Source: an uncultured Alphaproteobacteria bacterium (GTDB lineage Bacteria; Pseudomonadota; Alphaproteobacteria; ATCC43930; CGMCC-115725). Taken from it: a stretch of DNA of 40,000 nt. The notes beneath the pieces were generated by a model. That model did no database searches and was not told the DNA's origin. It was given only the letters and a program-made list of their open reading frames with translations. This document shows, piece after piece, positions 1 to 40,000 of this stretch. Both the position numbers and the translations under genes were made by a program. Positions within the stretch are counted from its first letter, which is position 1. The number at the start of each line of letters is the position of its first letter. Location: positions 515,637 to 555,636 of the forward strand of contig CAVPFL010000002.1 in assembly GCA_963703745.1 (NCBI GenBank), in the 5' to 3' direction.

Positions 1-169
1 GCACTTTGAGAGTATCGGCTATGCCCATGATATTGATCGCGTATCCGCCGCCGCCGGCACTCTTGCGGCAGATCGAGCAATAGCACCGCTGATACGGGTA
101 CGGCGTGTGGCTGTCGACGCTGAAGGTGATCGCGCCGCAGCGACAGGAGCCTTCGAGGCGCATCGGCAT
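1..169 (-). CDS. GFA-family (glutathione-dependent formaldehyde-activating / CENP-V-like) protein, N-terminal part; gene runs off the left edge
   Basis: Minus-strand translation from ATG at 167-169 reads MPMRLEGSCRCGAITFSVDSHTPYPYQRCYCSICRKSAGGGGYAINIMG. This carries the CxC ... CxC Cys pattern typical of GFA domains. The ORF is absent from the track because the window truncates it. Confidence 0.65.
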   Translation of the reverse strand, partial: MPMRLEGSCRCGAITFSVDSHTPYPYQRCYCSICRKSAGGGGYAINIMGIADTLKV

Positions 170-477
170 TTAGATCTCCTCGGGTGTGGCCCAGTCCAGG
201 ACATCGAGCCCGGGTACGCGCGCGAACTCGGGCTGGTTGGCGGTCACGAGAGTTGCGCCATGGCGGCGCGCTTGCGTGGCGATCAGCAGGGCGTAATGGC
301 CGACCCGGCTCACGCGGACCTCCTTTCTCGGCAGGCGGAACTCCTCGGGAAGCCCACCGCCTGGCTGCGGCCGTGAGTGAACAGCTTGGCGGTCTTGGTC
401 TCGGCGATGCTGACGATGCTTCGTTATGATGGCTATCGAGGTAGATACCAACTTGTGTGAATGGGGTCACGCGCGAT
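170..477 (-). pseudogene. vapC: VapC-like PIN-domain toxin remnant, apparently frameshifted
   Basis: The C-terminal frame reads GHYALLIATQARRHGATLVTANQPEFARVPGLDVLDW, the typical VapC tail. N-terminal PIN-like pieces (GIYLDS, then SIAETK..) lie in two other frames upstream. No single intact ORF covers a whole PIN domain. Confidence 0.45.
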
Positions 478-890
478 CGGGTGGCCGGTACCGCCACTTG
501 TCGGACGGAGGTTCGACATTATCTTATTACGATCGCAATTGCGTAATATTGTCAAATTTATCATGATCGGAGTCCGCGCAATGGGTGCTTTGTCGCCTCC
601 CCTGTTGTCCCCCTGATAGGCCGATTGCGCCCCCTGTACGGCGCCCGGAGCACCCTGTTCGCGCGTGCCGCAGCCTGGCTCGTAACTCATTGAGTAAACT
701 TACTTTATTGGCGATGCGAGGGCTCCGACTTCCAGGCCGATTCGATGATTCGCCCTGTTTTCCGGCTTTTACAGGGGCGGGAGAATTGCGCCGGACCCGG
801 CGGAAGATCATCGTCGCAAAAGTGGACACCAGCGCTGACCCGCGGCAAAGTTGAGCTCGCGTATCGCTCGGGTTTGCCGGCAGGGAGGCC

Positions 891-1793
891 ATGGACCCGC
901 GGCCCCATATCGTCGTGGTCGAGGACGAAGCCACACAGCGGCAATTGCTCGCCGACTATCTCGCCGGCCAGAATTTTCGCGTCAGCGCCGTCGATAGCGG
1001 CGCCGCTTTGCATCGGCTCGTCGAGTACGAGGCGCCCTCGCTGGTCCTGCTCGATGTTGGCTTGCCGGGTGAAGACGGGTTCGCATTGGTGCGCCGGCTG
1101 CGCGAGAGGAGCAGCCGCATCGGCATCATCATGGTGACTTCGGCCGCCGACACGGTCGACCGCGTCGTCGGGCTGGAAACCGGCGCCGACGACTACATCA
1201 CGAAGCCCTTCGAGCCGCGCGAGCTGCTGGCACGGGTCAGGAGCGTATTGCGCCGCCGCGGCGTGCCCGAGCGCGAGGCTACGTCGACGCGGCGCATCGC
1301 CGCCATCCTGGCGGCTGATGTCGCGGGCTACAGCCGGCTCGTCGGGGATGACGAGGAGGGCACTTTGGCGCGTGTGCGCGCTTTGCGCAGGGGGCTGATC
1401 GACCCCGAAATCGGGGCGCATCGCGGCCGCATTGTCAAGACCACGGGCGACGGCATCCTGATCGAGTTCGCCAGTGTCGTCGACGCGGTGCGCTGTGCCG
1501 TTGCGGTGCAGCGTGGCCTGGCAGGGGCCACCGACGAGCCCGCCGAGAGACGGCTCCAATACCGCGTCGGTATCAATGTCGGTGACGTGCTGACCGACGG
1601 CGACGACATCTTGGGCGACAGCGTCAACATAGCCGCACGGCTCGAAGCCATCGCCGAGCCCGGCGGCATCTGCCTCTCGGCCGCCGCCTACGAACAGCTG
1701 CGCGGCAAAATCGAGATCGAAGTCGACGATATGGGCGAGCAGGGTCTGAAGAACATCGCTCGCCCGCTGCGCACCTACCGCGTGCTGCTCTAG
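891..1793 (+). CDS. Response regulator receiver domain fused to a class III adenylate/guanylate cyclase domain
   Basis: N-terminal REC motifs are present (VVVEDE, LLDVGLPGEDG, ADDYITKPF). The C-terminal half has cyclase motifs ILAADVAGYS, KTTGDGILIEF, RVGINVGDV and GDSVNIAARLE. Confidence 0.9.
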   Translation: MDPRPHIVVVEDEATQRQLLADYLAGQNFRVSAVDSGAALHRLVEYEAPSLVLLDVGLPGEDGFALVRRLRERSSRIGIIMVTSAADTVDRVVGLETGADDYITKPFEPRELLARVRSVLRRRGVPEREATSTRRIAAILAADVAGYSRLVGDDEEGTLARVRALRRGLIDPEIGAHRGRIVKTTGDGILIEFASVVDAVRCAVAVQRGLAGATDEPAERRLQYRVGINVGDVLTDGDDILGDSVNIAARLEAIAEPGGICLSAAAYEQLRGKIEIEVDDMGEQGLKNIARPLRTYRVLL

Positions 1794-1796
1794 TCG

Positions 1797-2501
1797 ATGG
1801 ACCTGCGGCCGCATATTGCCGTCGTCGAAGACGAGGCGGTGCAGCGCCAGATGCTCGCTGACTATCTCGCCAGGCAGAACTTCCGGGTTAGCGCCCTCAC
1901 CGATGGTGCCGCCTTGCGCCGGCTCGTCGAGCGCGAATTGCCGGCGCTGGTCATGCTCGATGTCGGCCTACCGGGCGAGGACGGGTTCGCGCTGGCGCGC
2001 TGGCTGCGTGAGAAGAGCGGCCGCGTCGGCATCATCATGGTGACCGCTGCCGGCGATACCGTCGACCGGGTGGTCGGGCTCGAGACCGGTGCCGACGACT
2101 ACATCTCCAAGCCGTTTGAGCCGCGCGAGCTGTTGGCGCGGGTCAAGAGCGTATTGCGGCGCGCCGTCGGGGTGCCGGCGGCCGGCGCGCGCGTGCGCAT
2201 CGGCCGGCGGGTGCTCGATCTCGAGCGCCGAGTGTTGGTCGATCCCGAAGACGGCGGGGAGGAGCGCCTGGCCGCGAGCGAGTTCGACCTGTTGAAGGTT
2301 TTTGCCGAAAACCCCAACCGGCCCTTGATGCGCGACTGGCTGCTGGAGGTCACCGCCCATCGCGAGGCCGACGCTTATGATCGCGCCATCGACCTGCGCA
2401 TCACCCGGCTGCGCCGCAAGATCGAGACCGACCCCGCCCATCCCGAGGCGATCCGCACCGTGCGCGGGGTCGGCTACATGTTCGTCCCCCCGAAGGACTG
2501 A
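1797..2501 (+). CDS. OmpR/PhoB-family response regulator (REC plus winged-helix DNA-binding domain)
   Basis: A REC domain is followed by LSASEFDLLKVF...NRPLMRDWLL...RAIDLRITRLRRKIE...IRTVRGVGYMF, the classic OmpR-type output domain. Starts 4 nt after the upstream stop. Confidence 0.92.
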   Translation: MDLRPHIAVVEDEAVQRQMLADYLARQNFRVSALTDGAALRRLVERELPALVMLDVGLPGEDGFALARWLREKSGRVGIIMVTAAGDTVDRVVGLETGADDYISKPFEPRELLARVKSVLRRAVGVPAAGARVRIGRRVLDLERRVLVDPEDGGEERLAASEFDLLKVFAENPNRPLMRDWLLEVTAHREADAYDRAIDLRITRLRRKIETDPAHPEAIRTVRGVGYMFVPPKD

Positions 2502-2514
2502 TCCCGCGACACCG

Positions 2515-3492
2515 TTATGCGGCCTCGGCGGACTTCCGCCCTTGCAGCACCTCGCGGATCCCGGCGATGATCCGCTTGCGGTCAGGAAAAACGTGGTTTT
2601 CGAGGACGGGGCTGTAGGGGATCGGCACCTGTAGCGCGCAGACCCGTTTCACCGGGGCCTTGAGCCGCGCGAACGTCGCCATATCCTCGGTGGCAACCGC
2701 CGCAACCTCTGCCGAGAAGCCGGCCGTCGGGCCCGCCTCGTCGGCGATGACGAGCCGACCAGTTTTCTGCACCGAGTTGCGGATCGTTTCCGTATCGAGC
2801 GGCACGAGCGTGCGCGGATCGACGACCTCGACCGAGATCCCCTCTGTGGCAAGTTCTTCGGCCGCGGCCAGCGCCTCGTGCACCAGCCAGGCCAGCGCGA
2901 CGACGGTTACATCCTTGCCCTCGCGTTTGATGTCGGCCTTGCCCAAGGGGATCGTGTAATCCTCCTCCGGCACCGGTCCCTTGCGGGTCATCAGCCGGCC
3001 CAACTCGAACGAGATGACCGGGTTGTTGTCGCGGATCGCCGTCTTCAAGAGACCCTTCATGTCGTAGGGTGTGGAGGGCAGGAACATCTTCAAGCCGGCC
3101 ACATTCATAAACATCGAGTAGGGCGACTGAGAGTGCTGTGCGGCCACTAAGCCGCCGCCCCCGACGGCTGCCCGATAAAGGATCGGGAAGGTCACCTGGC
3201 CGCCGAACATGTAGTGGATCTTCGCGGCCTGATTGACGATCTGGTCCATCGCGACAAAGCAGAACGTCACCTGCCGCCAGTCGACGATCGGGCGGAAGCC
3301 GGAGCCCGCAGCGCCGATCGACATGCCGGTCAGTGCGGCTTCGGTGATCGGCGTCGCTCGAACCCGCTGGGCGCCAAACTCCTTAAGCAGCGGCGGCAGC
3401 GCGTCGGTCGACATGTAGAAGATCTTGGGGTCGCGCCGCATCTCCTCGGCCACGGCCTCGACCGCTGCCTCGTTGTACGTCAGCTCTCGCAT
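2515..3492 (-). CDS. 2-oxoacid (pyruvate/acetoin-type) dehydrogenase E1 component, beta subunit
   Basis: 325 aa with transketolase-like pyrimidine-binding and C-terminal domain motifs (TPITEAALTGMSIGAAGSGFRP, QHSQSP, VDPRTLVPLD). Lies directly downstream of the alpha subunit. Confidence 0.9.
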   Translation of the reverse strand: MRELTYNEAAVEAVAEEMRRDPKIFYMSTDALPPLLKEFGAQRVRATPITEAALTGMSIGAAGSGFRPIVDWRQVTFCFVAMDQIVNQAAKIHYMFGGQVTFPILYRAAVGGGGLVAAQHSQSPYSMFMNVAGLKMFLPSTPYDMKGLLKTAIRDNNPVISFELGRLMTRKGPVPEEDYTIPLGKADIKREGKDVTVVALAWLVHEALAAAEELATEGISVEVVDPRTLVPLDTETIRNSVQKTGRLVIADEAGPTAGFSAEVAAVATEDMATFARLKAPVKRVCALQVPIPYSPVLENHVFPDRKRIIAGIREVLQGRKSAEAA

Positions 3493-3507
3493 CGTCCGGT
3501 CCTCGCG

Positions 3508-4488
3508 TTAGGCGGCAAACACGTCGTCGGTTGCCTGCTCGGGCAGCGGGAAGGGGCTCGCCTCGGCGAAGGCGACGGCGGCTTCGAGCGCGGCCATGAT
3601 GCTGCCCTCCATGCCACGCAGCCCCGAGTCGTCGAGCTCGCCCTGGTCCCTGAGCTGGCGTTCGAGCAGCGCGATCGGATCCTTCCGCTTCCACGCTTCG
3701 ATCTCCGCCGGGTCGCGCACATCAGCCATGCCTCGGCGCTCGGTGTGGGCGCGCCAGCGGTAAGTCTTGCACTCGATCAAACTCGGGCCGCCGCCCGACC
3801 GCGCACGCTCGACGGCTGCGTTCGCCGCCTGATAGACCGCAAAGACGTCGTTGCCGTCGACCACGACCCCGGGAATGCCGTAGCCGGCCGCCCGTGACGC
3901 AACATCGCTCAGCGCATGGGTCGCAGCGGCCGCCGTGTTCGCCGCGTACATGTTGTTCTCGCACACATAAAGCATCGGCAATTTCCAAGTCGCCGCAATG
4001 TTGAGGCACTCGTGAAACGGTCCCGCATTTGATGCGCCGTCCCCAAAGAAGGAGACCGCGACACGCCCCTTGCCCTCCATCTGGGCCGCGAGGCCGGCAC
4101 CGGTCACGATCGCGATCCCGCCCGCGACGATGCCATTGGCCCCGAGCATGCCGATGCCGAAATCGGCGATGTGCATCGAGCCGCCCTTGCCTTTGCAATA
4201 TCCCGTCTGCCGCCCGTAGAGCTCGGCCATCATACGGTTGAGGTCGGCACCCTTGGCGATGCAGTGGCCGTGTCCGCGATGCGTCGAGATAATTCGGTCG
4301 CCATCGCCGAGCGCGCTACAGACGCCGACGGCGACCGCCTCCTCCCCGATATAGCAATGCACGACGCCGTAGATCTTGCCGGCAAGATAGTCGGCCGAGG
4401 CGCGTTCTTCGAAGCGGCGGATGGTCAGCATCCGGCGCAACATCTCACGCTGCGTATCGGGTGGCAGGTTCGGCGAGAGGCTCTGCAT
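3508..4488 (-). CDS. 2-oxoacid dehydrogenase E1 component, alpha subunit (TPP-dependent)
   Basis: 326 aa with RRFEE, HRGHGH, GKGGSMH and the TPP-binding GDGASNAG...CENN motifs. Confidence 0.9.
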   Translation of the reverse strand: MQSLSPNLPPDTQREMLRRMLTIRRFEERASADYLAGKIYGVVHCYIGEEAVAVGVCSALGDGDRIISTHRGHGHCIAKGADLNRMMAELYGRQTGYCKGKGGSMHIADFGIGMLGANGIVAGGIAIVTGAGLAAQMEGKGRVAVSFFGDGASNAGPFHECLNIAATWKLPMLYVCENNMYAANTAAAATHALSDVASRAAGYGIPGVVVDGNDVFAVYQAANAAVERARSGGGPSLIECKTYRWRAHTERRGMADVRDPAEIEAWKRKDPIALLERQLRDQGELDDSGLRGMEGSIMAALEAAVAFAEASPFPLPEQATDDVFAA

Positions 4489-4614
4489 GGCGGCGATCCC
4501 TCGGGGGTCGGTCAGGACTTAATTATGATGGGCCAGCGCTCGGAGGCTGGCAACCATAACGTCGGCACTGCTGTCGTGAGCTGGCTTTCGGAGTAGGATC
4601 GCTCGCAGCTCACT

Positions 4615-5526
4615 TTGGTCATCAGCCTTTCGGAGGAAGCGATGCTTCTGGAAAGCCGCGTGCTGGGTAACCGCGTCGCTTGCGAGGTCGTCGGGCTGCG
4701 CCTTTGGGAGCCGCAGGACGATCAGACGATCGATTGGCTGCGCGCCTTGTGGGCCCAGCATCCGGTGCTGGTATTTCGCCGGCAAGCCCTCTCCGAGGAT
4801 GAACTGGTCGATTTCAGCGCTCGCTTTGGCCCGCTCGAGCGTACCGTCCGCACCGATTGGGCGTCTCCGGCGCGACCCGAGGTGAGCCTGATCTCAAATC
4901 TGAAGGATGCGCAGGCAAAGCCGATCGGCGGTCTTGGCGACGGCGAGATTCAATGGCACTCGGACCAATCCTACATGCTGAACCCGGCGACCGGGGCAAT
5001 GCTCTATGCGCTCGAGCTGCCGCCGGAGGGAGGAGCAACCTCCTGGGTAGATTTGAGCGCAGCCTATGCGGGCCTGCCAGCCCGTCTGAAGCGCGCCGTG
5101 GACGGAAAATGCGGGATCTTCAGCTACGTCAAGCGGCTGGCCGGCTACCAGGGCGTCGACCGGGTAATCTCAGAGGAAGCCAAGCGTAAGACGCCGCCGA
5201 TCCTGCACCCGCTGGTGCACACGCACCCCGCGACCGGAAGAAGGGCGCTGTATTTGGATCGCACGACAACGGTCGGGATCGATGGGATGGACGAGGCATC
5301 AGGCTCGGCGCTGCTCGAGGAGATCTACGAGTTTGCGACGCAGCCCGAGTTCATCTATTGCCACCACTGGCAGGTCGGCGATGCACTATTGTGGGACAAT
5401 GGCTTCACGATGCATCGCCGGGAACCATTCGACCCGTCGGCGCGTCGCCTGATGAAGCGAACCACGATGTTCTTGTCCCGTGAACGCCACATCGTCCCCG
5501 AGGGCGTGCTGGCGGCGGCAGCCTGA
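4615..5526 (+). CDS. TauD/TfdA-family Fe(II)/2-oxoglutarate-dependent dioxygenase
   Basis: WHSDQSYMLNPATGAMLYALELPPEGGATSWVD (HxD iron-binding region) and C-terminal WDNGFTMHRR. Start is uncertain; an internal ATG at 4642 is also possible. Confidence 0.85.
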   Translation: MVISLSEEAMLLESRVLGNRVACEVVGLRLWEPQDDQTIDWLRALWAQHPVLVFRRQALSEDELVDFSARFGPLERTVRTDWASPARPEVSLISNLKDAQAKPIGGLGDGEIQWHSDQSYMLNPATGAMLYALELPPEGGATSWVDLSAAYAGLPARLKRAVDGKCGIFSYVKRLAGYQGVDRVISEEAKRKTPPILHPLVHTHPATGRRALYLDRTTTVGIDGMDEASGSALLEEIYEFATQPEFIYCHHWQVGDALLWDNGFTMHRREPFDPSARRLMKRTTMFLSRERHIVPEGVLAAAA

Positions 5527-5547
5527 GTTTGATTGAAAAGGTTCGTC

Positions 5548-5990
5548 ATGAAAGTCGGCCTGTTCATCAACACGCAGTTCCCAGAGGGCTTCAACCTCGC
5601 AGAACGCGTCCCGGAGATGGTGGTACAGGTGCGCGCGGCGCGCGACGCTGGGTTCGCATCTCTCTGGTTCCCGCATCACTGGCTGACCCATCCGATGCAG
5701 ATGCTGCAGATCACGCCCGTGATGGGCTACGTTGCGGCGCACGCGCAGGGCATGACGATCGGTCCAAATATCCTGATCCTGCCGCCGCTCAATCCGGTGC
5801 ATGTGGCCGAGGAAGCCGCCACGCTCGACGTGTTGACCGGCGGCAACTACATCCTTGGCGTCGGCCTGGGCTATCGCCAGCCGGAATTCGACGCATTTGG
5901 CATTAGCCTCAGCGAGCGGGCGCCTCGGTTCAACGAGAGCATCGCCTTGATGCGTCGGCTGTGGACCGAGGAGCGGGTGAGCCACAAGGG
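5548..5990 (+). pseudogene. LLM-class (luciferase-like) flavin-dependent oxidoreductase, 5-prime fragment cut by the casposon insertion
   Basis: MKVGLFINTQFPEG...SLWFPHHW...LDVLTGGNYILGVGLGYRQPEF...RLWTEERVSHKG, after which the frame runs into TIR sequence. The rest of the gene resumes at 19527-20075. Confidence 0.88.
5977..5990. repeat. Left target-site duplication GTGAGCCACAAGGG
   Basis: An identical 14-mer occurs at 19527-19540, immediately outside the two TIR ends. The last G could belong to the TIR, so the TSD is 13 or 14 bp. Confidence 0.85.
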
Positions 5991-6127
5991 GGGGCCTCCC
6001 CACCACCACACCCTGGGGTCCCGCGAGAAGTAAGCCGTTGCCCCCCACAACCGGGACGCGAACTTGAGCGGAGCGAACGAGCGGAGCGAGCGCGACGAAG
6101 CGCAGCGAGATCGCACAAGGCTTTCTT

Positions 6128-6192
6128 ACTGGCGCAATAGATTGCAGCACTGGGAGCAGTGGAAATTCGCACTGGCGCAATAGATTGCAGCA
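6128..6192. repeat. 43-bp tandem unit in left TIR (one full copy plus a 22-bp partial)
   Basis: Unit ACTGGCGCAATAGATTGCAGCACTGGGAGCAGTGGAAATTCGC. The same unit is present five times plus a partial in the right TIR. Confidence 0.85.
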
Positions 6193-6270
6193 ACCAATAC
6201 ACTGGGCGCGCCGCTCGCAGTGGAAATCTCAGTAAAGCCGTTGATATTGCTGGGGTTGCAGTGCGGCTGC

Positions 6271-6376
6271 CACGGCAAGGCTCCGCCGGCGACCGCTGGG
6301 ATGTCTCGATCGAGCTCGGCGACCGCGAGGCCGGGGACCGGGCCGATCGCCACGGCAAGGCTCCGCCGGCGACCGC
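6271..6376. repeat. 80-bp unit, family B, left TIR (one full copy plus a 26-bp partial)
   Basis: CACGGCAAGGCTCCGCCGGCGACCGC recurs at 6271 and 6351. The right TIR has two full copies plus a partial (18888-19073). Confidence 0.8.
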
Positions 6377-6378
6377 TC

Positions 6379-6488
6379 GGGAGCCGCTGGCGTGCCCCTC
6401 GATCGCAGTCGAGGGCAGGCTCTGCCGGCCCTCGGGAGCCGCTGGCGTGCCCCTCGATCGCAGTCGAGGGCAGGCTCTGCCGGCCCAG
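6379..6488. repeat. 55-bp unit x2 in left TIR, each with a palindromic core CCCTCGA-TCGCAG-TCGAGGG
   Basis: GGGAGCCGCTGG starts at 6379 and 6434. Two copies are also present in the right arm (about 18776-18885). Confidence 0.8.
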
Positions 6489-7075
6489 CGGTCGCCGCAG
6501 CTGCCAGCCCGTGGCGATCGAGCGCGTCCCCTGCCTCGCGGTCGCCGGGCGCCGCCGAGGCTGCCCAGCGGGCGCCGCAGCTGCCAGCCCGTGGCGATCG
6601 AGCGCGTCCCCTGCCTCGCGGTCGCCGGGCGCCGTCGAGGCTGCCCAGCGGGCGCCGCAGCTGCCAGCCCGTGGCGATCGAGCGCGTCCCCTGCCTCGCG
6701 GTCGCCGGGCGCCGCCGAGGCTGCCCAGCGGGCGCCGCAGCTGCCAGCCCGTGGCGATCGAGCGCGTCCCCTGCCTCGCGGTCGCCGGGCGCCGTCGAGG
6801 CTGCCCAGCGGTCGCCGCAGCTGCCAGCCCGTGGCGATCGAGCGCGTCCCCTGCCTCGCGGTCGCCGGGCGCCGCCGAGGCTGCCCAGCGGGCGCCGCAG
6901 CTGCCAGCCCGTGGCGATCGAGCGCGTCCCCTGCCTCGCGGTCGCCGGGCGCCGCCGAGGCTGCCCAGCGGGCGCCGCAGCTGCCAGCCCGTGGCGATCG
7001 AGCGCGTCCCCTGCCTCGCGGTCGCCGGGCGCCGCCGAGGCTGCCCAGCGGGCGCCGCAGCTGCCCGCCCGTGCG
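6486..7075. repeat. 80-bp unit, family A, left TIR (seven full copies plus a partial)
   Basis: CAGCGG recurs at 6486, 6566, 6646, 6726, 6806, 6886, 6966 and 7046. Each unit has two polymorphic sites (G/T after CAGCGG; GC/GT before CGAGG). Confidence 0.9.
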
Positions 7076-7085
7076 ATTCGAGCCG

Positions 7086-7475
7086 CTATGTTTCATCGGA
7101 TACGGCGCCGGCGTTCGCGTAGGCGGCCTTGCAGAAGCGGTCGCGGCCGTTCAAAAATAGGATAAATATAGCCCTCTCCCCTAGCGAAAGGTGAGGCTGG
7201 GCGGTTTCCGAAACATGCGCAGTACAAGGTACCGATTGCGCGAAGAACCAGCTGTACACCAGCAAGTCGAGGCCGCTCGCGACGAACCCGAGCCCGTCAA
7301 CGAACACAAAGAGGAGCAATGCCCATCGCATGTGGTGGTGATCGAGCCGCTTGGGTGCGGCTGAACTGCGTAAGACCGGCGAAAAGCTCCACCAATCCAG
7401 ACGAATTTCCACGCGATACCGGCGATTGCGATCAAAGGTAAGCCGAACAATCAAAGCGAGCACAAGGCAAATCAT
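7086..7475 (-). CDS. Hypothetical small membrane protein; its C-terminus extends into the left TIR
   Basis: ATG at 7475 is preceded by AGGAGG at 6-nt spacing. Hydrophobic stretches MICLVLALIV and WALLLFVFVDGLGFVASGLDLLVYSWFF are present. The ORF ends ...AGAVSDET inside the TIR. No recognised family. Confidence 0.45.
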   Translation of the reverse strand: MICLVLALIVRLTFDRNRRYRVEIRLDWWSFSPVLRSSAAPKRLDHHHMRWALLLFVFVDGLGFVASGLDLLVYSWFFAQSVPCTAHVSETAQPHLSLGERAIFILFLNGRDRFCKAAYANAGAVSDET

Positions 7476-7501
7476 AGGGAGCCTCCTAAAAGGATCTGAT
7501 C

Positions 7502-7690
7502 CTAAAACGGATAATCCACGTTCGCCAGATGCGAGCGCGCGGAACAACCGCGAGGGTGGGGTGCGGGCACCGCGACGGATTGTAATCGCGTAAGTTGTGG
7601 AGGCGACGGCCCGTCATCGTACACAACCGGCATCACCGTCTTGCCATCCCAGCAGGGACAGCGCGGCCGTAAGAGATCGCCGCGCTTCAT
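7502..7690 (-). CDS. Hypothetical 62-aa protein, last member of a translationally coupled chain
   Basis: ATGA start/stop overlap with the upstream ORF at 7687-7690. No recognisable motifs. Confidence 0.3.
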   Translation of the reverse strand: MKRGDLLRPRCPCWDGKTVMPVVYDDGPSPPQLTRLQSVAVPAPHPRGCSARSHLANVDYPF

Positions 7691-7959
7691 TTCCGCTCCG
7701 CCTCTATCACCCTCAGCGTGGCCCGCGCGGAACGGATCAGCGAGCGATAAGCCGCCTTCTCGCCGCAGAAATCGACGCCATCGGCATAATATTCGGCATC
7801 GCTCTTCAGGTCGGCCAGGGCGGCGTCATCAAGTTCGACAACGGCGCGTCTTCCATCGTCACGGATGATCACGCGCTCGCCATCGTGATCGGAGCAGCGG
7901 TCATAGTGATCGCGCCAGAAGATGCCAGGCAGGATCAGGCGGCGCATCGTCATTTCCAT
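7687..7959 (-). CDS. Hypothetical 90-aa acidic protein
   Basis: The ORF overlaps both neighbours by a few nt. No recognised family. Confidence 0.45.
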   Translation of the reverse strand: MEMTMRRLILPGIFWRDHYDRCSDHDGERVIIRDDGRRAVVELDDAALADLKSDAEYYADGVDFCGEKAAYRSLIRSARATLRVIEAERK

Positions 7960-8171
7960 TCAGCCTGTCCGCGGCGCTGTGCCGCCTTGTTAATCGTCAC
8001 GGCACAATGCGGACACCAGTTGGCGTCTATCACGTCGCCCTCGGTCAGCGGCATGCCGCAGGGGATGTGCTCATACTCGGCATTTGCCGTTATGCGCCGC
8101 ATCTCCGCTATGTCGGCAGCCGGAATGGTTCTCACGTCCCGGTGCGGTCCTGCCTGAATGATGTAGATCAT
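7950..8171 (-). CDS. Hypothetical 73-aa protein with a possible Cys/His zinc-binding motif
   Basis: Starts MIYIIQAGPH at an ATGA overlap with the upstream ORF. Contains HIPCG ... WCPHC. The longer 115-aa version in the track is unlikely. Confidence 0.45.
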   Translation of the reverse strand: MIYIIQAGPHRDVRTIPAADIAEMRRITANAEYEHIPCGMPLTEGDVIDANWCPHCAVTINKAAQRRGQAEWK

Positions 8172-8311
8172 TGGCAGCCACTGGCGCGCGAGACGTGAAT
8201 AATCCAACTGCCGTCTGCTGCAGTAGATACCACTGGGTAAAGGTGAGACCAGCCCGCGAGATATACGGCCGCGAGAAAGACTATGACGAAGTGCCAAATT
8301 TTGCGGATCAT
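8168..8311 (-). CDS. Hypothetical 47-aa single-pass membrane peptide
   Basis: Read by hand: MIRKIWHFVIVFLAAVYLAGWSHLYPVVSTAADGSWIIHVSRASGCQ. ATGA overlaps at both ends. Below the ORF-track size cut-off. Confidence 0.4.
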   Translation of the reverse strand: MIRKIWHFVIVFLAAVYLAGWSHLYPVVSTAADGSWIIHVSRASGCQ

Positions 8312-8535
8312 GGCGCGCCCTCCGCGCGGATCAGAAGATCCACCAGCATCAAGTTGCGTTTCACTGCGGCGAGAGCCTTTGTGAGGTCGTCGCGCTCGAT
8401 CGCCAAGGTGAAATCGGCTCCTACCAGTGCGATTTCGTCCCGCAGCCGTTCTGCGAGCGGGACCAGCGGTTGGCGAAGATAGGGAGATGTGGATTGCGTC
8501 GGCTCGATCGAGCCGGTTAACGTGTCAAGGGACAT
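8308..8535 (-). CDS. Hypothetical 75-aa protein, first gene of the coupled chain
   Basis: The ORF has plausible coding composition and its stop overlaps the next start. No recognised family. Confidence 0.45.
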   Translation of the reverse strand: MSLDTLTGSIEPTQSTSPYLRQPLVPLAERLRDEIALVGADFTLAIERDDLTKALAAVKRNLMLVDLLIRAEGAP

Positions 8536-9032
8536 GGCTGCCTCTATCAGCTGTGTTCAAGTCGCTGTCGGACGTTCGCGCGTCCGGCAGCGGCGCCCTC
8601 CCCACAACGGGAGGGGCACGAATTCAGCGCTCGCGGCGGAGAAAAGTCAAGCGCGCGAAAGCGTTGAAGAGCGCTCTTTAAGCCTGCCCCGCACTGCGAT
8701 ACGGGGTCCGGACGCGCAAACGCGGAACAGTGCCCGCGTTCATCGTGCGTCGCAGCTCGTTTACCTTCTGAGCGCCCTTCCGTCCGCTGGCGCTTTGTTG
8801 TTCCGACGTTCGGGCTGCATTCGCAATCCGGGCGCCGGCGCTTCTTTGCTACGGGGTTCGGGACGCTTGCCCCTTCCGAGCGCGGGCGCTGAGTTGCTCA
8901 ACGGTAAGCTTCTTTGCTATTCCGCGTCGAAGGTTTTCACGCGCTCGCTGCGACGCTCTATCACGCTGCTCTATTGTACATAGAGCGGGCGCGCGGTTTC
9001 ATCGAATAAAAGATAGACGTATGGGAAACTTT

Positions 9033-9443
9033 TCATACCATGCGATGGCGCGGCCGTTGCTGTTGGCCCGGCTCTTTGGCGCCCGGCTCTGCGGCGGCTT
9101 TCGCGGGAGCAACGGGTTTCTCGCCATTGCCGGCCGGCGGCTTATCACCAGCCGGCGGCTTCTCGCCATTGCCAGCCGGCTTCTCGGCATTGCCGGCCGG
9201 CTTGTCCCCGGCCTTCGCCGGGGCAGGCTCGCCCGGCTTCTCACCATTGCCGGCCGGCTCAGGCTCACCATTGGTATGACGGTGGCGCCATAGCTCGGCA
9301 ATGCTGCGGTTGACGCCGCGCAATCCGCTCGCAACCGCCGCTTCGAGCCTGCCAATGCGCGTCTCTAACGCGTCGATTGCTGCGGCTCCGGCCTTCTCGG
9401 CAATGTCCAGCGCTTTGACGATTTCTGCGTCGAAATCAGCCAT
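9033..9443 (-). CDS. Hypothetical protein: helical N-terminus plus a Pro/Gly/Lys-rich repeat tail (PAGNGEKP-like units)
   Basis: Likely start MADFDAEIVKALDIAEKAG at 9443. The C-terminal half reads GNGEKPGEPAPAKAGDKPAGNAEKPAGNGEKPPAGDKPPAGNGEKPVAPAK. The underlying DNA shows imperfect short tandem repeats (9100-9280). Confidence 0.5.
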   Translation of the reverse strand: MADFDAEIVKALDIAEKAGAAAIDALETRIGRLEAAVASGLRGVNRSIAELWRHRHTNGEPEPAGNGEKPGEPAPAKAGDKPAGNAEKPAGNGEKPPAGDKPPAGNGEKPVAPAKAAAEPGAKEPGQQQRPRHRMV

Positions 9444-9678
9444 TACCGTTGCCTCGTAGCGCGTCGCGCAAGCCATCGGCAAACGCCGCACGTTGCGCGG
9501 TGCGAGCCGACTCCGCTGCAGTGAGTGCAGACTGACGCTCGAAATCGTATGATGCGGCAAGGCCACTGAGGAACCCGAGCATTGCACCTGCCTGACGGGG
9601 ATCACTGCAGGGGCATAGATCGGGATCAGTATCGAAAACTTGCCTGACATAGGCGAGAAACTGCAGAATTTCGTTCAA
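9436..9678 (-). CDS. Hypothetical 80-aa protein
   Basis: TTG start at 9678 is preceded by AAGGAGA at about 6 nt. The stop overlaps the start of the downstream repeat-protein gene. Confidence 0.4.
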   Translation of the reverse strand: MNEILQFLAYVRQVFDTDPDLCPCSDPRQAGAMLGFLSGLAASYDFERQSALTAAESARTAQRAAFADGLRDALRGNGNG

Positions 9679-9763
9679 GATCTTTCTCCTTAAAGACGAC
9701 AATAAACCTAACGCAGCATACCCTATGTTGTGCCGAGCGCGAACGCTTCCCATATCCCTATGT

Positions 9764-10057
9764 ATGTTTGAACAGACGCCTTCGCCGCTGTCGCAATGGC
9801 TGGCCTATCTCGGGATAGAGGCTGCCGTTCTCAGTCGGCGGCTAGGGTTGCATCATACCGCCGTCCGGATGGCTGCTATTCGCGGCTCGCGGCGATGCAG
9901 CTGGCTCCGGGAAGCCGAGCTATTGCTCTCCGTTCCCGCGCGCGTGCTCGTCTCGATCCCGCCGAACGATCCTCGTACGGCGCGCTATCGGGGCGAGGCT
10001 CTCATTGCAGCGGCGGAATGCCGTCTGCGCGATTTGCTGCGCGATCGAGCCTCTTGA
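9764..10057 (+). CDS. Small putative helix-turn-helix DNA-binding protein
   Basis: MFEQTPSPLSQWLAYLGIEAAVLSRRLGLHHTAVRMAAIRG resembles a Cro/CI-like HTH. Transcribed divergently from the 9678 gene. Confidence 0.45.
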   Translation: MFEQTPSPLSQWLAYLGIEAAVLSRRLGLHHTAVRMAAIRGSRRCSWLREAELLLSVPARVLVSIPPNDPRTARYRGEALIAAAECRLRDLLRDRAS

Positions 10058-10119
10058 CAATCGGAGAGATGCTTAGATATAAGCATGGGTCTAGCGTCGA
10101 TTTTAATTGGGTTCCTACC

Positions 10120-10533
10120 ATGCCAAAAACTACTCCCGCCCGCCGCGCTTCAAACCGCGAAAGTCAGAAGAAATTTCGCGAGGAAAAAGCGCGCGGGGGT
10201 ATCGTTCCTTGCACGGTTTGGGTTCCGCGCGACCGTTGCCCGGAATTGCGTGCGCTCGCCGAATTGCTCTGTTCCGATCGCGATTTGATGGTAGGTCCGG
10301 CTCGCTCTATCGAGACTGGTAGGCAAGTGTCTCGCCGGCAGTCGGCTCGCGTTCAATTTCTATACATGGGAGCGGCTTGGTCTTGCACGGCTAAAACGCT
10401 GGAAGCGCTGCACAAAGCAATCGATGCTGATAAACCGATCGAGTTGGAGCAATTCCCTGACGTACGACAAATTGCTCGCGCTGCTCCCGGTACAAAACCG
10501 CTGGTAGGTGAAACGCTTCGCTACGATCGTTGA
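10120..10533 (+). CDS. Hypothetical 137-aa protein with a basic N-terminus
   Basis: MPKTTPARRASNRESQKKFREEKARGG... No family recognised. Confidence 0.45.
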   Translation: MPKTTPARRASNRESQKKFREEKARGGIVPCTVWVPRDRCPELRALAELLCSDRDLMVGPARSIETGRQVSRRQSARVQFLYMGAAWSCTAKTLEALHKAIDADKPIELEQFPDVRQIARAAPGTKPLVGETLRYDR

Positions 10534-10536
10534 ACC

Positions 10537-10821
10537 CTAATCCGCAGCTTCCATCATTGCGCTGCGGCTCCCGAGGCTCTTTTTCTGCGCACTCCGCAGA
10601 ACTCTGCGTCGCTGCGGCTCGGGAGGCTCATGACGCTCTATACCGATATGCTGCGCCATCGCTTCCAGTGCGAGCCGCACTGAGACTATCCTCCGCTCCG
10701 CCAGCTGCGGCGCCAGCGGCAGCCTCCATGCCGCGGGATCGAGCCCGCGGGAAAGCCAACGCAGGAAAACCAATTGCTCGGGAACGCTTCTCGGCAGATC
10801 GTGCCCGCCCGGAACGTACAT
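10537..10821 (-). CDS. Hypothetical 94-aa protein
   Basis: The ORF starts 10 nt after the stop of the upstream gene on the same strand. No motifs recognised. Confidence 0.3.
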   Translation of the reverse strand: MYVPGGHDLPRSVPEQLVFLRWLSRGLDPAAWRLPLAPQLAERRIVSVRLALEAMAQHIGIERHEPPEPQRRRVLRSAQKKSLGSRSAMMEAAD

Positions 10822-10830
10822 CGCAACCCC

Positions 10831-11673
10831 TTAGCCGTATGCCGGCTGACGCGGTCGTACCTTTAGGGCAACTGGTCCGATCGGTCGAGCCGGTTGCGGT
10901 CGTAGCCGGCTCATATCGACGCGCGAATGCGCCGGACAATATACATCGCCCAGTTGTGCGACGGGACAGCCGCAGAACGAGGGCGCCAGCTGCCCGCCGT
11001 CGAGACGCGTCATTGCCGGCATCGCGCATGCGCGCCCAAAGAGAACGCCCGGAAACACGTCTGCATATAAGGTCCACGCGCCCGGTAGGCTGGCGCCTAT
11101 GGGCAATGCGATACGAGAAGCCTGCCCCTGCGGTATGACGGCGGGAAGATTTATCGTCTCGCCATCAAGTCCTGCCCCGTGCGGAGCCTGCCCCGTGCTG
11201 CGACACGGGGACACGGGGGCGGGACCGGGGAGCCCGTCCTCGAGATAATCGCCCCGCGCGAGCCGGGACAGCGGCTCGAAAACTTTAACGAGAACTCCGA
11301 TGATGCCTCCGGACGCGGGAGCCTCGGCAGCATCGGCTTCGACGTCAACCCACGGCTGCTTAGCCTCGATCGTCAGCGGGTCGACCGTGTTGCGAGCGGT
11401 TTCCCGAGCTTGCCGCGCTTCGCGCTTCTCGGCTTTGGTGCGTCGCTTGCCGATCGAGGCTTTGGGAATGCCGGCTGCAGCTGGGGACCAGCGCTTGCCG
11501 CTTTGTGAGCGAGTGGAAAGCTTCTCGATCGCAGGGAAGTACTTTTCGGGGATCGGACGTTTGCCGCTAGTCCAATGCCGCAGCTGATCGGCAGAACAGC
11601 CTATTTCGGACGCAGCGGAAAAACTGGTGTGACCGCGGGATCGCAACAGCGCGCGAAGTTCATCCTTTGTCAT
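10831..11673 (-). CDS. HTH DNA-binding protein with a GcrA-like Cys-rich C-terminal motif
   Basis: N-terminus FSAASEIGCSADQLRHWTSGKRPIP looks like an XRE/Cro HTH. C-terminus CAMP...FCGCPV...YCPAHSR resembles the CxWP...FCG...YCxxH signature of GcrA-type regulators. Confidence 0.55.
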   Translation of the reverse strand: MTKDELRALLRSRGHTSFSAASEIGCSADQLRHWTSGKRPIPEKYFPAIEKLSTRSQSGKRWSPAAAGIPKASIGKRRTKAEKREARQARETARNTVDPLTIEAKQPWVDVEADAAEAPASGGIIGVLVKVFEPLSRLARGDYLEDGLPGPAPVSPCRSTGQAPHGAGLDGETINLPAVIPQGQASRIALPIGASLPGAWTLYADVFPGVLFGRACAMPAMTRLDGGQLAPSFCGCPVAQLGDVYCPAHSRVDMSRLRPQPARPIGPVALKVRPRQPAYG

Positions 11674-11805
11674 GCTCGGATAAATGGTCGCGCGTATGAC
11701 CGATTTCAGCGGCCGGACGCAGTCAAAAGCTTGTGCTCGCGCAAGCGAGTAGCGAATGCGATCAATCGATAAGGGGATATGCGATCAAGCCGCGACCAGC
11801 TTAGT

Positions 11806-12384
11806 CTAAGCCGCGATCCGATCGAAATCGACACCGTGCTGTGCGGCGAGCCTGCGATAGCGTTCTGCCTGTTCAACCGAGAGAGGCAGGTTCCCCGTTT
11901 CGGCGCGGCGGACAACGGACTCGCGAAGATCGAGCTTTGCGGCGAGTGTCGCTTGCGTGAAGCCGAGCGACTTGCGCAGCTTCAAGAGTGCAGCCGGGGG
12001 AGGGACAGCCGTAAGCTCCCTCGTTCCTTGGGCGCCCATCCAATGAACGAGTTTTTCGACGGCTGCCTGTGAGACGGGGTTACGGCCGATTTCCCATTGC
12101 GCGACGGATTGCTGCGCGACGCCACAAATTTCCGCGATCCGGGATTGTGTCAAACCGAGCGACTGGCGCAGATCCCGCAAGACGGGACCGGCTGCCTCTT
12201 TGCGGCGCAGTAGCGGCATCAACGCTGGAATGTCTTTGGGCGTTACGAAACCCATCTGTCGCGCTTTGCGACTGATCCGAGGCTCGATTTCCTCGGCTCG
12301 TTCCTTCAGCGCAAACGCACGGTCGTAATCGCCCGCTGTAAGAGCGGCTGCAGCATCGGTCAAGAGTTTGCTCGCTTCTATCAT
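11806..12384 (-). CDS. Tandem XRE-family HTH repressor-like protein (two Cro/CI HTH domains)
   Basis: Likely start MIEASKLL at 12384. It has two units: LRQSLGLTQSRIAEICGVAQQSVAQWEIGRNPVS and LRKSLGFTQATLAAKLDLRESVVRRAETGNLPLS. Transcribed divergently from the replication/integration operon. Confidence 0.75.
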   Translation of the reverse strand: MIEASKLLTDAAAALTAGDYDRAFALKERAEEIEPRISRKARQMGFVTPKDIPALMPLLRRKEAAGPVLRDLRQSLGLTQSRIAEICGVAQQSVAQWEIGRNPVSQAAVEKLVHWMGAQGTRELTAVPPPAALLKLRKSLGFTQATLAAKLDLRESVVRRAETGNLPLSVEQAERYRRLAAQHGVDFDRIAA

Positions 12385-12389
12385 GACAG

Positions 12390-12416
12390 TTGTAACCGTC
12401 TCTTCCGTGCTATAAT
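12390..12416 (+). promoter_or_regulatory. Candidate sigma70-type promoter for the pPolB-HNH-cas1 operon (TTGTAA-N15-TATAAT)
   Basis: TTGTAA at 12390-12395 and TATAAT at 12411-12416. The first ATG of the operon is at 12424, so the transcript could be leaderless. Sequence inspection only. Confidence 0.35.
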
Positions 12417-12423
12417 TCCCCAC

Positions 12424-13128
12424 ATGATGCCACAAAAATTTTCCCCCGCACAAGATCTAGTGCAAAATCAAGCCTTTGCCTCCCGCCCGACCGGGGCAAA
12501 AGGGCAAATCGGCGGGACCGAGGCTCTACCCGATTCGTCGATTTCGCTCGCTGCGACGGGAACGGCTCACTTCTCGCAGCACGGGACAGGCATCGCGCCT
12601 GCCTTGCTTGCCGCGGTCGAGGATATCCGCTGGCGGGAATTGTTCGCCCAAGCGCGGCAAGCGCTGTCACCCGAGACGCTCGCAGAGCTAGGCGGGCTTT
12701 TGGATCATCCTGACGCCTACGATCCCGAACGCCGCGACGAAGTGCGCCAATCGCTCGAAAGGCTGATCGATACCGAGCGGCGGATCGCCGCACGGATTGC
12801 CGAGCAACGCTCCGACATTGCCGAGATGGCGGAACTGATACACGCGGAGCACGAGGCTGGTCGCGCATATCGGCGCACGGTTCGCGAGGCTTACCGCCGA
12901 CATTCCGAAGCCGAGCGGCTCGAAACCGAGCGGCGCGAAGCCGAGCGGCTCGCGGCAATCCGCCGGGTCGCCGTAGCGCAGGCTGCCCGCGACGAAAGGT
13001 CGCGGGCGGAGCGGCGGAAAGCCGACAAAGAACTGCGGCGAATTGACGCAGAGCGGCGCGCTAAAGAGCGAGCCGAGCGACAGCGCCAGCGGCTCGCTGC
13101 GTGGCCACGCAAACAGGCGTTCGCCTAA
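12424..13128 (+). CDS. Hypothetical protein with a highly charged Arg/Glu-rich C-terminal half
   Basis: 234-aa ORF that is the first gene of the plus-strand operon. C-terminus reads ERLETERREAERLAAIRR...ERRKADKELRRIDAERRAKERAERQRQR. Confidence 0.5.
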   Translation: MMPQKFSPAQDLVQNQAFASRPTGAKGQIGGTEALPDSSISLAATGTAHFSQHGTGIAPALLAAVEDIRWRELFAQARQALSPETLAELGGLLDHPDAYDPERRDEVRQSLERLIDTERRIAARIAEQRSDIAEMAELIHAEHEAGRAYRRTVREAYRRHSEAERLETERREAERLAAIRRVAVAQAARDERSRAERRKADKELRRIDAERRAKERAERQRQRLAAWPRKQAFA

Positions 13129-13796
13129 TGGCTCGCTCCCGTCGCACCTCCCGCGAGACGCTGCAGCGCCAGCGCCAGCGACAACGCGAGCGTTCGGCGC
13201 GGGATCGCGCTCGCGAAGCCGCTGCAAAAGAGACGCTGTCGGCTTCAAAGGCTGCATCGCAACGCAGCGCCCGCGAGCACTTGTTCACAGCTGCGCGCGC
13301 ACGGACGCAAGCGATTAAAGCCGGCCGGCATGGATTGCCTGAAGCTGCAGCCCTACTGCGCGAAACAGCTGCCGAGCAAGTCCGCCTGCAACGAGAAGCC
13401 GAACGCGGCGCTGCAGCCGATAGGCGCTGGCTCAAATCGCTCGTTACTCCCGCCAAGCGTCGGACGACCTACCAGCGGCGGGTTGCCAGCGGTGCGGTGC
13501 GGCAGGTTGAACGGGAGCGCGCAACTCGTGCAGCAGTCCAGTCGCAACTTCCGCCCGAATGGCCTCCTGCCAATTGGCAGCGCGACAAGTTCCGCGACCG
13601 CTTCTCTTATGCATGGTGGCTGGGATATTCGCGGCAGGATGCCAGCCTTCCGGCAAAGTTTCTAATGGAGCCGTTCGAAGTACAGCTTGACGCGATGGAC
13701 GACGCAAGACTTGCGCATATTCAATGGCTGCAGAACAAGCGGGAAGATTTAGGATTGGAAGACACGGAATATCGCAGCTATCACACAAACGGCTAA
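13128..13796 (+). CDS. Hypothetical 222-aa basic protein immediately upstream of pPolB
   Basis: The start overlaps the previous stop (TAATG). Arg-rich N-terminus MARSRRTSRETLQRQRQRQRERSARDR. Trp/Tyr-rich C-terminal region SYAWWLGYSRQD...IQWLQNKRED. No family recognised. Confidence 0.5.
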   Translation: MARSRRTSRETLQRQRQRQRERSARDRAREAAAKETLSASKAASQRSAREHLFTAARARTQAIKAGRHGLPEAAALLRETAAEQVRLQREAERGAAADRRWLKSLVTPAKRRTTYQRRVASGAVRQVERERATRAAVQSQLPPEWPPANWQRDKFRDRFSYAWWLGYSRQDASLPAKFLMEPFEVQLDAMDDARLAHIQWLQNKREDLGLEDTEYRSYHTNG

Positions 13797-13800
13797 GCCT

Positions 13801-16107
13801 ATGCTCGATCAAGCTGGCGAGATTACTTTCGGATATCCCGATGATTACTTTTGGGAATTGACCGAAGTTGATCGAGGCAATCCCGGACTGGTCGCCAAGC
13901 GCTGCAAGCGCTGCGCGCGCGCGGAACAGGCGATCGAGCTATGGTTCGAAGGCGAGCGCAAGCGGGATGCGCGTTGCCCATTGTGCGGCGCCATCGTCCA
14001 CAACCAAAACCGACATAAGGGACCGGACTTGCGCTCGCGCAAAGGCGATCGTCACAAGTCGGGTAGGAAAGATCCCCGCTACAATACGGCCGATCGCGCG
14101 ACGGCTCCGTTCATCGCCATCGACGGCGAGGGCGCGGGAACCAACGAGCATGGCCAGCAGAATTACTTATACATGGCCACTTGCGACGTGAGCGGCGAAG
14201 TAATATCAGAGCTCTTCGAAGACAATCGAGCGCTCTCGACAAAAGAATGTTTGGAATATATTCTGAAACTTCCAAAGCATAAGCTGATTGTCGGGTTTCA
14301 TTTCGACTATGACGTAACGATGATTTTACGAGATCTACCAATCAAACAACAAAGAAGACTATTCCTGCCTTTGCCACGGAGAAACAATCCTAATAATGAA
14401 GAATGTGCGTTCTATACCTACTGGCAGGATTACGCCATCCAATACATTCCCTACAAGCATTTGATGGTCTCGCGCCGAATAGATCGCAACGTCAATCAAA
14501 ACATTCCGGAGACTACCCGCACAATCAACTTTGTTCAAGGGTACTTCTCCGGCGGATTAGTTGACGTTGCTCAGTCTTGGTGTGGTCTCGATGCGTGCTC
14601 GATTGCCGAACTTGAAAAGATGAAAGCGGCGCGACCGTCTTTCGAAAGCATAACACCGGAAATCAAAAGCTATTGTCAAAAAGAATGCCAGTATCTCGCC
14701 GTGGCAATGCATAAGTTCCGCGAGATCGTACTCGCGGGCAACGCTGCGCTACAAGAGCGCTTGCCGAACGTCAGCCTGATACCGCGCGATTGGCAGGGAC
14801 CGGGACCAATGACGCAGCGCTTGCTCGCGAGCCTCGGCATACCAAAGCGAGACGACCTCCCCGAGCATGATCCCGAATTCATGGAAGCGGCGCGAGCAAG
14901 CTTCTCCGCCGGCCGGACTGAGATCGCCCTAACCGGCCGGATCGATGGTCCGGTCTATGCCTATGACTTGAACTCGGCTTACCCTGCAGCGATCCTGCAG
15001 CTACCATGTCAGCGGCATACCCGCTGGTGCAAGGTGACAGAGCCGGCTCCCGGATCGCTCTATTTCGCCCGGCTCAGCTGGAAGCAACCGGCTCGATCCC
15101 GCTGGGGTGCGTTTCAGGTACGCTCGAAATTCCAAACCCTGTTCGCGCCGCTCTCCGGAGCGGGCTGGTATTGGTCGCCTGAGATCGAGGCTGCAGGCAA
15201 GCTGCGCGCCAAGGTACAGTTGCATGAGATATGGCAAGCCGAGAGATGCTGCGATTGCCATCCTTTCGCGGCGATCAAATCGATTTATGACTACCGCAAG
15301 TCGCTCGATAATGACCAGCTAGAATATCCGATCAAACTTGTGTTGAACACCCTTTACGGCAAGTTCTCGCAAAGAATAGGTGCGGCGCCTTACTATGATC
15401 CGATTGCCGCGGGATTAATTACCTCGATCGTTCGCTCACGGCTGATCGAGGCGATCAGTCTCGATCCCGAGGCAGTCATAATGGTTGCGACCGATGCAGT
15501 CTATTCGACGCGTCCGCTTGCGCTCGAAATCGACAAGCAGTTAGGACATTGGAAATTAACGAAGCATCTGGCCGGAGCGTTCGTTGTTCAACCGGGCGTA
15601 TGGTGGCCACTGTCCGAAGCATCGGGAATGTTTGACCACAAAACCCGCGGCATTCCTCAGCGAGCTATTGTGCCAATGGTAGATCAATTCTATGACGCAT
15701 GGGACCAATACATACGTTTTACTAGTTCTAAATACTCTCCGAACATCGAAGATTTAGGACAACCTACTGTTGAGATACCCTATCAAGTCTTTATTCCTTT
15801 GAAGCTGTCGCTGCATCCCGAAATGCTGATGCTGTATAAGATCGATCCTGCGTCGGCGCGTTCCGGTCAATGGATCGAGCGCAAGCATCCAGTCCGCTTC
15901 AACTGGCGCACAAAACGGCGCCTTGGCGGCTGCACTCTGCAAGACGGACACGTCAAGCATTGGCCTTATCCCGATATGGACGGGGAGAGCGGCACGGCTT
16001 TTGATGGGGCGGAGCTAGATCGATTGATGGCATGGCAGAACGAAACCGAGTATGCTTATCCCGACAGCGGCTATTCGCCGCTCGATTTCATCCCGAAACC
16101 CGAGTGA
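13801..16107 (+). CDS. Family B DNA polymerase, protein-primed type (pPolB)
   Basis: 768 aa. Exo motifs FIAIDGEG (DxE) and HFDYD. Polymerase motif A YAYDLNSAYPAA (DxxSxYP), motif B KLVLNTLYGKFSQ (Kx3NSxYG-like), motif C MVATDAVYS (DTD-like). Confidence 0.88.
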   Translation: MLDQAGEITFGYPDDYFWELTEVDRGNPGLVAKRCKRCARAEQAIELWFEGERKRDARCPLCGAIVHNQNRHKGPDLRSRKGDRHKSGRKDPRYNTADRATAPFIAIDGEGAGTNEHGQQNYLYMATCDVSGEVISELFEDNRALSTKECLEYILKLPKHKLIVGFHFDYDVTMILRDLPIKQQRRLFLPLPRRNNPNNEECAFYTYWQDYAIQYIPYKHLMVSRRIDRNVNQNIPETTRTINFVQGYFSGGLVDVAQSWCGLDACSIAELEKMKAARPSFESITPEIKSYCQKECQYLAVAMHKFREIVLAGNAALQERLPNVSLIPRDWQGPGPMTQRLLASLGIPKRDDLPEHDPEFMEAARASFSAGRTEIALTGRIDGPVYAYDLNSAYPAAILQLPCQRHTRWCKVTEPAPGSLYFARLSWKQPARSRWGAFQVRSKFQTLFAPLSGAGWYWSPEIEAAGKLRAKVQLHEIWQAERCCDCHPFAAIKSIYDYRKSLDNDQLEYPIKLVLNTLYGKFSQRIGAAPYYDPIAAGLITSIVRSRLIEAISLDPEAVIMVATDAVYSTRPLALEIDKQLGHWKLTKHLAGAFVVQPGVWWPLSEASGMFDHKTRGIPQRAIVPMVDQFYDAWDQYIRFTSSKYSPNIEDLGQPTVEIPYQVFIPLKLSLHPEMLMLYKIDPASARSGQWIERKHPVRFNWRTKRRLGGCTLQDGHVKHWPYPDMDGESGTAFDGAELDRLMAWQNETEYAYPDSGYSPLDFIPKPE

Positions 16108-16120
16108 CGCAATCGCGCTG

Positions 16121-16717
16121 ATGTCCGGCTCCCCTGTCGACCGATTCCGCCGCGCCGCTGCAACACGGCTCGATCACTATGCAATCCTCCACCCGCAGTG
16201 TGTCTATTGCGGCGACGCTGTAATGTCGCGCATGCGCGGCAGTGGCGAGACACGGCATTATGATCATTTTATACCGATCGAGATTATCATTCGCGCTCGC
16301 GAAGCATATCCACTGCAGCGATTTCCGAACTGTCTATTGCCGTGCTGTCGCCGCTGCAACGGCTTTGCCGGATCGTTCTACTTCTCGATATTATCTAAGA
16401 AATTCAACTACTTACAGTGGAAAATCGGCGATTACGAGCCCCGCTTGCGAGCGCGCGTCGCGGCAATCGTTCTGCAGAAATTCAGCGGGCTTGAAGTACC
16501 GCAAGCGCTCGCCGATATCGTGCACCCAATGGAAGAATTCCGCGACGGCGATTATCCTATATTGGAGCCAGTGCGTCTCGATAATGGAAACTGGTCTATT
16601 GCGCAAGAACTCGCGGAAAGGGCGCTTGCACTGCAATGGAATTCTCAGACACCAATTTCGGAGCCGTCAAAAACGGCGTGCTCGTTCTCTCCGGATTTAG
16701 AATTCGTGTCAGGGTAG
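16121..16717 (+). CDS. HNH endonuclease
   Basis: CVYCGD...HYDHFIPIE...NCLLPCCRRCN matches the CxxC...H-N-H...CxxC architecture. Located between pPolB and cas1. Confidence 0.78.
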   Translation: MSGSPVDRFRRAAATRLDHYAILHPQCVYCGDAVMSRMRGSGETRHYDHFIPIEIIIRAREAYPLQRFPNCLLPCCRRCNGFAGSFYFSILSKKFNYLQWKIGDYEPRLRARVAAIVLQKFSGLEVPQALADIVHPMEEFRDGDYPILEPVRLDNGNWSIAQELAERALALQWNSQTPISEPSKTACSFSPDLEFVSG

Positions 16718-18060
16718 AAGCGGGCGCGCTCGTTGTGCAAGACGGAATAAAGGGAGCCGAGATCGAGCGGCGCTTTCCGCGCGCCAGCTGTCCGGTCTCG
16801 CGATTGATCGCAGTGCAGCCGGAAGGCATTATCACGTTCGCTGCGCTGCGCTGGCTCCACAATGTAGGCGCTTCGTTCGTTCAACTCGACTATGACGGAA
16901 CGCCTATCGCGACCAGCTTGCCGCGGGGCACTGTTCCGGCTGCACTGCGGCGAACGCAAGCGCTCGCCTCGATTGAGACGCGACTCGGCAAGGCTATTGC
17001 TCATAGTCTCATTAGGGCGAAGATCGCGGCGCAAATCGCGACGCTGCGCAGTTGCGACCGCGACGCAACTGCAATCAGCGCCTTTGCAAATGAGTTGCAG
17101 TCTCGCGCCAGCATGCTCGAATTACTGGGCACCGAGGGCAATGCATCCGCCGTCTATTGGCAAGCGCTGGCGAACGTGCCGCTGCAGTTCGGAAAGCGCC
17201 AATCCCCGGATCAAGTCCGGGGAGTTCCCGAGCATTGGCGAGTGTTCGGCTCCCGCACGTCTAGCATGACTGGCGCGCCGCGCGGCGCGCCAGTCATGCT
17301 AGACGTGACTGGCGCGCCGCGCGGCGCCGTTGTCCCCGCGCAAGCCGTGCTGAATTACCTCTATGGCGTGCTCGCCAGCGAGATCACCATAGCGTTGCAC
17401 GCGGCCGGTCTCGATCCCGCGTTGGGCATACTGCACGCGGATAAAGTCGGCGGGACTTCGCTCGCTTATGACTTGATGGAACCCGCGCGACCGCTTCTCG
17501 ACCGCTGGCTGTTGCACTGGCTGCAGACTGCGACGTTTTCGAAGCGCGATTTCCGCGAAGACATTTACGGCTTTATCCGGGTGACGCATCCGCTGACTTC
17601 GCACCTTGCAATGACTGCGGCATTGTGGCGCGGGATCGCAGAGCAACTGGCGGAGTGGATCTATCGGCGGTTGAACGGAGAGAACGCGGCTCTTCGATTG
17701 ATTGGTGTCGATTGGCTTTCATCCGAGGCAAGGCGCCGCGCAGTTCGCTGGCGTCTCGGGCACACGATGCAGCGGCCGGTTCCCGCGACATGCGCGGAAT
17801 GCGGTAAGGCTCTTCCGAAAGGGAGACGGCGGTTTTGCTCGGGAGATTGTATGAGGGCATGGCACGGCGAAGTTCTGACGACTGCCGGCATGCTCGCAAT
17901 CTCCCGCCTTTCTCCCGCCGCCCGTTCCGACCGTTCCCGCCGCTCCGCCCTCTCGCGATCACCCGAGGCACGGCGCGAGGCTGCGCGGACTGCGGCAAGG
18001 GCTCGCTGGGCGCGACGTGCGGTCGCGGTCGCGGGCGCCGTATCCGATGATGAAACATAG
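16636..18060 (+). CDS. cas1: Cas1-family integrase (casposase) with a C-terminal Cys4 zinc-ribbon/FCS-like extension
   Basis: The N-terminal beta domain is Cas1-like (VLSGFRIRVRVEAGALVVQDG...ITFAALRWLHNVGASFVQLDYDG). Catalytic-region motifs are LLGTEGNASAVYWQAL (Glu) and ILHADKVGGTSLAYDLMEPARPLLDRW (His, Asp/Glu). The C-terminus has CAECGKALPKGRRRFCSGDC. The stop lies 5 nt before the right TIR. Confidence 0.88.
   Translation: MEFSDTNFGAVKNGVLVLSGFRIRVRVEAGALVVQDGIKGAEIERRFPRASCPVSRLIAVQPEGIITFAALRWLHNVGASFVQLDYDGTPIATSLPRGTVPAALRRTQALASIETRLGKAIAHSLIRAKIAAQIATLRSCDRDATAISAFANELQSRASMLELLGTEGNASAVYWQALANVPLQFGKRQSPDQVRGVPEHWRVFGSRTSSMTGAPRGAPVMLDVTGAPRGAVVPAQAVLNYLYGVLASEITIALHAAGLDPALGILHADKVGGTSLAYDLMEPARPLLDRWLLHWLQTATFSKRDFREDIYGFIRVTHPLTSHLAMTAALWRGIAEQLAEWIYRRLNGENAALRLIGVDWLSSEARRRAVRWRLGHTMQRPVPATCAECGKALPKGRRRFCSGDCMRAWHGEVLTTAGMLAISRLSPAARSDRSRRSALSRSPEARREAARTAARARWARRAVAVAGAVSDDET
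17259..17304. repeat. Perfect 46-bp palindrome inside cas1, followed by a third partial copy (17307-17327)
   Basis: GTCTAGCATGACTGGCGCGCCGC|GCGGCGCGCCAGTCATGCTAGAC, checked base by base. Encodes the duplicated peptide MTGAPRGAPVMLDVTGAPRGA. Confidence 0.95.
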
Positions 18061-18109
18061 CGGTCGCGAACGCCGGCGCCGTATCCGATGAAACATAGCG
18101 GCTCGAATC

Positions 18110-18780
18110 GCACGGGCGGGCAGCTGCGGCGCCCGCTGGGCAGCCTCGGCGGCGCCCGGCGACCGCGAGGCAGGGGACGCGCTCGATCGCCACGGGCTGG
18201 CAGCTGCGGCGACCGCTGGGCAGCCTCGGCGGCGCCCGGCGACCGCGAGGCAGGGGACGCGCTCGATCGCCACGGGCTGGCAGCTGCGGCGCCCGCTGGG
18301 CAGCCTCGACGGCGCCCGGCGACCGCGAGGCAGGGGACGCGCTCGATCGCCACGGGCTGGCAGCTGCGGCGACCGCTGGGCAGCCTCGACGGCGCCCGGC
18401 GACCGCGAGGCAGGGGACGCGCTCGATCGCCACGGGCTGGCAGCTGCGGCGACCGCTGGGCAGCCTCGGCGGCGCCCGGCGACCGCGAGGCAGGGGACGC
18501 GCTCGATCGCCACGGGCTGGCAGCTGCGGCGCCCGCTGGGCAGCCTCGACGGCGCCCGGCGACCGCGAGGCAGGGGACGCGCTCGATCGCCACGGGCTGG
18601 CAGCTGCGGCGCCCGCTGGGCAGCCTCGACGGCGCCCGGCGACCGCGAGGCAGGGGACGCGCTCGATCGCCACGGGCTGGCAGCTGCGGCGCCCGCTGGG
18701 CAGCCTCGGCGGCGCCCGGCGACCGCGAGGCAGGGGACGCGCTCGATCGCCACGGGCTGGCAGCTGCGGCGACCGCTGGG
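18110..18780. repeat. 80-bp unit, family A, right TIR (eight full copies plus a partial)
   Basis: CCGCTGGG recurs every 80 bp, with its last base at 18140, 18220 and so on up to 18780. The order of the two polymorphic sites differs from the left arm. Confidence 0.9.
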
Positions 18781-19151
18781 CCGGCAGAGCCTGCCCTCGA
18801 CTGCGATCGAGGGGCACGCCAGCGGCTCCCGAGGGCCGGCAGAGCCTGCCCTCGACTGCGATCGAGGGGCACGCCAGCGGCTCCCGAGCGGTCGCCGGCG
18901 GAGCCTTGCCGTGGCGATCGGCCCGGTCCCCGGCCTCGCGGTCGCCGAGCTCGATCGAGACATCCCAGCGGTCGCCGGCGGAGCCTTGCCGTGGCGATCG
19001 GCCCGGTCCCCGGCCTCGCGGTCGCCGAGCTCGATCGAGACATCCCAGCGGTCGCCGGCGGAGCCTTGCCGTGGCAGCCGCACTGCAACCCCAGCAATAT
19101 CAACGGCTTTACTGAGATTTCCACTGCGAGCGGCGCGCCCAGTGTATTGGT

Positions 19152-19388
19152 TGCTGCAATCTATTGCGCCAGTGCGAATTTCCACTGCTCCCAGTGCTGC
19201 AATCTATTGCGCCAGTGCGAATTTCCACTGCTCCCAGTGCTGCAATCTATTGCGCCAGTGCGAATTTCCACTGCTCCCAGTGCTGCAATCTATTGCGCCA
19301 GTGCGAATTTCCACTGCTCCCAGTGCTGCAATCTATTGCGCCAGTGCGAATTTCCACTGCTCCCAGTGCTGCAATCTATTGCGCCAGT
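19152..19388. repeat. 43-bp tandem unit in right TIR (partial plus five full copies)
   Basis: GCGAATTTCCACTGCTCCCAGTGCTGCAATCTATTGCGCCAGT repeated from 19174 to 19388. Confidence 0.9.
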
Positions 19389-19526
19389 AAGAAAGCCTTG
19401 TGCGATCTCGCTGCGCTTCGTCGCGCTCGCTCCGCTCGTTCGCTCCGCTCAAGTTCGCGTCCCGGTTGTGGGGGGCAACGGCTTACTTCTCGCGGGACCC
19501 CAGGGTGTGGTGGTGGGGAGGCCCCC

Positions 19527-19540
19527 GTGAGCCACAAGGG
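19527..19540. repeat. Right target-site duplication GTGAGCCACAAGGG
   Basis: Identical to 5977-5990. Confidence 0.85.
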
Positions 19541-20075
19541 CCGGTTCTACACAGTCAACGACGCCGGCATTGGGGTGAAGCCAGTGCGCCCAGGTGGGCC
19601 GACGGTCTATATCGCCGGACAAGCCGACGTCTCGGTGAAGCGCGCGGCGCGGATTGGCGATGCATGGCTAATCGTGAACACCAGCGGCCTCGGCAAGGTG
19701 ATTTCACTGATGCAGACCTATCGTGCGGCACTGAAGCAATATGGCCGCATTCCAATGGAATTCCCGATCACCGTCGAATGCTATGTCGGCGCACGGCATG
19801 CGACAGCGCATCAGGAATGCCGCGGGCCGCTAGAATACAAATACAACGCCTACGCGTCATGGGGGCTGCAGGACCGCACGACGCACGGTTCGTTCGAGGA
19901 TTTCGCCCGCGACCGGTTCATCATTGGCGACAAGGGATCGGTAAAGGAGGAGATCGCGCGGTACCGCGAGCTTCTAGGTGTCGATCACTTCATCATGCGC
20001 TGCCAGTGGCCGGGGCTGCCGCAGGAGCAGGTGCTGAGCTCGATCCGACGCCTCGGCGAGATTTTCGCGTCTTAG
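19527..20075 (+). pseudogene. LLM-class oxidoreductase, 3-prime fragment (continuation of 5548-5990)
   Basis: VSHKGRFYTVNDAGIGVKPVRPGGPTVYIAG...HFIMRCQWPGLPQEQVLSSIRRLGEIFAS. Joining 5548-5990 to 19541-20075 gives 978 nt, in frame and without stops. Confidence 0.88.
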
Positions 20076-20173
20076 GAGGGCGTGGGCGACGTTTCAACGA
20101 CTGGGCCGGGATTAATCTTTGTGCGATGTTGGTGACCCAGGCGGCGCGCGCCAGGCATAGGAGGTGGATAGAA

Positions 20174-21124
20174 ATGGCAAAGAAGCCCTACATCATTGCG
20201 CTCGAAGAGCATTATCTGGATCCTGAGGTCAAGCAACTCGGCGGCGGTCCCGGCGCGGGGCGTGACATCGTCGAGCGGCTCGACGATCTCGGCGTGCTGC
20301 GCATCCGCGAGATGGACGAGGCCGGCATCGATTTGCAGGTCCTGTCGCATTCGATCCCCGGACTACAGGCGGTCGACGCCGAAGCCGGGCCGCCCCTGGC
20401 GCGCCGCACCAATGACCGGCTCCATGAGGCGGTTCAGCGCCACCCGGATCGTTTTTCCGCCTTCGCCGTGTTGCCGACGGCCAACCCGCGTGCCGCGGCC
20501 GACGAACTGGAGCGCGCCGTCACCAAGCTTGGCTTCAAGGGCGCAATGGTCAACGGCATGACATCAGGCGTCTTTCACGACGATAAGCGGTTCTGGCCGA
20601 TCTGGGAGCGGGCCGCCAAGCTCGACGTGCCGATCTATATCCATCCGGCGTTGCCGCACCCTGCGGTCATCGAGGCCTATTACAAGGATTACGCGCAGTC
20701 GCATCCGGGTATCCTGCGTGCCGCCTGGGGCTTCACGGTCGAAACCGCGACCCAAGGCCTGCGCTTTGTCTTGAGCGGCGTATTCGATGCCCATCCCGGC
20801 CTCAAAATAATCCTGGGGCATATGGGCGAGGGATTGCCGTTTCTACTGTGGCGCATCAGCCACGGGCTGCGCGCAACGATGAAGGAGAAGACCTTCCGCG
20901 ACATCTTCTGCGAGCATTTCTGGATCACGACGAGTGGCTTCTTTTCCGATACCGCACTCGTGTGCAGCATGATGGAGATGGGCATCGACCGCATCCTGTT
21001 TTCGGTCGATTACCCGTTCGCCGAAAACCCGCCCGGCGCCGAATGGCTGAAGACGCTTCCGCTCGGCCCCGAAGACACAGAGAAGCTGCTGAACGGCAAC
21101 GCCCGCCGCCTGCTCAAGCTATGA
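20174..21124 (+). CDS. Amidohydrolase-2 family protein (ACMSD/LigW-like metal-dependent hydrolase or decarboxylase)
   Basis: MAKKPYIIALEEHYLDP..., ILGHMGEGLPFLLWR and SVDYPFAE, typical of PF04909-type enzymes. The 574-aa ORF in the track is an upstream extension through TIR sequence and the LLM fragment. Confidence 0.85.
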   Translation: MAKKPYIIALEEHYLDPEVKQLGGGPGAGRDIVERLDDLGVLRIREMDEAGIDLQVLSHSIPGLQAVDAEAGPPLARRTNDRLHEAVQRHPDRFSAFAVLPTANPRAAADELERAVTKLGFKGAMVNGMTSGVFHDDKRFWPIWERAAKLDVPIYIHPALPHPAVIEAYYKDYAQSHPGILRAAWGFTVETATQGLRFVLSGVFDAHPGLKIILGHMGEGLPFLLWRISHGLRATMKEKTFRDIFCEHFWITTSGFFSDTALVCSMMEMGIDRILFSVDYPFAENPPGAEWLKTLPLGPEDTEKLLNGNARRLLKL

Positions 21125-21221
21125 CCGATAGACGCTGGCCTTCGCGGGCTCAGACCGGACACGGGCTCTCGACGTTTACTGGCCGACACGAGTACCAAAG
21201 TACAATCTAGCATTGATAATT

Positions 21222-21265
21222 ATGTTACTAAACGGTGCGTCTGATGTTACTAAACCGTGCATCTG
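21222..21265. repeat. Tandem 22-bp direct repeat in an AT-rich intergenic region
   Basis: ATGTTACTAAACGGTGCGTCTG followed directly by ATGTTACTAAACCGTGCATCTG (19 of 22 identical). Confidence 0.8.
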
Positions 21266-21567
21266 CAGCAAATCAGCAGCAAGAAGACCCGTGAAGGCTG
21301 CAGAGGCGATTAAGCACGGACCCGCGATCACTCGGCTGTCAACCAGCCTTCATCCGTGTGCTTTCGCGCATGGTCACACGACCCGAACATGTCCCACCCT
21401 GCGGCGGCTTGACACTTGAGACGCTCATTTAATCACATCGTTCGCGGGGGTTGCCATGAGAAGCACCGGCCAGGGCCAGTCTATCCAGACGTTTTAAGGT
21501 CAGGCCGGGGCTGAGCAATTCTTCCCGTTTCCGGGGTTCCTTTCCAGAAGGGCCCGTTTCAATCGCG

Positions 21568-23330
21568 TCAAAGATCGAGAGCAATGTCACCTTGGGGCTG
21601 GCTGCAGCAGATCAACAGATTGCCCGCGGCCGGCGCCTCGACTGGGTCCGGCCGGTAGATGACGGAGCCGGAAATCAGCCCCGTCTCGCAGTTATGACAA
21701 ACTCCGGTGCGGCACGACCAGCGCACCGGCACATCGCATGCCTCGGCCAGTTCGAGCAGGCTGTGGAATGCGGAACCCCAGTGGACAGCGAGATTGCTGC
21801 GCGTGAAGGATACCAGCGGCCCGACCTCCGCGGCTTCCGCCGGCGGGTGCGGCGGCCGCTGCGAAACCGCAGCGATGCCCGGCGTCTTTGACGGGCCTGA
21901 CCCGAAATTCTCGGTGAAGAGGCGGTTACGGGCGGCCCCGAGCCTGCAAGACCATCGACCAGACCGCTCATAAACGCGGCTGGACCGCAGATGCAGAAGT
22001 CCGCAGCGGGCGGGACGCCCACTTCCTCGAACACGGGCACGCTTACGCGCCCTACCCTGTCGAAGTCGACAGTCGGCTGATCGGTCGCCTGTGGCGCACT
22101 GTAACAAATGTGGCTGCGGCTTCCGGGCAAGGTCTCGAGGAGCTCGCGCACCTCCGCCGCAAATGGATGCTCGCCGCTGTTGCGGGCGCCGTGAATCCAC
22201 CAAATCTCTCTGCGGGTTTGCTTGGCGGCCAGTGCGTGCAGCATGGCGAGGACTGGGGTGGCGCCGATGCCGGCGCTGACCAGGACCACGGGACCATCGC
22301 CCTGCCGCAACGTAAAGCTGCCGCGCGGGGCGCTCACCTCGAGAATATCGCCTGCCTGAACCTGCGTATCGATGTAAGCTCCGGCCGCACCTTGCGGCTC
22401 GCGCTTGACGCTGATGCGATAGCGCTCCTCGCTCGGGGCGCCCGACAGCGAATAGCTGCGCAGCAGAACGCTCTCGTCGGGTCCAGGCCTGAGCCGCAAT
22501 ACGATATACTGCCCCGCCAGGGCAGCCGTCAACGGCTCGCCGTCGGCCAGCTCCAGGACGAGAGAAGTGACATTGCTGCTTTCGTGCAATTTGCGCGACA
22601 CCCGCAATGAGCGGAAGCCTGGCCACGCGGGGGGCGGGCCCATCGGTGGGCCGAGCCCGGGGTTACCCGTTGTGCCGCTGCCTTGCCGTTCCCGGTCGAG
22701 CAGCGCCTCCAACGAGGTTCGCCAGCCGGCGCTCAATGCCGGGATGCGCAACGCTCGTTCCAGCCCGCTCGCCGGGTGACCCGGCAAATATAACAGCGCA
22801 TTGATCTCGGTGACGGTCACCCGCTCGGGACCTTCCTTGACCTTCACGATTTCGTCGCCGGCGCCGACTTCGCCTTCCTCCAGGACCCGGAAATAGAAGC
22901 CGGGCCTGCCGTGTGAGACGAGCAGTGCTGCCATCTGCGGCTCGTTCATGCGGATGCCGACCCGATAGCAGGTGACGCGCGGCTGCGTCACTTCGAAGAG
23001 CGCATCGCCGATCCGGTAATGATCGCCGATGCACACTTCGGTATCCGCCAGTCCCTCGACGGTAAAATTCTCGCCGAACTGGCCATAGGTAAAGTCGTTT
23101 CGACCGAGCTGGTTTTGCCAATAACGATAAGATTCGATCTGGTAGACAAAGACGGCCCGGTGTTCGCCGCCATGCCCCGCCAAATCTCCCTGGCCGTCTC
23201 CATCGATGTTGAGCCGCCGCACCACCCGTCGACCTTCAACGGGCGCCTTCCAGACGGCGGTGTGGACGGTTTTCCCTTGCCACTCGATGTCGCGTGGCAG
23301 GCCCACATTTACCGAGAGCAACCGTGCCAT
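21568..23330 (-). pseudogene. MOSC domain / FAD-NAD(P)-binding reductase / 2Fe-2S ferredoxin fusion protein with one apparent frameshift
   Basis: The N-terminal 551-aa frame has a MOSC domain (GDGQGDLAGHGGEHRAVFVY, FGENFTVEGL, TQPRVTCYRVG) and a reductase domain (RSYSLSG, VLVSAGIGATPVLAML). The 2Fe-2S domain (CRTGVCHNCETGLISG...LICCSQP) lies in a different frame. The junction is at about 21935-21950. The total span of 1763 nt is not a multiple of 3. Confidence 0.75.
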
Positions 23331-23554
23331 CGTTTTCTTCTCCTCTCACGAGAGGTCCAAGAGTAAGCACAATCAGTACAACCCTGGTATCGATCGCCGG
23401 CAGCCTGTAACGACACTGCCGATACAGAAAAAGCAATCACTGACAGGCCGGCCGCAGGTGCAAGTCGTCTTTGCGGCCGATTTCGTGTCGGGCTCAGGCT
23501 TCGGCGGCGCTGGCTGCTCCGAACTCGGCCGGAATAGCTTGCGGTAGCGCCGGC

Positions 23555-23994
23555 CTATGGCTTCTGTGCCATCGATGATCCGCATCTCGCCTCCGTGGTG
23601 CATTCGTGATTGGGGGCGATTTCCACCGCTTGCGGCAACGCGAACCGGGCATGGCCGCGGTAGAGCGTGATGTTTGCGGCGTTTTCGAGGGCGGAGGTAA
23701 GCCCGTTTCGTGACCCCGCCACAATCGCATCCTTGCGCGCCTTAACCCGCCGCATGTCGATGCCGATATCGCTCCCCCGATCACCACACCATACTCGGCG
23801 GCGCGCCGCGCGATCCGGGCGGCATAGGCGCTCGCTACCAAGGCCTTGGTCGGCGTACAGCCGGTATTGACGCAAGTGCCGCCGACGAGATGGCGCTCGA
23901 CGACAGCCACCTTCATCCCGGCGCCGGCCAGGCGGAACGCCAAAGATGGTCCGGCCTGGCCGGCGCCGATGATGATCGCGTCGAAGTCAGGCAT
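23555..23994 (-). pseudogene. Pyridine nucleotide-disulfide oxidoreductase, N-terminal fragment (frameshifted and truncated)
   Basis: MPDFDAIIIGAGQAGPSLAFRLAGAGMKVAVVERHLVGGTCVNTGCTPTKAL carries the FAD-binding GxGxxG motif and the redox-active CxxxxC. It then shifts frame to DIGIDMRRVKARKDAIVAGSRNGLTSALENAANITLYRGHARF and ends. Confidence 0.55.
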
Positions 23995-24099
23995 GACAAG
24001 CGTCTCCAGCAGCAGGAGGCGCCAGTATAAATACCTTCAGACGGAAGGCCCGCACAGACCCCCGCCGCCCATTGATGGCACCGCCCCCGCGCACCGAAC

Positions 24100-24226
24100 T
24101 TCGGAGACGGGACTTGAATCGTGTCACCCCCAGGCGACAGAGCCTCGCCATCTCGACGTGCCGGGCTGACGGTTGCACCCGCTCAAGGGCGACCTCGCAG
24201 GCTATTGGAGCATCACCGTCAGCGCC
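24100..24226 (+). pseudogene. higB: HigB/RelE-type toxin remnant (in-frame stop and C-terminal deletion)
   Basis: ...HLDVPG*RLHPLKGDLAGYWSITVSA matches the PPGNRLExLKGDRxGxWSIRV core. It has a TGA inside the motif and no C-terminal part, and is fused directly to higA sequence. Confidence 0.4.
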
Positions 24227-24494
24227 CGTCCCGGCCTGTCCGTGCGCTACGATTGCATTGAGCCGCTTGGCCTAACTATCACCGAAGCCGCCGACGTTCT
24301 CAACGTCACGCGCCAGACCCTCAACAATCTGGTCAACGGCAAGAGCGGTATTTGGGCCGAGATTGCAATCCGGCTCGACAAGGCGTTCGGCGGTGCCGCG
24401 GAAACATGGCTCCCGCTTGCAAATGGCCTACGACCTCGCGCAGGCCCGGCAGCACGAAGGCGAAGTCAAGGCCAAGCCGGTGCGCCGTCGCTAG
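24227..24494 (+). pseudogene. higA: HigA-family antitoxin (XRE HTH) with a frameshift near its 3-prime end
   Basis: IEPLGLTITEAADVLNVTRQTLNNLVNGKSGIWAEIAIRLDKAFGGAAETWL. The conserved tail MAYDLAQARQHEGEVKAKPVRRR* then continues in the +1 frame (shift near 24415-24425). Confidence 0.55.
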
Positions 24495-24521
24495 ACGGAC
24501 GAACTGCGCCCTTGACGGATG

Positions 24522-26192
24522 TTATAAATCAAGCAGACCGTGTGGAAACGCTGCTTTGCAGTGGTGCACCGGCAATGAGGGGCTCAGTGTTATGTGAACC
24601 GCACCATTCGGTTGAGAAGATCTGTCCAATGTAGGGACGCTTGGGGATGTCTTAGAGTTGATCGGGAGACGCTCAGGCGCGGCATTTAGGCCGGGAGCGC
24701 GGCAATCAGCTTTGGCAGTTCCACGATATTGAGGACGCGCCTGAGATTGTAGGCGAGCGCGGTCAAGCTGAACTCGCCGCGCACTTTCTCCAACCCTCGC
24801 ATCAGAAACGCACCCTGGTTCATCCATTGCTTGATCGAGCCAAACGGGTGTTCGACCGTCTCGCGGCGTTGGTCAAAGATGTCAGGACGCTGCGCTATGC
24901 GGGCCTGCATTCGGTCCAATACGGCCGCGTTCTCGAGACGGGATACGGAACGGAACTGGTTGCCGGTACACTGCGATCGGATCGCGCAGCCTCGACAGGC
25001 TTGGCTGTTGCGGTAATTGATCTTCTTCAAGCCACGCATAAGGGAAGACGAATAGGGATGAAGGTGCTGACCTGCGGGGCAGAGAAAGCTGTCGCTGGTT
25101 GGGTCGTAGCTGAACTCATCTTTGCGAAACAGACCCGCTCTGACCGACGGACCACGCTGGGGACGCGGCACGTAAGGGTCGATCCCGGCCTTCTCGCAGG
25201 CCTCGATGTCCTCGATCTTGAAATAGCCCCGGTCGGCCACGACCGCGATCCGCTCCACGCCGAGAACCTCTTTTGCCGGTTCGGCGGTCTGAGCCAGCAG
25301 ACCCATATCCACAACTTGGTTCGTGACTTGCTGCTCGACGATCAGCTTGTGCTTGGCATCGACCGCGACCTGCACGTTGTAGCCGACCGCAACATGCGTA
25401 TGTGCCGCCATCGCTCGGCTGTCGGGGTCGGTGAGCGAGATCTGACTTTCCCCAGTCTGGTCCAGTTCCGCCAGCATTTCCTTGTGCCACTCACGCCGCT
25501 CCTGGATTGCAGCGATCTTCTCGGCCAGGTTTTCGACGCGCGAGCCGTCCTTCCCGCTCTCGGTGGCGTCGCTCTTGTCGAGACGCCGAAGATAGTCCTC
25601 GAGCTTGGCGTCAGCGGCTTTGATGAATTGGGTCAGAGACGCCCGCGTGAAATTGCGATCCTTGTTGTTGACTGCCTTGATCCGCGTGCCGTCCACCGCC
25701 AGCAACTCCCGGCCAAACAGGTCCAGTTGACGGCAGAGCAGCACAAACTGACGGAACACTTGGCGGAAGGCGTTGCGGTTGTCGCGCCGGAAGTCAGCGA
25801 TCGTCTTGAAGTCCGGCTTCAAATGCCGCAGCAGCCAGATCACCTCGATGTTGCGGTGGGTTTCGGCCTCCAGCCGGCGGCTTGATCGCACTCGGTTCAG
25901 GTAGCCGTAAATGTAAAGCTTCAGCAGATCCGCAGGCGAATAGCCCGGGCGGCCTGTCACCTTCGGCTCAACACGGCTAAACGATGCCGTCGCAAGATCC
26001 AGCCCATCGACAAAAGCATCAATAAACCGCACCGGGTTGTCCGCGCCGACATAATCGTCGACCACCTCCGGCAGCAGCAATATCTGGGAGCGGTCGGGGC
26101 CCGAGATGTACGTCATGCCAGATTCTACCGCGTCATACGCCGCGTTGGAATCCACTACCTACGACTTTTCACACGGTCTGCAAGATTTATGC
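24522..26192. mobile_element. IS1182-family (IS5-like) insertion sequence
   Basis: Imperfect terminal inverted repeats: ATAAATCAAGCAGACCGTGTGGAAA at 24524-24548, against the reverse complement of 26166-26190, ATAAATCTTGCAGACCGTGTGAAAA. They enclose a single transposase gene. Total length is about 1.67 kb. No clear direct repeat was seen. Confidence 0.75.
24686..26155 (-). CDS. IS1182-family DDE transposase
   Basis: 489 aa. The N-terminus PDRSQILLLPEVVDDYVGADNPVRFIDAFVDGLDL...GRPGYSPADLLKLYIYGYLNRVRSSRRLE is characteristic of IS1182/IS5-type transposases. DDE region includes AVDGTRIKA, VADRGY and a C-terminal FGSIKQW. Confidence 0.9.
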   Translation of the reverse strand: MDSNAAYDAVESGMTYISGPDRSQILLLPEVVDDYVGADNPVRFIDAFVDGLDLATASFSRVEPKVTGRPGYSPADLLKLYIYGYLNRVRSSRRLEAETHRNIEVIWLLRHLKPDFKTIADFRRDNRNAFRQVFRQFVLLCRQLDLFGRELLAVDGTRIKAVNNKDRNFTRASLTQFIKAADAKLEDYLRRLDKSDATESGKDGSRVENLAEKIAAIQERREWHKEMLAELDQTGESQISLTDPDSRAMAAHTHVAVGYNVQVAVDAKHKLIVEQQVTNQVVDMGLLAQTAEPAKEVLGVERIAVVADRGYFKIEDIEACEKAGIDPYVPRPQRGPSVRAGLFRKDEFSYDPTSDSFLCPAGQHLHPYSSSLMRGLKKINYRNSQACRGCAIRSQCTGNQFRSVSRLENAAVLDRMQARIAQRPDIFDQRRETVEHPFGSIKQWMNQGAFLMRGLEKVRGEFSLTALAYNLRRVLNIVELPKLIAALPA

Positions 26193-26241
26193 ACCCTGCC
26201 AAGGGTGCGCTCGATGCGACTTGCTCACTTTGGACACCGGA

Positions 26242-26538
26242 TCAGAGATCAAGGTCCACGGCCAATTCACGGCGGGTCAACGTCACGATTTTCGCGATCT
26301 CGGCGACCACTTGCCTGTGTTCGGGATCATGGGCCAAGCTATCCTGCGCCCGAGCATAGGCCGTCCAGTCAGCATACTGCACGACGACCATCCAGTCGCC
26401 AACATTTTGGCCTGTTTGAAAGCGGCTAACCTGATAGGCCACGCCGTATTTGAGTAAGACTGCCTTCATCCTTTTGGCCAGGGGTGTCACGTTTTCGACT
26501 GTTCCACCTTGATAGAATGATATGGCTGAAACCGGCAT
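26242..26538 (-). CDS. Hypothetical 98-aa protein
   Basis: MPVSAISFYQGGTVENVTPLAKRMKAVLLKYGVAYQVSRFQTGQNVGDWMVVVQYADW... No family recognised. The upstream in-frame extension is really the displaced PIN C-terminus. Confidence 0.4.
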   Translation of the reverse strand: MPVSAISFYQGGTVENVTPLAKRMKAVLLKYGVAYQVSRFQTGQNVGDWMVVVQYADWTAYARAQDSLAHDPEHRQVVAEIAKIVTLTRRELAVDLDL

Positions 26539-26588
26539 TTCGACCCCCGAATTTGATGCGCGAACTGGATCAGATATCCCCAAGCCGT

Positions 26589-26951
26589 TCAAGGCGAGGC
26601 AAAGGGGGTCGAGCACGAGCAGGTCATCGTCATTGCTGACAATCGTCCGGCTCCGGCCGCGAGTGCGAGCTCGAGATACTTATTGTCCTTTGGATCACGA
26701 CAATCGATTACTCGCACGGTCGGCTCAAACCACACGGCACCCTGGCGCAGTATTTCCAGGATCCGCTCGCCCCGGGCAAGCGGGATTGCACGCGCAAACC
26801 TAGGACGGTTCAGAACTCCGGCAATCTCACCATCGACCGCGGCCGAAAGCGCGAACACATCGATTTCCTCCGCACGCACCAGCGCGCGTTCCGGAACGCT
26901 GTCTGCCTTGAGCGCCGCACCTACGAGGGCTGAGGCGTCGAAGATGATCAA
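26589..26951 (-). pseudogene. vapC: PIN-domain toxin with an apparent single-base frameshift near the C-terminus
   Basis: MIIFDASALVGAAL...CRDPKDNKYLELALAAGA, after which the conserved TIVSNDDDLLVLDP continues in another frame (shift near 26645-26655). Confidence 0.6.
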
Positions 26952-27235
26952 CCGCTGCTGCGGTCGCGACGTTCTGCGTTGTACGCCGCAAGCTCGGCGT
27001 CAATGTCTGCATCGCTGAGGTCCACCGCGCGCGCTTCGGCCTTGAGTTCCGCGATCGCGTGGGCGAGCGGGCTCGGACCGACGCGCGGACGCAGCACGCG
27101 GCTGACCGGGCGACCGACTGCCTCACGGTAGCGCGCATCAGCGAGAGCCGTCGCGGCCTCAGGCTCGACCGGGATGGTCACGTCAACCGATGAAAACAGC
27201 AGCAGAGGTGGCCGCTTGCACGCGGCGACATCCAT
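26948..27235 (-). CDS. Putative antitoxin partnered with the PIN toxin
   Basis: Small ORF with an ATGA overlap onto the PIN start. Reads VTIPVEPEAATALADARYREAVG...AELKAEARAVDLSDADIDAELAAYNAERR. The true start may be the GTG at 27181. Confidence 0.5.
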   Translation of the reverse strand: MDVAACKRPPLLLFSSVDVTIPVEPEAATALADARYREAVGRPVSRVLRPRVGPSPLAHAIAELKAEARAVDLSDADIDAELAAYNAERRDRSSG

Positions 27236-27600
27236 CCAAGGCCGATATAGCTGCCGCCGACATGATGAGATGGTGCGGCAGAAAATCGACGTCCATCATC
27301 GACGAATTCGTCAGGCAGGGCACTTCGTTTATGCCGGGCATTGGCGGCACCAGCGCCCGGCCGCCGACATTGATAATAAAGATCTGTCCGGCGCGCAGCC
27401 GCTCGCCGGCGATTTCCACCCCCTTGCGGCGACGCGAACCGGGCGTGGCTACGGTAGAGCGTGACGTTTGCGGCGTTCTCGAGGGCCGAGGTAATCCCGT
27501 TTCGTGACGCGCCAAAATCGCATCCCTGCGCGCTTTAACCCGCCGCATATCGATGCCGATATCACCACACCATACTCCGCGGCGAAGCGCGCGATCCGGC
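27183..27600 (-). pseudogene. Second, paralogous pyridine nucleotide-disulfide oxidoreductase fragment (internal piece, frameshifted)
   Basis: DIGIDMRRVKARRDAIL ... VEIAGERLRAGQIFIINVGGRALVPPMPGINEVPCLTNSSMMDVDFLPHHLIM, with GGSYIGL in a shifted frame. About 190 bp (27431-27600) is visibly homologous to 23641-23830. Confidence 0.5.
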
Positions 27601-27625
27601 ATGCTCACATTATCTGCAAATGAGC

Positions 27626-28300
27626 TCAGCGCCTCCCCGCGTCGCCATCCTTCCAATCTTTCGGCGCACGCGCTTTTATGGCCCGTTGTTCGGGTTCGTC
27701 GGCGACAGGAAGGTGCCAGCCACGGCGAATAGCAATTAACCGGAGCCCGAAGCAGAGGACCGCGCCGGCAATCGTCACCGCGATCAATGGGAGTCGCGAC
27801 GCGGCGCCGATGATCACCACCGCCGCGCCGGCCAGGGCGGCGACGGCATAAAGATCGGCGCGCAATACGATGGGAATTTCGGCCAGCAACACATCGCGGG
27901 TCATGCCACCGCCGATCCCGGTCAGCATGCCGAGGAGCGCCGCCATGACCGGGTGGAGCCCGAAAGCGAGCGCCTTTTGCGTGCCGGCAACCGCGAAGAG
28001 AGCCAGCCCCGCGGCGTCGAACAGCAGCACCGGGCTGCGCAACCGGTCGATGATGGTAGGGCGCCAGAACGTGACGATTCCGGCCAGCAGCGAAACCCCC
28101 AGATAGCGCCAGTCGCTGATCGCGGCCGGCGGCACCGCACCGATCAGCAGGTCGCGGGCGATGCCCCCGGCATTGCCCGCCGCATACGACAAGACCAAGA
28201 CCCCGAACAGGTCCAGCCGGTGCTTGACCCCGGCCATCGCGCCGCTCAGCGCAAAGACAAAGGTCCCAAGGAGATCGAGCACCAATAGGAGCGTTTCCAT
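27626..28300 (-). CDS. Trimeric intracellular cation channel / UPF0126 (YadS/YicG-like) membrane protein
   Basis: METLLLVLDLLGTFVFALSGAMAGVKHRLDLFGVLVLSYAAGNAGGIARDLLIG, with a second similar half GLALFAVAGTQKA...MLTGIGGGMTRDVLL. This is the duplicated UPF0126 domain. Confidence 0.8.
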   Translation of the reverse strand: METLLLVLDLLGTFVFALSGAMAGVKHRLDLFGVLVLSYAAGNAGGIARDLLIGAVPPAAISDWRYLGVSLLAGIVTFWRPTIIDRLRSPVLLFDAAGLALFAVAGTQKALAFGLHPVMAALLGMLTGIGGGMTRDVLLAEIPIVLRADLYAVAALAGAAVVIIGAASRLPLIAVTIAGAVLCFGLRLIAIRRGWHLPVADEPEQRAIKARAPKDWKDGDAGRR

Positions 28301-28369
28301 CCCGGGCTTTCCTACCCCAAAACCTGGCAACCCGCCGTTCTCGGTCCCGGACCGGCCCGATCCGCCAGC

Positions 28370-28790
28370 CTATGGTCTCAGCCAGACCCGCGCCGCGACG
28401 ATCAAAGCCTCGACGCCGGTCTGCAAGGTCGGATGGATAACCGGCGCAAAGCGCGAATTGTGGTTGGTCGGGATCTCGTCGCGCCGGCCGGCCTGCTTGG
28501 CTTTCGCGTAGCGGTCGGGGTCGCTGCCGCCGACGAACCAGAACACGGAGGGCGCGTGCACTCCGCGCCGAACGATCCGAAATCCTCGCGGGCCGGCGCC
28601 GGTCCGGTCGGGCGCACGGTCGGCGGAAAAGTGCCGGCGGAACGCATCGGCGACGGGCTTGCTCGCCGCGGGATCGTTGGTCACGAGGCGATAGCTGTCG
28701 AGCGGCGTGATCTCCGGCGGCCGGAGGGCCTCCGAGGCCCCGGCCTCGGCGTTGACGATCGGGGTGTCTTATCTTGTCCCAACACTTGTA
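28370..28790 (-). pseudogene. M20-family amidohydrolase/peptidase, C-terminal remnant with frameshifts
   Basis: LVTNDPAASKPVADAFRRHF..., then EDFGSFG in another frame, then PSVFWFVGGSDP...HNSRFAPVIHPTLQTGVEALIVAA. The 5-prime part is missing at an AT-rich junction near 28770-28810. Confidence 0.5.
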
Positions 28791-29016
28791 TCTATAGAGG
28801 AGAGAGCTAACCATCTGGTGGGACGTGACTCGGCAGACGGTCTTCTATAGCTGCGCCTACGCCGAGCGACGACGGGCTAGAGACCTGCCGGCGCATTCAG
28901 GATAATAGGGGCCACGGAAAGGAACTTGAAACGATGTCGGTAGCGCACGGCGATCCGCCGACAATAGTGTACGCTCTGGAGGATTGGTGAGGTGAATGTG
29001 GAATAGGAGAATTGCA

Positions 29017-29310
29017 ATGCGCTCTGTCCCGGCGACAAGACGCCCCGGGCGTTGCGGCGCACTGGCGTCCTGCATTTCGGCACTTGCGGGTATCGCCCCG
29101 GGTGTCCAGGCGGAAGCACAGACCGCCAGTGCAGCGACGCAGCCCCAGGCGGTGGTGACCGGCCCCATGACGCTGCACTACTACGAGGGTCGCGTCGCGC
29201 TGCCGCAGTTCCGCCAGCTCGGTACGGAATATGGCCGTTATGGACCAATTACGCTCTACCTGTGCGGCTCGACTTGGACTAACTCGCCGACTTGCGGACC
29301 ACTGCGCTGA
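29017..29310 (+). CDS. Hypothetical small exported protein
   Basis: MRSVPATRRPGRCGALASCISALAGIAPGVQAEAQ looks like a signal peptide with an AxA cleavage site. No family recognised. Confidence 0.4.
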   Translation: MRSVPATRRPGRCGALASCISALAGIAPGVQAEAQTASAATQPQAVVTGPMTLHYYEGRVALPQFRQLGTEYGRYGPITLYLCGSTWTNSPTCGPLR

Positions 29311-29324
29311 AGCCAAGCGCCGTT

Positions 29325-29430
29325 GGATAGTTATGCTTTTGACGTGGCGAGGCTCACCATCCCCGCTTAAAGAGCCAACCCATGCGGATCAACCAGCTCG
29401 GCGTCTCCGCGCCTGCGAACCGGCCGATCC
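29325..29430. repeat. Copy 1 of a roughly 100-bp intergenic repeat
   Basis: GACGTGGCGAGGCTCACCATCCCCGCTTAAAGAGCCAACCC... aligns with 30850-30950 in the same orientation. Confidence 0.6.
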
Positions 29431-29531
29431 ATGCATTGTCGCTTCTCACCAGCTGCGCGTGGCAGCTATCGCATCGAAGGCAATTACAACGGCTATTGCA
29501 ATCCTGAGATCGCGGCCCCTTACGGCTGTAC

Positions 29532-30749
29532 CTACACGCTACCGAACACGATCGTGCACGGGCTGTTTGTTTTGATGACCCGACCAGTCGGCGTCAGGAA
29601 CCCGTTCGCTTGGTTGATCCTGAACGGCACGATCGTGTCGGTGTGTTGCTCATCGCTGAAACCCTCGTCGGCGTTGGCGGCATAGAGGGTCTTGGCTGCA
29701 GGATCGAGGCAAAAAAAGCGCGGGGACTTGGCGTGGGTCGGTGCCCAGTCCACCGGGGTCAGGGTCCCGTCGCGGGCGTCGACGGCGAAAACCCCGATGC
29801 TGTCGTGTCCACGGTTCGAAGCATAGACGACGCGGCCGGAAGGCGCGACGGCGACCTCGGCGCCGTGATTGTCGCCGGTGTAGTTCGGCGGAATAGACGG
29901 CACAATCTGGATCGGCTGCAAGCTGCCGCGCTGCGGATCGAAGCCGTATGTGGTGACGCTCGAACCAAGTTCGTTGATCACATACGCCAGCGGCATCTGG
30001 GGATGAAAGGCGATGTGCCGCGGACCGGCGCCCGAGCGCGTTTTGACGAAGGGTGGATCGTTCGGCGTCAGTTTCCCGGTTGCTGCGTCGAGGCGAAACA
30101 CGAAGATCCGGTCGAACCCCAGGTCGGGTACCGCGATGAAGCGGCCGCTCGGATCGAAAACGGCGTCGTGCGGATGCGAACTCGCCTGACGTTTCCCATC
30201 TGGACCCGGTTCCCCTGACAGGTTCACCAGATCGCTGCGCGATCCCAAGGTGCCGTCTTTCTCGATCGGCACGACACCGACCGACCCGGCGCTGTAATTG
30301 GCGGTGATGATCCAGCGCCCGGTCGGATCGATCGATAGGTGCACCGGGTTCTTGCCGCCGCAGGACTGCCGGTTGAGCGCGGTGATGTGCCCGGTTTGCT
30401 TGTCGATCGCATAGGCGCTGACCTCATCGAGGTCGGCATGCACCGAGTAGAGAAAGCGCTGCTCCCGATCGAGCGTCAGAAACGAGGGATTGTCGACCTC
30501 GAGGAGCTGTTCCTGGGCCCAGGCGCCGGAGGTCGGGTCCACGCGGTAGACATTGATGCCGCCGCCGAGCCCCTTGCGCTCCGGTGTCGTGAAGGCACCA
30601 ACATAGGCGAACAGCGCCGTTGCGCGAGGCTGAGCCTCGGCATGCCCGCCACGCAGTATCACTGGGCCGGCCGTCGCGAGGGCCACCCCCGCCTTCAGCA
30701 CAATACGCCTGTCTATGCGCTTGTCTGCGGCAGTCGATGCCTCGTTCAT
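29532..30749 (-). CDS. Lactonase, 7-bladed beta-propeller family, with a probable Tat signal
   Basis: RIDRRIVLKAGVALATAG is a twin-arginine motif. The body matches the 6-phosphogluconolactonase-like propeller family (FLYSVHADLDEVSAYAID, HPHDAVFDPSGRF, GPRHIAFHP). An alternative start lies at 30767. Confidence 0.85.
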   Translation of the reverse strand: MNEASTAADKRIDRRIVLKAGVALATAGPVILRGGHAEAQPRATALFAYVGAFTTPERKGLGGGINVYRVDPTSGAWAQEQLLEVDNPSFLTLDREQRFLYSVHADLDEVSAYAIDKQTGHITALNRQSCGGKNPVHLSIDPTGRWIITANYSAGSVGVVPIEKDGTLGSRSDLVNLSGEPGPDGKRQASSHPHDAVFDPSGRFIAVPDLGFDRIFVFRLDAATGKLTPNDPPFVKTRSGAGPRHIAFHPQMPLAYVINELGSSVTTYGFDPQRGSLQPIQIVPSIPPNYTGDNHGAEVAVAPSGRVVYASNRGHDSIGVFAVDARDGTLTPVDWAPTHAKSPRFFCLDPAAKTLYAANADEGFSDEQHTDTIVPFRINQANGFLTPTGRVIKTNSPCTIVFGSV

Positions 30750-30844
30750 CTTCCTCCCCGATGTCACTTCGAGACTCCGCCTGTCCGTCTTCGGAAGATT
30801 GTGGGTTTCCGTTGGCGCAGGTCAAGGGAGGCAGTCACGGCGCA

Positions 30845-30950
30845 CGTGTACAATTTCGACGTGGCGAGACTGACCCTCCCTGCTTGAAGGGCCAACCTCT
30901 CTGGGGATTGACGGGGCGATGTCGGATCGAACGGCAGCGTTCACCCATGC
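30845..30950. repeat. Copy 2 of the roughly 100-bp intergenic repeat
   Basis: GACGTGGCGAGACTGACCCTCCCTGCTTGAAGGGCCAACCTC... See copy 1. Confidence 0.6.
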
Positions 30951-31663
30951 TACGATGATAAAATACGACGACCCGCATTGAGCAGCATATCGCTGACCCA
31001 CGCCCCTTGCATCACGTCCGCTTGCATCGTGCGCCCAGCCTGCCGGATGCGATTTGTGATTTCCTGCATTGTCTTGACGACTTCCGGATGGTCGGGCTGG
31101 CCGGGATAGCCAAGACTTTGGGCAAAATCGTTTGCGCCAATGCTGTAGAGGTCGATACCCGGTACCGAGAGAATGGAGTCGAGGTTGTGGAGCACCGCGA
31201 CATCTTCAAGCAAAGCGCAGACTAGCATCTGCTCGTTTGCCTCACGGTAGTACGCGGCCTTGTCGGCAATCCCGGCATTGTAGTCGGTGCCCCGGTTGGC
31301 CCCGAATGACCGCTCGCCGAGCGGACCGAAATAGCATGCGCGCACCAGCTGGCGGGCGTCCGCCTCGGTGGCGATGTGCGGGCCCAATATGCCCATGATC
31401 CCACGATCGAGATAGCGCAGGATGGTTGATGAGCCGATGTCCGGCACCCTGGCGATCGTTGTCAAATTATGACGTTCGGCGGTCCGGCAGAGGTCCTCAA
31501 GCTGGTCCAGGCCAAACGGCCCATGCTCGCCATCGATGAAGACGAAATCGAAGTCGAGCTTCCCCAGAATGTCGATCACCCAGGGGGACGGGAAGGAAAG
31601 GTTGTAGCCGTACGCCTTGCGTCCGGCGCGCATGGCGGCTTTGACGCGGTTGGGTTGCTTCAT
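30950..31663 (-). CDS. HpcH/HpaI-family aldolase (2-keto-3-deoxy acid aldolase type)
   Basis: MKQPNRVKAAMRAGRKAYGYNLSFPSPWVIDILGKLDFDFVFIDGEHGP...LLEDVAVLHNLDSILSVPGIDLYSIGANDF. The 335-aa ORF in the track is an unlikely N-terminal extension. Confidence 0.85.
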   Translation of the reverse strand: MKQPNRVKAAMRAGRKAYGYNLSFPSPWVIDILGKLDFDFVFIDGEHGPFGLDQLEDLCRTAERHNLTTIARVPDIGSSTILRYLDRGIMGILGPHIATEADARQLVRACYFGPLGERSFGANRGTDYNAGIADKAAYYREANEQMLVCALLEDVAVLHNLDSILSVPGIDLYSIGANDFAQSLGYPGQPDHPEVVKTMQEITNRIRQAGRTMQADVMQGAWVSDMLLNAGRRILSS

Positions 31664-31810
31664 CGTATGTCCTCTGTGTGGCGACCGCGATCTGATCCAA
31701 ATTCGGCCATATGCGCACGGGTCCCGCAAGCGGTATAGTGGGGCTGGTGAGGGTCGTACAGGCGGCAGGGCCGCGATGGCGCCCTCACCACTAAGCAGGA
31801 GGGGTAAATC

Positions 31811-32932
31811 ATGGCGAATTACCGGGTCATATCGTCGGACAATCACGTGTTTGAGCCACCGGACCTGTGGACGAGCAGAGCCAAGCCGGCGTTCAAGGAC
31901 CGGGTCCCACAGCTGGTCCGCGAGTATGACGGCGATTGGTGGTTCTGCGACGGCCACCGGGTGATCGGGCTAAGCGCCGGGGCACAGACGGGTATGCGGT
32001 TCGAGGCGCCGGAACAGATGGTCCGCACCACGACCTTTGATAGAGTCCGGCGCGGGGGCTACGAACCCGCGGAACACCTCAAGGATATGGATGCCGATGG
32101 GGTGGATGTCAGTATTGTCTATCCCACGGTCGGTCTGCTGATGTACAGCGTACCGGACAGTGCGTTCCTGTCGGAGCTATTCAGAGGATACAACAATTGG
32201 CTCGCCGAGTTCTCCGCCGGAGAGCCCAAGCGCCTCAAGGGCATCGCCATGATCAACGTCGACGATGTGCAGGAAGGTGTCACGGAGCTGGAGCGTTGTG
32301 CCAGGATGGGGCTGGCGGGCGGCATGATCACCGTCTATCCCCCAGAGGGGAAGGGGTACGACAATCCGATGTACGAGCCGCTGTGGGCGGCGGCCCAGGA
32401 TCTGGACATTCCCCTTGGCATGCACATCGCGACCAACCGTCCCGGCCCCGGGCAGGATTTTGCGCTTGAGGACCGCAACCGTGTGCGCAACTCCTTCCTG
32501 GCCAATGCCGACCATTGGGTACGGATGTCTCTTGCCGACATGATCTTCAGCGGCGTCTTTGAGCGCTATCCAAAACTCCAGGTGGGCACCGTGGAGCACG
32601 AACTGTCCTGGATCCCGCATTTCCTGAACCGCATCGACTACACCTACACCCAGCGGGTTCAGCAGGAGCGCTATCGCTTCAAGGAGGCCATGCTGCCCAG
32701 CGACTATTTCCACCGCAACGTGTTTGCGGGCTTTCAGGAAGATGCCATGGGCATACGCGACCGCCACCTCATTGGTGTCGACAATCTCCTCTGGGGCTCA
32801 GATTATCCGCACGTCGAGTCCACCTTCCCCAGGAGCCGGCAGATCATTGAGAATATTCTGGCGGAGTGCACTGAAGAGGAGAAGGCCAAGATCGCCGGAG
32901 GCAATGCCGCCCGGATCTACCATCTCAACTAG
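31811..32932 (+). CDS. Amidohydrolase-2 family protein
   Basis: VISSDNHVFEPPDLW..., DADGVDVSIVYPT, LLWGSDYPHVESTFP. Confidence 0.85.
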   Translation: MANYRVISSDNHVFEPPDLWTSRAKPAFKDRVPQLVREYDGDWWFCDGHRVIGLSAGAQTGMRFEAPEQMVRTTTFDRVRRGGYEPAEHLKDMDADGVDVSIVYPTVGLLMYSVPDSAFLSELFRGYNNWLAEFSAGEPKRLKGIAMINVDDVQEGVTELERCARMGLAGGMITVYPPEGKGYDNPMYEPLWAAAQDLDIPLGMHIATNRPGPGQDFALEDRNRVRNSFLANADHWVRMSLADMIFSGVFERYPKLQVGTVEHELSWIPHFLNRIDYTYTQRVQQERYRFKEAMLPSDYFHRNVFAGFQEDAMGIRDRHLIGVDNLLWGSDYPHVESTFPRSRQIIENILAECTEEEKAKIAGGNAARIYHLN

Positions 32933-33244
32933 GTTCCAGTAGTCCTCCTCTGGTCACCAGACGCCGCGGTCGCTGGGTCCTCCCGGGTGCGGAGGATCCA
33001 GCGCTGTTAGAGGCGCTATGGTGGGCGCAGCTTTCGGTTCGCAAACGATGCCCTGGCCGGGGAACGACTTCTTGAACCCATCGAGAGAACTCCGCGGTGG
33101 AGTCGACCTCGTCGTCATGCTTGCCCAGCGGAAAGACAGTCATCTCGTAGAGATATTCGGCGTCCTGATGGTCAGGGAATTGGCGCTGGATAGGGCGGGT
33201 TGGCTGACATAAGGTCGGGCAATTCGATCCTACAGGAGGACGCA

Positions 33245-33883
33245 ATGGCGGAAACGACCGACATTTTCGAGGTCATGAGCACGATGCGGGCGATGCGGCG
33301 GCTGAAGCCCGACCCGGTGTCGGACGAGTTGATCAACAAAATCCTGCAGGCGGCGCAGTGGGCGCCGAGCGGGGGCAATACCCAGCGCTGGCGGTTCCTG
33401 GTGGTCAAGGACTCAGAGATCAAGAAGAAGGTACAAGTCTATTACAAGCGTCTATACGACGAGACGGTCGGCCCGCGCTACGCGTCGAGCGCGCCGCCGC
33501 CGGGCTCCGATCCCGCCCGCTACGAGCGTCAGCACGCTGCGGTCGAATACTTGACCAACCATTACCACGAGGCGCCGGTGTGGATCGTGGCCTGCCTCGA
33601 AGACGGCGAGAACCCGGGCCGAACGGCCGGCTCATCGATCTATCCTGCGGTGCAGAACATGCTCCTGGCGACACGCGCACTCGGCCTCGGCACGACCTTG
33701 ACCACGCGGCACACCGGCTACGGGAAGGAGGTCGACGCGATCTTTGGCTTGCCGTCGGGCGTCCATTCATATGCGATCCTGCCGATCGGCTGGCCGATGG
33801 GCCGGTTCGGGCCGTTGGGCCGCGGGCCGCTTAAGGATGTCGTCTATCAGGACCAGTGGGGCAAACCCTACCAGGGACTTTAA
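33245..33883 (+). CDS. Nitroreductase-family protein
   Basis: MRAMRRLKPDPVSDELINKILQAAQWAPSGGNTQRWRFLVV is the classic nitroreductase N-terminal signature. Confidence 0.85.
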   Translation: MAETTDIFEVMSTMRAMRRLKPDPVSDELINKILQAAQWAPSGGNTQRWRFLVVKDSEIKKKVQVYYKRLYDETVGPRYASSAPPPGSDPARYERQHAAVEYLTNHYHEAPVWIVACLEDGENPGRTAGSSIYPAVQNMLLATRALGLGTTLTTRHTGYGKEVDAIFGLPSGVHSYAILPIGWPMGRFGPLGRGPLKDVVYQDQWGKPYQGL

Positions 33884-33934
33884 CCTGAGGTGCTACCTCT
33901 TGGCGGTATTGCCGTCCGCGGATAGCCCCGATCG

Positions 33935-35095
33935 TCACAGCCCTCGCACAACCTCGGCGAGCCGTTCATAATCTTCGATCTCGTTGTAAGCATGCGCGGA
34001 GATTCGCAGCCAGATTCCGCCATTGATGGCGTGCAGCGGCGCATCGGCGCGCCGATCGAGTAATCGCTCGCGCAGCTCCGCCGCGCGCTCGGGTGTCGCG
34101 GGGCCGGTATGCGGAACCCGAACCACCCCCATGGAGGCAGCCACGGCATCTTCCGCCCCTGGTTCGGTATTGAGCTCGCGACAGAGCAGCGAAACCGCAT
34201 CGGCGGCGAGTGCGGCATTGCGCGCCAACAGCGCCTGGCCGCCAAGGCGTCGATGAAAGTCGATCGCGGCCTCCACGCACAGAAATGCACTGCGGTCGGC
34301 GGTCCCGGTCCACTCGAACTCGGCGAGAAAGCCTTTACCAAACCCGTGCGAAATCGTCACCGGGTGTAAATCGGCTTGTTGCTCGGGCGCTGCCCAGAGA
34401 AAAGCGCAGCCTTTCGGCGCGCACAACCATTTGTGACAATTGCCGACATACCAGTCGGCCCCGATCGCGCCGAGATCGAGCGATATCTGACCGGGGGCAT
34501 GCGCCCCATCGACCAGCACCGGCACGCCCGCCGAATGGCACAGCTCGACAATCTCGGCTATCGGCAAAACCAGCGCGCTCGGCGAGGTGATGTGATCGAC
34601 GACCGCGATCCGCGTGCGTGGGGTCAACGCCGCGCCGATGCCGGCAATGATCGCCGCCGACTGTGGGCGAGGAAACGGGATCGCTGCTTCGGTGATGTGC
34701 GCCGCTGCGCGCCCCGCAACGTACCGAATTGCATTGCGCACTGCCGGGTAGCCGTGCGAAAGCACCAGCACCTCGTCGCCCGCGTCCAGCCGCAGTGAAC
34801 GCAGCACGGCGTTGCAGCCAACGGTGGCATTTTCGACAAAGGCTATGTCTTTTCCATCGGCGCCCACGAAGGCTCCGAGTTTCTCCGCTGCTGCCCGCAG
34901 AGATTCAGGCAGCACGCGAAACACGAACCCGCTCGGTTCCGCCTCCATGCGCTGGCGCCAATCCTGCTGCGCCTGCAACACGGCTCGCGGCGCCGCGCCG
35001 AACGAGCCATGATTGACGTGCAGCCAGCTCCAATCCAGCCCCCATTCGTCACGGACGGCTCTGCCTAGAGCGGGCATGGTCATGGCGTGCTCCAT
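33935..35095 (-). CDS. Class V aminotransferase-fold PLP-dependent enzyme (isopenicillin-N-epimerase / cysteine desulfurase-like)
   Basis: LHVNHGSFGAAP, VDGAHAPGQ and GNCHKWLCAPKGCAFLW (PLP-binding Lys). The start could be 35083. Confidence 0.85.
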   Translation of the reverse strand: MEHAMTMPALGRAVRDEWGLDWSWLHVNHGSFGAAPRAVLQAQQDWRQRMEAEPSGFVFRVLPESLRAAAEKLGAFVGADGKDIAFVENATVGCNAVLRSLRLDAGDEVLVLSHGYPAVRNAIRYVAGRAAAHITEAAIPFPRPQSAAIIAGIGAALTPRTRIAVVDHITSPSALVLPIAEIVELCHSAGVPVLVDGAHAPGQISLDLGAIGADWYVGNCHKWLCAPKGCAFLWAAPEQQADLHPVTISHGFGKGFLAEFEWTGTADRSAFLCVEAAIDFHRRLGGQALLARNAALAADAVSLLCRELNTEPGAEDAVAASMGVVRVPHTGPATPERAAELRERLLDRRADAPLHAINGGIWLRISAHAYNEIEDYERLAEVVRGL

Positions 35096-35582
35096 TCGTT
35101 CTACGTTAGGGTCATCGATGACCTATGGCATATCGGTGCAATAGTCCAAAAAAGTTCTCGACGTCCGCCGCCTCGGCGCGGGTGTCGCTGATCATGCGAC
35201 GAGCGCGGTACGCGGTGCGGCTGTTGAAGGCGGATAGGGTCCCGGAGGTGGCAGCGGTGCCGGACGATCCGGAGTTGACGGCGCGGCGGCTAGACATCGT
35301 TTCACATCCCCTAACGCCGGGCTTTGACCAGATTCCCAGCAGTGATGCGGCGTCCCGCAAACTCTGTAACTTATCACCACCATAGAGAAAGAGACTCGCA
35401 GTAGAGTGACACTATCCTGTCGAGTTCAACTTGCCGAACGCTTTTAGTATTTGGGGACGGTGTTTATGTCGCCCAGGGCTAGGCGCCCTTGACGAAAAGG
35501 TGCAATATCCGGGCATGGCAACCGACGCTATCCCCTCAAGAGGCCCTTGCCGCATTCATAACCTCTGGAAGAGAGACCTGCC

Positions 35583-36374
35583 ATGCCGAATGATCCCTTC
35601 GTCGACATCGGCGCACTGCCCTTGCTCGGTCCAGTGCACTATCTCGATGCACGTGATCGGGCGATGTTTGACGCGGGCCATGCGCCCGGTGCCGTGCGGG
35701 TGCCAGTCGAGGAATGGGACGCAGCGGCCAAGGCGGCCGACACCGGATTCACTAAGACGGCTTACTGGGATGATGCTTTGGGTTCACTCGGTGTCGATCG
35801 TTCGGCGATTGCCATAGCCTACGATGACGGCCGCATGACAAATGCGGCGCGGGTCTGGTTCATCTTGCAGTATTTTGGCATCAAGGCCGGCATCCTGAAT
35901 GGTGGCTGGTCTGTACTATCCTCGGCGGTCGGACTGCCGACAGCTGCTAAGCCTTCGAAAAGCGGTTTCCGAGCTGTCCCAGGGGCAGGGTCCGTTGGTT
36001 TGGTCGATCGGGAGACCCTCAAGCGTCAACTTAACAGCGACGGGCATGTGTTTGACACCCGTACGCGCGCAGAGTTCACTGGGGAGGACATGCGCAACCG
36101 TACCCGCAGCGGGCATCTCCCAGGTGCCCGGCATCTGTCGCATACCGATCTGCTGGACAATGGTGTTGTCCGTCCGGCACCGGCTCTACGAGCCATGCTG
36201 GAGCGTGTGGGATTCGGCCCAGGCGACCACATCGTGACCCATTGCGAAGGGGGCGGGAGGGCGGCGCTGGCCGCAGCCGCGGCGGTGCGCGCCGGGTTTG
36301 ACGACGTCCGGGTATACTACCTTAGCTTCGCGGATTGGGCGCGTGATGAGAGCTGCCCGATCGTGCGCGATTAG
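35583..36374 (+). CDS. Rhodanese-type sulfurtransferase (two rhodanese domains)
   Basis: YLDARDRAMFDAGHAPGAVRV in domain 1. GHLPGARHL and the active-site loop HCEGGGRAA in domain 2. Confidence 0.85.
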   Translation: MPNDPFVDIGALPLLGPVHYLDARDRAMFDAGHAPGAVRVPVEEWDAAAKAADTGFTKTAYWDDALGSLGVDRSAIAIAYDDGRMTNAARVWFILQYFGIKAGILNGGWSVLSSAVGLPTAAKPSKSGFRAVPGAGSVGLVDRETLKRQLNSDGHVFDTRTRAEFTGEDMRNRTRSGHLPGARHLSHTDLLDNGVVRPAPALRAMLERVGFGPGDHIVTHCEGGGRAALAAAAAVRAGFDDVRVYYLSFADWARDESCPIVRD

Positions 36375-36741
36375 GCGAGCCGAAAGATCCCTGGGAGGAC
36401 GGCCGAAGCCGCTCCTACCCGGAGAAGTTCCCGCGCTGTCGGCTACGAGCCTTTTTGCACCCCGAAACACGCCATCTGATGCGACGACTTGCCCGACGGC
36501 CTCCGCACGCACCACCGCTGCGGCGTCGGATTTCGTGTGCCTCGGGGTCGAGCACCCCCGGAGCATCCGGTGATAAAGTTCGACTTCCGACGGGTCCTTG
36601 TAGACCCGTAATTTGAGAGGCAGACAGAACGCGGCAGGTACTTGGTGCTGTCGAGCAGCGGATTGACAACGTTCTCGCAGTCGGCGGCGATACCGTATCC
36701 GGGGCACTGAGGGCCGGAGGTGGATACCTACTCGATCATAT

Positions 36742-36817
36742 TGGCGTCCCCAAGGGGATTCGAACCCCTGTTACCGCCGTGAAAGGGCGATGTCCTAGGC
36801 CTCTAGACGATGGGGAC
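36742..36817 (-). tRNA. tRNA-Glu (anticodon UUC), CCA encoded
   Basis: The reverse complement reads GTCCCCATCGTCTAGAGGCCTAGGACATCGCCCTTTCACGGCGGTAACAGGGGTTCGAATCCCCTTGGGGACGCCA (76 nt). It closely resembles canonical bacterial tRNA-Glu, with anticodon loop CTTTCAC. Confidence 0.95.
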
Positions 36818-36896
36818 GCAGCGCTGGGCCAAAGGATCTAGAGTGGCGGACGGAATAAATCAACGGGTGTGTGCCCGGTCGCGAGGCATGGGGCCG

Positions 36897-37106
36897 CTAT
36901 GAGCGGTGGCGATTCCGCCAGCGAAGCGATCTCGTGGCGGCGCCGTCGCAGGACACGCGAAGCCCGATGATCCGCGACAGGATTGGTGGCCGCGAGCTTT
37001 CCACAACGACATCCGAGACGCGACTGTGATCGAACGCGCCACAGCGGCGCAGCGCTTCAGTCAAATAATCGGCCTCGGCGGCCCTGGGCCAGGATTCCGA
37101 TGTCAT
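36897..37106 (-). pseudogene. Possible N-terminal fragment of a phosphotransferase (APH/choline-kinase-like) gene
   Basis: AEADYLTEALRRCGAFDHSRVSDVVVESSRPPILSRIIGLRVSCDG resembles the N-terminus of such kinases. The ORF stops after 69 aa, next to the tRNA. Weak call. Confidence 0.3.
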
Positions 37107-38062
37107 TCGGCTGCCATGCGCTTACTCGGCTTTGGCCAGCGCATTGCGACGAGCGGCAGGACCTCCTCGATCAGCCGCCGCGTCTGCCCCAGCGTCTCCT
37201 CATCGCCGCGGGCCGCCGGGCGCAGGATGAATTTGGAGATCCCGGCATCGACATAGGCGGCGATCCGCTCGACGATCGCGCTTGCATCGCCGATCGCAAA
37301 ATAATGCAGCGGGTCGCGTCCGGTACGCTTGCGGTAAGCTTCAAACAGGCGGGCGAGACCGGGCTCGTCGGTCCGACCGAAGCGGAACGGGATGCCGGCC
37401 CCGTAATGGTCGTCGTCGATCGCGCGTCCTTGGGCGGCGGCTGCCTCACGGATGGCGGCGACGATCGGTGCGAGCTGCACGGGAGCCTCGGCGCCCGCCT
37501 GCCAGCCGGTGCCGAAACGCGCGGTGCGCCGGATCGCCCCCTCGGACGAGCCGCCGATCCACATTGGCAGATCGGGCTGCACCGGCTTTGGCGCGATCGA
37601 GGCGCCGGTCAGATGATAGTGGACGCCCTCGAAATCGACCTCGTCCTCGCGCCATAGCCGGCGGATAATTTCGAGCCCTTCGTCGGTCTTGCGGCCGCGC
37701 GTCTTGGTGTCGAGATTCAATGTCTGCCATTCGGGCGCCAGCGGGCTGCCGATGCCGAAAGCCGGTAACAGGCGCCCTTCGGACAACACGTCGATCGTCG
37801 CACATTGCTTCGCCAGCAACACCGGATCGCGGAACGCCAGCGACAACACATTGACACCGAATTTGAGCCGGCGCGTCCGGCCGGCGAGTGCCGCCATCAT
37901 GCTCATGCATTCGAGGATCGGCTCGCGGCTGATCATCCGGTCCGTCTGCCATAGCGAATCGATGCCCCCCGCCTCGCACAGATCGACCCAGCGCCAGAAA
38001 CCGGCGGCTCCGGCGAACGGAAACTCCATCAGGCCCAGCCCGATCGCGACATTCCTCGGCAT
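37103..38062 (-). CDS. LLM-class flavin/F420-dependent oxidoreductase
   Basis: MPRNVAIGLGLMEFPF...GIDSLWQTDRM...ATIDVLSEGRLLPAFGIGS...WIGGSS. Confidence 0.85.
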   Translation of the reverse strand: MPRNVAIGLGLMEFPFAGAAGFWRWVDLCEAGGIDSLWQTDRMISREPILECMSMMAALAGRTRRLKFGVNVLSLAFRDPVLLAKQCATIDVLSEGRLLPAFGIGSPLAPEWQTLNLDTKTRGRKTDEGLEIIRRLWREDEVDFEGVHYHLTGASIAPKPVQPDLPMWIGGSSEGAIRRTARFGTGWQAGAEAPVQLAPIVAAIREAAAAQGRAIDDDHYGAGIPFRFGRTDEPGLARLFEAYRKRTGRDPLHYFAIGDASAIVERIAAYVDAGISKFILRPAARGDEETLGQTRRLIEEVLPLVAMRWPKPSKRMAAE

Positions 38063-38183
38063 CCAACCCTCCTCGTCGGTATCATGCAGGTTAGCGCACC
38101 GACGTTCAGGATGTGAGTCTTGCATCGGGCGGGCGGGTTATGGCCCGATCGCGGCGGTAGAAGCGGAGTAGGGGAGGGGGTCG

Positions 38184-39224
38184 ATGCGGGTATTCGCGAC
38201 ACTTCCGCAGGAGGATCTGCGCAGGGTCGGGACGGTGGCCCGGGCAGTCGAGGCGGATGGCTACGACGGCGTCGTCGCTATGGAGAACAAGCACGATCCG
38301 TTTTTGGCATTAGCGGTAGCCGGGCCGGCGACCGAGCGGATCGAATTGCACACCGGCGTCGCGATCGCCTTCGCGCGCACACCGATGGCGGTCGCCAATG
38401 TCGGCTGGGACCTGGCCGGGTCGACCGGGGGGAGGTTTGTGATCGGCCTCGGCTCGCAGGTCAGAGCGCACAACGAGCGGCGCTTCTCGGTGCCGTGGAC
38501 GCCGCCGGCGCCGCGCATGCGCGAATATGTGCAGGTGCTACGCGCGATTTGGCGGTGCTGGAAGACCGGCGAAAAGCCGGCCTTCGAAGGACAGCATTAC
38601 CGCTTCACATTGATGACACCCAACTTCGCGCCCGAGCCGATCGACGCCCCGCCGCCGGCCGTCATGATCGCCGCGGTCGGTCCGGCGATGCTCAGGGTCG
38701 CAGCCGAAGAGTGCGACGGCGTTAAATTACACGGTTTCTGCACGCGCAGATATCTGACCGACGAGATCATGCCGCGCATCGCGGCCGGTCTCGCCAAGGC
38801 GGGCCGCAGGCGGGCGCAGTACGAGATTTCAGGCGGCGGCTTTCTCGCGACCGGACTGGATGACGAGGCGGTTGCGCGCCGCTTCGAATGGGTGCGCCAG
38901 CGTGTCGCCTTCTATGGATCGACACCGGCCTATTACCCGGTGCTCGCCGTCCATGGCCTGGAGGATCTCGGCCACAAGCTCAACGCCCTGACCCGGCAGG
39001 GGCGATGGAGCGAGATGGCGAGGGAGGTGCCGGATGATGCCGCCCATCTCTTCGCCGCGGTCGGCCGACACGATCAGATCGTCGCGGCAATCGACCGACG
39101 CTTCGGCGGTCTCGTCGACGCGCTGACCCTGCGCGGGGACGGCGCCGGCGAGATGCCGCCCGACCTCGTCCAAGATATCCGTCGCCTGCCGCACGCTTTC
39201 CAAGGTTTCGCACGGCAAGATTGA
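38184..39224 (+). CDS. LLM-class flavin/F420-dependent oxidoreductase
   Basis: EADGYDGVVAMENKHDPFLALAVAG...WDLAGSTGGRFVIGLGSQVRAHNERRFSVPW. Transcribed divergently from 37103-38062. Confidence 0.85.
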   Translation: MRVFATLPQEDLRRVGTVARAVEADGYDGVVAMENKHDPFLALAVAGPATERIELHTGVAIAFARTPMAVANVGWDLAGSTGGRFVIGLGSQVRAHNERRFSVPWTPPAPRMREYVQVLRAIWRCWKTGEKPAFEGQHYRFTLMTPNFAPEPIDAPPPAVMIAAVGPAMLRVAAEECDGVKLHGFCTRRYLTDEIMPRIAAGLAKAGRRRAQYEISGGGFLATGLDDEAVARRFEWVRQRVAFYGSTPAYYPVLAVHGLEDLGHKLNALTRQGRWSEMAREVPDDAAHLFAAVGRHDQIVAAIDRRFGGLVDALTLRGDGAGEMPPDLVQDIRRLPHAFQGFARQD

Positions 39225-39339
39225 GCAGCGGTGGGATCAGCTAAACATTTGTATCGAACCATCGAGTAAAGTCCAACCGTTTGACCATCCCAACCGTCCT
39301 TTGCTATAGGAGCGCGCCGGTCGAGGAAGGGTGATTGTG

Positions 39340-39699
39340 ATGTCGCTGCGAGACAAATACCTCAGCATCCTGTCCCAGATCGCACCTACCGGGGCCGCTG
39401 GCATCGCGCTGTTGCTTGGCTCGACGATGCCGAGCAACGCTGCCCAGCATTCGGCAAGCGCCGAGCCCTTGGCCGCAAACCCAGCCGGTGTCGGCGAACG
39501 GCTCGCTGCCATTCGCGAGGCGGTCTCCGAGTTTGCTAAAGGGGATAGCGGGGCGGCGCGATCGGAAGACGGCGAACTTCATCTCGCGTGGGGCAACTGG
39601 TGGCGCAATTGGGGCTGGGGTCGCCGGGGCTGGGGTTGGCCCAACTGGAACAATTGGCGCAATTGGCATCCTTGGAACAATTTTTGGCGTAATTGGTGA
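39340..39699 (+). CDS. grrA: GrrA/OscA-type Trp-rich RiPP precursor peptide (cyclophane or triceptide class)
   Basis: 119 aa. It has an N-terminal hydrophobic leader and the C-terminal core WGNWWRNWGWGRRGWGWPNWNNWRNWHPWNNFWRNW, with repeated W-x-N triplets. A radical SAM gene starts 20 nt downstream. GGAAGGG Shine-Dalgarno-like sequence lies upstream. Confidence 0.75.
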   Translation: MSLRDKYLSILSQIAPTGAAGIALLLGSTMPSNAAQHSASAEPLAANPAGVGERLAAIREAVSEFAKGDSGAARSEDGELHLAWGNWWRNWGWGRRGWGWPNWNNWRNWHPWNNFWRNW

Positions 39700-39718
39700 T
39701 TGGCCTGCGCTGGATCGC

Positions 39719-40000
39719 ATGGCGAGCGGCCCCGTGCCGAGAATAGAGCTGCTGGTCGTCCAGCCCACCCCGTTCTGCAACATTGATTGCCGTTACTGTT
39801 ACCTTCCGGATCGGAACTCGAAGTCAGTCGTCGCGCGACAAACACTGCACAATCTCTTTTCTCAGGTTTTCGCCTCAGGCTGGGTCGGCGATTATCTTTC
39901 GGTCGTCTGGCATGCCGGCGAGCCTATGGTTCTGCCGATCGACTTCTATCGCGATGCGTTCCGGATGATCGATCTCCTCAAGCCCGCGGACGTCGTAGTG
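39719..40000 (+). CDS. grrM: Radical SAM (probably SPASM-domain) peptide maturase, N-terminal part; runs off the right edge
   Basis: Hand translation: MASGPVPRIELLVVQPTPFCNIDCRYCYLPDRNSK...VVWHAGEPMVLP. It has the CxxxCxxC radical SAM cluster motif. The ORF is absent from the track because the window truncates it. Confidence 0.8.
   Translation, partial: MASGPVPRIELLVVQPTPFCNIDCRYCYLPDRNSKSVVARQTLHNLFSQVFASGWVGDYLSVVWHAGEPMVLPIDFYRDAFRMIDLLKPADVVV

Follow-up and report, generated by a model that had tools for sequence, protein, structure and literature searches.

Which kind of mobile element interrupts a luciferase-like monooxygenase (LLM) gene in the chromosome of a soil alphaproteobacterium, and could it still move by itself? 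Casposons are self-synthesizing DNA transposons that use a Cas1 homologue (casposase) as integrase. We analysed a stretch of 40,000 nucleotides (hereafter the window) in which a sequence-only reading had proposed such an element, with genes for Cas1, a family-B DNA polymerase (PolB) and an HNH protein between terminal inverted repeats (TIRs) and a target-site duplication (TSD), inside the LLM gene. This core reading was upheld by every test run.

The insertion and its repeat-filled ends

The insertion was 13,536 bp long (5991-19526) and lay at about codon 148 of the LLM oxidoreductase gene (Bac_luciferase / luciferase-like monooxygenase). Its boundaries were as follows:

5548-5990, + strand: 5' part of the LLM gene, codons 1 to about 148
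5977-5990, unstranded: left TSD copy, GTGAGCCACAAGGG
5991-7119, unstranded: left TIR, with a 137-nt unique terminus that starts GGGGCC (or GGGGGCC from 5990)
6128-6192: 43-nt unit, 1.5 copies, left TIR
6269-6375: 80-nt unit "B", 1.4 copies, left TIR
6376-6486: 55-nt unit, 2 copies, left TIR
6483-7083: 80-nt unit "A", 7.5 copies, left TIR, followed by the 36 nt of its inner end
18065-19526, unstranded: right TIR, with 80-nt unit "A" (8.5 copies), 80-nt unit "B" (2.4 copies) and the 43-nt unit (5.5 copies)
19527-19540, unstranded: right TSD copy, GTGAGCCACAAGGG
19541-20075, + strand: 3' part of the LLM gene, which rejoins with 5548-5990 into a 325-aa ORF

The direct repeat GTGAGCCACAAGGG occurred exactly twice in the 40-kb window, as expected from the earlier reading, against 0.02 matches expected by chance, and two copies were reached in none of 100 shuffles. 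It can be taken as 13-14 nt long because the final G of the left copy could equally well open the inverted repeat. The size fits casposase integration, as had been suggested: the A. boonei casposase generates target duplications of 13-15 bp in vitro (PMC5137440). In silico removal of 5991-19540 restored, as predicted, an LLM ORF of 325 codons (978 nt), which matched, over 100% of its own length and at up to 93% identity, intact LLM/Bac_luciferase (PF00296) proteins of 324-326 aa. The rejoined gene aligned without gaps across the junction with two uninterrupted orthologous genes (88% and 84% nucleotide identity), each with a single copy of the target site, and the upstream transketolase/E1/TauD synteny was common to the window and the related genomes with the uninterrupted gene. 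The composition of the element was foreign: GC content was 52-57% across polB-HNH and 75-79% within the arrays, against 60-68% in the flanking DNA. There was neither an excised form nor a second copy of the element within the 40-kb window.

The inverted repeats, far larger than the earlier reading implied, measured 1,129 nt (1.13 kb) on the left and 1,462 nt (1.46 kb) on the right and were built of tandem arrays, which were found nowhere else in the 40-kb window. Both contained a perfect terminal arm of 203 nt, and the two were 98-100% complementary, with the same modules and copy number as the only difference. The 9-mer GGCGACCGC was repeated 12 times in the left TIR and 17 times in the right one, and an extra 41-nt duplication at the right TIR border (18019-18101) included the cas1 stop codon. 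Homologues of the 80-nt unit were found directly after cas1 in a related locus (L081) and as 81-nt repeats in another (L089). Published casposon TIRs span 25-602 nt, relative to which those of this element are unusually long and repeat-filled. Array copy numbers within such kilobase-long repeats could include assembly error.

Gene content

Coding features between the TIRs included the following:

7505-7691, - strand: decayed mirror copy of the cas1 3' end (HTH domain), adjoining the left TIR and pointing to the left terminus
9764-10057, + strand: conserved 97-aa ORF with homologues in L001 (65%) and in the tectivirus-like element L098 (44%)
10120-10533, + strand: 137-aa ORF (phrog_11804, E = 2.7e-10)
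10831-11673, - strand: 280-aa protein with an HTH-like N-terminus (phrog_4779, 1e-3; YdaS-like, 8e-4)
11806-12453, - strand: Xre-family regulator with two HTH domains (PF01381, 5.2e-16; PF13560, 1.1e-13)
12424-13128, + strand: 234-aa basic, helix-rich protein, first gene of the operon, conserved in position and, in L001, in sequence
13128-13796, + strand: 222-aa basic protein directly upstream of polB, candidate terminal protein by position
13801-16107, + strand: family-B DNA polymerase of the protein-primed class (pPolB), 768 aa (PF03175, phrog_11768)
16121-16717, + strand: divergent HNH-motif protein, 198 aa (motifs and a weak phrog_10378 match)
16636-18060, + strand: Cas1-family integrase (casposase), 474 aa (PF01867, 1.4e-36; TIGR00287, 1.1e-31)

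The polymerase matched PF03175 (DNA_pol_B_2) above the cut-off (1.4e-8, 34.5 bits versus 25.8), as the earlier reading anticipated, and phrog_11768 at 3.5e-31. It had an N-terminal CxxC...CxxC zinc ribbon, and its Exo I-III and A, B and C motifs agreed with the family consensus. Its nearest phage polymerases came from the actinobacterial tectiviruses Toil, Badulia and WheeHeim (27-29% identity, about 1e-39). By these motifs and matches it is an intact, tectivirus-type polymerase of the protein-primed class, and a protein-primed mode is predicted for it.

The Cas1 protein was confirmed by its profile match and consisted of the Cas1 core, a C-terminal zinc-binding domain with four Cys and a basic tail. 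Residues E167, H267 and D279 were invariant in the family alignment, and the AF2 model (pLDDT 86) had the casposase 6OPM as its best fold match in the PDB. In blastp searches it was closest to family 3 casposases (2.5e-62 to 4e-29; the top named relative was that of AceAut-C1, with 40% identity), followed by family 2 (5e-27 to 6e-21), family 1 (about 2e-15) and, far behind, CRISPR Cas1 (1e-9 or weaker). Of 80 related genomic loci, 55 had a PolB of about 1000 aa, with "CDTDS" as motif C, next to Cas1, so that the Cas1 lineage is a casposon lineage. The Cas1 proteins linked to pPolB formed one clade in 97 of 100 bootstraps, in a tree whose deep nodes were not resolved.

Cas1 ended at the inner edge of the right TIR and lacked the C-terminal HTH domain kept by most relatives (474 aa against about 510-530 aa); the L089 Cas1, 78% identical, retains it. 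The domain was also missing in at least three other relatives (P0004, P0013 and P0021), the first of which stops at the same point. An HMM of the C-terminal domain of the relatives matched the - strand at 7613-7089 (E = 3.2e-5; next best, 0.54), where the decayed mirror copy is disrupted by a single frameshift and a single in-frame stop codon, its native stop lying at 7502-7504. Because Cas1 is without this domain and a decayed mirror copy of it lies beside the left TIR, the present autonomy of the element seems doubtful. The earlier description of the element as complete and possibly still mobile is therefore uncertain.

The call of an HNH nuclease was partly verified, from motifs: the residues C27xxC30, H46xD48H49, N70 and C75C76xxC79N80 (CxxC...HxDH...N...CCxxCN) were invariant in four homologues and the protein matched an HNH family of PHROG (phrog_10378) weakly (E = 0.0075), but it had no Pfam, NCBIfam or PDB-sequence match and its AlphaFold model was unusable (pLDDT 35). 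The 234-aa and 222-aa proteins had no family match in Pfam, NCBIfam or PHROG profile searches. Since terminal-protein genes mostly sit directly upstream of pPolB genes (PMC4046053), the 222-aa product is by its position a candidate terminal (priming) protein. The 97-aa ORF was also called by an independent gene caller on the Logan contig L093, and the 280-aa protein had homologues in L001 and L098. As the earlier reading had stated, neither cas2 nor a CRISPR array was present in the 40-kb window. No other cas gene occurred there either, and the insertion encoded no recombinase besides Cas1. Capsid genes were not detectable in it, by sequence and by coding capacity.

Relatives and known systems compared

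The Xre regulator is transcribed divergently from the replication/integration operon and held the same position in three relatives (the P0002 contig, L082 and L096). In P0002 and L096 the core order was an HTH gene on the opposite strand, a gene of about 234 aa, pPolB, a 177-aa HNH gene and cas1; among the relatives with the core operon, only P0002 had a gene of about 212 aa before pPolB. L082-84 carried the same core with the polymerase split into two ORFs. A second complete element, L030, combined pPolB and Cas1 with perfect TIRs of 189 nt and a 14-nt duplication, also within an ORF.

Family 3 casposons (AceAut-C1, NitAL212-C1, HenMar-C1; PMC4046053, PMC4779613) resemble the element in their bacterial hosts, the closest Cas1 proteins, the presence of HNH and HTH genes and TIR termini rich in G/C runs. 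A zinc-binding domain follows Cas1 in AceAut-C1 as well (with the HTH behind it in the relatives of our element), and NitAL212-C1 also has a 14-nt duplication. However, their TIRs are 36-602 nt long (AceAut-C1 having the longest published) and not kilobase-long tandem arrays, and the described bacterial casposons are all reported as intergenic, unlike this mid-gene insertion. The earlier reading had given a combination of cas1 with pPolB as typical of family 3; in the literature, an RNA-primed-like "CDTDS" PolB defines families 2 and 3, and protein-primed PolB marks archaeal family 1 (PMC4046053, PMC4779613). As published family 3 casposons carry the "CDTDS" PolB, pPolB (PF03175) is what sets this element apart.

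Thaumarchaeota family 1 casposons (NitAR1-C1 and others) likewise do without a capsid and without the HTH in their casposase; their PolB is protein-primed, and its gene follows one for a candidate terminal protein. They differ in being archaeal and site-specific for the aEF-2 3' end, with TIRs of about 70 nt, a Cas1 only 23-24% identical and a pPolB that groups with the archaeal viruses His1/His2 and not with tectiviruses. In Streptomyces, Toil-like tectiviral proviruses (StrAlb-C1, S. noursei; PMC5894146) also sit in a bacterial chromosome between TIRs and a target duplication, and they too have both a Cas1 of the family 3 type and a protein-primed polymerase of the Toil kind. Their hosts are actinobacterial, the StrAlb-C1 TIR is only 116 nt, and a double-jelly-roll capsid protein is encoded along with a virion module (PMC5894146). 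Polintons/Mavericks, tectiviruses and linear plasmids share self-synthesis, pPolB, long TIRs and a replication presumed to begin at the ends, but their integrase is of the retroviral type, a tyrosine recombinase or absent, and they have virion or other modules and other hosts.

Alternative readings and a model of transposition

The element is probably a casposon of the bacterial family 3 casposase lineage in which a tectivirus-type pPolB replaces the "CDTDS" PolB, without virion genes. It is conceivable, if somewhat doubtful, that the same element is now an immobilised or non-autonomous relic: it would have integrated once through its own or a relative's full-length casposase, and a later deletion from about cas1 codon 457 to the inner edge of the right TIR would have removed the HTH and left it immobile alone. 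The shortened Cas1 that ends in the 41-nt duplication, the domain retained in L089 and its decayed copy at the left end speak for such a loss, and the M. mazei casposase requires the C-terminal HTH for activity, its deletion abolishing integration (PMC6977970). Yet the TSD is perfect, the TIR arms are 98-100% identical, the reading frames of the PolB, HNH and Cas1 cores are uninterrupted and their motifs follow the consensus, family 1 casposases are active without the domain (PMC8464041) and other relatives also lack it; the left remnant is far more diverged than the remainder of Cas1, and therefore the domain may have been lost long ago and its absence tolerated.

An integrated tectivirus-like provirus with a borrowed casposase, rather than a transposon, is improbable. 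The polymerase is nearest to those of Toil-like tectiviruses, a clade-mate (L098) has genes of tectivirus type (phrog_8052 for membrane DNA delivery, 1.5e-7, and a domain resembling a transglycosylase), and there is a precedent in the reinterpretation of Streptomyces "family 3" elements as Toil-like proviruses (PMC5894146); however, no ORF of the element resembled the Toil MCP, ATPase or other virion proteins or had a structural PHROG or Pfam match, only about 6.7 kb lie outside the three large genes (the largest unassigned ORF there being 186 aa), nothing in the element corresponds to the virion region of L098, and the Streptomyces provirus Cas1, on another branch with 33% identity, was its sister in only 2 of 100 bootstraps and not in the other 98. 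We give very little credence to an assembly artefact, i.e., a chimeric join or collapsed repeats behind the apparent insertion and long TIRs: the source assembly is MAG-type in appearance, kilobase arrays of 43-80-nt units are difficult to assemble and the two arms differ solely in copy number, but a chimera would not yield an exact 14-nt duplication together with a host ORF that closes seamlessly, the protein is on record within a 1.97-Mb contig, two other public runs gave the same sequence (99.98-100% identity over the unique part) and L030 shows the same architecture independently. Hardly credible, and already contradicted, is a CRISPR adaptation gene, either solitary (cas1-solo) or degraded, that lies near a polymerase by chance; Pfam and NCBIfam do label the protein CRISPR-associated Cas1, but it is far nearer to casposases in blastp, no cas2, array or other cas gene accompanies it in the window, its PolB linkage is conserved across relatives and the unit is bracketed by TIRs and a TSD.

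For the casposon favoured here, a casposase oligomer would link the 3'-OH at each TIR terminus (GGGGGCCTCC...) to the two target strands with a 14-bp offset, which gap repair would turn into the duplication. After excision or copying, pPolB would replicate the linear element from its ends, primed by a terminal protein, which judging by gene position could be the 222-aa product. With iterons of GGCGACCGC and palindromes, the subterminal arrays of 80-, 55- and 43-nt units may be platforms at the origin and transposon ends that bind DNA-binding proteins encoded by the element, and the HNH protein might help in end processing; in this scheme the priming mode, the terminal protein and the function of the arrays are inferred. 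The polymerase module may have been exchanged with Toil-like tectiviruses or their proviruses. Because its Cas1 lost the C-terminal HTH domain, this copy may rely on a full-length casposase given in trans. A casposon with a virus-type protein-primed polymerase and long, repeat-filled ends is an undescribed variant.

Boundaries, target gene and surroundings

The 14-mer GTGAGCCACAAGGG was found in the window only at 5977-5990 and 19527-19540 (chance expectation 0.02; no shuffled sequence reached two copies). Inverted repeats adjoin the inner side of both copies; over the terminal 203 nt (5990-6192 and 19324-19526) their complementarity is 100%. Base 5990 may be read as part of the duplication or of the repeat, so that the length of the duplication is 13-14 nt. 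Removal of 5991-19540 resulted in an ORF of 325 codons that matched intact luciferase-like monooxygenases (LLM) of 324-326 aa over their whole length with up to 93% identity; the empty-site join in this rejoined gene reads GTGAGCCACAAGGG directly followed by CCGGTTC. Uninterrupted orthologues aligned with the rejoined gene without gaps across the junction (88% and 84% nucleotide identity), each holding the target site once, e.g., GTGAGCCATAAGGG, and one of them, in locus L091, is preceded by transketolase-like E1 beta, E1 alpha and TauD genes as in the window. From the duplication, the repeats, the seamless ORF and the empty-site orthologues, the element proper is therefore placed at 5991-19526 (13,536 bp), interrupting the gene at about codon 148 of 325. 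Thus the 14-nt duplication and the insertion in an LLM gene, both claimed from the sequence-only reading, stood, and the empty site that it proposed to look for in related genomes was found.

GC content was 52-57% from polB to the HNH gene, 75-79% in the repeat arrays and 60-68% in the flanks. The flanks are alphaproteobacterial, and the best named matches of the rejoined LLM ORF were from Stellaceae/Acetobacteraceae MAGs. The window also holds an IS-type DDE transposase gene (DUF772 + DDE_Tnp_1) at 24686-26155 on the minus strand, about 5 kb to the right of the casposon, a separate and unrelated mobile element; a second, intact luciferase-like monooxygenase paralogue at 38184-39224 on the plus strand (PF00296, 3.9e-61); and a tRNA-Glu gene at 36742-36817 on the minus strand, not used as target by the casposon. 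On the metagenome contig whose intact LLM was the closest match (93% aa identity), an IS110-family transposase gene lies immediately 5' of the LLM gene (L090:524-1573).

Gene content, casposase and polymerase

An independent gene caller gave the same gene set on a public contig of identical sequence. Proteins identical to Cas1 and PolB are recorded for a 1.97-Mb contig, and two further public runs contain the unique part of the element with 99.98-100% identity.

Features of the element, in window positions
5991-7119: left terminal repeat arm
Divergently transcribed: Xre regulator with a double HTH (PF01381, 5.2e-16)
Divergently transcribed: 280-aa HTH-like protein
Same operon as polB, upstream of it: 234-aa basic protein, no family match
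Same operon, ending 4 nt before polB: 222-aa basic protein, no family match
13801-16107: family-B DNA polymerase, PolB (PF03175, DNA_pol_B_2, above the curated cut-off; phrog_11768, 3.5e-31)
16121-16717: HNH-motif protein (CxxC...HxDH...N...CCxxCN; phrog_10378, E=0.0075)
16636-18060: Cas1, 474 aa (PF01867, 1.4e-36; TIGR00287, 1.1e-31)
18065-19526: right terminal repeat arm

Cas1, PolB, terminal inverted repeats (TIRs) with a target duplication and the lack of another recombinase make the element a genuine casposon, as the sequence-only reading had it. No integrase or transposase was found in ORFs of at least 75 aa between 7.1 and 18.1 kb in Pfam, NCBIfam and PHROG scans. The claim of a Cas1 with neither cas2 nor an array was likewise borne out, as the 40-kb window holds no CRISPR array, cas2 or other cas gene. 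The predicted nuclease fared less well: the residues of its motif are invariant across four homologues and the PHROG match is weak, but Pfam, NCBIfam and PDB sequences and profiles gave no match, and the AlphaFold model from a 3-sequence alignment had a pLDDT of 35. We accept it, on its motifs, as a putative divergent HNH protein. The 222-aa protein is, by position, a candidate terminal protein; the genes upstream of the polymerase of Toil, an actinobacterial tectivirus, showed no similarity to it.

The Cas1 model was confident (pLDDT 86, 36-sequence alignment), and its best match among solved structures was the Methanosarcina mazei casposase 6OPM (E=9.6e-17), slightly ahead of CRISPR Cas1 proteins. 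All five published family-3 cores outscored family 2 and the others against it.

Blastp comparison of the window Cas1 with CRISPR Cas1 and with reference casposase cores (Additional file 2 of PMC4046053): percent identity and E-value
AceAut-C1 (family 3): 40%, 2.5e-62
StrAlb-C1 (family 3): 33%, 4e-39
Saccharopolyspora (family 3): 32%, 6e-37
NitAL212-C1 (family 3): 32%, 7e-37
HenMar-C1 (family 3): 28%, 4e-29
Family 2 casposases: 24-30%, 5e-27 to 6e-21
Family 1 casposases: 23-24%, ~2e-15
CRISPR Cas1: E-value 1e-9 or weaker

In a neighbour-joining tree with 100 bootstraps, the Cas1 proteins linked to a protein-primed-class PolB (pPolB) formed a clade in 97 replicates; the window Cas1 grouped with AceAut-C1, excluding the other named references, in 61, and was sister to the Streptomyces provirus Cas1 in two. 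Only such shallow groupings were relied on, because the deep nodes were not settled and CRISPR Cas1 sequences were interspersed among them. From the reference scores and the tree groupings, the casposase is thus placed in the bacterial family-3 clade; the polymerase does not belong to family 3.

PolB was predicted from the sequence-only reading to be a pPolB, which agrees with its match to PF03175, the organellar and viral protein-primed class, and with its exonuclease (Exo I-III) and polymerase (A-C) motifs, all intact and in agreement with the family consensus. The family is large (1,198 clusters at E<1e-30). The nearest phage polymerases were those of the actinobacterial tectiviruses Toil, Badulia and WheeHeim (27-29% identity, ~1e-39), followed by those of the Acidianus bottle-shaped viruses (ABV), the sole archaeal-virus matches, which were weak (~5e-6). 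Its motif C, 'ATDAVYS', resembles the Toil 'ETDGIFS', the 'TD' form being common to both. The same reading had counted pPolB as a part of family 3, which was mistaken, since families 2 and 3 have been described with an RNA-primed-type PolB (PMC4046053, PMC4779613). Published bacterial casposons were described as lying between genes (PMC4046053, PMC4779613). Family 3 carries an RNA-primed-like PolB with the motif C 'CDTDS', whereas the element has a PF03175-class polymerase instead. A protein-primed PolB characterizes the archaeal family 1, where it clusters with enzymes of archaeal viruses (PMC4046053, PMC11161782); beyond the pPolB class, however, the element lacks the other traits examined for that family, namely a polymerase grouping with His1/His2, a thaumarchaeal host and the aEF-2 target.

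A tectivirus-type polymerase next to Cas1 could also belong to a provirus. Streptomyces elements with Cas1 and pPolB have been reinterpreted as capsid-encoding, Toil-like proviruses (PMC5894146), and these were the sole case of a bacterial Cas1 with pPolB found in the literature searched. Here, Pfam, NCBIfam and PHROG scans found no capsid protein or packaging ATPase in any ORF, tblastn with the Toil coat, ATPase and other virion proteins found nothing in the element, and the largest unassigned ORF has 186 aa. With neither a Toil virion match nor a structural PHROG or Pfam match, the sequence argues against a Cas1-bearing Toil-like tectiviral provirus, and we hold a casposon to be far more probable. 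The element combines a family-3 casposase and a tectivirus-type pPolB with very long array TIRs and a mid-gene insertion, and has no detectable capsid genes.

Terminal arrays and the shortened casposase

The two arms are 1,129 nt (left) and 1,462 nt (right) long, complementarity reaching 7119 on the left and starting at 18065 on the right. They are built of the same modules in the same order, and the 332-nt difference between them corresponds exactly to differences in unit copy number.

Modules of the terminal arms, from the terminus inward
Terminal unique segment: 137 nt, both arms
43-nt unit: left 1.5 copies, right 5.5 copies
80-nt unit B: left 1.4 copies, right 2.4 copies
55-nt unit: 2 copies in each arm
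80-nt unit A: left 7.5 copies, right 8.5 copies
Inner segment: 36 nt, both arms

The units contain short palindromes, and the 9-mer GGCGACCGC is present in 29 copies in the arms against 2.15 expected in the window, in opposite orientations in units A and B. Homologues of the 80-nt unit were found directly 3' of cas1 in locus L081 (Cas1 70% identical) and, in the form of 81-nt repeats, some 2 kb 3' of cas1 in locus L089 (78% identical); such conserved subterminal repeats may be sites at which proteins bind to recognize the origin or the ends. Published casposon TIRs are 25-602 nt long with a median of 56 (PMC4046053), and the 602-nt record is that of AceAut-C1, also the nearest named relative of the window Cas1. 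The element terminus, GGGGGCCTCC, has a G5/C5 run and showed no similarity to the Toil genome ends. The G5 run as a sign of sliding-back initiation was down-weighted, because G/C-run termini are also common in non-pPolB casposons.

Cas1 is shorter than most of its relatives (474 against 510-530 aa), which carry an additional terminal domain, some 55 aa long and HTH-like in pattern, kept in the Cas1 of L089. This loss, which the sequence-only reading did not mention, is shared by three other Cas1 relatives. In the window, cas1 terminates within a duplicated 41-nt unit where the right repeat begins on its inner side (18019-18101); the unit is present there in 2.1 copies, with the cas1 stop codon in the first, and once on the left. 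The duplication is probably the scar of the deletion that took the HTH domain. A profile of the missing domain had a single match in the window, on the minus strand at ~7505-7691 (E=3.2e-5; next best 0.54), adjoining the inner side of the left repeat. This remnant has one in-frame stop and a frameshift but keeps the C-terminal ending of the family, '...PHPR-L-RALA...YPF-stop', and was the sole match when the left-end flank (7120-7500) was compared with the regions 3' of cas1 in relatives. With such a remnant beside the left repeat, the left end would preserve, decayed and mirrored, what the right end originally was: to judge from the sequence, the inverted duplication formerly took in a part of cas1, and a later loss of about 0.6 kb from the right end removed the HTH-coding part.

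The shortened Cas1 weakens the claim, made from the intact motifs and duplication, that this copy may still be mobile. The M. mazei casposase is inactive once its HTH domain is deleted (PMC6977970), whereas family-1 casposases naturally lack the domain, yet are active (PMC8464041). These, and the three similarly shortened relatives, keep a mobile copy conceivable.

Relatives and place among casposons

The CRISPR adaptation machinery is proposed to descend from casposons, which are known from a few dozen elements, mostly archaeal. To our knowledge, bacterial casposons have never been shown to move, and none has been reported inside a gene. The protein collection held about 108 Cas1 homologues, and 160 related Cas1 loci were found in species-representative genomes, nearly all of them soil MAGs, from Acidobacteriota, Chloroflexota, Actinomycetota, Gemmatimonadota, Proteobacteria and other phyla. 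A plasmid collection searched with the Cas1 gave no match, and a metagenome scan with the protein gave just three short fragments. Neighbourhoods were examined for 80 of the 160 loci. In 55 of these 80 (loci ranging from L004 to L080, e.g., L004:4274-7438, minus strand), a divergently transcribed gene 1-4 kb upstream of cas1 encodes a protein of about 1000 aa; these proteins had no Pfam match, but their consensus shows Exo I-III, DxxSMYPT, KxxxNSxYG and 'CDTDS', which identifies them as casposon-type PolBs of the PolB_CDTDS group (PMC7544198). The element has no such polymerase. Loci of the CDTDS type also have TIRs and duplications, as in an Actinomycetes MAG (L015:136-14593), where the TIRs are perfect over 382 nt and the duplication is 12-14 nt long (TCAACAGGAGCC). 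The census suggests that casposons occur in soil bacteria far more often than one would gather from published lists and that they form a large, apparently uncatalogued population; a broader casposon survey has been cited as unpublished (PMC9966878).

The pPolB was confined to the Cas1 subclade of the window itself, plus one element from a neighbouring branch. The latter (L030:1512-16576, CAVYXK010000001.1, a proteobacterial MAG) is a complete pPolB casposon of 15.1 kb with 189-nt perfect TIRs, a 14-nt duplication AGGTTCTTCGGGGC and a mid-ORF insertion, encoding pPolB (5e-16), Cas1 and GmrSD-like, radical-SAM and methyltransferase cargo; both complete pPolB elements thus lie inside ORFs, at unrelated 14-mers. 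The contig of the related protein P0002 has the operon HTH(-)/198/212/PolB/177/Cas1, and locus L096 has the same core plus resolvase and MmeI cargo, its pPolB being one 893-aa ORF. On three separate metagenome contigs (L082-84; e.g., L082:6820-9508), the pPolB is divided between two ORFs that overlap (541 + 492 aa), which could be a frameshifted pseudogene or reflect programmed frameshifting. The nearest genomic relative, in an alphaproteobacterial MAG (L001:1-11352; Cas1 66% identical), looks rearranged or decayed, with cas1 broken into several ORFs and the HTH, 234-aa, 222-aa and PolB genes about 7 kb off in opposite orientation; it was not informative on boundaries. A forest-soil contig of the same Cas1 clade (L098:120-11566) carries, besides pPolB and Cas1, a leftward operon of small genes, among them those for a membrane DNA delivery protein of the PRD1 type (phrog_8052, 1.5e-7) and for a transglycosylase-like domain. 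These tectivirus-type genes had no counterpart in the window, and the contig is probably a Cas1-bearing tectivirus-like provirus outside Streptomyces.

In the mechanism that we propose, the casposase would attack the target strands 14 bp apart and join the TIR 3' ends, and repair would make the duplication, whose length is consistent with the 13-15 bp of the A. boonei casposase (PMC5137440). The linear copy would be replicated from its ends by pPolB and the terminal protein, with the arrays serving as binding sites of element proteins; the polymerase module may have been swapped with tectivirus-like elements, and the ends would be regenerated by end-copying, as the cas1 remnant suggests.

In the literature searched, we came upon no bacterial casposon that lacks a capsid and has a tectivirus-type polymerase, nor any account of kilobase-scale array TIRs or of mid-gene insertions. 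Tentatively, as a possibility that we hold somewhat less probable than not, the element could be the boundary-defined type specimen of a distinct bacterial casposon lineage, in effect a fifth family, with a family-3-derived casposase, a tectivirus-type pPolB and terminal-protein module, no capsid, kilobase iteron-array TIRs and non-site-specific insertion. If so, the mirror remnant of the cas1 3' end would be a trace of end-copying that regenerated or homogenised the ends, as part of life as a linear, protein-capped replicon, and the lineage would lie on a route of exchange between tectiviruses and casposons, on which its clade-mate L098 keeps virion-type genes.

The element is a clean case of a recent insertion, bounded to the base pair. 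Because these boundaries and the pre-insertion sequence are known, the latter from orthologues, integration chemistry and target choice become directly testable in a bacterium. It also indicates that casposons, capsid-less ones included, can exchange their replication module with tectiviruses, which links two classes of self-synthesizing elements.

Follow-up and report, generated by a model that had tools for sequence, protein, structure and literature searches.

The inverted arms at 5990–7119 and 18065–19526 of the 40-kb stretch of DNA analysed here (the window) are, we conclude with great confidence, the terminal inverted repeats (TIRs) of a casposon, and they contain amplified modules that are conserved in its lineage. 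The explanation that we prefer, with moderate confidence and from sequence comparison, is that these casposon-end modules act as putative cis-acting protein-binding sites. At roughly double the length of the longest published casposon end, the TIRs owe their size to the tandem multiplication, unequal on the two sides, of short modules that relatives carry once or a few times.

The element spans 5990–19526 (13.5 kb) and carries genes for Cas1, a phi29-like family B DNA polymerase (PolB), an HNH protein and an Xre-type HTH protein. It has all the features that define casposons, namely a Cas1 integrase, a family B polymerase, and TIRs with a target-site duplication (TSD), and its host context is bacterial. 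The preliminary description had read the arms as casposon TIRs, which is borne out by the interior genes for Cas1 (PF01867) and PolB (PF03175), by the TSD and by the restoration of the host reading frame. The TSD, GTGAGCCACAAGG, is a direct repeat of 13 bp (14 bp counting the next G) at 5977–5989, with its identical copy at 19527–19539. A luciferase-like monooxygenase gene on the plus strand is disrupted by the insertion, with its 5' part at 5533–5989 and its 3' part from 19540 to approximately 20072. Deletion of 5990–19539 in silico yields an intact Bac_luciferase ORF of 325–330 aa, and the reconstructed host protein matches PF00296 over its full length (E 1.6e-52). The insertion is recent. 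The viral contig collection contained no Cas1 relatives.

The two arms are colinear inverted repeats of 1130 bp (left) and 1462 bp (right). Repeats and arrays lie where the preliminary description had placed them, except that the left arm starts at 5990 and not at 5991. From outside to inside, each arm consists of a 138-bp unique terminus, an array of 43-bp units, a 78-bp spacer, an array of 80-bp family B units, two 55-bp units, an array of 80-bp family A units and an inner edge; tandem units make up 78% of the left arm and 83% of the right arm. In the left arm (plus strand), the terminus (5990–6127) begins with GGGGGCCTCCCCACCACCAC and matches the right terminus at 100% identity. It is followed by the 43-bp array (6128–6191), each unit of which contains the palindrome GCAAT-AG-ATTGC and CACTGG/GGAAATTC motifs, and by the spacer (6192–6269), which carries degenerate CACTGG/GCAGTG motifs and ends with GGGGTTGCAGTGCGGC. 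The B array (6270–6377) is an inverted version of A, with profile hits on the plus strand (E 1e-16), and the two 55-bp hairpin units (6378–6485) form the centre of a B/A foldback. The full A units (6486–7045) contain two GCGGTCGCCG-type cores each, spaced approximately 50 and 30 bp apart, which are not whole helical turns. As in the right arm, the A array continues into 74 bp of degenerate last unit plus inner edge (7046–7119), the minus strand of which codes for ...AGAVSDET*, the C-terminus of ORF 7086–7547. The right arm (minus strand), delimited by segmentation, comprises from inside to outside the inner edge and degenerate A unit (18065–18138), the A array (18139–18778, also from the unit profile), the two 55-bp hairpin units (18779–18886), the B array (18887–19074, also from the unit profile), the spacer (19075–19152), the 43-bp array (19153–19388, also from motif counts) and the terminus (19389–19526). 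The outermost end of the element is a G5 run (5'-GGGGG). Two features were absent from the preliminary description: the B units are homologous to the reverse complement of the A units (~72–74% identical), and a 41-bp tandem duplication (18019–18101, plus strand) lies at the right inner TIR edge, the present stop codon of cas1 being part of the first of its two copies.

Segmentation of both arms upheld the reported copy-number differences in the 43-bp, B and A arrays. As assembled, the 43-bp array has one full unit plus 21 bp on the left (x1.5) and five full units plus 21 bp on the right (x5.5), the B array x1.35 and x2.35, and the A array seven and eight full units (x7.5 and x8.5); the 55-bp unit is present twice in both arms. 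The 332-bp length difference that had been reported is exactly 4x43 + 80 + 80. Outside the A array, the arms show no mismatches at 570 comparable positions. The A units are 97.5–100% identical to one another; variation is confined to unit positions 7 (G/T) and 70 (C/T), with all four combinations present. Their variant orders are h1 h2 h3 h2 h1 h3 h3 on the left and h1 h2 h2 h3 h4 h4 h3 h1 on the right, and thus differ between the arms as had been claimed for the two polymorphic sites. Because the arms show no substitutions, only differences in copy number and unit order, their asymmetry postdates the last homogenisation, in agreement with the preliminary description. The near-identity of the A units indicates that their amplification is recent, which fits a neutral expansion equally well.

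We consider it unlikely that the arrays are real but owe their copy asymmetry and their G/T and C/T pattern to errors of assembly or consensus, the arms being identical in the cell. Near-identical tandem units of 43 to 80 bp within a perfect 1.1-kb inverted repeat do assemble poorly, and an exact-protein look-up for the casposon locus returned no second assembly. However, the contig of ~1.97 Mb runs unbroken through both arms, where short-read assemblies normally break, which suggests that reads spanned the repeats. Moreover, whole units account for the difference in each of three independent arrays, as biology rather than noise predicts, and five other data sets gave independent assemblies of homologous arrays with other lengths.

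The arrays are a real trait of this casposon lineage and are unstable in copy number, since relatives hold the same modules in the same order in varying copies. The preliminary description had raised the prospect of relatives without arrays; instead, related casposons (Cas1 52–78% identical) carry the homologous unit at their ends in 1 to 6.2 copies. Matches to the unit profile were found only among the closest relatives. The locus L164 (Cas1 69% identical) contains 81 bp x6.2, with units ~85% alike, and L127 (78%) contains 81 bp x2.3; approximately 1.6 copies are present in L167 (78%), approximately 1.4 in L001 (70%), directly after the cas1 stop codon, and one degenerate copy in L002 (66–73%). 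The distance from the cas1 stop to the terminus is ~315 bp in L002 versus 1466 bp in the window element. Other modules recur as well. L002 and L005, which come from contigs CAWCOH010000001.1 and CAVYZU010000010.1 and the left ends of which lie outside the DNA examined, have the terminal motif GGTGGTGG..GGAGG.CCCCC (right-end strand) in common with the window element; CTATTGCGCCAGTGCGAAT of the 43-bp unit recurs in L002, L005 has two motifs related to the 43-bp unit that are 43 bp apart, and the spacer block ...GCAGTAAA...GGGGTTTGCAGTG is kept in L164 and L127. Among ~80 related genome loci, bracketing inverted repeats measured 35–499 bp and none contained arrays. Several inverted repeats were discarded as candidates for further kilobase-scale TIRs among relatives: the 988-bp repeat of L040 represents two paralogous Ser/Thr kinases, and those of L048, L051 and L073 either do not bracket Cas1 or have low identity. 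Cas1 relatives of this group appear to be abundant in soil Alphaproteobacteria and Acidobacteria.

Between elements, the 80-bp unit is 70–87% identical, with the L127 unit outlying at 50–72%, and the cas1 gene has 72–84% nucleotide identity; judged by these values, the unit is conserved to the same degree as cas1. The remaining arm sequence gave no BLAST alignment between elements. This conservation bears on a rival explanation that we regard as possible but rather doubtful, namely that the arrays are a neutral satellite, in which TIR sequence prone to slippage and unequal exchange has expanded, and in which conservation reflects shared ancestry and concerted evolution instead of selection. 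Such a satellite would account for copy numbers that range from 1 to 8.5 among relatives and are unequal between the arms of one element, for the recent expansion indicated by the 97.5–100% identity of the A units, and for single units without a structural signal. It is also favoured by the finding that substrates can be very short in vitro, where the casposases examined need only short terminal sequences (PMC6977970), which counts against binding modules. A neutral satellite is, however, difficult to reconcile with a unit that is conserved like the cas1 coding sequence while the adjoining non-coding arm DNA is unalignable. The invariant columns of the unit cluster in blocks (permutation p = 0.012), the period of the L164 array stays at 80–81 bp with 2% indels despite ~15% unit divergence, and the reduced elements without PolB (L164 and L167) retain the units and the motif cluster, all of which argues against neutrality.

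Of 30 occurrences of the core GCGGTCGCCG in the 40-kb window, versus 0.83 expected, 29 lie in the arms, and GCAATNNATTGC and GGAAATTCGCACTGG are confined to the arms, so that chance can be dismissed as the origin of the repeats. A search of the element interior for the arm motifs found no copies, and regulatory operators were rejected on these grounds; the motifs look end-specific rather than operator-like. No sigma-70-like promoter was found in 5900–7700, and no Rfam family matched the arms. Coding arrays were rejected as well: long ORFs run through the arrays in every frame, but none of the unit lengths (80, 55 and 43 bp) is divisible by 3, which makes the frame rotate from unit to unit, and these ORFs are treated as artefacts of the high GC content.

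Folding gave different results for single units and for the arm as a whole. Single units did not fold better than shuffled sequences (z = +0.56, +1.42, −1.38 and −1.15), which led us to reject the units as structured RNA or DNA; RNAalifold detected no covariation, and the single units showed no palindromy or special structure beyond the GCAAT..ATTGC site. The B-55x2-A segment, in contrast, folds at −139.5 versus −108.3 +/- 4.3 kcal/mol for shuffled sequences (z = −7.3). Because family B is an inverted homologue of A, the B, 55-bp and A units form a strong internal foldback in each arm. It is therefore conceivable, though in our judgement improbable, that the arms act mainly as structure, with the foldback and TIR hairpins or panhandles in single-stranded DNA aiding excision or serving as a replication origin. 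The single strand would, at a similarly low probability, come from the lagging strand or from the strand displaced by the phi29-like polymerase. Consistent with this, the phi29 type to which the PolB belongs is strand-displacing, and the published casposon model includes TIR stem and panhandle intermediates, some TIRs having internal palindromes (PMC4046053). Yet any inverted duplication folds strongly by construction, and no covariation supports a conserved structure within the units. In the available sequence of L164, L127, L001, L167 and L002, moreover, the units have one orientation and no B-type inverted copy was seen, which makes the foldback look specific to this element.

The casposase (16636–18060, plus strand) consists of Cas1 and a C-terminal Zn ribbon and lacks the HTH tail of many relatives. 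It matches PF01867 (E 1.4e-36) and TIGR00287 (110 bits vs a cut-off of 71.7), its best match among solved structures is the M. mazei casposase 6OPM, and all columns that are invariant in 36 homologues, including E167, H267, D269 and D279, are present. A degenerate remnant of the casposase C-terminal tail (TYAITIRRGARTPPSRLFRALAS) is located at 7527–7595 on the minus strand, fused to ORF 7086–7547 of the same strand. A deltaHTH mutant of the M. mazei casposase was inactive (PMC6977970). Tail-less short Cas1 proteins also occur in L002 and L162/P0003, and a passage of PMC8464041 describes an HTH-less family 1 casposase as active; since such relatives and such an enzyme exist, we softened the view that the casposase is crippled by the loss of its tail. 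Given this loss, the present copy of the element may be non-autonomous.

The right TIR begins 4 bp past the cas1 stop and the A array ~80 bp past it. This proximity would favour reading the arrays as a CRISPR-like or proto-CRISPR array, or its remains, a reading to which we assign a next to negligible probability. True CRISPR arrays do lie directly after cas1 in two loci of the same clade, L031, a locus with a gene set of casposon-type Cas1 and pPolB, and L094, where the repeats belong to the Rfam family CRISPR-DR16. In the window, however, the units abut head to tail without spacers, inverted twin arrays occur at the far end, 10 kb from cas1, no Rfam CRISPR-DR match was found anywhere, and the units of 80 bp compare with 24–47 bp for CRISPR repeats (PMC4779613). 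The absence of spacers and the TIR symmetry effectively refute this reading.

The family B DNA polymerase (13801–16107, plus strand) was assigned to the phi29-like, protein-primed type from domain, PHROG and structure matches. PF03175 is its sole Pfam match (34.5 bits vs a cut-off of 25.8), and it matches phrog_11768 (E 3.5e-31). In Foldseek searches with the AF2 model (pLDDT 81), the top nine PDB matches were phi29 polymerase (E ~1e-16, TM 0.6), versus E ~1e-11 and TM 0.35 for archaeal PolBs; the N-terminal 100 residues are disordered and have no family match. No terminal protein was recognised by sequence, and the ORFs 12424–13128 and 13101–13796 upstream of polB have no family match. A probable HNH endonuclease (16052–16717, plus strand) contains CxxC...HYDH...CCRRCN motifs, has a weak HNH PHROG match (E 0.009) and is 58% identical to its homologue in L001. 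The Xre-type double-HTH protein (11806–12453, minus strand; HTH_3, E 5e-16) is a candidate end-binding protein that is conserved in relatives, with homologues in L002, L005, L167 and the P0002 contig, which measures 11,138 bp and comes from JGI 3300050821.

Published casposon TIRs measure 25–602 bp with a median of 56 (PMC4046053), those of M. mazei casposons 31–225 bp (PMC4779613), and tandem arrays are described for none of the TIRs in these accounts. With 1130 and 1462 bp, the arms are indeed unusually long and repetitive for casposons, as the preliminary description had stated. In BLASTP comparisons with four reference casposases, the three best matches of the window casposase belonged to family 3 (28–33% identity, E 1e-30 to 1e-39), and the family 1 casposase of N. 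koreensis was 24% identical (E 4e-16); families 2 and 4 were represented in the Cas1 comparison only by 6OPM. Like the window element, the family 3 casposons StrAlb-C1, NitAL212-C1, HenMar-C1 and AceAut-C1 (Krupovic et al. 2014, 2016) are bacterial, are 13–20 kb in size, carry HNH and HTH genes and have TIRs that open with a G/C run. The TSD of 13–14 bp resembles those of NitAL212-C1 (14 bp) and AceAut-C1 (15 bp), and the Cas1 of AceAut-C1 also has a C-terminal Zn-binding region (PMC4046053). Family 3 differs in its PolB, which is of the RNA-primed, archaeal PolB3-like type and not phi29-like (PMC4046053, PMC4779613), in its shorter TIRs (36–602 bp), and in its insertion sites, all described family 3 elements being intergenic, whereas the window element lies inside an ORF (PMC4779613). 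Family 1 (Nitrosopumilus) is defined by a protein-primed-type PolB (PMC4046053), as is present here, and shares the combination of TIR and TSD. However, family 1 has an archaeal host, TIRs of ~70 bp, the EF-2 gene as a target and thaumarchaeal Cas1 proteins without extra domains such as the C-terminal Zn ribbon found here. Every casposon of families 2 and 3, but none of family 1, is described as having an HNH protein (PMC4046053), and the window element encodes a probable one. The combination of a family-3-like casposase with a phi29-like polymerase is outside the four described families.

Other elements also offer comparisons. The present arms resemble the ends of Tn7, with three TnsB sites on the left and four on the right, and of Mu. 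In both, transposase sites are reiterated inside the cleaved terminus, and the left end differs from the right in how many sites it has and how they are arranged. The Tn7 and Mu sites, in contrast to the units described here, are few, measure ~20–30 bp and are not perfectly tandem, and they are bound by DDE transposases and not by Cas1. Foldback and Galileo elements have kilobase TIRs with a repeat number that varies between copies and arms, and with internal foldback potential. The window TIRs share this architecture; the likeness is architectural and not one of homology, since these elements are eukaryotic and have a transposase unrelated to Cas1. Their long TIRs of tandem repeats have been described in Drosophila in passages of PMC4168063 and PMC4079207. 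The likeness to iteron-like ends of protein-primed linear replicons, proposed in the preliminary description, is loosely supported: the phi29-like PolB and the G5 terminus agree with it, but no terminal protein was recognised. Protein-primed replicons (phi29, PRD1, adenovirus and linear plasmids) have their origins at the extreme termini. They share inverted terminal repeats with the window element, and PRD1 also shares a terminal homopolymer run; a 5'-GGGGG terminus would suit sliding-back initiation. We know of no 80-bp arrays at the ends of such replicons, and the window element, unlike them, is integrated between the copies of a TSD. Replication control by iterons relies on tandem repeats of ~20 bp that are bound by Rep, and an iteron-type Rep protein is absent from the window element; the conserved unit cores and the confinement of the motifs to the arms are indirect indications for an iteron-like role of the present units. 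The multi-site ends of Tn7 and Mu and the TIRs of Foldback and Galileo appear to be closer structural analogues than the ends of protein-primed replicons.

We thus return to putative protein-binding modules as the preferred explanation. The ends are modular: the G5/CCACCACC terminus lies outermost, CACTGG, GCAAT..ATTGC and GGAAATTC motifs cluster inward of it, and an ~80-bp GC-rich unit with two GCGGTCGCCG cores lies innermost. Relatives keep this order of modules, usually with a single copy or a few copies of each, and each has been amplified in tandem here; the B array, a partial and inverted duplicate of the 80-bp array, gives rise to the foldback in each arm together with the two 55-bp hairpin units. 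An element-encoded protein would recognise and pair the ends through the modules for excision or integration, and the modules may also start replication by the phi29-like polymerase. Candidate binders are the casposase with its Zn-ribbon region, the Xre-type HTH protein conserved in relatives, or both. Indirect support for binding sites comes from the conservation of the unit on a par with cas1 and from its retention in reduced elements that lack PolB. The arrays would grow and shrink by replication slippage and by unequal or inter-arm recombination, far faster than by point mutation, which would leave the arms otherwise identical but different in copy number and unit order. Counting against binding modules are the lack of special structure or palindromy in single units apart from the GCAAT..ATTGC site, the core spacings that do not correspond to whole helical turns, and the missing HTH tail of the casposase. 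As relatives get by with a single copy, a high copy number is clearly not required; the extra sites may be tolerated, or mildly favoured because the end-binding protein would attach with raised avidity.

The CRISPR adaptation module is proposed to descend from casposons, and to our knowledge little is known about how casposon ends are recognised; a few terminal bases suffice in vitro, and the TIRs published so far are short. A further idea, which we hold to be a long shot, is that end DNA adjacent to cas1 is prone to acquire arrays of modules recognised by the casposase or HTH proteins; these might function by setting avidity or asymmetry, or by titrating the binder in an iteron-like manner as copy-number control, and the lineage that includes L031 and L094 could offer intermediates of the association between arrays and casposases. 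In the lineage described here, the subterminal architecture is modular and conserved, and unit copy number varies naturally from 1 to 8.5; this lineage supplies candidate binding sites in the form of the GCGGTCGCCG cores and the GCAAT..ATTGC and CACTGG motifs. Its copy-number variants would provide a ready allelic series for establishing what casposases or their HTH partners bind.

The arms of the 13.5-kb casposon (5990–19526) are terminal inverted repeats (TIRs) in which conserved end modules have been amplified in tandem, lengthening the repeats. Repeat finding bore out the two colinear inverted arms of the preliminary description, and Tandem Repeats Finder recovered its four repeat families in their proposed places. 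The left arm spans 5990–7119 (1130 bp), beginning at 5990 rather than at 5991 as first proposed, and the right arm spans 18065–19526 (1462 bp); the proposed length difference of 332 bp stood. Base-by-base segmentation of both arms gave, from the outer end inward, a unique terminus of 138 bp in each arm; the 43-bp unit, with one full copy plus 21 bp on the left and five full copies plus 21 bp on the right; a 78-bp spacer in each arm; the family B 80-bp unit (1.35 copies left, 2.35 right); two 55-bp units in each arm; the family A 80-bp unit (seven full copies left, eight right); and innermost, in each arm, a 74-bp segment comprising one last, degenerate unit plus the inner edge. Differences in copy number account fully for the difference in length (4 × 43 + 80 + 80).

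Outside the A array, the arms show no mismatches at 570 comparable positions. Within the A units, variation is limited to two sites, unit positions 7 (G/T) and 70 (C/T); the four possible combinations are all present and, as previously noticed, their order differs between the arms. From the perfect identity outside the array, the whole-unit differences in three arrays and the reshuffled variants, we infer that slippage and unequal or inter-arm exchange, acting much faster than point mutation, would have expanded the arrays. The window contains 30 copies of the core GCGGTCGCCG, 29 within the arms, against 0.83 expected, which excludes a chance origin of the arm repeats. It is unlikely that the copy numbers reflect an assembly error, as the contig of ~1.97 Mb passes unbroken through the two perfect 1.1-kb arms, and five other data sets, each assembled separately, contain arrays of different lengths.

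The closest relatives carry homologous ~80-bp units, and a unit profile search detected such units in these relatives only. This outcome goes against the refuting condition set in the preliminary description, under which homologous elements would lack the arrays. Among the loci with a Cas1 related to the window casposase (the Cas1 integrase encoded at 16636–18060, forward strand), L001 (Cas1 70% identical) has ~1.4 copies of the 80-bp unit immediately 3' of the cas1 stop codon. L167 (78%, truncated) has ~1.6 copies and L127 (78%) has 2.3 copies of 81 bp, in both cases followed by a CCAGTG/GGAAATTT motif cluster. L164 (69%) has 6.2 copies of 81 bp, with units ~85% alike, 2% indels and a 161-bp higher-order period, and its motif cluster lies outside the array. 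L002 (66–73%) has a single degenerate copy followed by scattered motifs, one of which, CTATTGCGCCAGTGCGAAT, is shared with the window 43-bp unit, and its terminus is GGATGGTGGTGGGGGGTGGGCC; the distance from cas1 stop to terminus is ~315 bp in this locus versus 1466 bp in the window. In L005 (52%) the 80-bp unit was not found; this locus has a terminal motif as in the window (...GGTGGTGGCCGGAGGTCCCCC) and two CGCACTGCGCAATA motifs spaced 43 bp. The order of modules is conserved, namely terminus, motif cluster, GGGGTTTGCAGTG block, 80-bp unit(s) and interior, and within a lineage whose end modules number 1 to 8.5 copies, the window element shows the greatest expansion.

L164 (1–5297) and L167 (1–5025) are reduced relatives that have Cas1 (truncated in L167) without polB and retain both motif cluster and 80-bp units; their cargo includes DUF5677 and RES-domain genes. 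L164 and L127 each lie next to a TPR-repeat gene, possibly a target common to the two. In L002, from an uncultured Alphaproteobacteria MAG, two decayed related casposon right ends (8150–8650 and 10001–11500) lie 2.8 kb apart, one consisting of a solo cas1 fragment with a complete end and the other cut by an IS5-like transposase gene. They resemble the tandem or solo-TIR remnants described in M. mazei.

Between elements, the 80-bp units are 70–87% identical (50–72% for the outlying L127 unit), a conservation as high as that of cas1 (72–84% nucleotide identity), and the remaining arm sequence gave no BLAST alignment. Invariant unit positions cluster in the blocks CAGCGGTCGCCG, CCGTGG and CGGTCGCC (permutation p = 0.012), and the L164 array has kept its period despite unit divergence. 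Arm motifs are confined to the arms, with none in the element interior, which fits end recognition better than gene regulation. Taken together with unit retention in polB-less relatives, these observations suggest that the units are constrained, cis-acting end sequences and favour their interpretation as multimerised, putative protein-binding modules. Recognition and pairing of the ends would fall to the casposase, through its Zn-ribbon region, and/or to the conserved Xre-HTH protein. The modules may also aid the start of replication by the phi29-like polymerase, for which the 5'-GGGGG terminus would suit sliding-back initiation, a mode known from PRD1. The main rival to binding modules is neutral satellite expansion, which we consider rather unlikely; it draws on the sufficiency of a single copy in relatives, on the near identity and hence recent amplification of the A units, and on the finding that short ends suffice for casposases in vitro (PMC6977970).

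A CRISPR-like array is excluded by the absence of spacers and by the symmetry of the TIRs. Genuine CRISPR arrays lie directly 3' of cas1 in two members of the window Cas1 clade. At L031 (JBEKQY010000380.1, Ca. Korobacteraceae MAG; region 5333–7823), the array begins 25 bp past the cas1 stop and reaches the contig end, with 36-nt repeats (at least 15) separated by unique ~30-nt spacers. The Cas1 of this locus has a casposase-type C-terminal tail, with a pPolB-type polymerase of 967 aa encoded upstream; nucleotide identity to the array-less locus L146 is 80–82% over the PolB and Cas1 regions, and none of the ORFs tested encoded Cas2. At L094 (region 320–2203), the array begins ~270 bp past cas1 and extends to where the 2.2-kb contig stops; its repeats score above the gathering threshold of Rfam CRISPR-DR16, and the Cas1 of this locus is 42% identical to the window casposase, with a Zn ribbon at the end.

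The closest functional analogue of the window arms would be the multi-site asymmetric ends of Tn7 and Mu, and the closest architectural analogue is found in the tandem-repeat TIRs of the eukaryotic elements Foldback and Galileo. Overlooked in the preliminary description, family B corresponds to an A-type unit in reverse complement (~72–74% identical), so that each arm runs from B units through a pair of 55-bp hairpin units into A units of opposite orientation. As ssDNA, the B/55-bp/A junction forms one long hairpin (−139.5 kcal/mol versus −108.3 ± 4.3 for shuffled sequences, z = −7.3); single units fold no better than shuffled sequences. A purely structural role of this foldback is improbable, weakened by the fact that a B-type inverted copy was not seen in the available sequence of relatives.

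Likewise overlooked was a 41-bp tandem duplication of the inner TIR edge (18019–18101), the source of the present cas1 stop codon. The conserved C-terminal tail (...PHPRLIRQLA...) present in many relatives is missing from the window casposase (17900–18101), whose last ~55 residues are of low complexity and end in this duplicate. At the left end, a degenerate inverted remnant of the casposase tail (7527–7595) is fused to an ORF (7086–7547, reverse strand) with a C-terminus likewise encoded by the TIR edge. The remnant indicates that the inner TIR borders were rearranged in the past, and the TIR may ancestrally have extended into cas1. L002 and L162 likewise have a Cas1 with no tail, and absence of the tail may be a trait of a sub-lineage, not a defect.

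Published casposon TIRs measure 25–602 bp (median 56), the longest being that of AceAut-C1 (PMC4046053), with 31–59 bp in M. mazei casposons, or 225 bp in those of family 4 (PMC4779613). At 1.1 and 1.5 kb, the window arms are roughly double the longest published TIR, in agreement with the unusual length first remarked upon, and the cited casposon literature makes no mention of tandem arrays in TIRs. At ~80 related genome loci (mostly Acidobacteria, Cas1 33–40% identical), the inverted repeats bracketing Cas1 measured 35–499 bp, none with arrays. A 988-bp repeat at one such Cas1 locus, L040, was rejected as a kilobase TIR, being a pair of kinase paralogues. Related Cas1 proteins (33–40% identical; L006–L081, L099–L161) abound in soil Acidobacteria/Terriglobia MAGs and metagenomes (104 matches in genomes, at least 430 in metagenomes); no description of this group was found in the literature searched. 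PF03175-type polymerases related to the window PolB are numerous in public assemblies, and PolB was directly confirmed at few Cas1 loci.

The element interior encodes Cas1 (PF01867, E 1e-36), a family B polymerase (PF03175), a probable HNH nuclease, an Xre-type double-HTH protein and a second HTH-like protein. The direct repeat GTGAGCCACAAGG lies on both sides of the arms (target-site duplication of 13 bp, possibly 14 bp), and in-silico deletion of 5990–19539 yields an ORF of 325–330 aa matching the luciferase-like monooxygenase family over its full length (E 1.6e-52). Repeat, restored ORF and gene content together identify a casposon recently inserted into a protein-coding gene; the element has all the features of the casposon superfamily, and the initial assignment of the arms as its TIRs holds. 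The target site GAGCCAC--AAGGGCC (5977–5995) loosely resembles the B-unit boundary TCGCCACGGCAAGGCTCC (6345–6365), which may be chance in GC-rich DNA.

An AlphaFold model of PolB (38 homologues, pLDDT 81) best matched phi29 DNA polymerase (top nine PDB matches, E about 1e-16, TM about 0.6), versus E about 1e-11 and TM 0.35 for archaeal PolBs. The suggested likeness to iterons and protein-primed replicon ends is reasonable given this phi29-like polymerase, but no terminal protein was found among the element's proteins, and we know of no such arrays at protein-primed replicon ends. Terminal proteins are usually encoded directly upstream of polB; here, two arginine-rich ORFs with no family match (12424–13796) lie in that position, and parts of them are conserved in L002 and in another Cas1 locus, L163. 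The polB gene (13801–16107) is much more diverged from relatives than cas1 or the HNH gene (34–45% identity where Cas1 is 70% and HNH 58% identical), with a GC fraction of 0.525–0.54 versus 0.60–0.63 in the remaining element, which suggests exchange of the polymerase module between elements.

Among solved structures, the window Cas1 best matches the M. mazei casposase 6OPM. Compared with the reference casposases from the supplement of Krupovic et al. 2014, it is closest to bacterial family 3 (28–33% identity, E 1e-30 to 1e-39) and more distant from family 1 (24%, E 4e-16). Families 2 and 3, however, have an RNA-primed-type PolB, and family 3 casposons are all intergenic (PMC4046053; PMC4779613), whereas the window PolB is phi29-like and the element lies inside a protein-coding gene. 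A protein-primed PolB is the defining trait of the thaumarchaeal family 1 (PMC4046053), which the window element resembles in its polymerase but not in its more distant Cas1. On the features tested, the window element fits none of the described casposon families cleanly, and a bacterial casposon lineage with a phi29-like polymerase appears to have been undescribed so far.

Follow-up and report, generated by a model that had tools for sequence, protein, structure and literature searches.

Each of the two terminal arms of a 13.5-kb bacterial casposon carries two families of tandem units of about 80 bp, A and B, which face each other within the arm. These families are probably diverged subfamilies of a single repeat conserved in the casposon lineage, set against one another by a one-off rearrangement, with the short sequence blocks which they share being putative binding sites and the palindromic geometry being a by-product. 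The analysis was performed on a stretch of 40,000 nucleotides from an uncultured Alphaproteobacteria bacterium (referred to as the window), and all coordinates are those of this window.

Identity and gene content of the element

Casposons are self-synthesizing and self-replicating transposons that integrate by means of a Cas1-family casposase. The element located at positions 5990-19526, which the original prediction had described as a TIR element, is identified as a casposon on the basis of the combination of Cas1, a family B DNA polymerase, TIRs, a 13-14 bp TSD and a restored host ORF. The TSD copies are both read on the forward strand, with GTGAGCCACAAGG at 5977-5989 (13 bp, or 14 bp when the next G is counted) and the same sequence at 19527-19539, while published casposon TSDs have a median length of 15 nt (PMC4046053). 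The insertion interrupts an oxidoreductase gene of 330 aa, as in silico deletion of 5990-19539 generates a single uninterrupted LLM-type oxidoreductase ORF of that length. The terminal 203 nt of the two ends are complementary at 203/203 positions. In bacterial host range and in the Zn-ribbon/HTH architecture of its relatives, the element resembles casposon family 3 (PMC4046053). No CRISPR-like arrays were found in the window, the 80-bp units being contiguous, 96-100% identical and without unique spacers, and neither a telomere resolvase nor an identifiable terminal protein was retrieved among the element's proteins by Pfam and NCBIfam searches.

The casposase (474 aa, Cas1 family, 16636-18060, + strand) is recognized by Pfam Cas_Cas1 (1.4e-36) and NCBIfam cas1 (1.1e-31), contains a Zn-ribbon, and has the M. 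mazei casposase (6opm) as its top PDB match; within the catalytic region, 33 homologues are invariant in columns E167, H267 and D279 and nearly so in E282. The protein is 70% identical to its homologue P0002 through residue 457, where the similarity stops, and it is approximately 55-70 aa shorter at the C-terminus than P0002, P0007, P0010 and P0011. The C-terminal HTH domain that characterizes casposon families 2 and 3 is present in these relatives and absent from the window casposase; this domain belongs to the lineage and has been lost from the window copy. A tblastn search retrieved an inverted and frameshifted remnant of a cas1 3' end on the - strand at 7505-7595, about 400 bp inward of the left arm, which corresponds to the C-terminal HTH (TYAI.IR.G.R.P...PHPR...VDYPF) and matches weakly, in adjacent frames, the C-termini of P0011, P0007, P0008 and P0010 (14/22 and 10/19 identities). 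The cas1 gene of the window also contains a perfect palindrome with a 24-bp stem (17256-17307; fold z -7.4), being part of an in-frame 39-nt insertion of the form X-rcX-X that is missing in P0002, where the alignment has a gap. An Rfam scan of the element returned nothing above the gathering threshold, and two sub-threshold matches to miRNA families (17243-17331) merely reflect this palindrome.

The family B DNA polymerase (768 aa, 13801-16107, + strand) is identified by Pfam DNA_pol_B_2 (1.4e-8, 34.5 bits versus a cut-off of 25.8) and has no match in PDB or NCBIfam. Between polB and cas1 lies a conserved ORF (16052-16717, + strand) without Pfam or NCBIfam match, in which an HNH-like motif (HYDH...CCRRCN) can be discerned by eye; relatives possess ORFs of 177-182 aa at the same position, with tblastn matches in loci L005 and L085, and the gene order polB, small ORF, cas1 is common to the window element and its relatives. 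An Xre-type protein with two HTH domains (11806-12453, - strand; Pfam HTH_3 5.2e-16, two stretches), homologues of which are encoded on the P0002 contig and in locus L163, is a candidate DNA-binding factor.

Anatomy of the two arms

The left arm (5990-7119) measures 1130 bp with 75% G+C and the right arm (18065-19526) 1462 bp with 73% G+C; a repeat search finds them 95-100% complementary, and both consist mostly of tandem arrays of 80-, 55- and 43-bp units. Family A occupies 6483-7083 in the left arm (7.5 units of 80 bp, TRF 98%), where all nhmmer matches are on the - strand and the units vary at two sites only, and 18101-18781 on the + strand in the right arm (8.5 units according to TRF, nhmmer and a unit table). 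Family B is shorter. In the left arm it comprises 1.4 units, or about 112 nt, at 6269-6380 on the + strand (nhmmer profile matches 6264-6322 and 6314-6402, and the motif map), its motifs opposing those of family A, and in the right arm 2.4 units, or about 192 nt, at 18882-19075 on the - strand (TRF 99% and nhmmer). Units within either family are 96-100% alike.

As originally described, A and B oppose each other across an exact duplication of a 55-bp unit, situated at 6376-6486 in the left arm (TRF 100%) and at 18778-18888 in the right, and every copy contains the CCCTCGA-N6-TCGAGGG hairpin (at 6396, 6451, 18794 and 18849). A 43-bp repeat with CAGTG..GGAAATT-type motifs is found further out, with about 1.5 copies at 6128-6192 on the left and 5.5 copies at 19152-19388 on the right (TRF, 100% for the latter), and homologous motifs occur in the outer arms of the related loci L128, L163 and L167. 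Copy numbers therefore differ between left and right for family A (7.5 versus 8.5), family B (1.4 versus 2.4) and the 43-mer (1.5 versus 5.5).

Two further interpretations of the arms were rejected. Long ORFs of 388-487 aa that span the arms are regarded as non-coding, since the 80-bp period is no multiple of 3 and the A array is free of stop codons in all six frames. The notion that the 55-mer represents an inversion junction built from A- and B-derived halves was discarded as it resembles A or B not significantly more than shuffled sequence does (score 14-15 versus a mean of 14.1); beyond the 7-bp stem, its self-complementarity is equalled by 122 of 1000 shuffles.

Families A and B are inverted copies of one unit

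According to the original prediction, the two families of an arm are reverse complements of each other, with 60 of 80 positions identical in an ungapped alignment, and this proved correct for both arms: the reverse complement of B 6297-6376 matches A 6488-6567 at 60/80 positions on the left, and the reverse complement of B 18888-18967 matches A 18697-18776 at 60/80 on the right. As literally worded, by contrast, the claim paired the reverse complement of 18888-18967 with 6488-6567, which yields 28/80 (39 in the best register); read directly, both on the + strand and in register 0, these two segments share 60/80 positions, and since they come from opposite arms, such direct identity implies an inverted relationship of the families inside a single arm. 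The three shared blocks named at the time, GCGGTCGCCG, CCGTGGCGATCG and CCTCGCGGTCGCCG, were all recovered.

This similarity exceeds what is expected by chance for GC-rich sequence. The highest score among 5000 dinucleotide-preserving shuffles, each taken at the best of 80 registers, was 49, short of the observed 60, with a mean of 36.3 and an sd of 1.8. Self-complementarity is lacking in both families (at best 38/80). An independent repeat search retrieved within-arm inverted arms of 155-235 nt with 70-74% complementarity, for example 18589-18780 against 18884-19075 (192 nt, 74%, 103 nt apart). The two families are old paralogues.

Folding of the arms

It had also been suggested that each arm could fold back on itself as a hairpin or cruciform, and of this suggestion the hairpin stands as a prediction for single-stranded DNA, in which B pairs with A, whereas the cruciform does not. 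The minimum free energy (MFE) of 6250-6600 is -141.7 kcal/mol as compared to -109.8 +/- 4.5 for shuffles (z -7.1). The range 18760-19080 initially proposed for the right arm contains almost no family A and gives a z of only -0.8, while the replacement range 18560-19090 gives -209.3 versus -174.0 +/- 5.8 (z -6.1). Extrusion of a cruciform from duplex DNA requires near-perfect arms and a very short spacer. Here the arms are 70-75% complementary over 112-192 nt and are separated by 103 nt, and for this reason cruciform extrusion at A/B is unlikely; the sole perfect stem in the opposed region of an arm is that of the 55-mer hairpin, with 7 bp and a 6-nt loop.

The 80-bp unit in related elements

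The 80-bp unit also occurs in the four closest relatives that have readable arms, with Cas1 proteins that are 69-78% identical to that of the window. The nhmmer unit profile retrieves six units in L167 (all on the - strand, left arm), two in L128 (+), one in L163 (+) and one in L001 (+); the contigs are all short-read metagenome assemblies, where tandem copies may have been collapsed. In all four relatives the units adjoin a homologous junction, ACTGCAAACC, and outer CAGTG..GGAAATT motifs. The opposed layout is missing from these relatives, an outcome that had been named beforehand as a refutation: nhmmer detected no units of opposite orientation in the arms of L167, L128, L163 and L001, and no family B. 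Given this single orientation, the layout is specific to the window element, and a role as a conserved origin or resolution site, as had been put forward, is not borne out. Neither the 55-mer nor the CCCTCGA-N6-TCGAGGG hairpin was found in any related locus searched. No closer finished relatives were retrieved from IMG/VR viral contigs, and plasmids yielded distant CRISPR Cas1 proteins only (<30% identity). Most of the genome loci (Acidobacteriota) have ordinary TIRs of 35-500 bp and no GC-rich arrays past cas1, and are uninformative with regard to the unit; an inverted match between L031 (692-800) and L114 (2482-2589) corresponds to a common HTH gene and not to a TIR.

The conserved core of the unit can be written as CGATCGCCACGG...GGCGACCGC, and the blocks CCGGCGACCGCGAGG, CGATCGCCACGG and GGCGACCGCTGG are common to A, B and the relatives, with variable linkers. 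All 18 occurrences of CGATCGCCACGG in the window, and 29 of the 32 occurrences of GGCGACCGC, are located in the arms, with strict motif polarity inside each array, and according to the motif map the unit motifs do not return as operators in the interior of the element. Sites at which A agrees with the reverse complement of B tend to be those conserved in the four other elements (2x2 counts 53/9/7/11, odds ratio 9.3, p 2e-4), in a test that rests on local alignments of short GC-rich units. These short motifs are thus confined to the ends and conserved across relatives, as is typical of subterminal protein-binding arrays. At the 20 sites where A and B differ, the relatives match A at 12 and B at 8; A and B are 25% divergent, as compared to 16-21% for A against units from other elements. 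With A-B divergence as large as that between elements, the opposed arrangement could be an ancient one that other elements have lost, or else B could be an import.

Among the related loci, the casposase-type Cas1 genes of L031 and L095 directly adjoin CRISPR arrays, and one of these two loci has casposon-type neighbours (a weak polB-like match). The L031 spacers and repeat have no exact match in the viral contigs, and the spacers of L031 and L095 have no meaningful match among related loci.

Origin of the opposed arrangement

In the explanation that we favour, families A and B go back to one 80-bp unit, which in the nearest relatives makes up a lone array of uniform orientation right beside the outer arm. 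In the window element a single old event, either the inversion of a local block or an inverted duplication by template switching, would have placed B and the unrelated 55-mer, in inverted orientation, between A and the outer arm, and the B block would have come to be present in both arms through copying between them, as the arms are kept nearly identical. A precedent for template-switch inversion within this element is provided by the perfect X-rcX-X insertion in cas1. The conserved blocks most likely represent repeated sites for a casposon-encoded DNA-binding protein that would mark or organise the ends; putative binders are the Zn-ribbon/HTH tail of the casposase, against which it counts that the window casposase has no HTH domain, and the conserved double-HTH Xre-like protein. 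The long imperfect hairpin would be possible only when the arm is single-stranded, and the lineage does not require the palindromic geometry.

A rival view is that the units have no function, their number having grown by slippage, that a block was inverted accidentally, and that the shared blocks reflect descent together with GC-biased mutation. Copy numbers that vary between arms and among relatives (1 to 6 units) agree with it, as does the finding that casposases in vitro require the terminal TIR nucleotides only (PMC6977970). It is nevertheless unlikely, since A, B and the units of four other elements all retain the same short blocks between variable linkers, and the unit is held at the same position in the arm despite Cas1 proteins being only 69-78% identical.

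A functional fold-back, in which a B:A hairpin formed in a single-stranded casposon serves as replication origin, priming site or excision signal, is distinctly improbable. It would account for the retention of the opposed layout in both arms and for B folding on A in each of them well beyond shuffles (z -7.1 and -6.1), and it would agree with the proposal by Krupovic et al. of a single-stranded DNA intermediate in which TIR panhandles act as origins, internal palindromes having been noted in some TIRs (PMC4046053). Yet the four closest relatives that have readable arms lack this layout, and no sign of selection for pairing is visible, with one quarter of the positions mismatched even though left and right arm are 98-100% identical. 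Moreover, at a distance of 280-450 nt from the termini the hairpin would be unable to self-prime an end, and arm-to-arm pairing would be far more stable than pairing within an arm. A speculative reading, which we regard as doubtful, is that the subterminal arrays of ~80-bp units, with three conserved blocks each, are a putative binding platform for an element-encoded protein, so that recognition of the ends or the start of replication would depend on sequence lying hundreds of bases into the TIR, and that here the opposed B and A units would fold the arm, as a single-stranded hairpin or a protein-mediated loop, and so regulate that step.

The original prediction had further considered a fossil of an older, nested terminus, meaning that B, with or without the 55-mer, would be a second casposon end captured through nested insertion or recombination. 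Such an origin has a low probability. A and B are 25% apart, like units of different elements, B retains the state of other elements at 8 of the 20 differing sites, and tandem as well as nested casposon insertions occur in Methanosarcina (PMC4779613). Against this, the terminal sequence GGGGGCCTCCCCACCACC is present at the two true ends only, the terminal 18-mer occurring nowhere else even when 3 mismatches are allowed, and the B/55-mer block is not bordered by direct repeats of TSD type. Interior genes, and not outer arm, would be expected to follow a nested left arm, while B is followed by junction and outer arm in the orientation normal for that arm.

Finally, mis-assembly of GC-rich repeats into an inverted block is very improbable, because, although tandem arrays are error-prone in assembly and copy numbers may be inaccurate, the order B, two 55-mers, A is found with identical sequence in both arms (left B versus the reverse complement of right B, 80/80), these arms lie within a clean TSD-flanked insertion whose removal restores the host ORF, and the two arms have unequal copy numbers and a different succession of unit variants, a pattern unexpected of a duplicated artefact.

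Comparison with known systems

The element shares a Zn-ribbon casposase, a family B polymerase, HTH proteins, TIRs and a 13-14 bp TSD with described casposons (Krupovic et al. 2014; the bacterial family 3-like NitAL212-C1, and the biochemically characterised ones of M. mazei and A. boonei), in which TIRs sometimes contain internal palindromes (PMC4046053). It differs in several respects. Its arms of 1.13 and 1.46 kb compare to published TIRs of 25-602 nt (median 56), and no description of tandem arrays with a conserved subterminal unit in casposon TIRs was found in the searchable literature. The insertion site is a protein-coding gene and not a tRNA or ef-2 3' end; the HTH domain, essential in the M. 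mazei casposase, is absent from that of the window; and, while terminal nucleotides suffice for archaeal casposases in vitro, a binding platform as proposed here would use sequences deep in the TIR.

Subterminal transposase-binding repeats are known from the TnpA sites of En/Spm-CACTA elements, the L1-3/R1-3 sites of Mu and the TnsB sites of Tn7, and CACTA elements have direct as well as inverted motifs within one end. Like these, the window element has a short conserved motif in multiple copies, limited to both ends and with mirrored polarity; unlike them, its units are long (80 bp, three blocks) and strictly tandem, and their binding is putative. Blocks of tandem repeats in inverted termini are also found in vaccinia virus (70/125/54-bp repeats), ASFV and linear plasmids, which have resolution sites and whose free ends are closed by hairpins or capped by protein. 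The resemblance extends to kilobase-sized inverted ends, several tandem families and a copy number that varies between ends and isolates, while the window element differs in being integrated with a TSD. Template switching at quasi-palindromes, a form of replication-slippage mutagenesis, produces inverted copies beside the source sequence, and the X-rcX-X insertion in the element's own cas1 is an example of this type. In contrast to fresh products of such events, A and B are 25% diverged and have an unrelated spacer of 110 nt between them, and given this age and separation the event can no longer be reconstructed.

Significance

The inversion inside the arms is best regarded as a rearrangement specific to the lineage, and taken alone it has little general importance. 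The CRISPR adaptation machinery is proposed to descend from casposons, and the CRISPR-adjacent casposase-type Cas1 genes bear on the casposon-to-CRISPR transition and may matter more than the A/B inversion. The window element stretches the known range of TIR lengths approximately twofold. Little is known of end recognition and replication in bacterial casposons, and the conserved subterminal unit, amplified in tandem, could offer a point of entry to the biochemistry of end recognition.

A casposon with long ends built of tandem arrays

The element at 5990-19526 is bordered at both arms by a direct repeat, GTGAGCCACAAGG(G), located at 5977-5989 and 19527-19539, and in-silico removal of 5990-19539 restores an uninterrupted ORF for a 330-aa luciferase-like (LLM) oxidoreductase. 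That the TSD is perfect and the interrupted gene otherwise intact indicates a recent insertion. The target, split into parts at 5533-5989 and 19540-20075, is a protein-coding gene and not a tRNA, the window's sole tRNA being located at 36742-36817. The element encodes a Cas1-family protein (16636-18060; Pfam 1.4e-36) whose top solved-structure match is the Methanosarcina mazei casposase (6opm), a family B polymerase (13801-16107) whose DNA_pol_B_2 match exceeds the gathering score, a small conserved ORF located between the polymerase and Cas1 genes, and an Xre-type protein with a double HTH; the order HTH ... polB, small ORF, cas1 is seen again around Cas1 homologues. Casposons are defined by Cas1, PolB, TIRs and a TSD of ~14 bp, and their published TIRs measure 25-602 nt (median 56), some with internal palindromes (PMC4046053). 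The element is a new casposon, the ends of which are unusually long, with arms of 1130 and 1462 bp as opposed to the published 25-602 nt (PMC4046053), and are made of tandem arrays.

The two arms (5990-7119 and 18065-19526) were identified by an inverted-repeat search as inverted copies of 95-100% identity, with a G+C content of 73-75% versus 60% for the interior. Proceeding inward, each arm consists of ~140 bp of unique sequence beginning with GGGGGCCTCCCC, a 43-bp repeat (1.5 copies in the left arm, 5.5 in the right), ~75 bp of unique sequence ending with the junction GGGGTTGCAGTGC, repeat family B, two copies of a 55-bp unit (the 55-mer), repeat family A, and ~36 bp of unique sequence beyond which the genes are located. 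In the left arm, where the region 6271-6570 is GC-rich and built of repeats, 1.4 units of family B occupy 6269-6380, while TRF placed the exact 55-bp duplication at 6376-6486 and 7.5 units of the 80-bp family A at 6483-7083. The corresponding TRF assignments in the right arm are 18101-18781 for 8.5 units of family A, 18778-18888 for the 55-mer pair and 18882-19075 for 2.4 units of family B, the second 80-bp family. The A units (6483-7083 and 18101-18781) are invariant except at two positions (A/C and G/A), of which all four combinations occur. The order of these variants is not alike in the two arms, a difference that implies both continued independent change of the arrays by slippage or exchange and ongoing unequal exchange within them since the arms were homogenised.

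ORFs of 257-487 aa cross the arms on both strands (5930-7160 and 17573-19530) since stop codons are absent from every one of the six A-array frames. ORF finders would miscall them as genes, and they were rejected as such, being artefacts of GC-rich, stop-free repeats of an 80-bp period.

Families A and B are inverted relative to each other within each arm

The original prediction that family B is the reverse complement of family A within one arm was checked directly in the left arm and in the right arm, and was borne out at 60 of 80 positions. The same ungapped score is obtained when a unit of A (6488-6567) and one of B (18888-18967) are both read on the + strand; these two copies sit on opposite arms, and their + strand identity therefore represents a reverse-complement relation inside one arm. 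The substance of the prediction stands, though its literal wording was loose, the reverse complement of 18888-18967 matching A at only 28 of 80 positions. Mere GC-rich low-complexity noise is excluded as an explanation, since 5000 dinucleotide-preserving shuffles, each scored at the best of 80 registers, gave a mean of 36.3 (sd 1.8) and a maximum of 49 versus the 60 observed. Each unit carries three short blocks, and all three blocks said to be shared were found in the sequence, as was a CCCTCGA-N6-TCGAGGG hairpin in each 55-mer. All 18 copies of the block CGATCGCCACGG in the 40-kb window, and 29 of the 32 copies of GGCGACCGC, are located in the arms, with a uniform polarity that is in one direction in A and in the opposite direction in B.

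Predicted folding of the arms

In single-stranded form, each arm is predicted to fold back as had been proposed, B pairing with the adjoining A units and each 55-mer giving rise to a small local hairpin. The predicted fold of the left arm (-141.7 kcal/mol versus -109.8 +/- 4.5 for shuffles; z -7.1) and that of the right arm (-209.3 versus -174.0 +/- 5.8; z -6.1) are both more stable than those of the shuffled sequences. A cruciform in duplex DNA, the other form proposed, is not expected from known extrusion requirements given a complementarity of 74-75% and a spacer of 103 nt. The hairpin is situated 280-450 nt away from the termini and thus cannot prime end replication. No Rfam families match the arms.

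The 80-bp unit is conserved in close relatives and the opposed arrangement is not

The nearest casposase homologues are metagenomic (60-78% identity), no close relative being found in isolate genomes, viral contigs or plasmids. Arm sequence was readable in four of them: L167 (Cas1 69% identical), with 6.2 copies of an 81-bp unit in its left arm; L128 (78% over the C-terminus), with 2.3 units in its right arm; L163, with ~1.3 units in its right arm; and L001 (70%), with a single right-arm unit immediately 3' of the cas1 stop. A unit profile search matches these units at E values of 1e-11 to 1e-15. Every one of them is in the A orientation for its respective arm, and the outermost unit adjoins a homologous junction (ACTGCAAACC) and outer motifs (CCAGTGYATTGGAAATT); no opposite-orientation unit, 55-mer or hairpin was found in the arms of these four elements. 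Nor was the 80-bp unit found in more distant elements (Cas1 <=65% identical, and the many Acidobacteriota casposons), whose TIRs are ordinary (35-500 bp, and ~1 kb in one case). This distribution identifies the 80-bp unit as a conserved trait of a small casposon subclade and the opposed arrangement as specific to the window element. A conserved functional structure, such as the replication origin or resolution site envisaged in the original prediction, is contradicted by the missing opposed arrangement in the four relatives, an outcome that had been named in advance as its refutation.

Among the fetched loci of related cas1 genes, the TIRs of L002-L081 measure ~35 to 500 bp with the exception of L040 (~1 kb, 82% identity; 1319-2305 versus 15150-16130), and 98 of all 174 fetched loci also contain a PolB match.

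Conserved blocks as putative binding sites

When A, the reverse complement of B (rcB) and units from the other four elements are compared, the invariant columns fall in CCACGG and C..GGCGACCGC, inside CGATCGCCACGG-N11/12-GCSGGCGACCGC. Positions at which A equals rcB coincide with those conserved across elements (53/9 versus 7/11, odds ratio 9.3, p 2e-4), with the caveat that the units are short, GC-rich and aligned locally. Of the 20 positions where A and B differ, the relatives agree with A at 12 and with B at 8. A and B are old paralogues, each homogenised internally with the same blocks retained, neither being a recent copy of the other. This pattern accords better with sequence-specific block recognition than with selection for a helix; one quarter of the potential B:A base pairs are mismatched, though the arms are mutually 98-100% identical. 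The units are probably multiple binding sites at which a casposon protein marks or organises the ends, candidate binders being the Zn-ribbon/HTH tail of the casposase and the conserved double-HTH protein. For published casposases, terminal nucleotides alone suffice in vitro, and their HTH domain is essential (PMC6977970).

Proposed history of the arrangement

The internal inverted relationship is most likely a rearrangement, specific to this lineage, of a conserved subterminal repeat. The ancestral arm would have contained a one-orientation array adjoining the outer arm, and in the window lineage a block of units would have changed orientation through an inversion or a template-switch inverted duplication, with an unrelated 55-mer at its centre that was presumably duplicated later. 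The layout probably occurs in both arms because these are kept nearly identical. The 55-mer has no significant relation to A or B, and no palindromy past its 7-bp stem. A perfect palindrome with a 24-bp stem is present within cas1 (17256-17307) as part of an in-frame 39-nt X-rcX-X insertion (13 aa, PVMLDVTGAPRGA) that is absent in the 70%-identical homologue P0002; it bears the marks of a template-switch inverted duplication of recent date and is direct evidence of hairpin-mediated template switching in the window element. This palindrome also caused two sub-threshold Rfam miRNA hits.

That the inverted block is the fossil of a nested terminus is unlikely, as the terminal 18-mer occurs at the true ends only, the block is without flanking TSD-like repeats, and the outer arm beyond B is in normal orientation. 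The original observation is upheld, and its structural and functional interpretation is supported only partly.

The window casposase ends ~55-70 residues short of its relatives and is without the C-terminal HTH domain present in all close homologues, a 41-bp stretch of the inner TIR boundary, duplicated here, supplying its last codons (17960-18101 region). The lost HTH-coding end persists as a frameshifted, inverted remnant at 7505-7595, just interior to the left arm, which suggests that the inverted repeat formerly reached into the cas1 3' end. Given the truncated casposase and the palindrome insertion, this copy may have lost autonomy.

Casposase genes adjoining CRISPR-like arrays

Casposase-type Cas1 genes are very common in MAGs of soil Acidobacteriota and Alphaproteobacteria, the L031 casposase matching >5000 clusters (90% identity) at E <= 1e-120. 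At this locus (feature at L031:5333-7844; identical to L175 save one mismatch), a full-length casposase-type Cas1 (503 aa) can be aligned with P0002 over its whole length, Zn-ribbon and C-terminal HTH included, at 35% identity, and a 967-aa ORF in divergent orientation to it has a weak PolB match (E 0.008, under the Pfam cut-off). A CRISPR-like array, in which 15 copies of a 36-nt repeat (GTTGTGGATGGCCGAGAATCACCGCTCAGGTACACT) alternate with unique spacers (29-31 nt), starts 24 bases past the cas1 stop and extends to the contig end; L149, L153 and L114 (77-79% DNA identity) are collinear until the cas1 stop and carry no array. A second locus, L095:30-2213, encodes a casposase-clade Cas1 of 408 aa, 42% identical to that of the window, followed ~260 bp downstream by a CRISPR array running to the contig end, with at least 6 repeats of ~35 nt (GCTTCAATGAGGCCGAGGCAGCTTTGCCTCGGATG; reverse complement ending in ATTGAAGC) and spacers of 36-38 nt. 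Upstream of this cas1 is a small ORF with a CxxCN motif recognised by eye, to which the window's HNH-like ORF has no tblastn match. The spacers of both arrays gave no meaningful matches in the fetched loci, and those of L031 no exact ones in viral contigs. A literature search found no description of casposase genes adjoining CRISPR arrays. The L031 locus may represent a junction between casposon and CRISPR, which would bear on how CRISPR adaptation originated.
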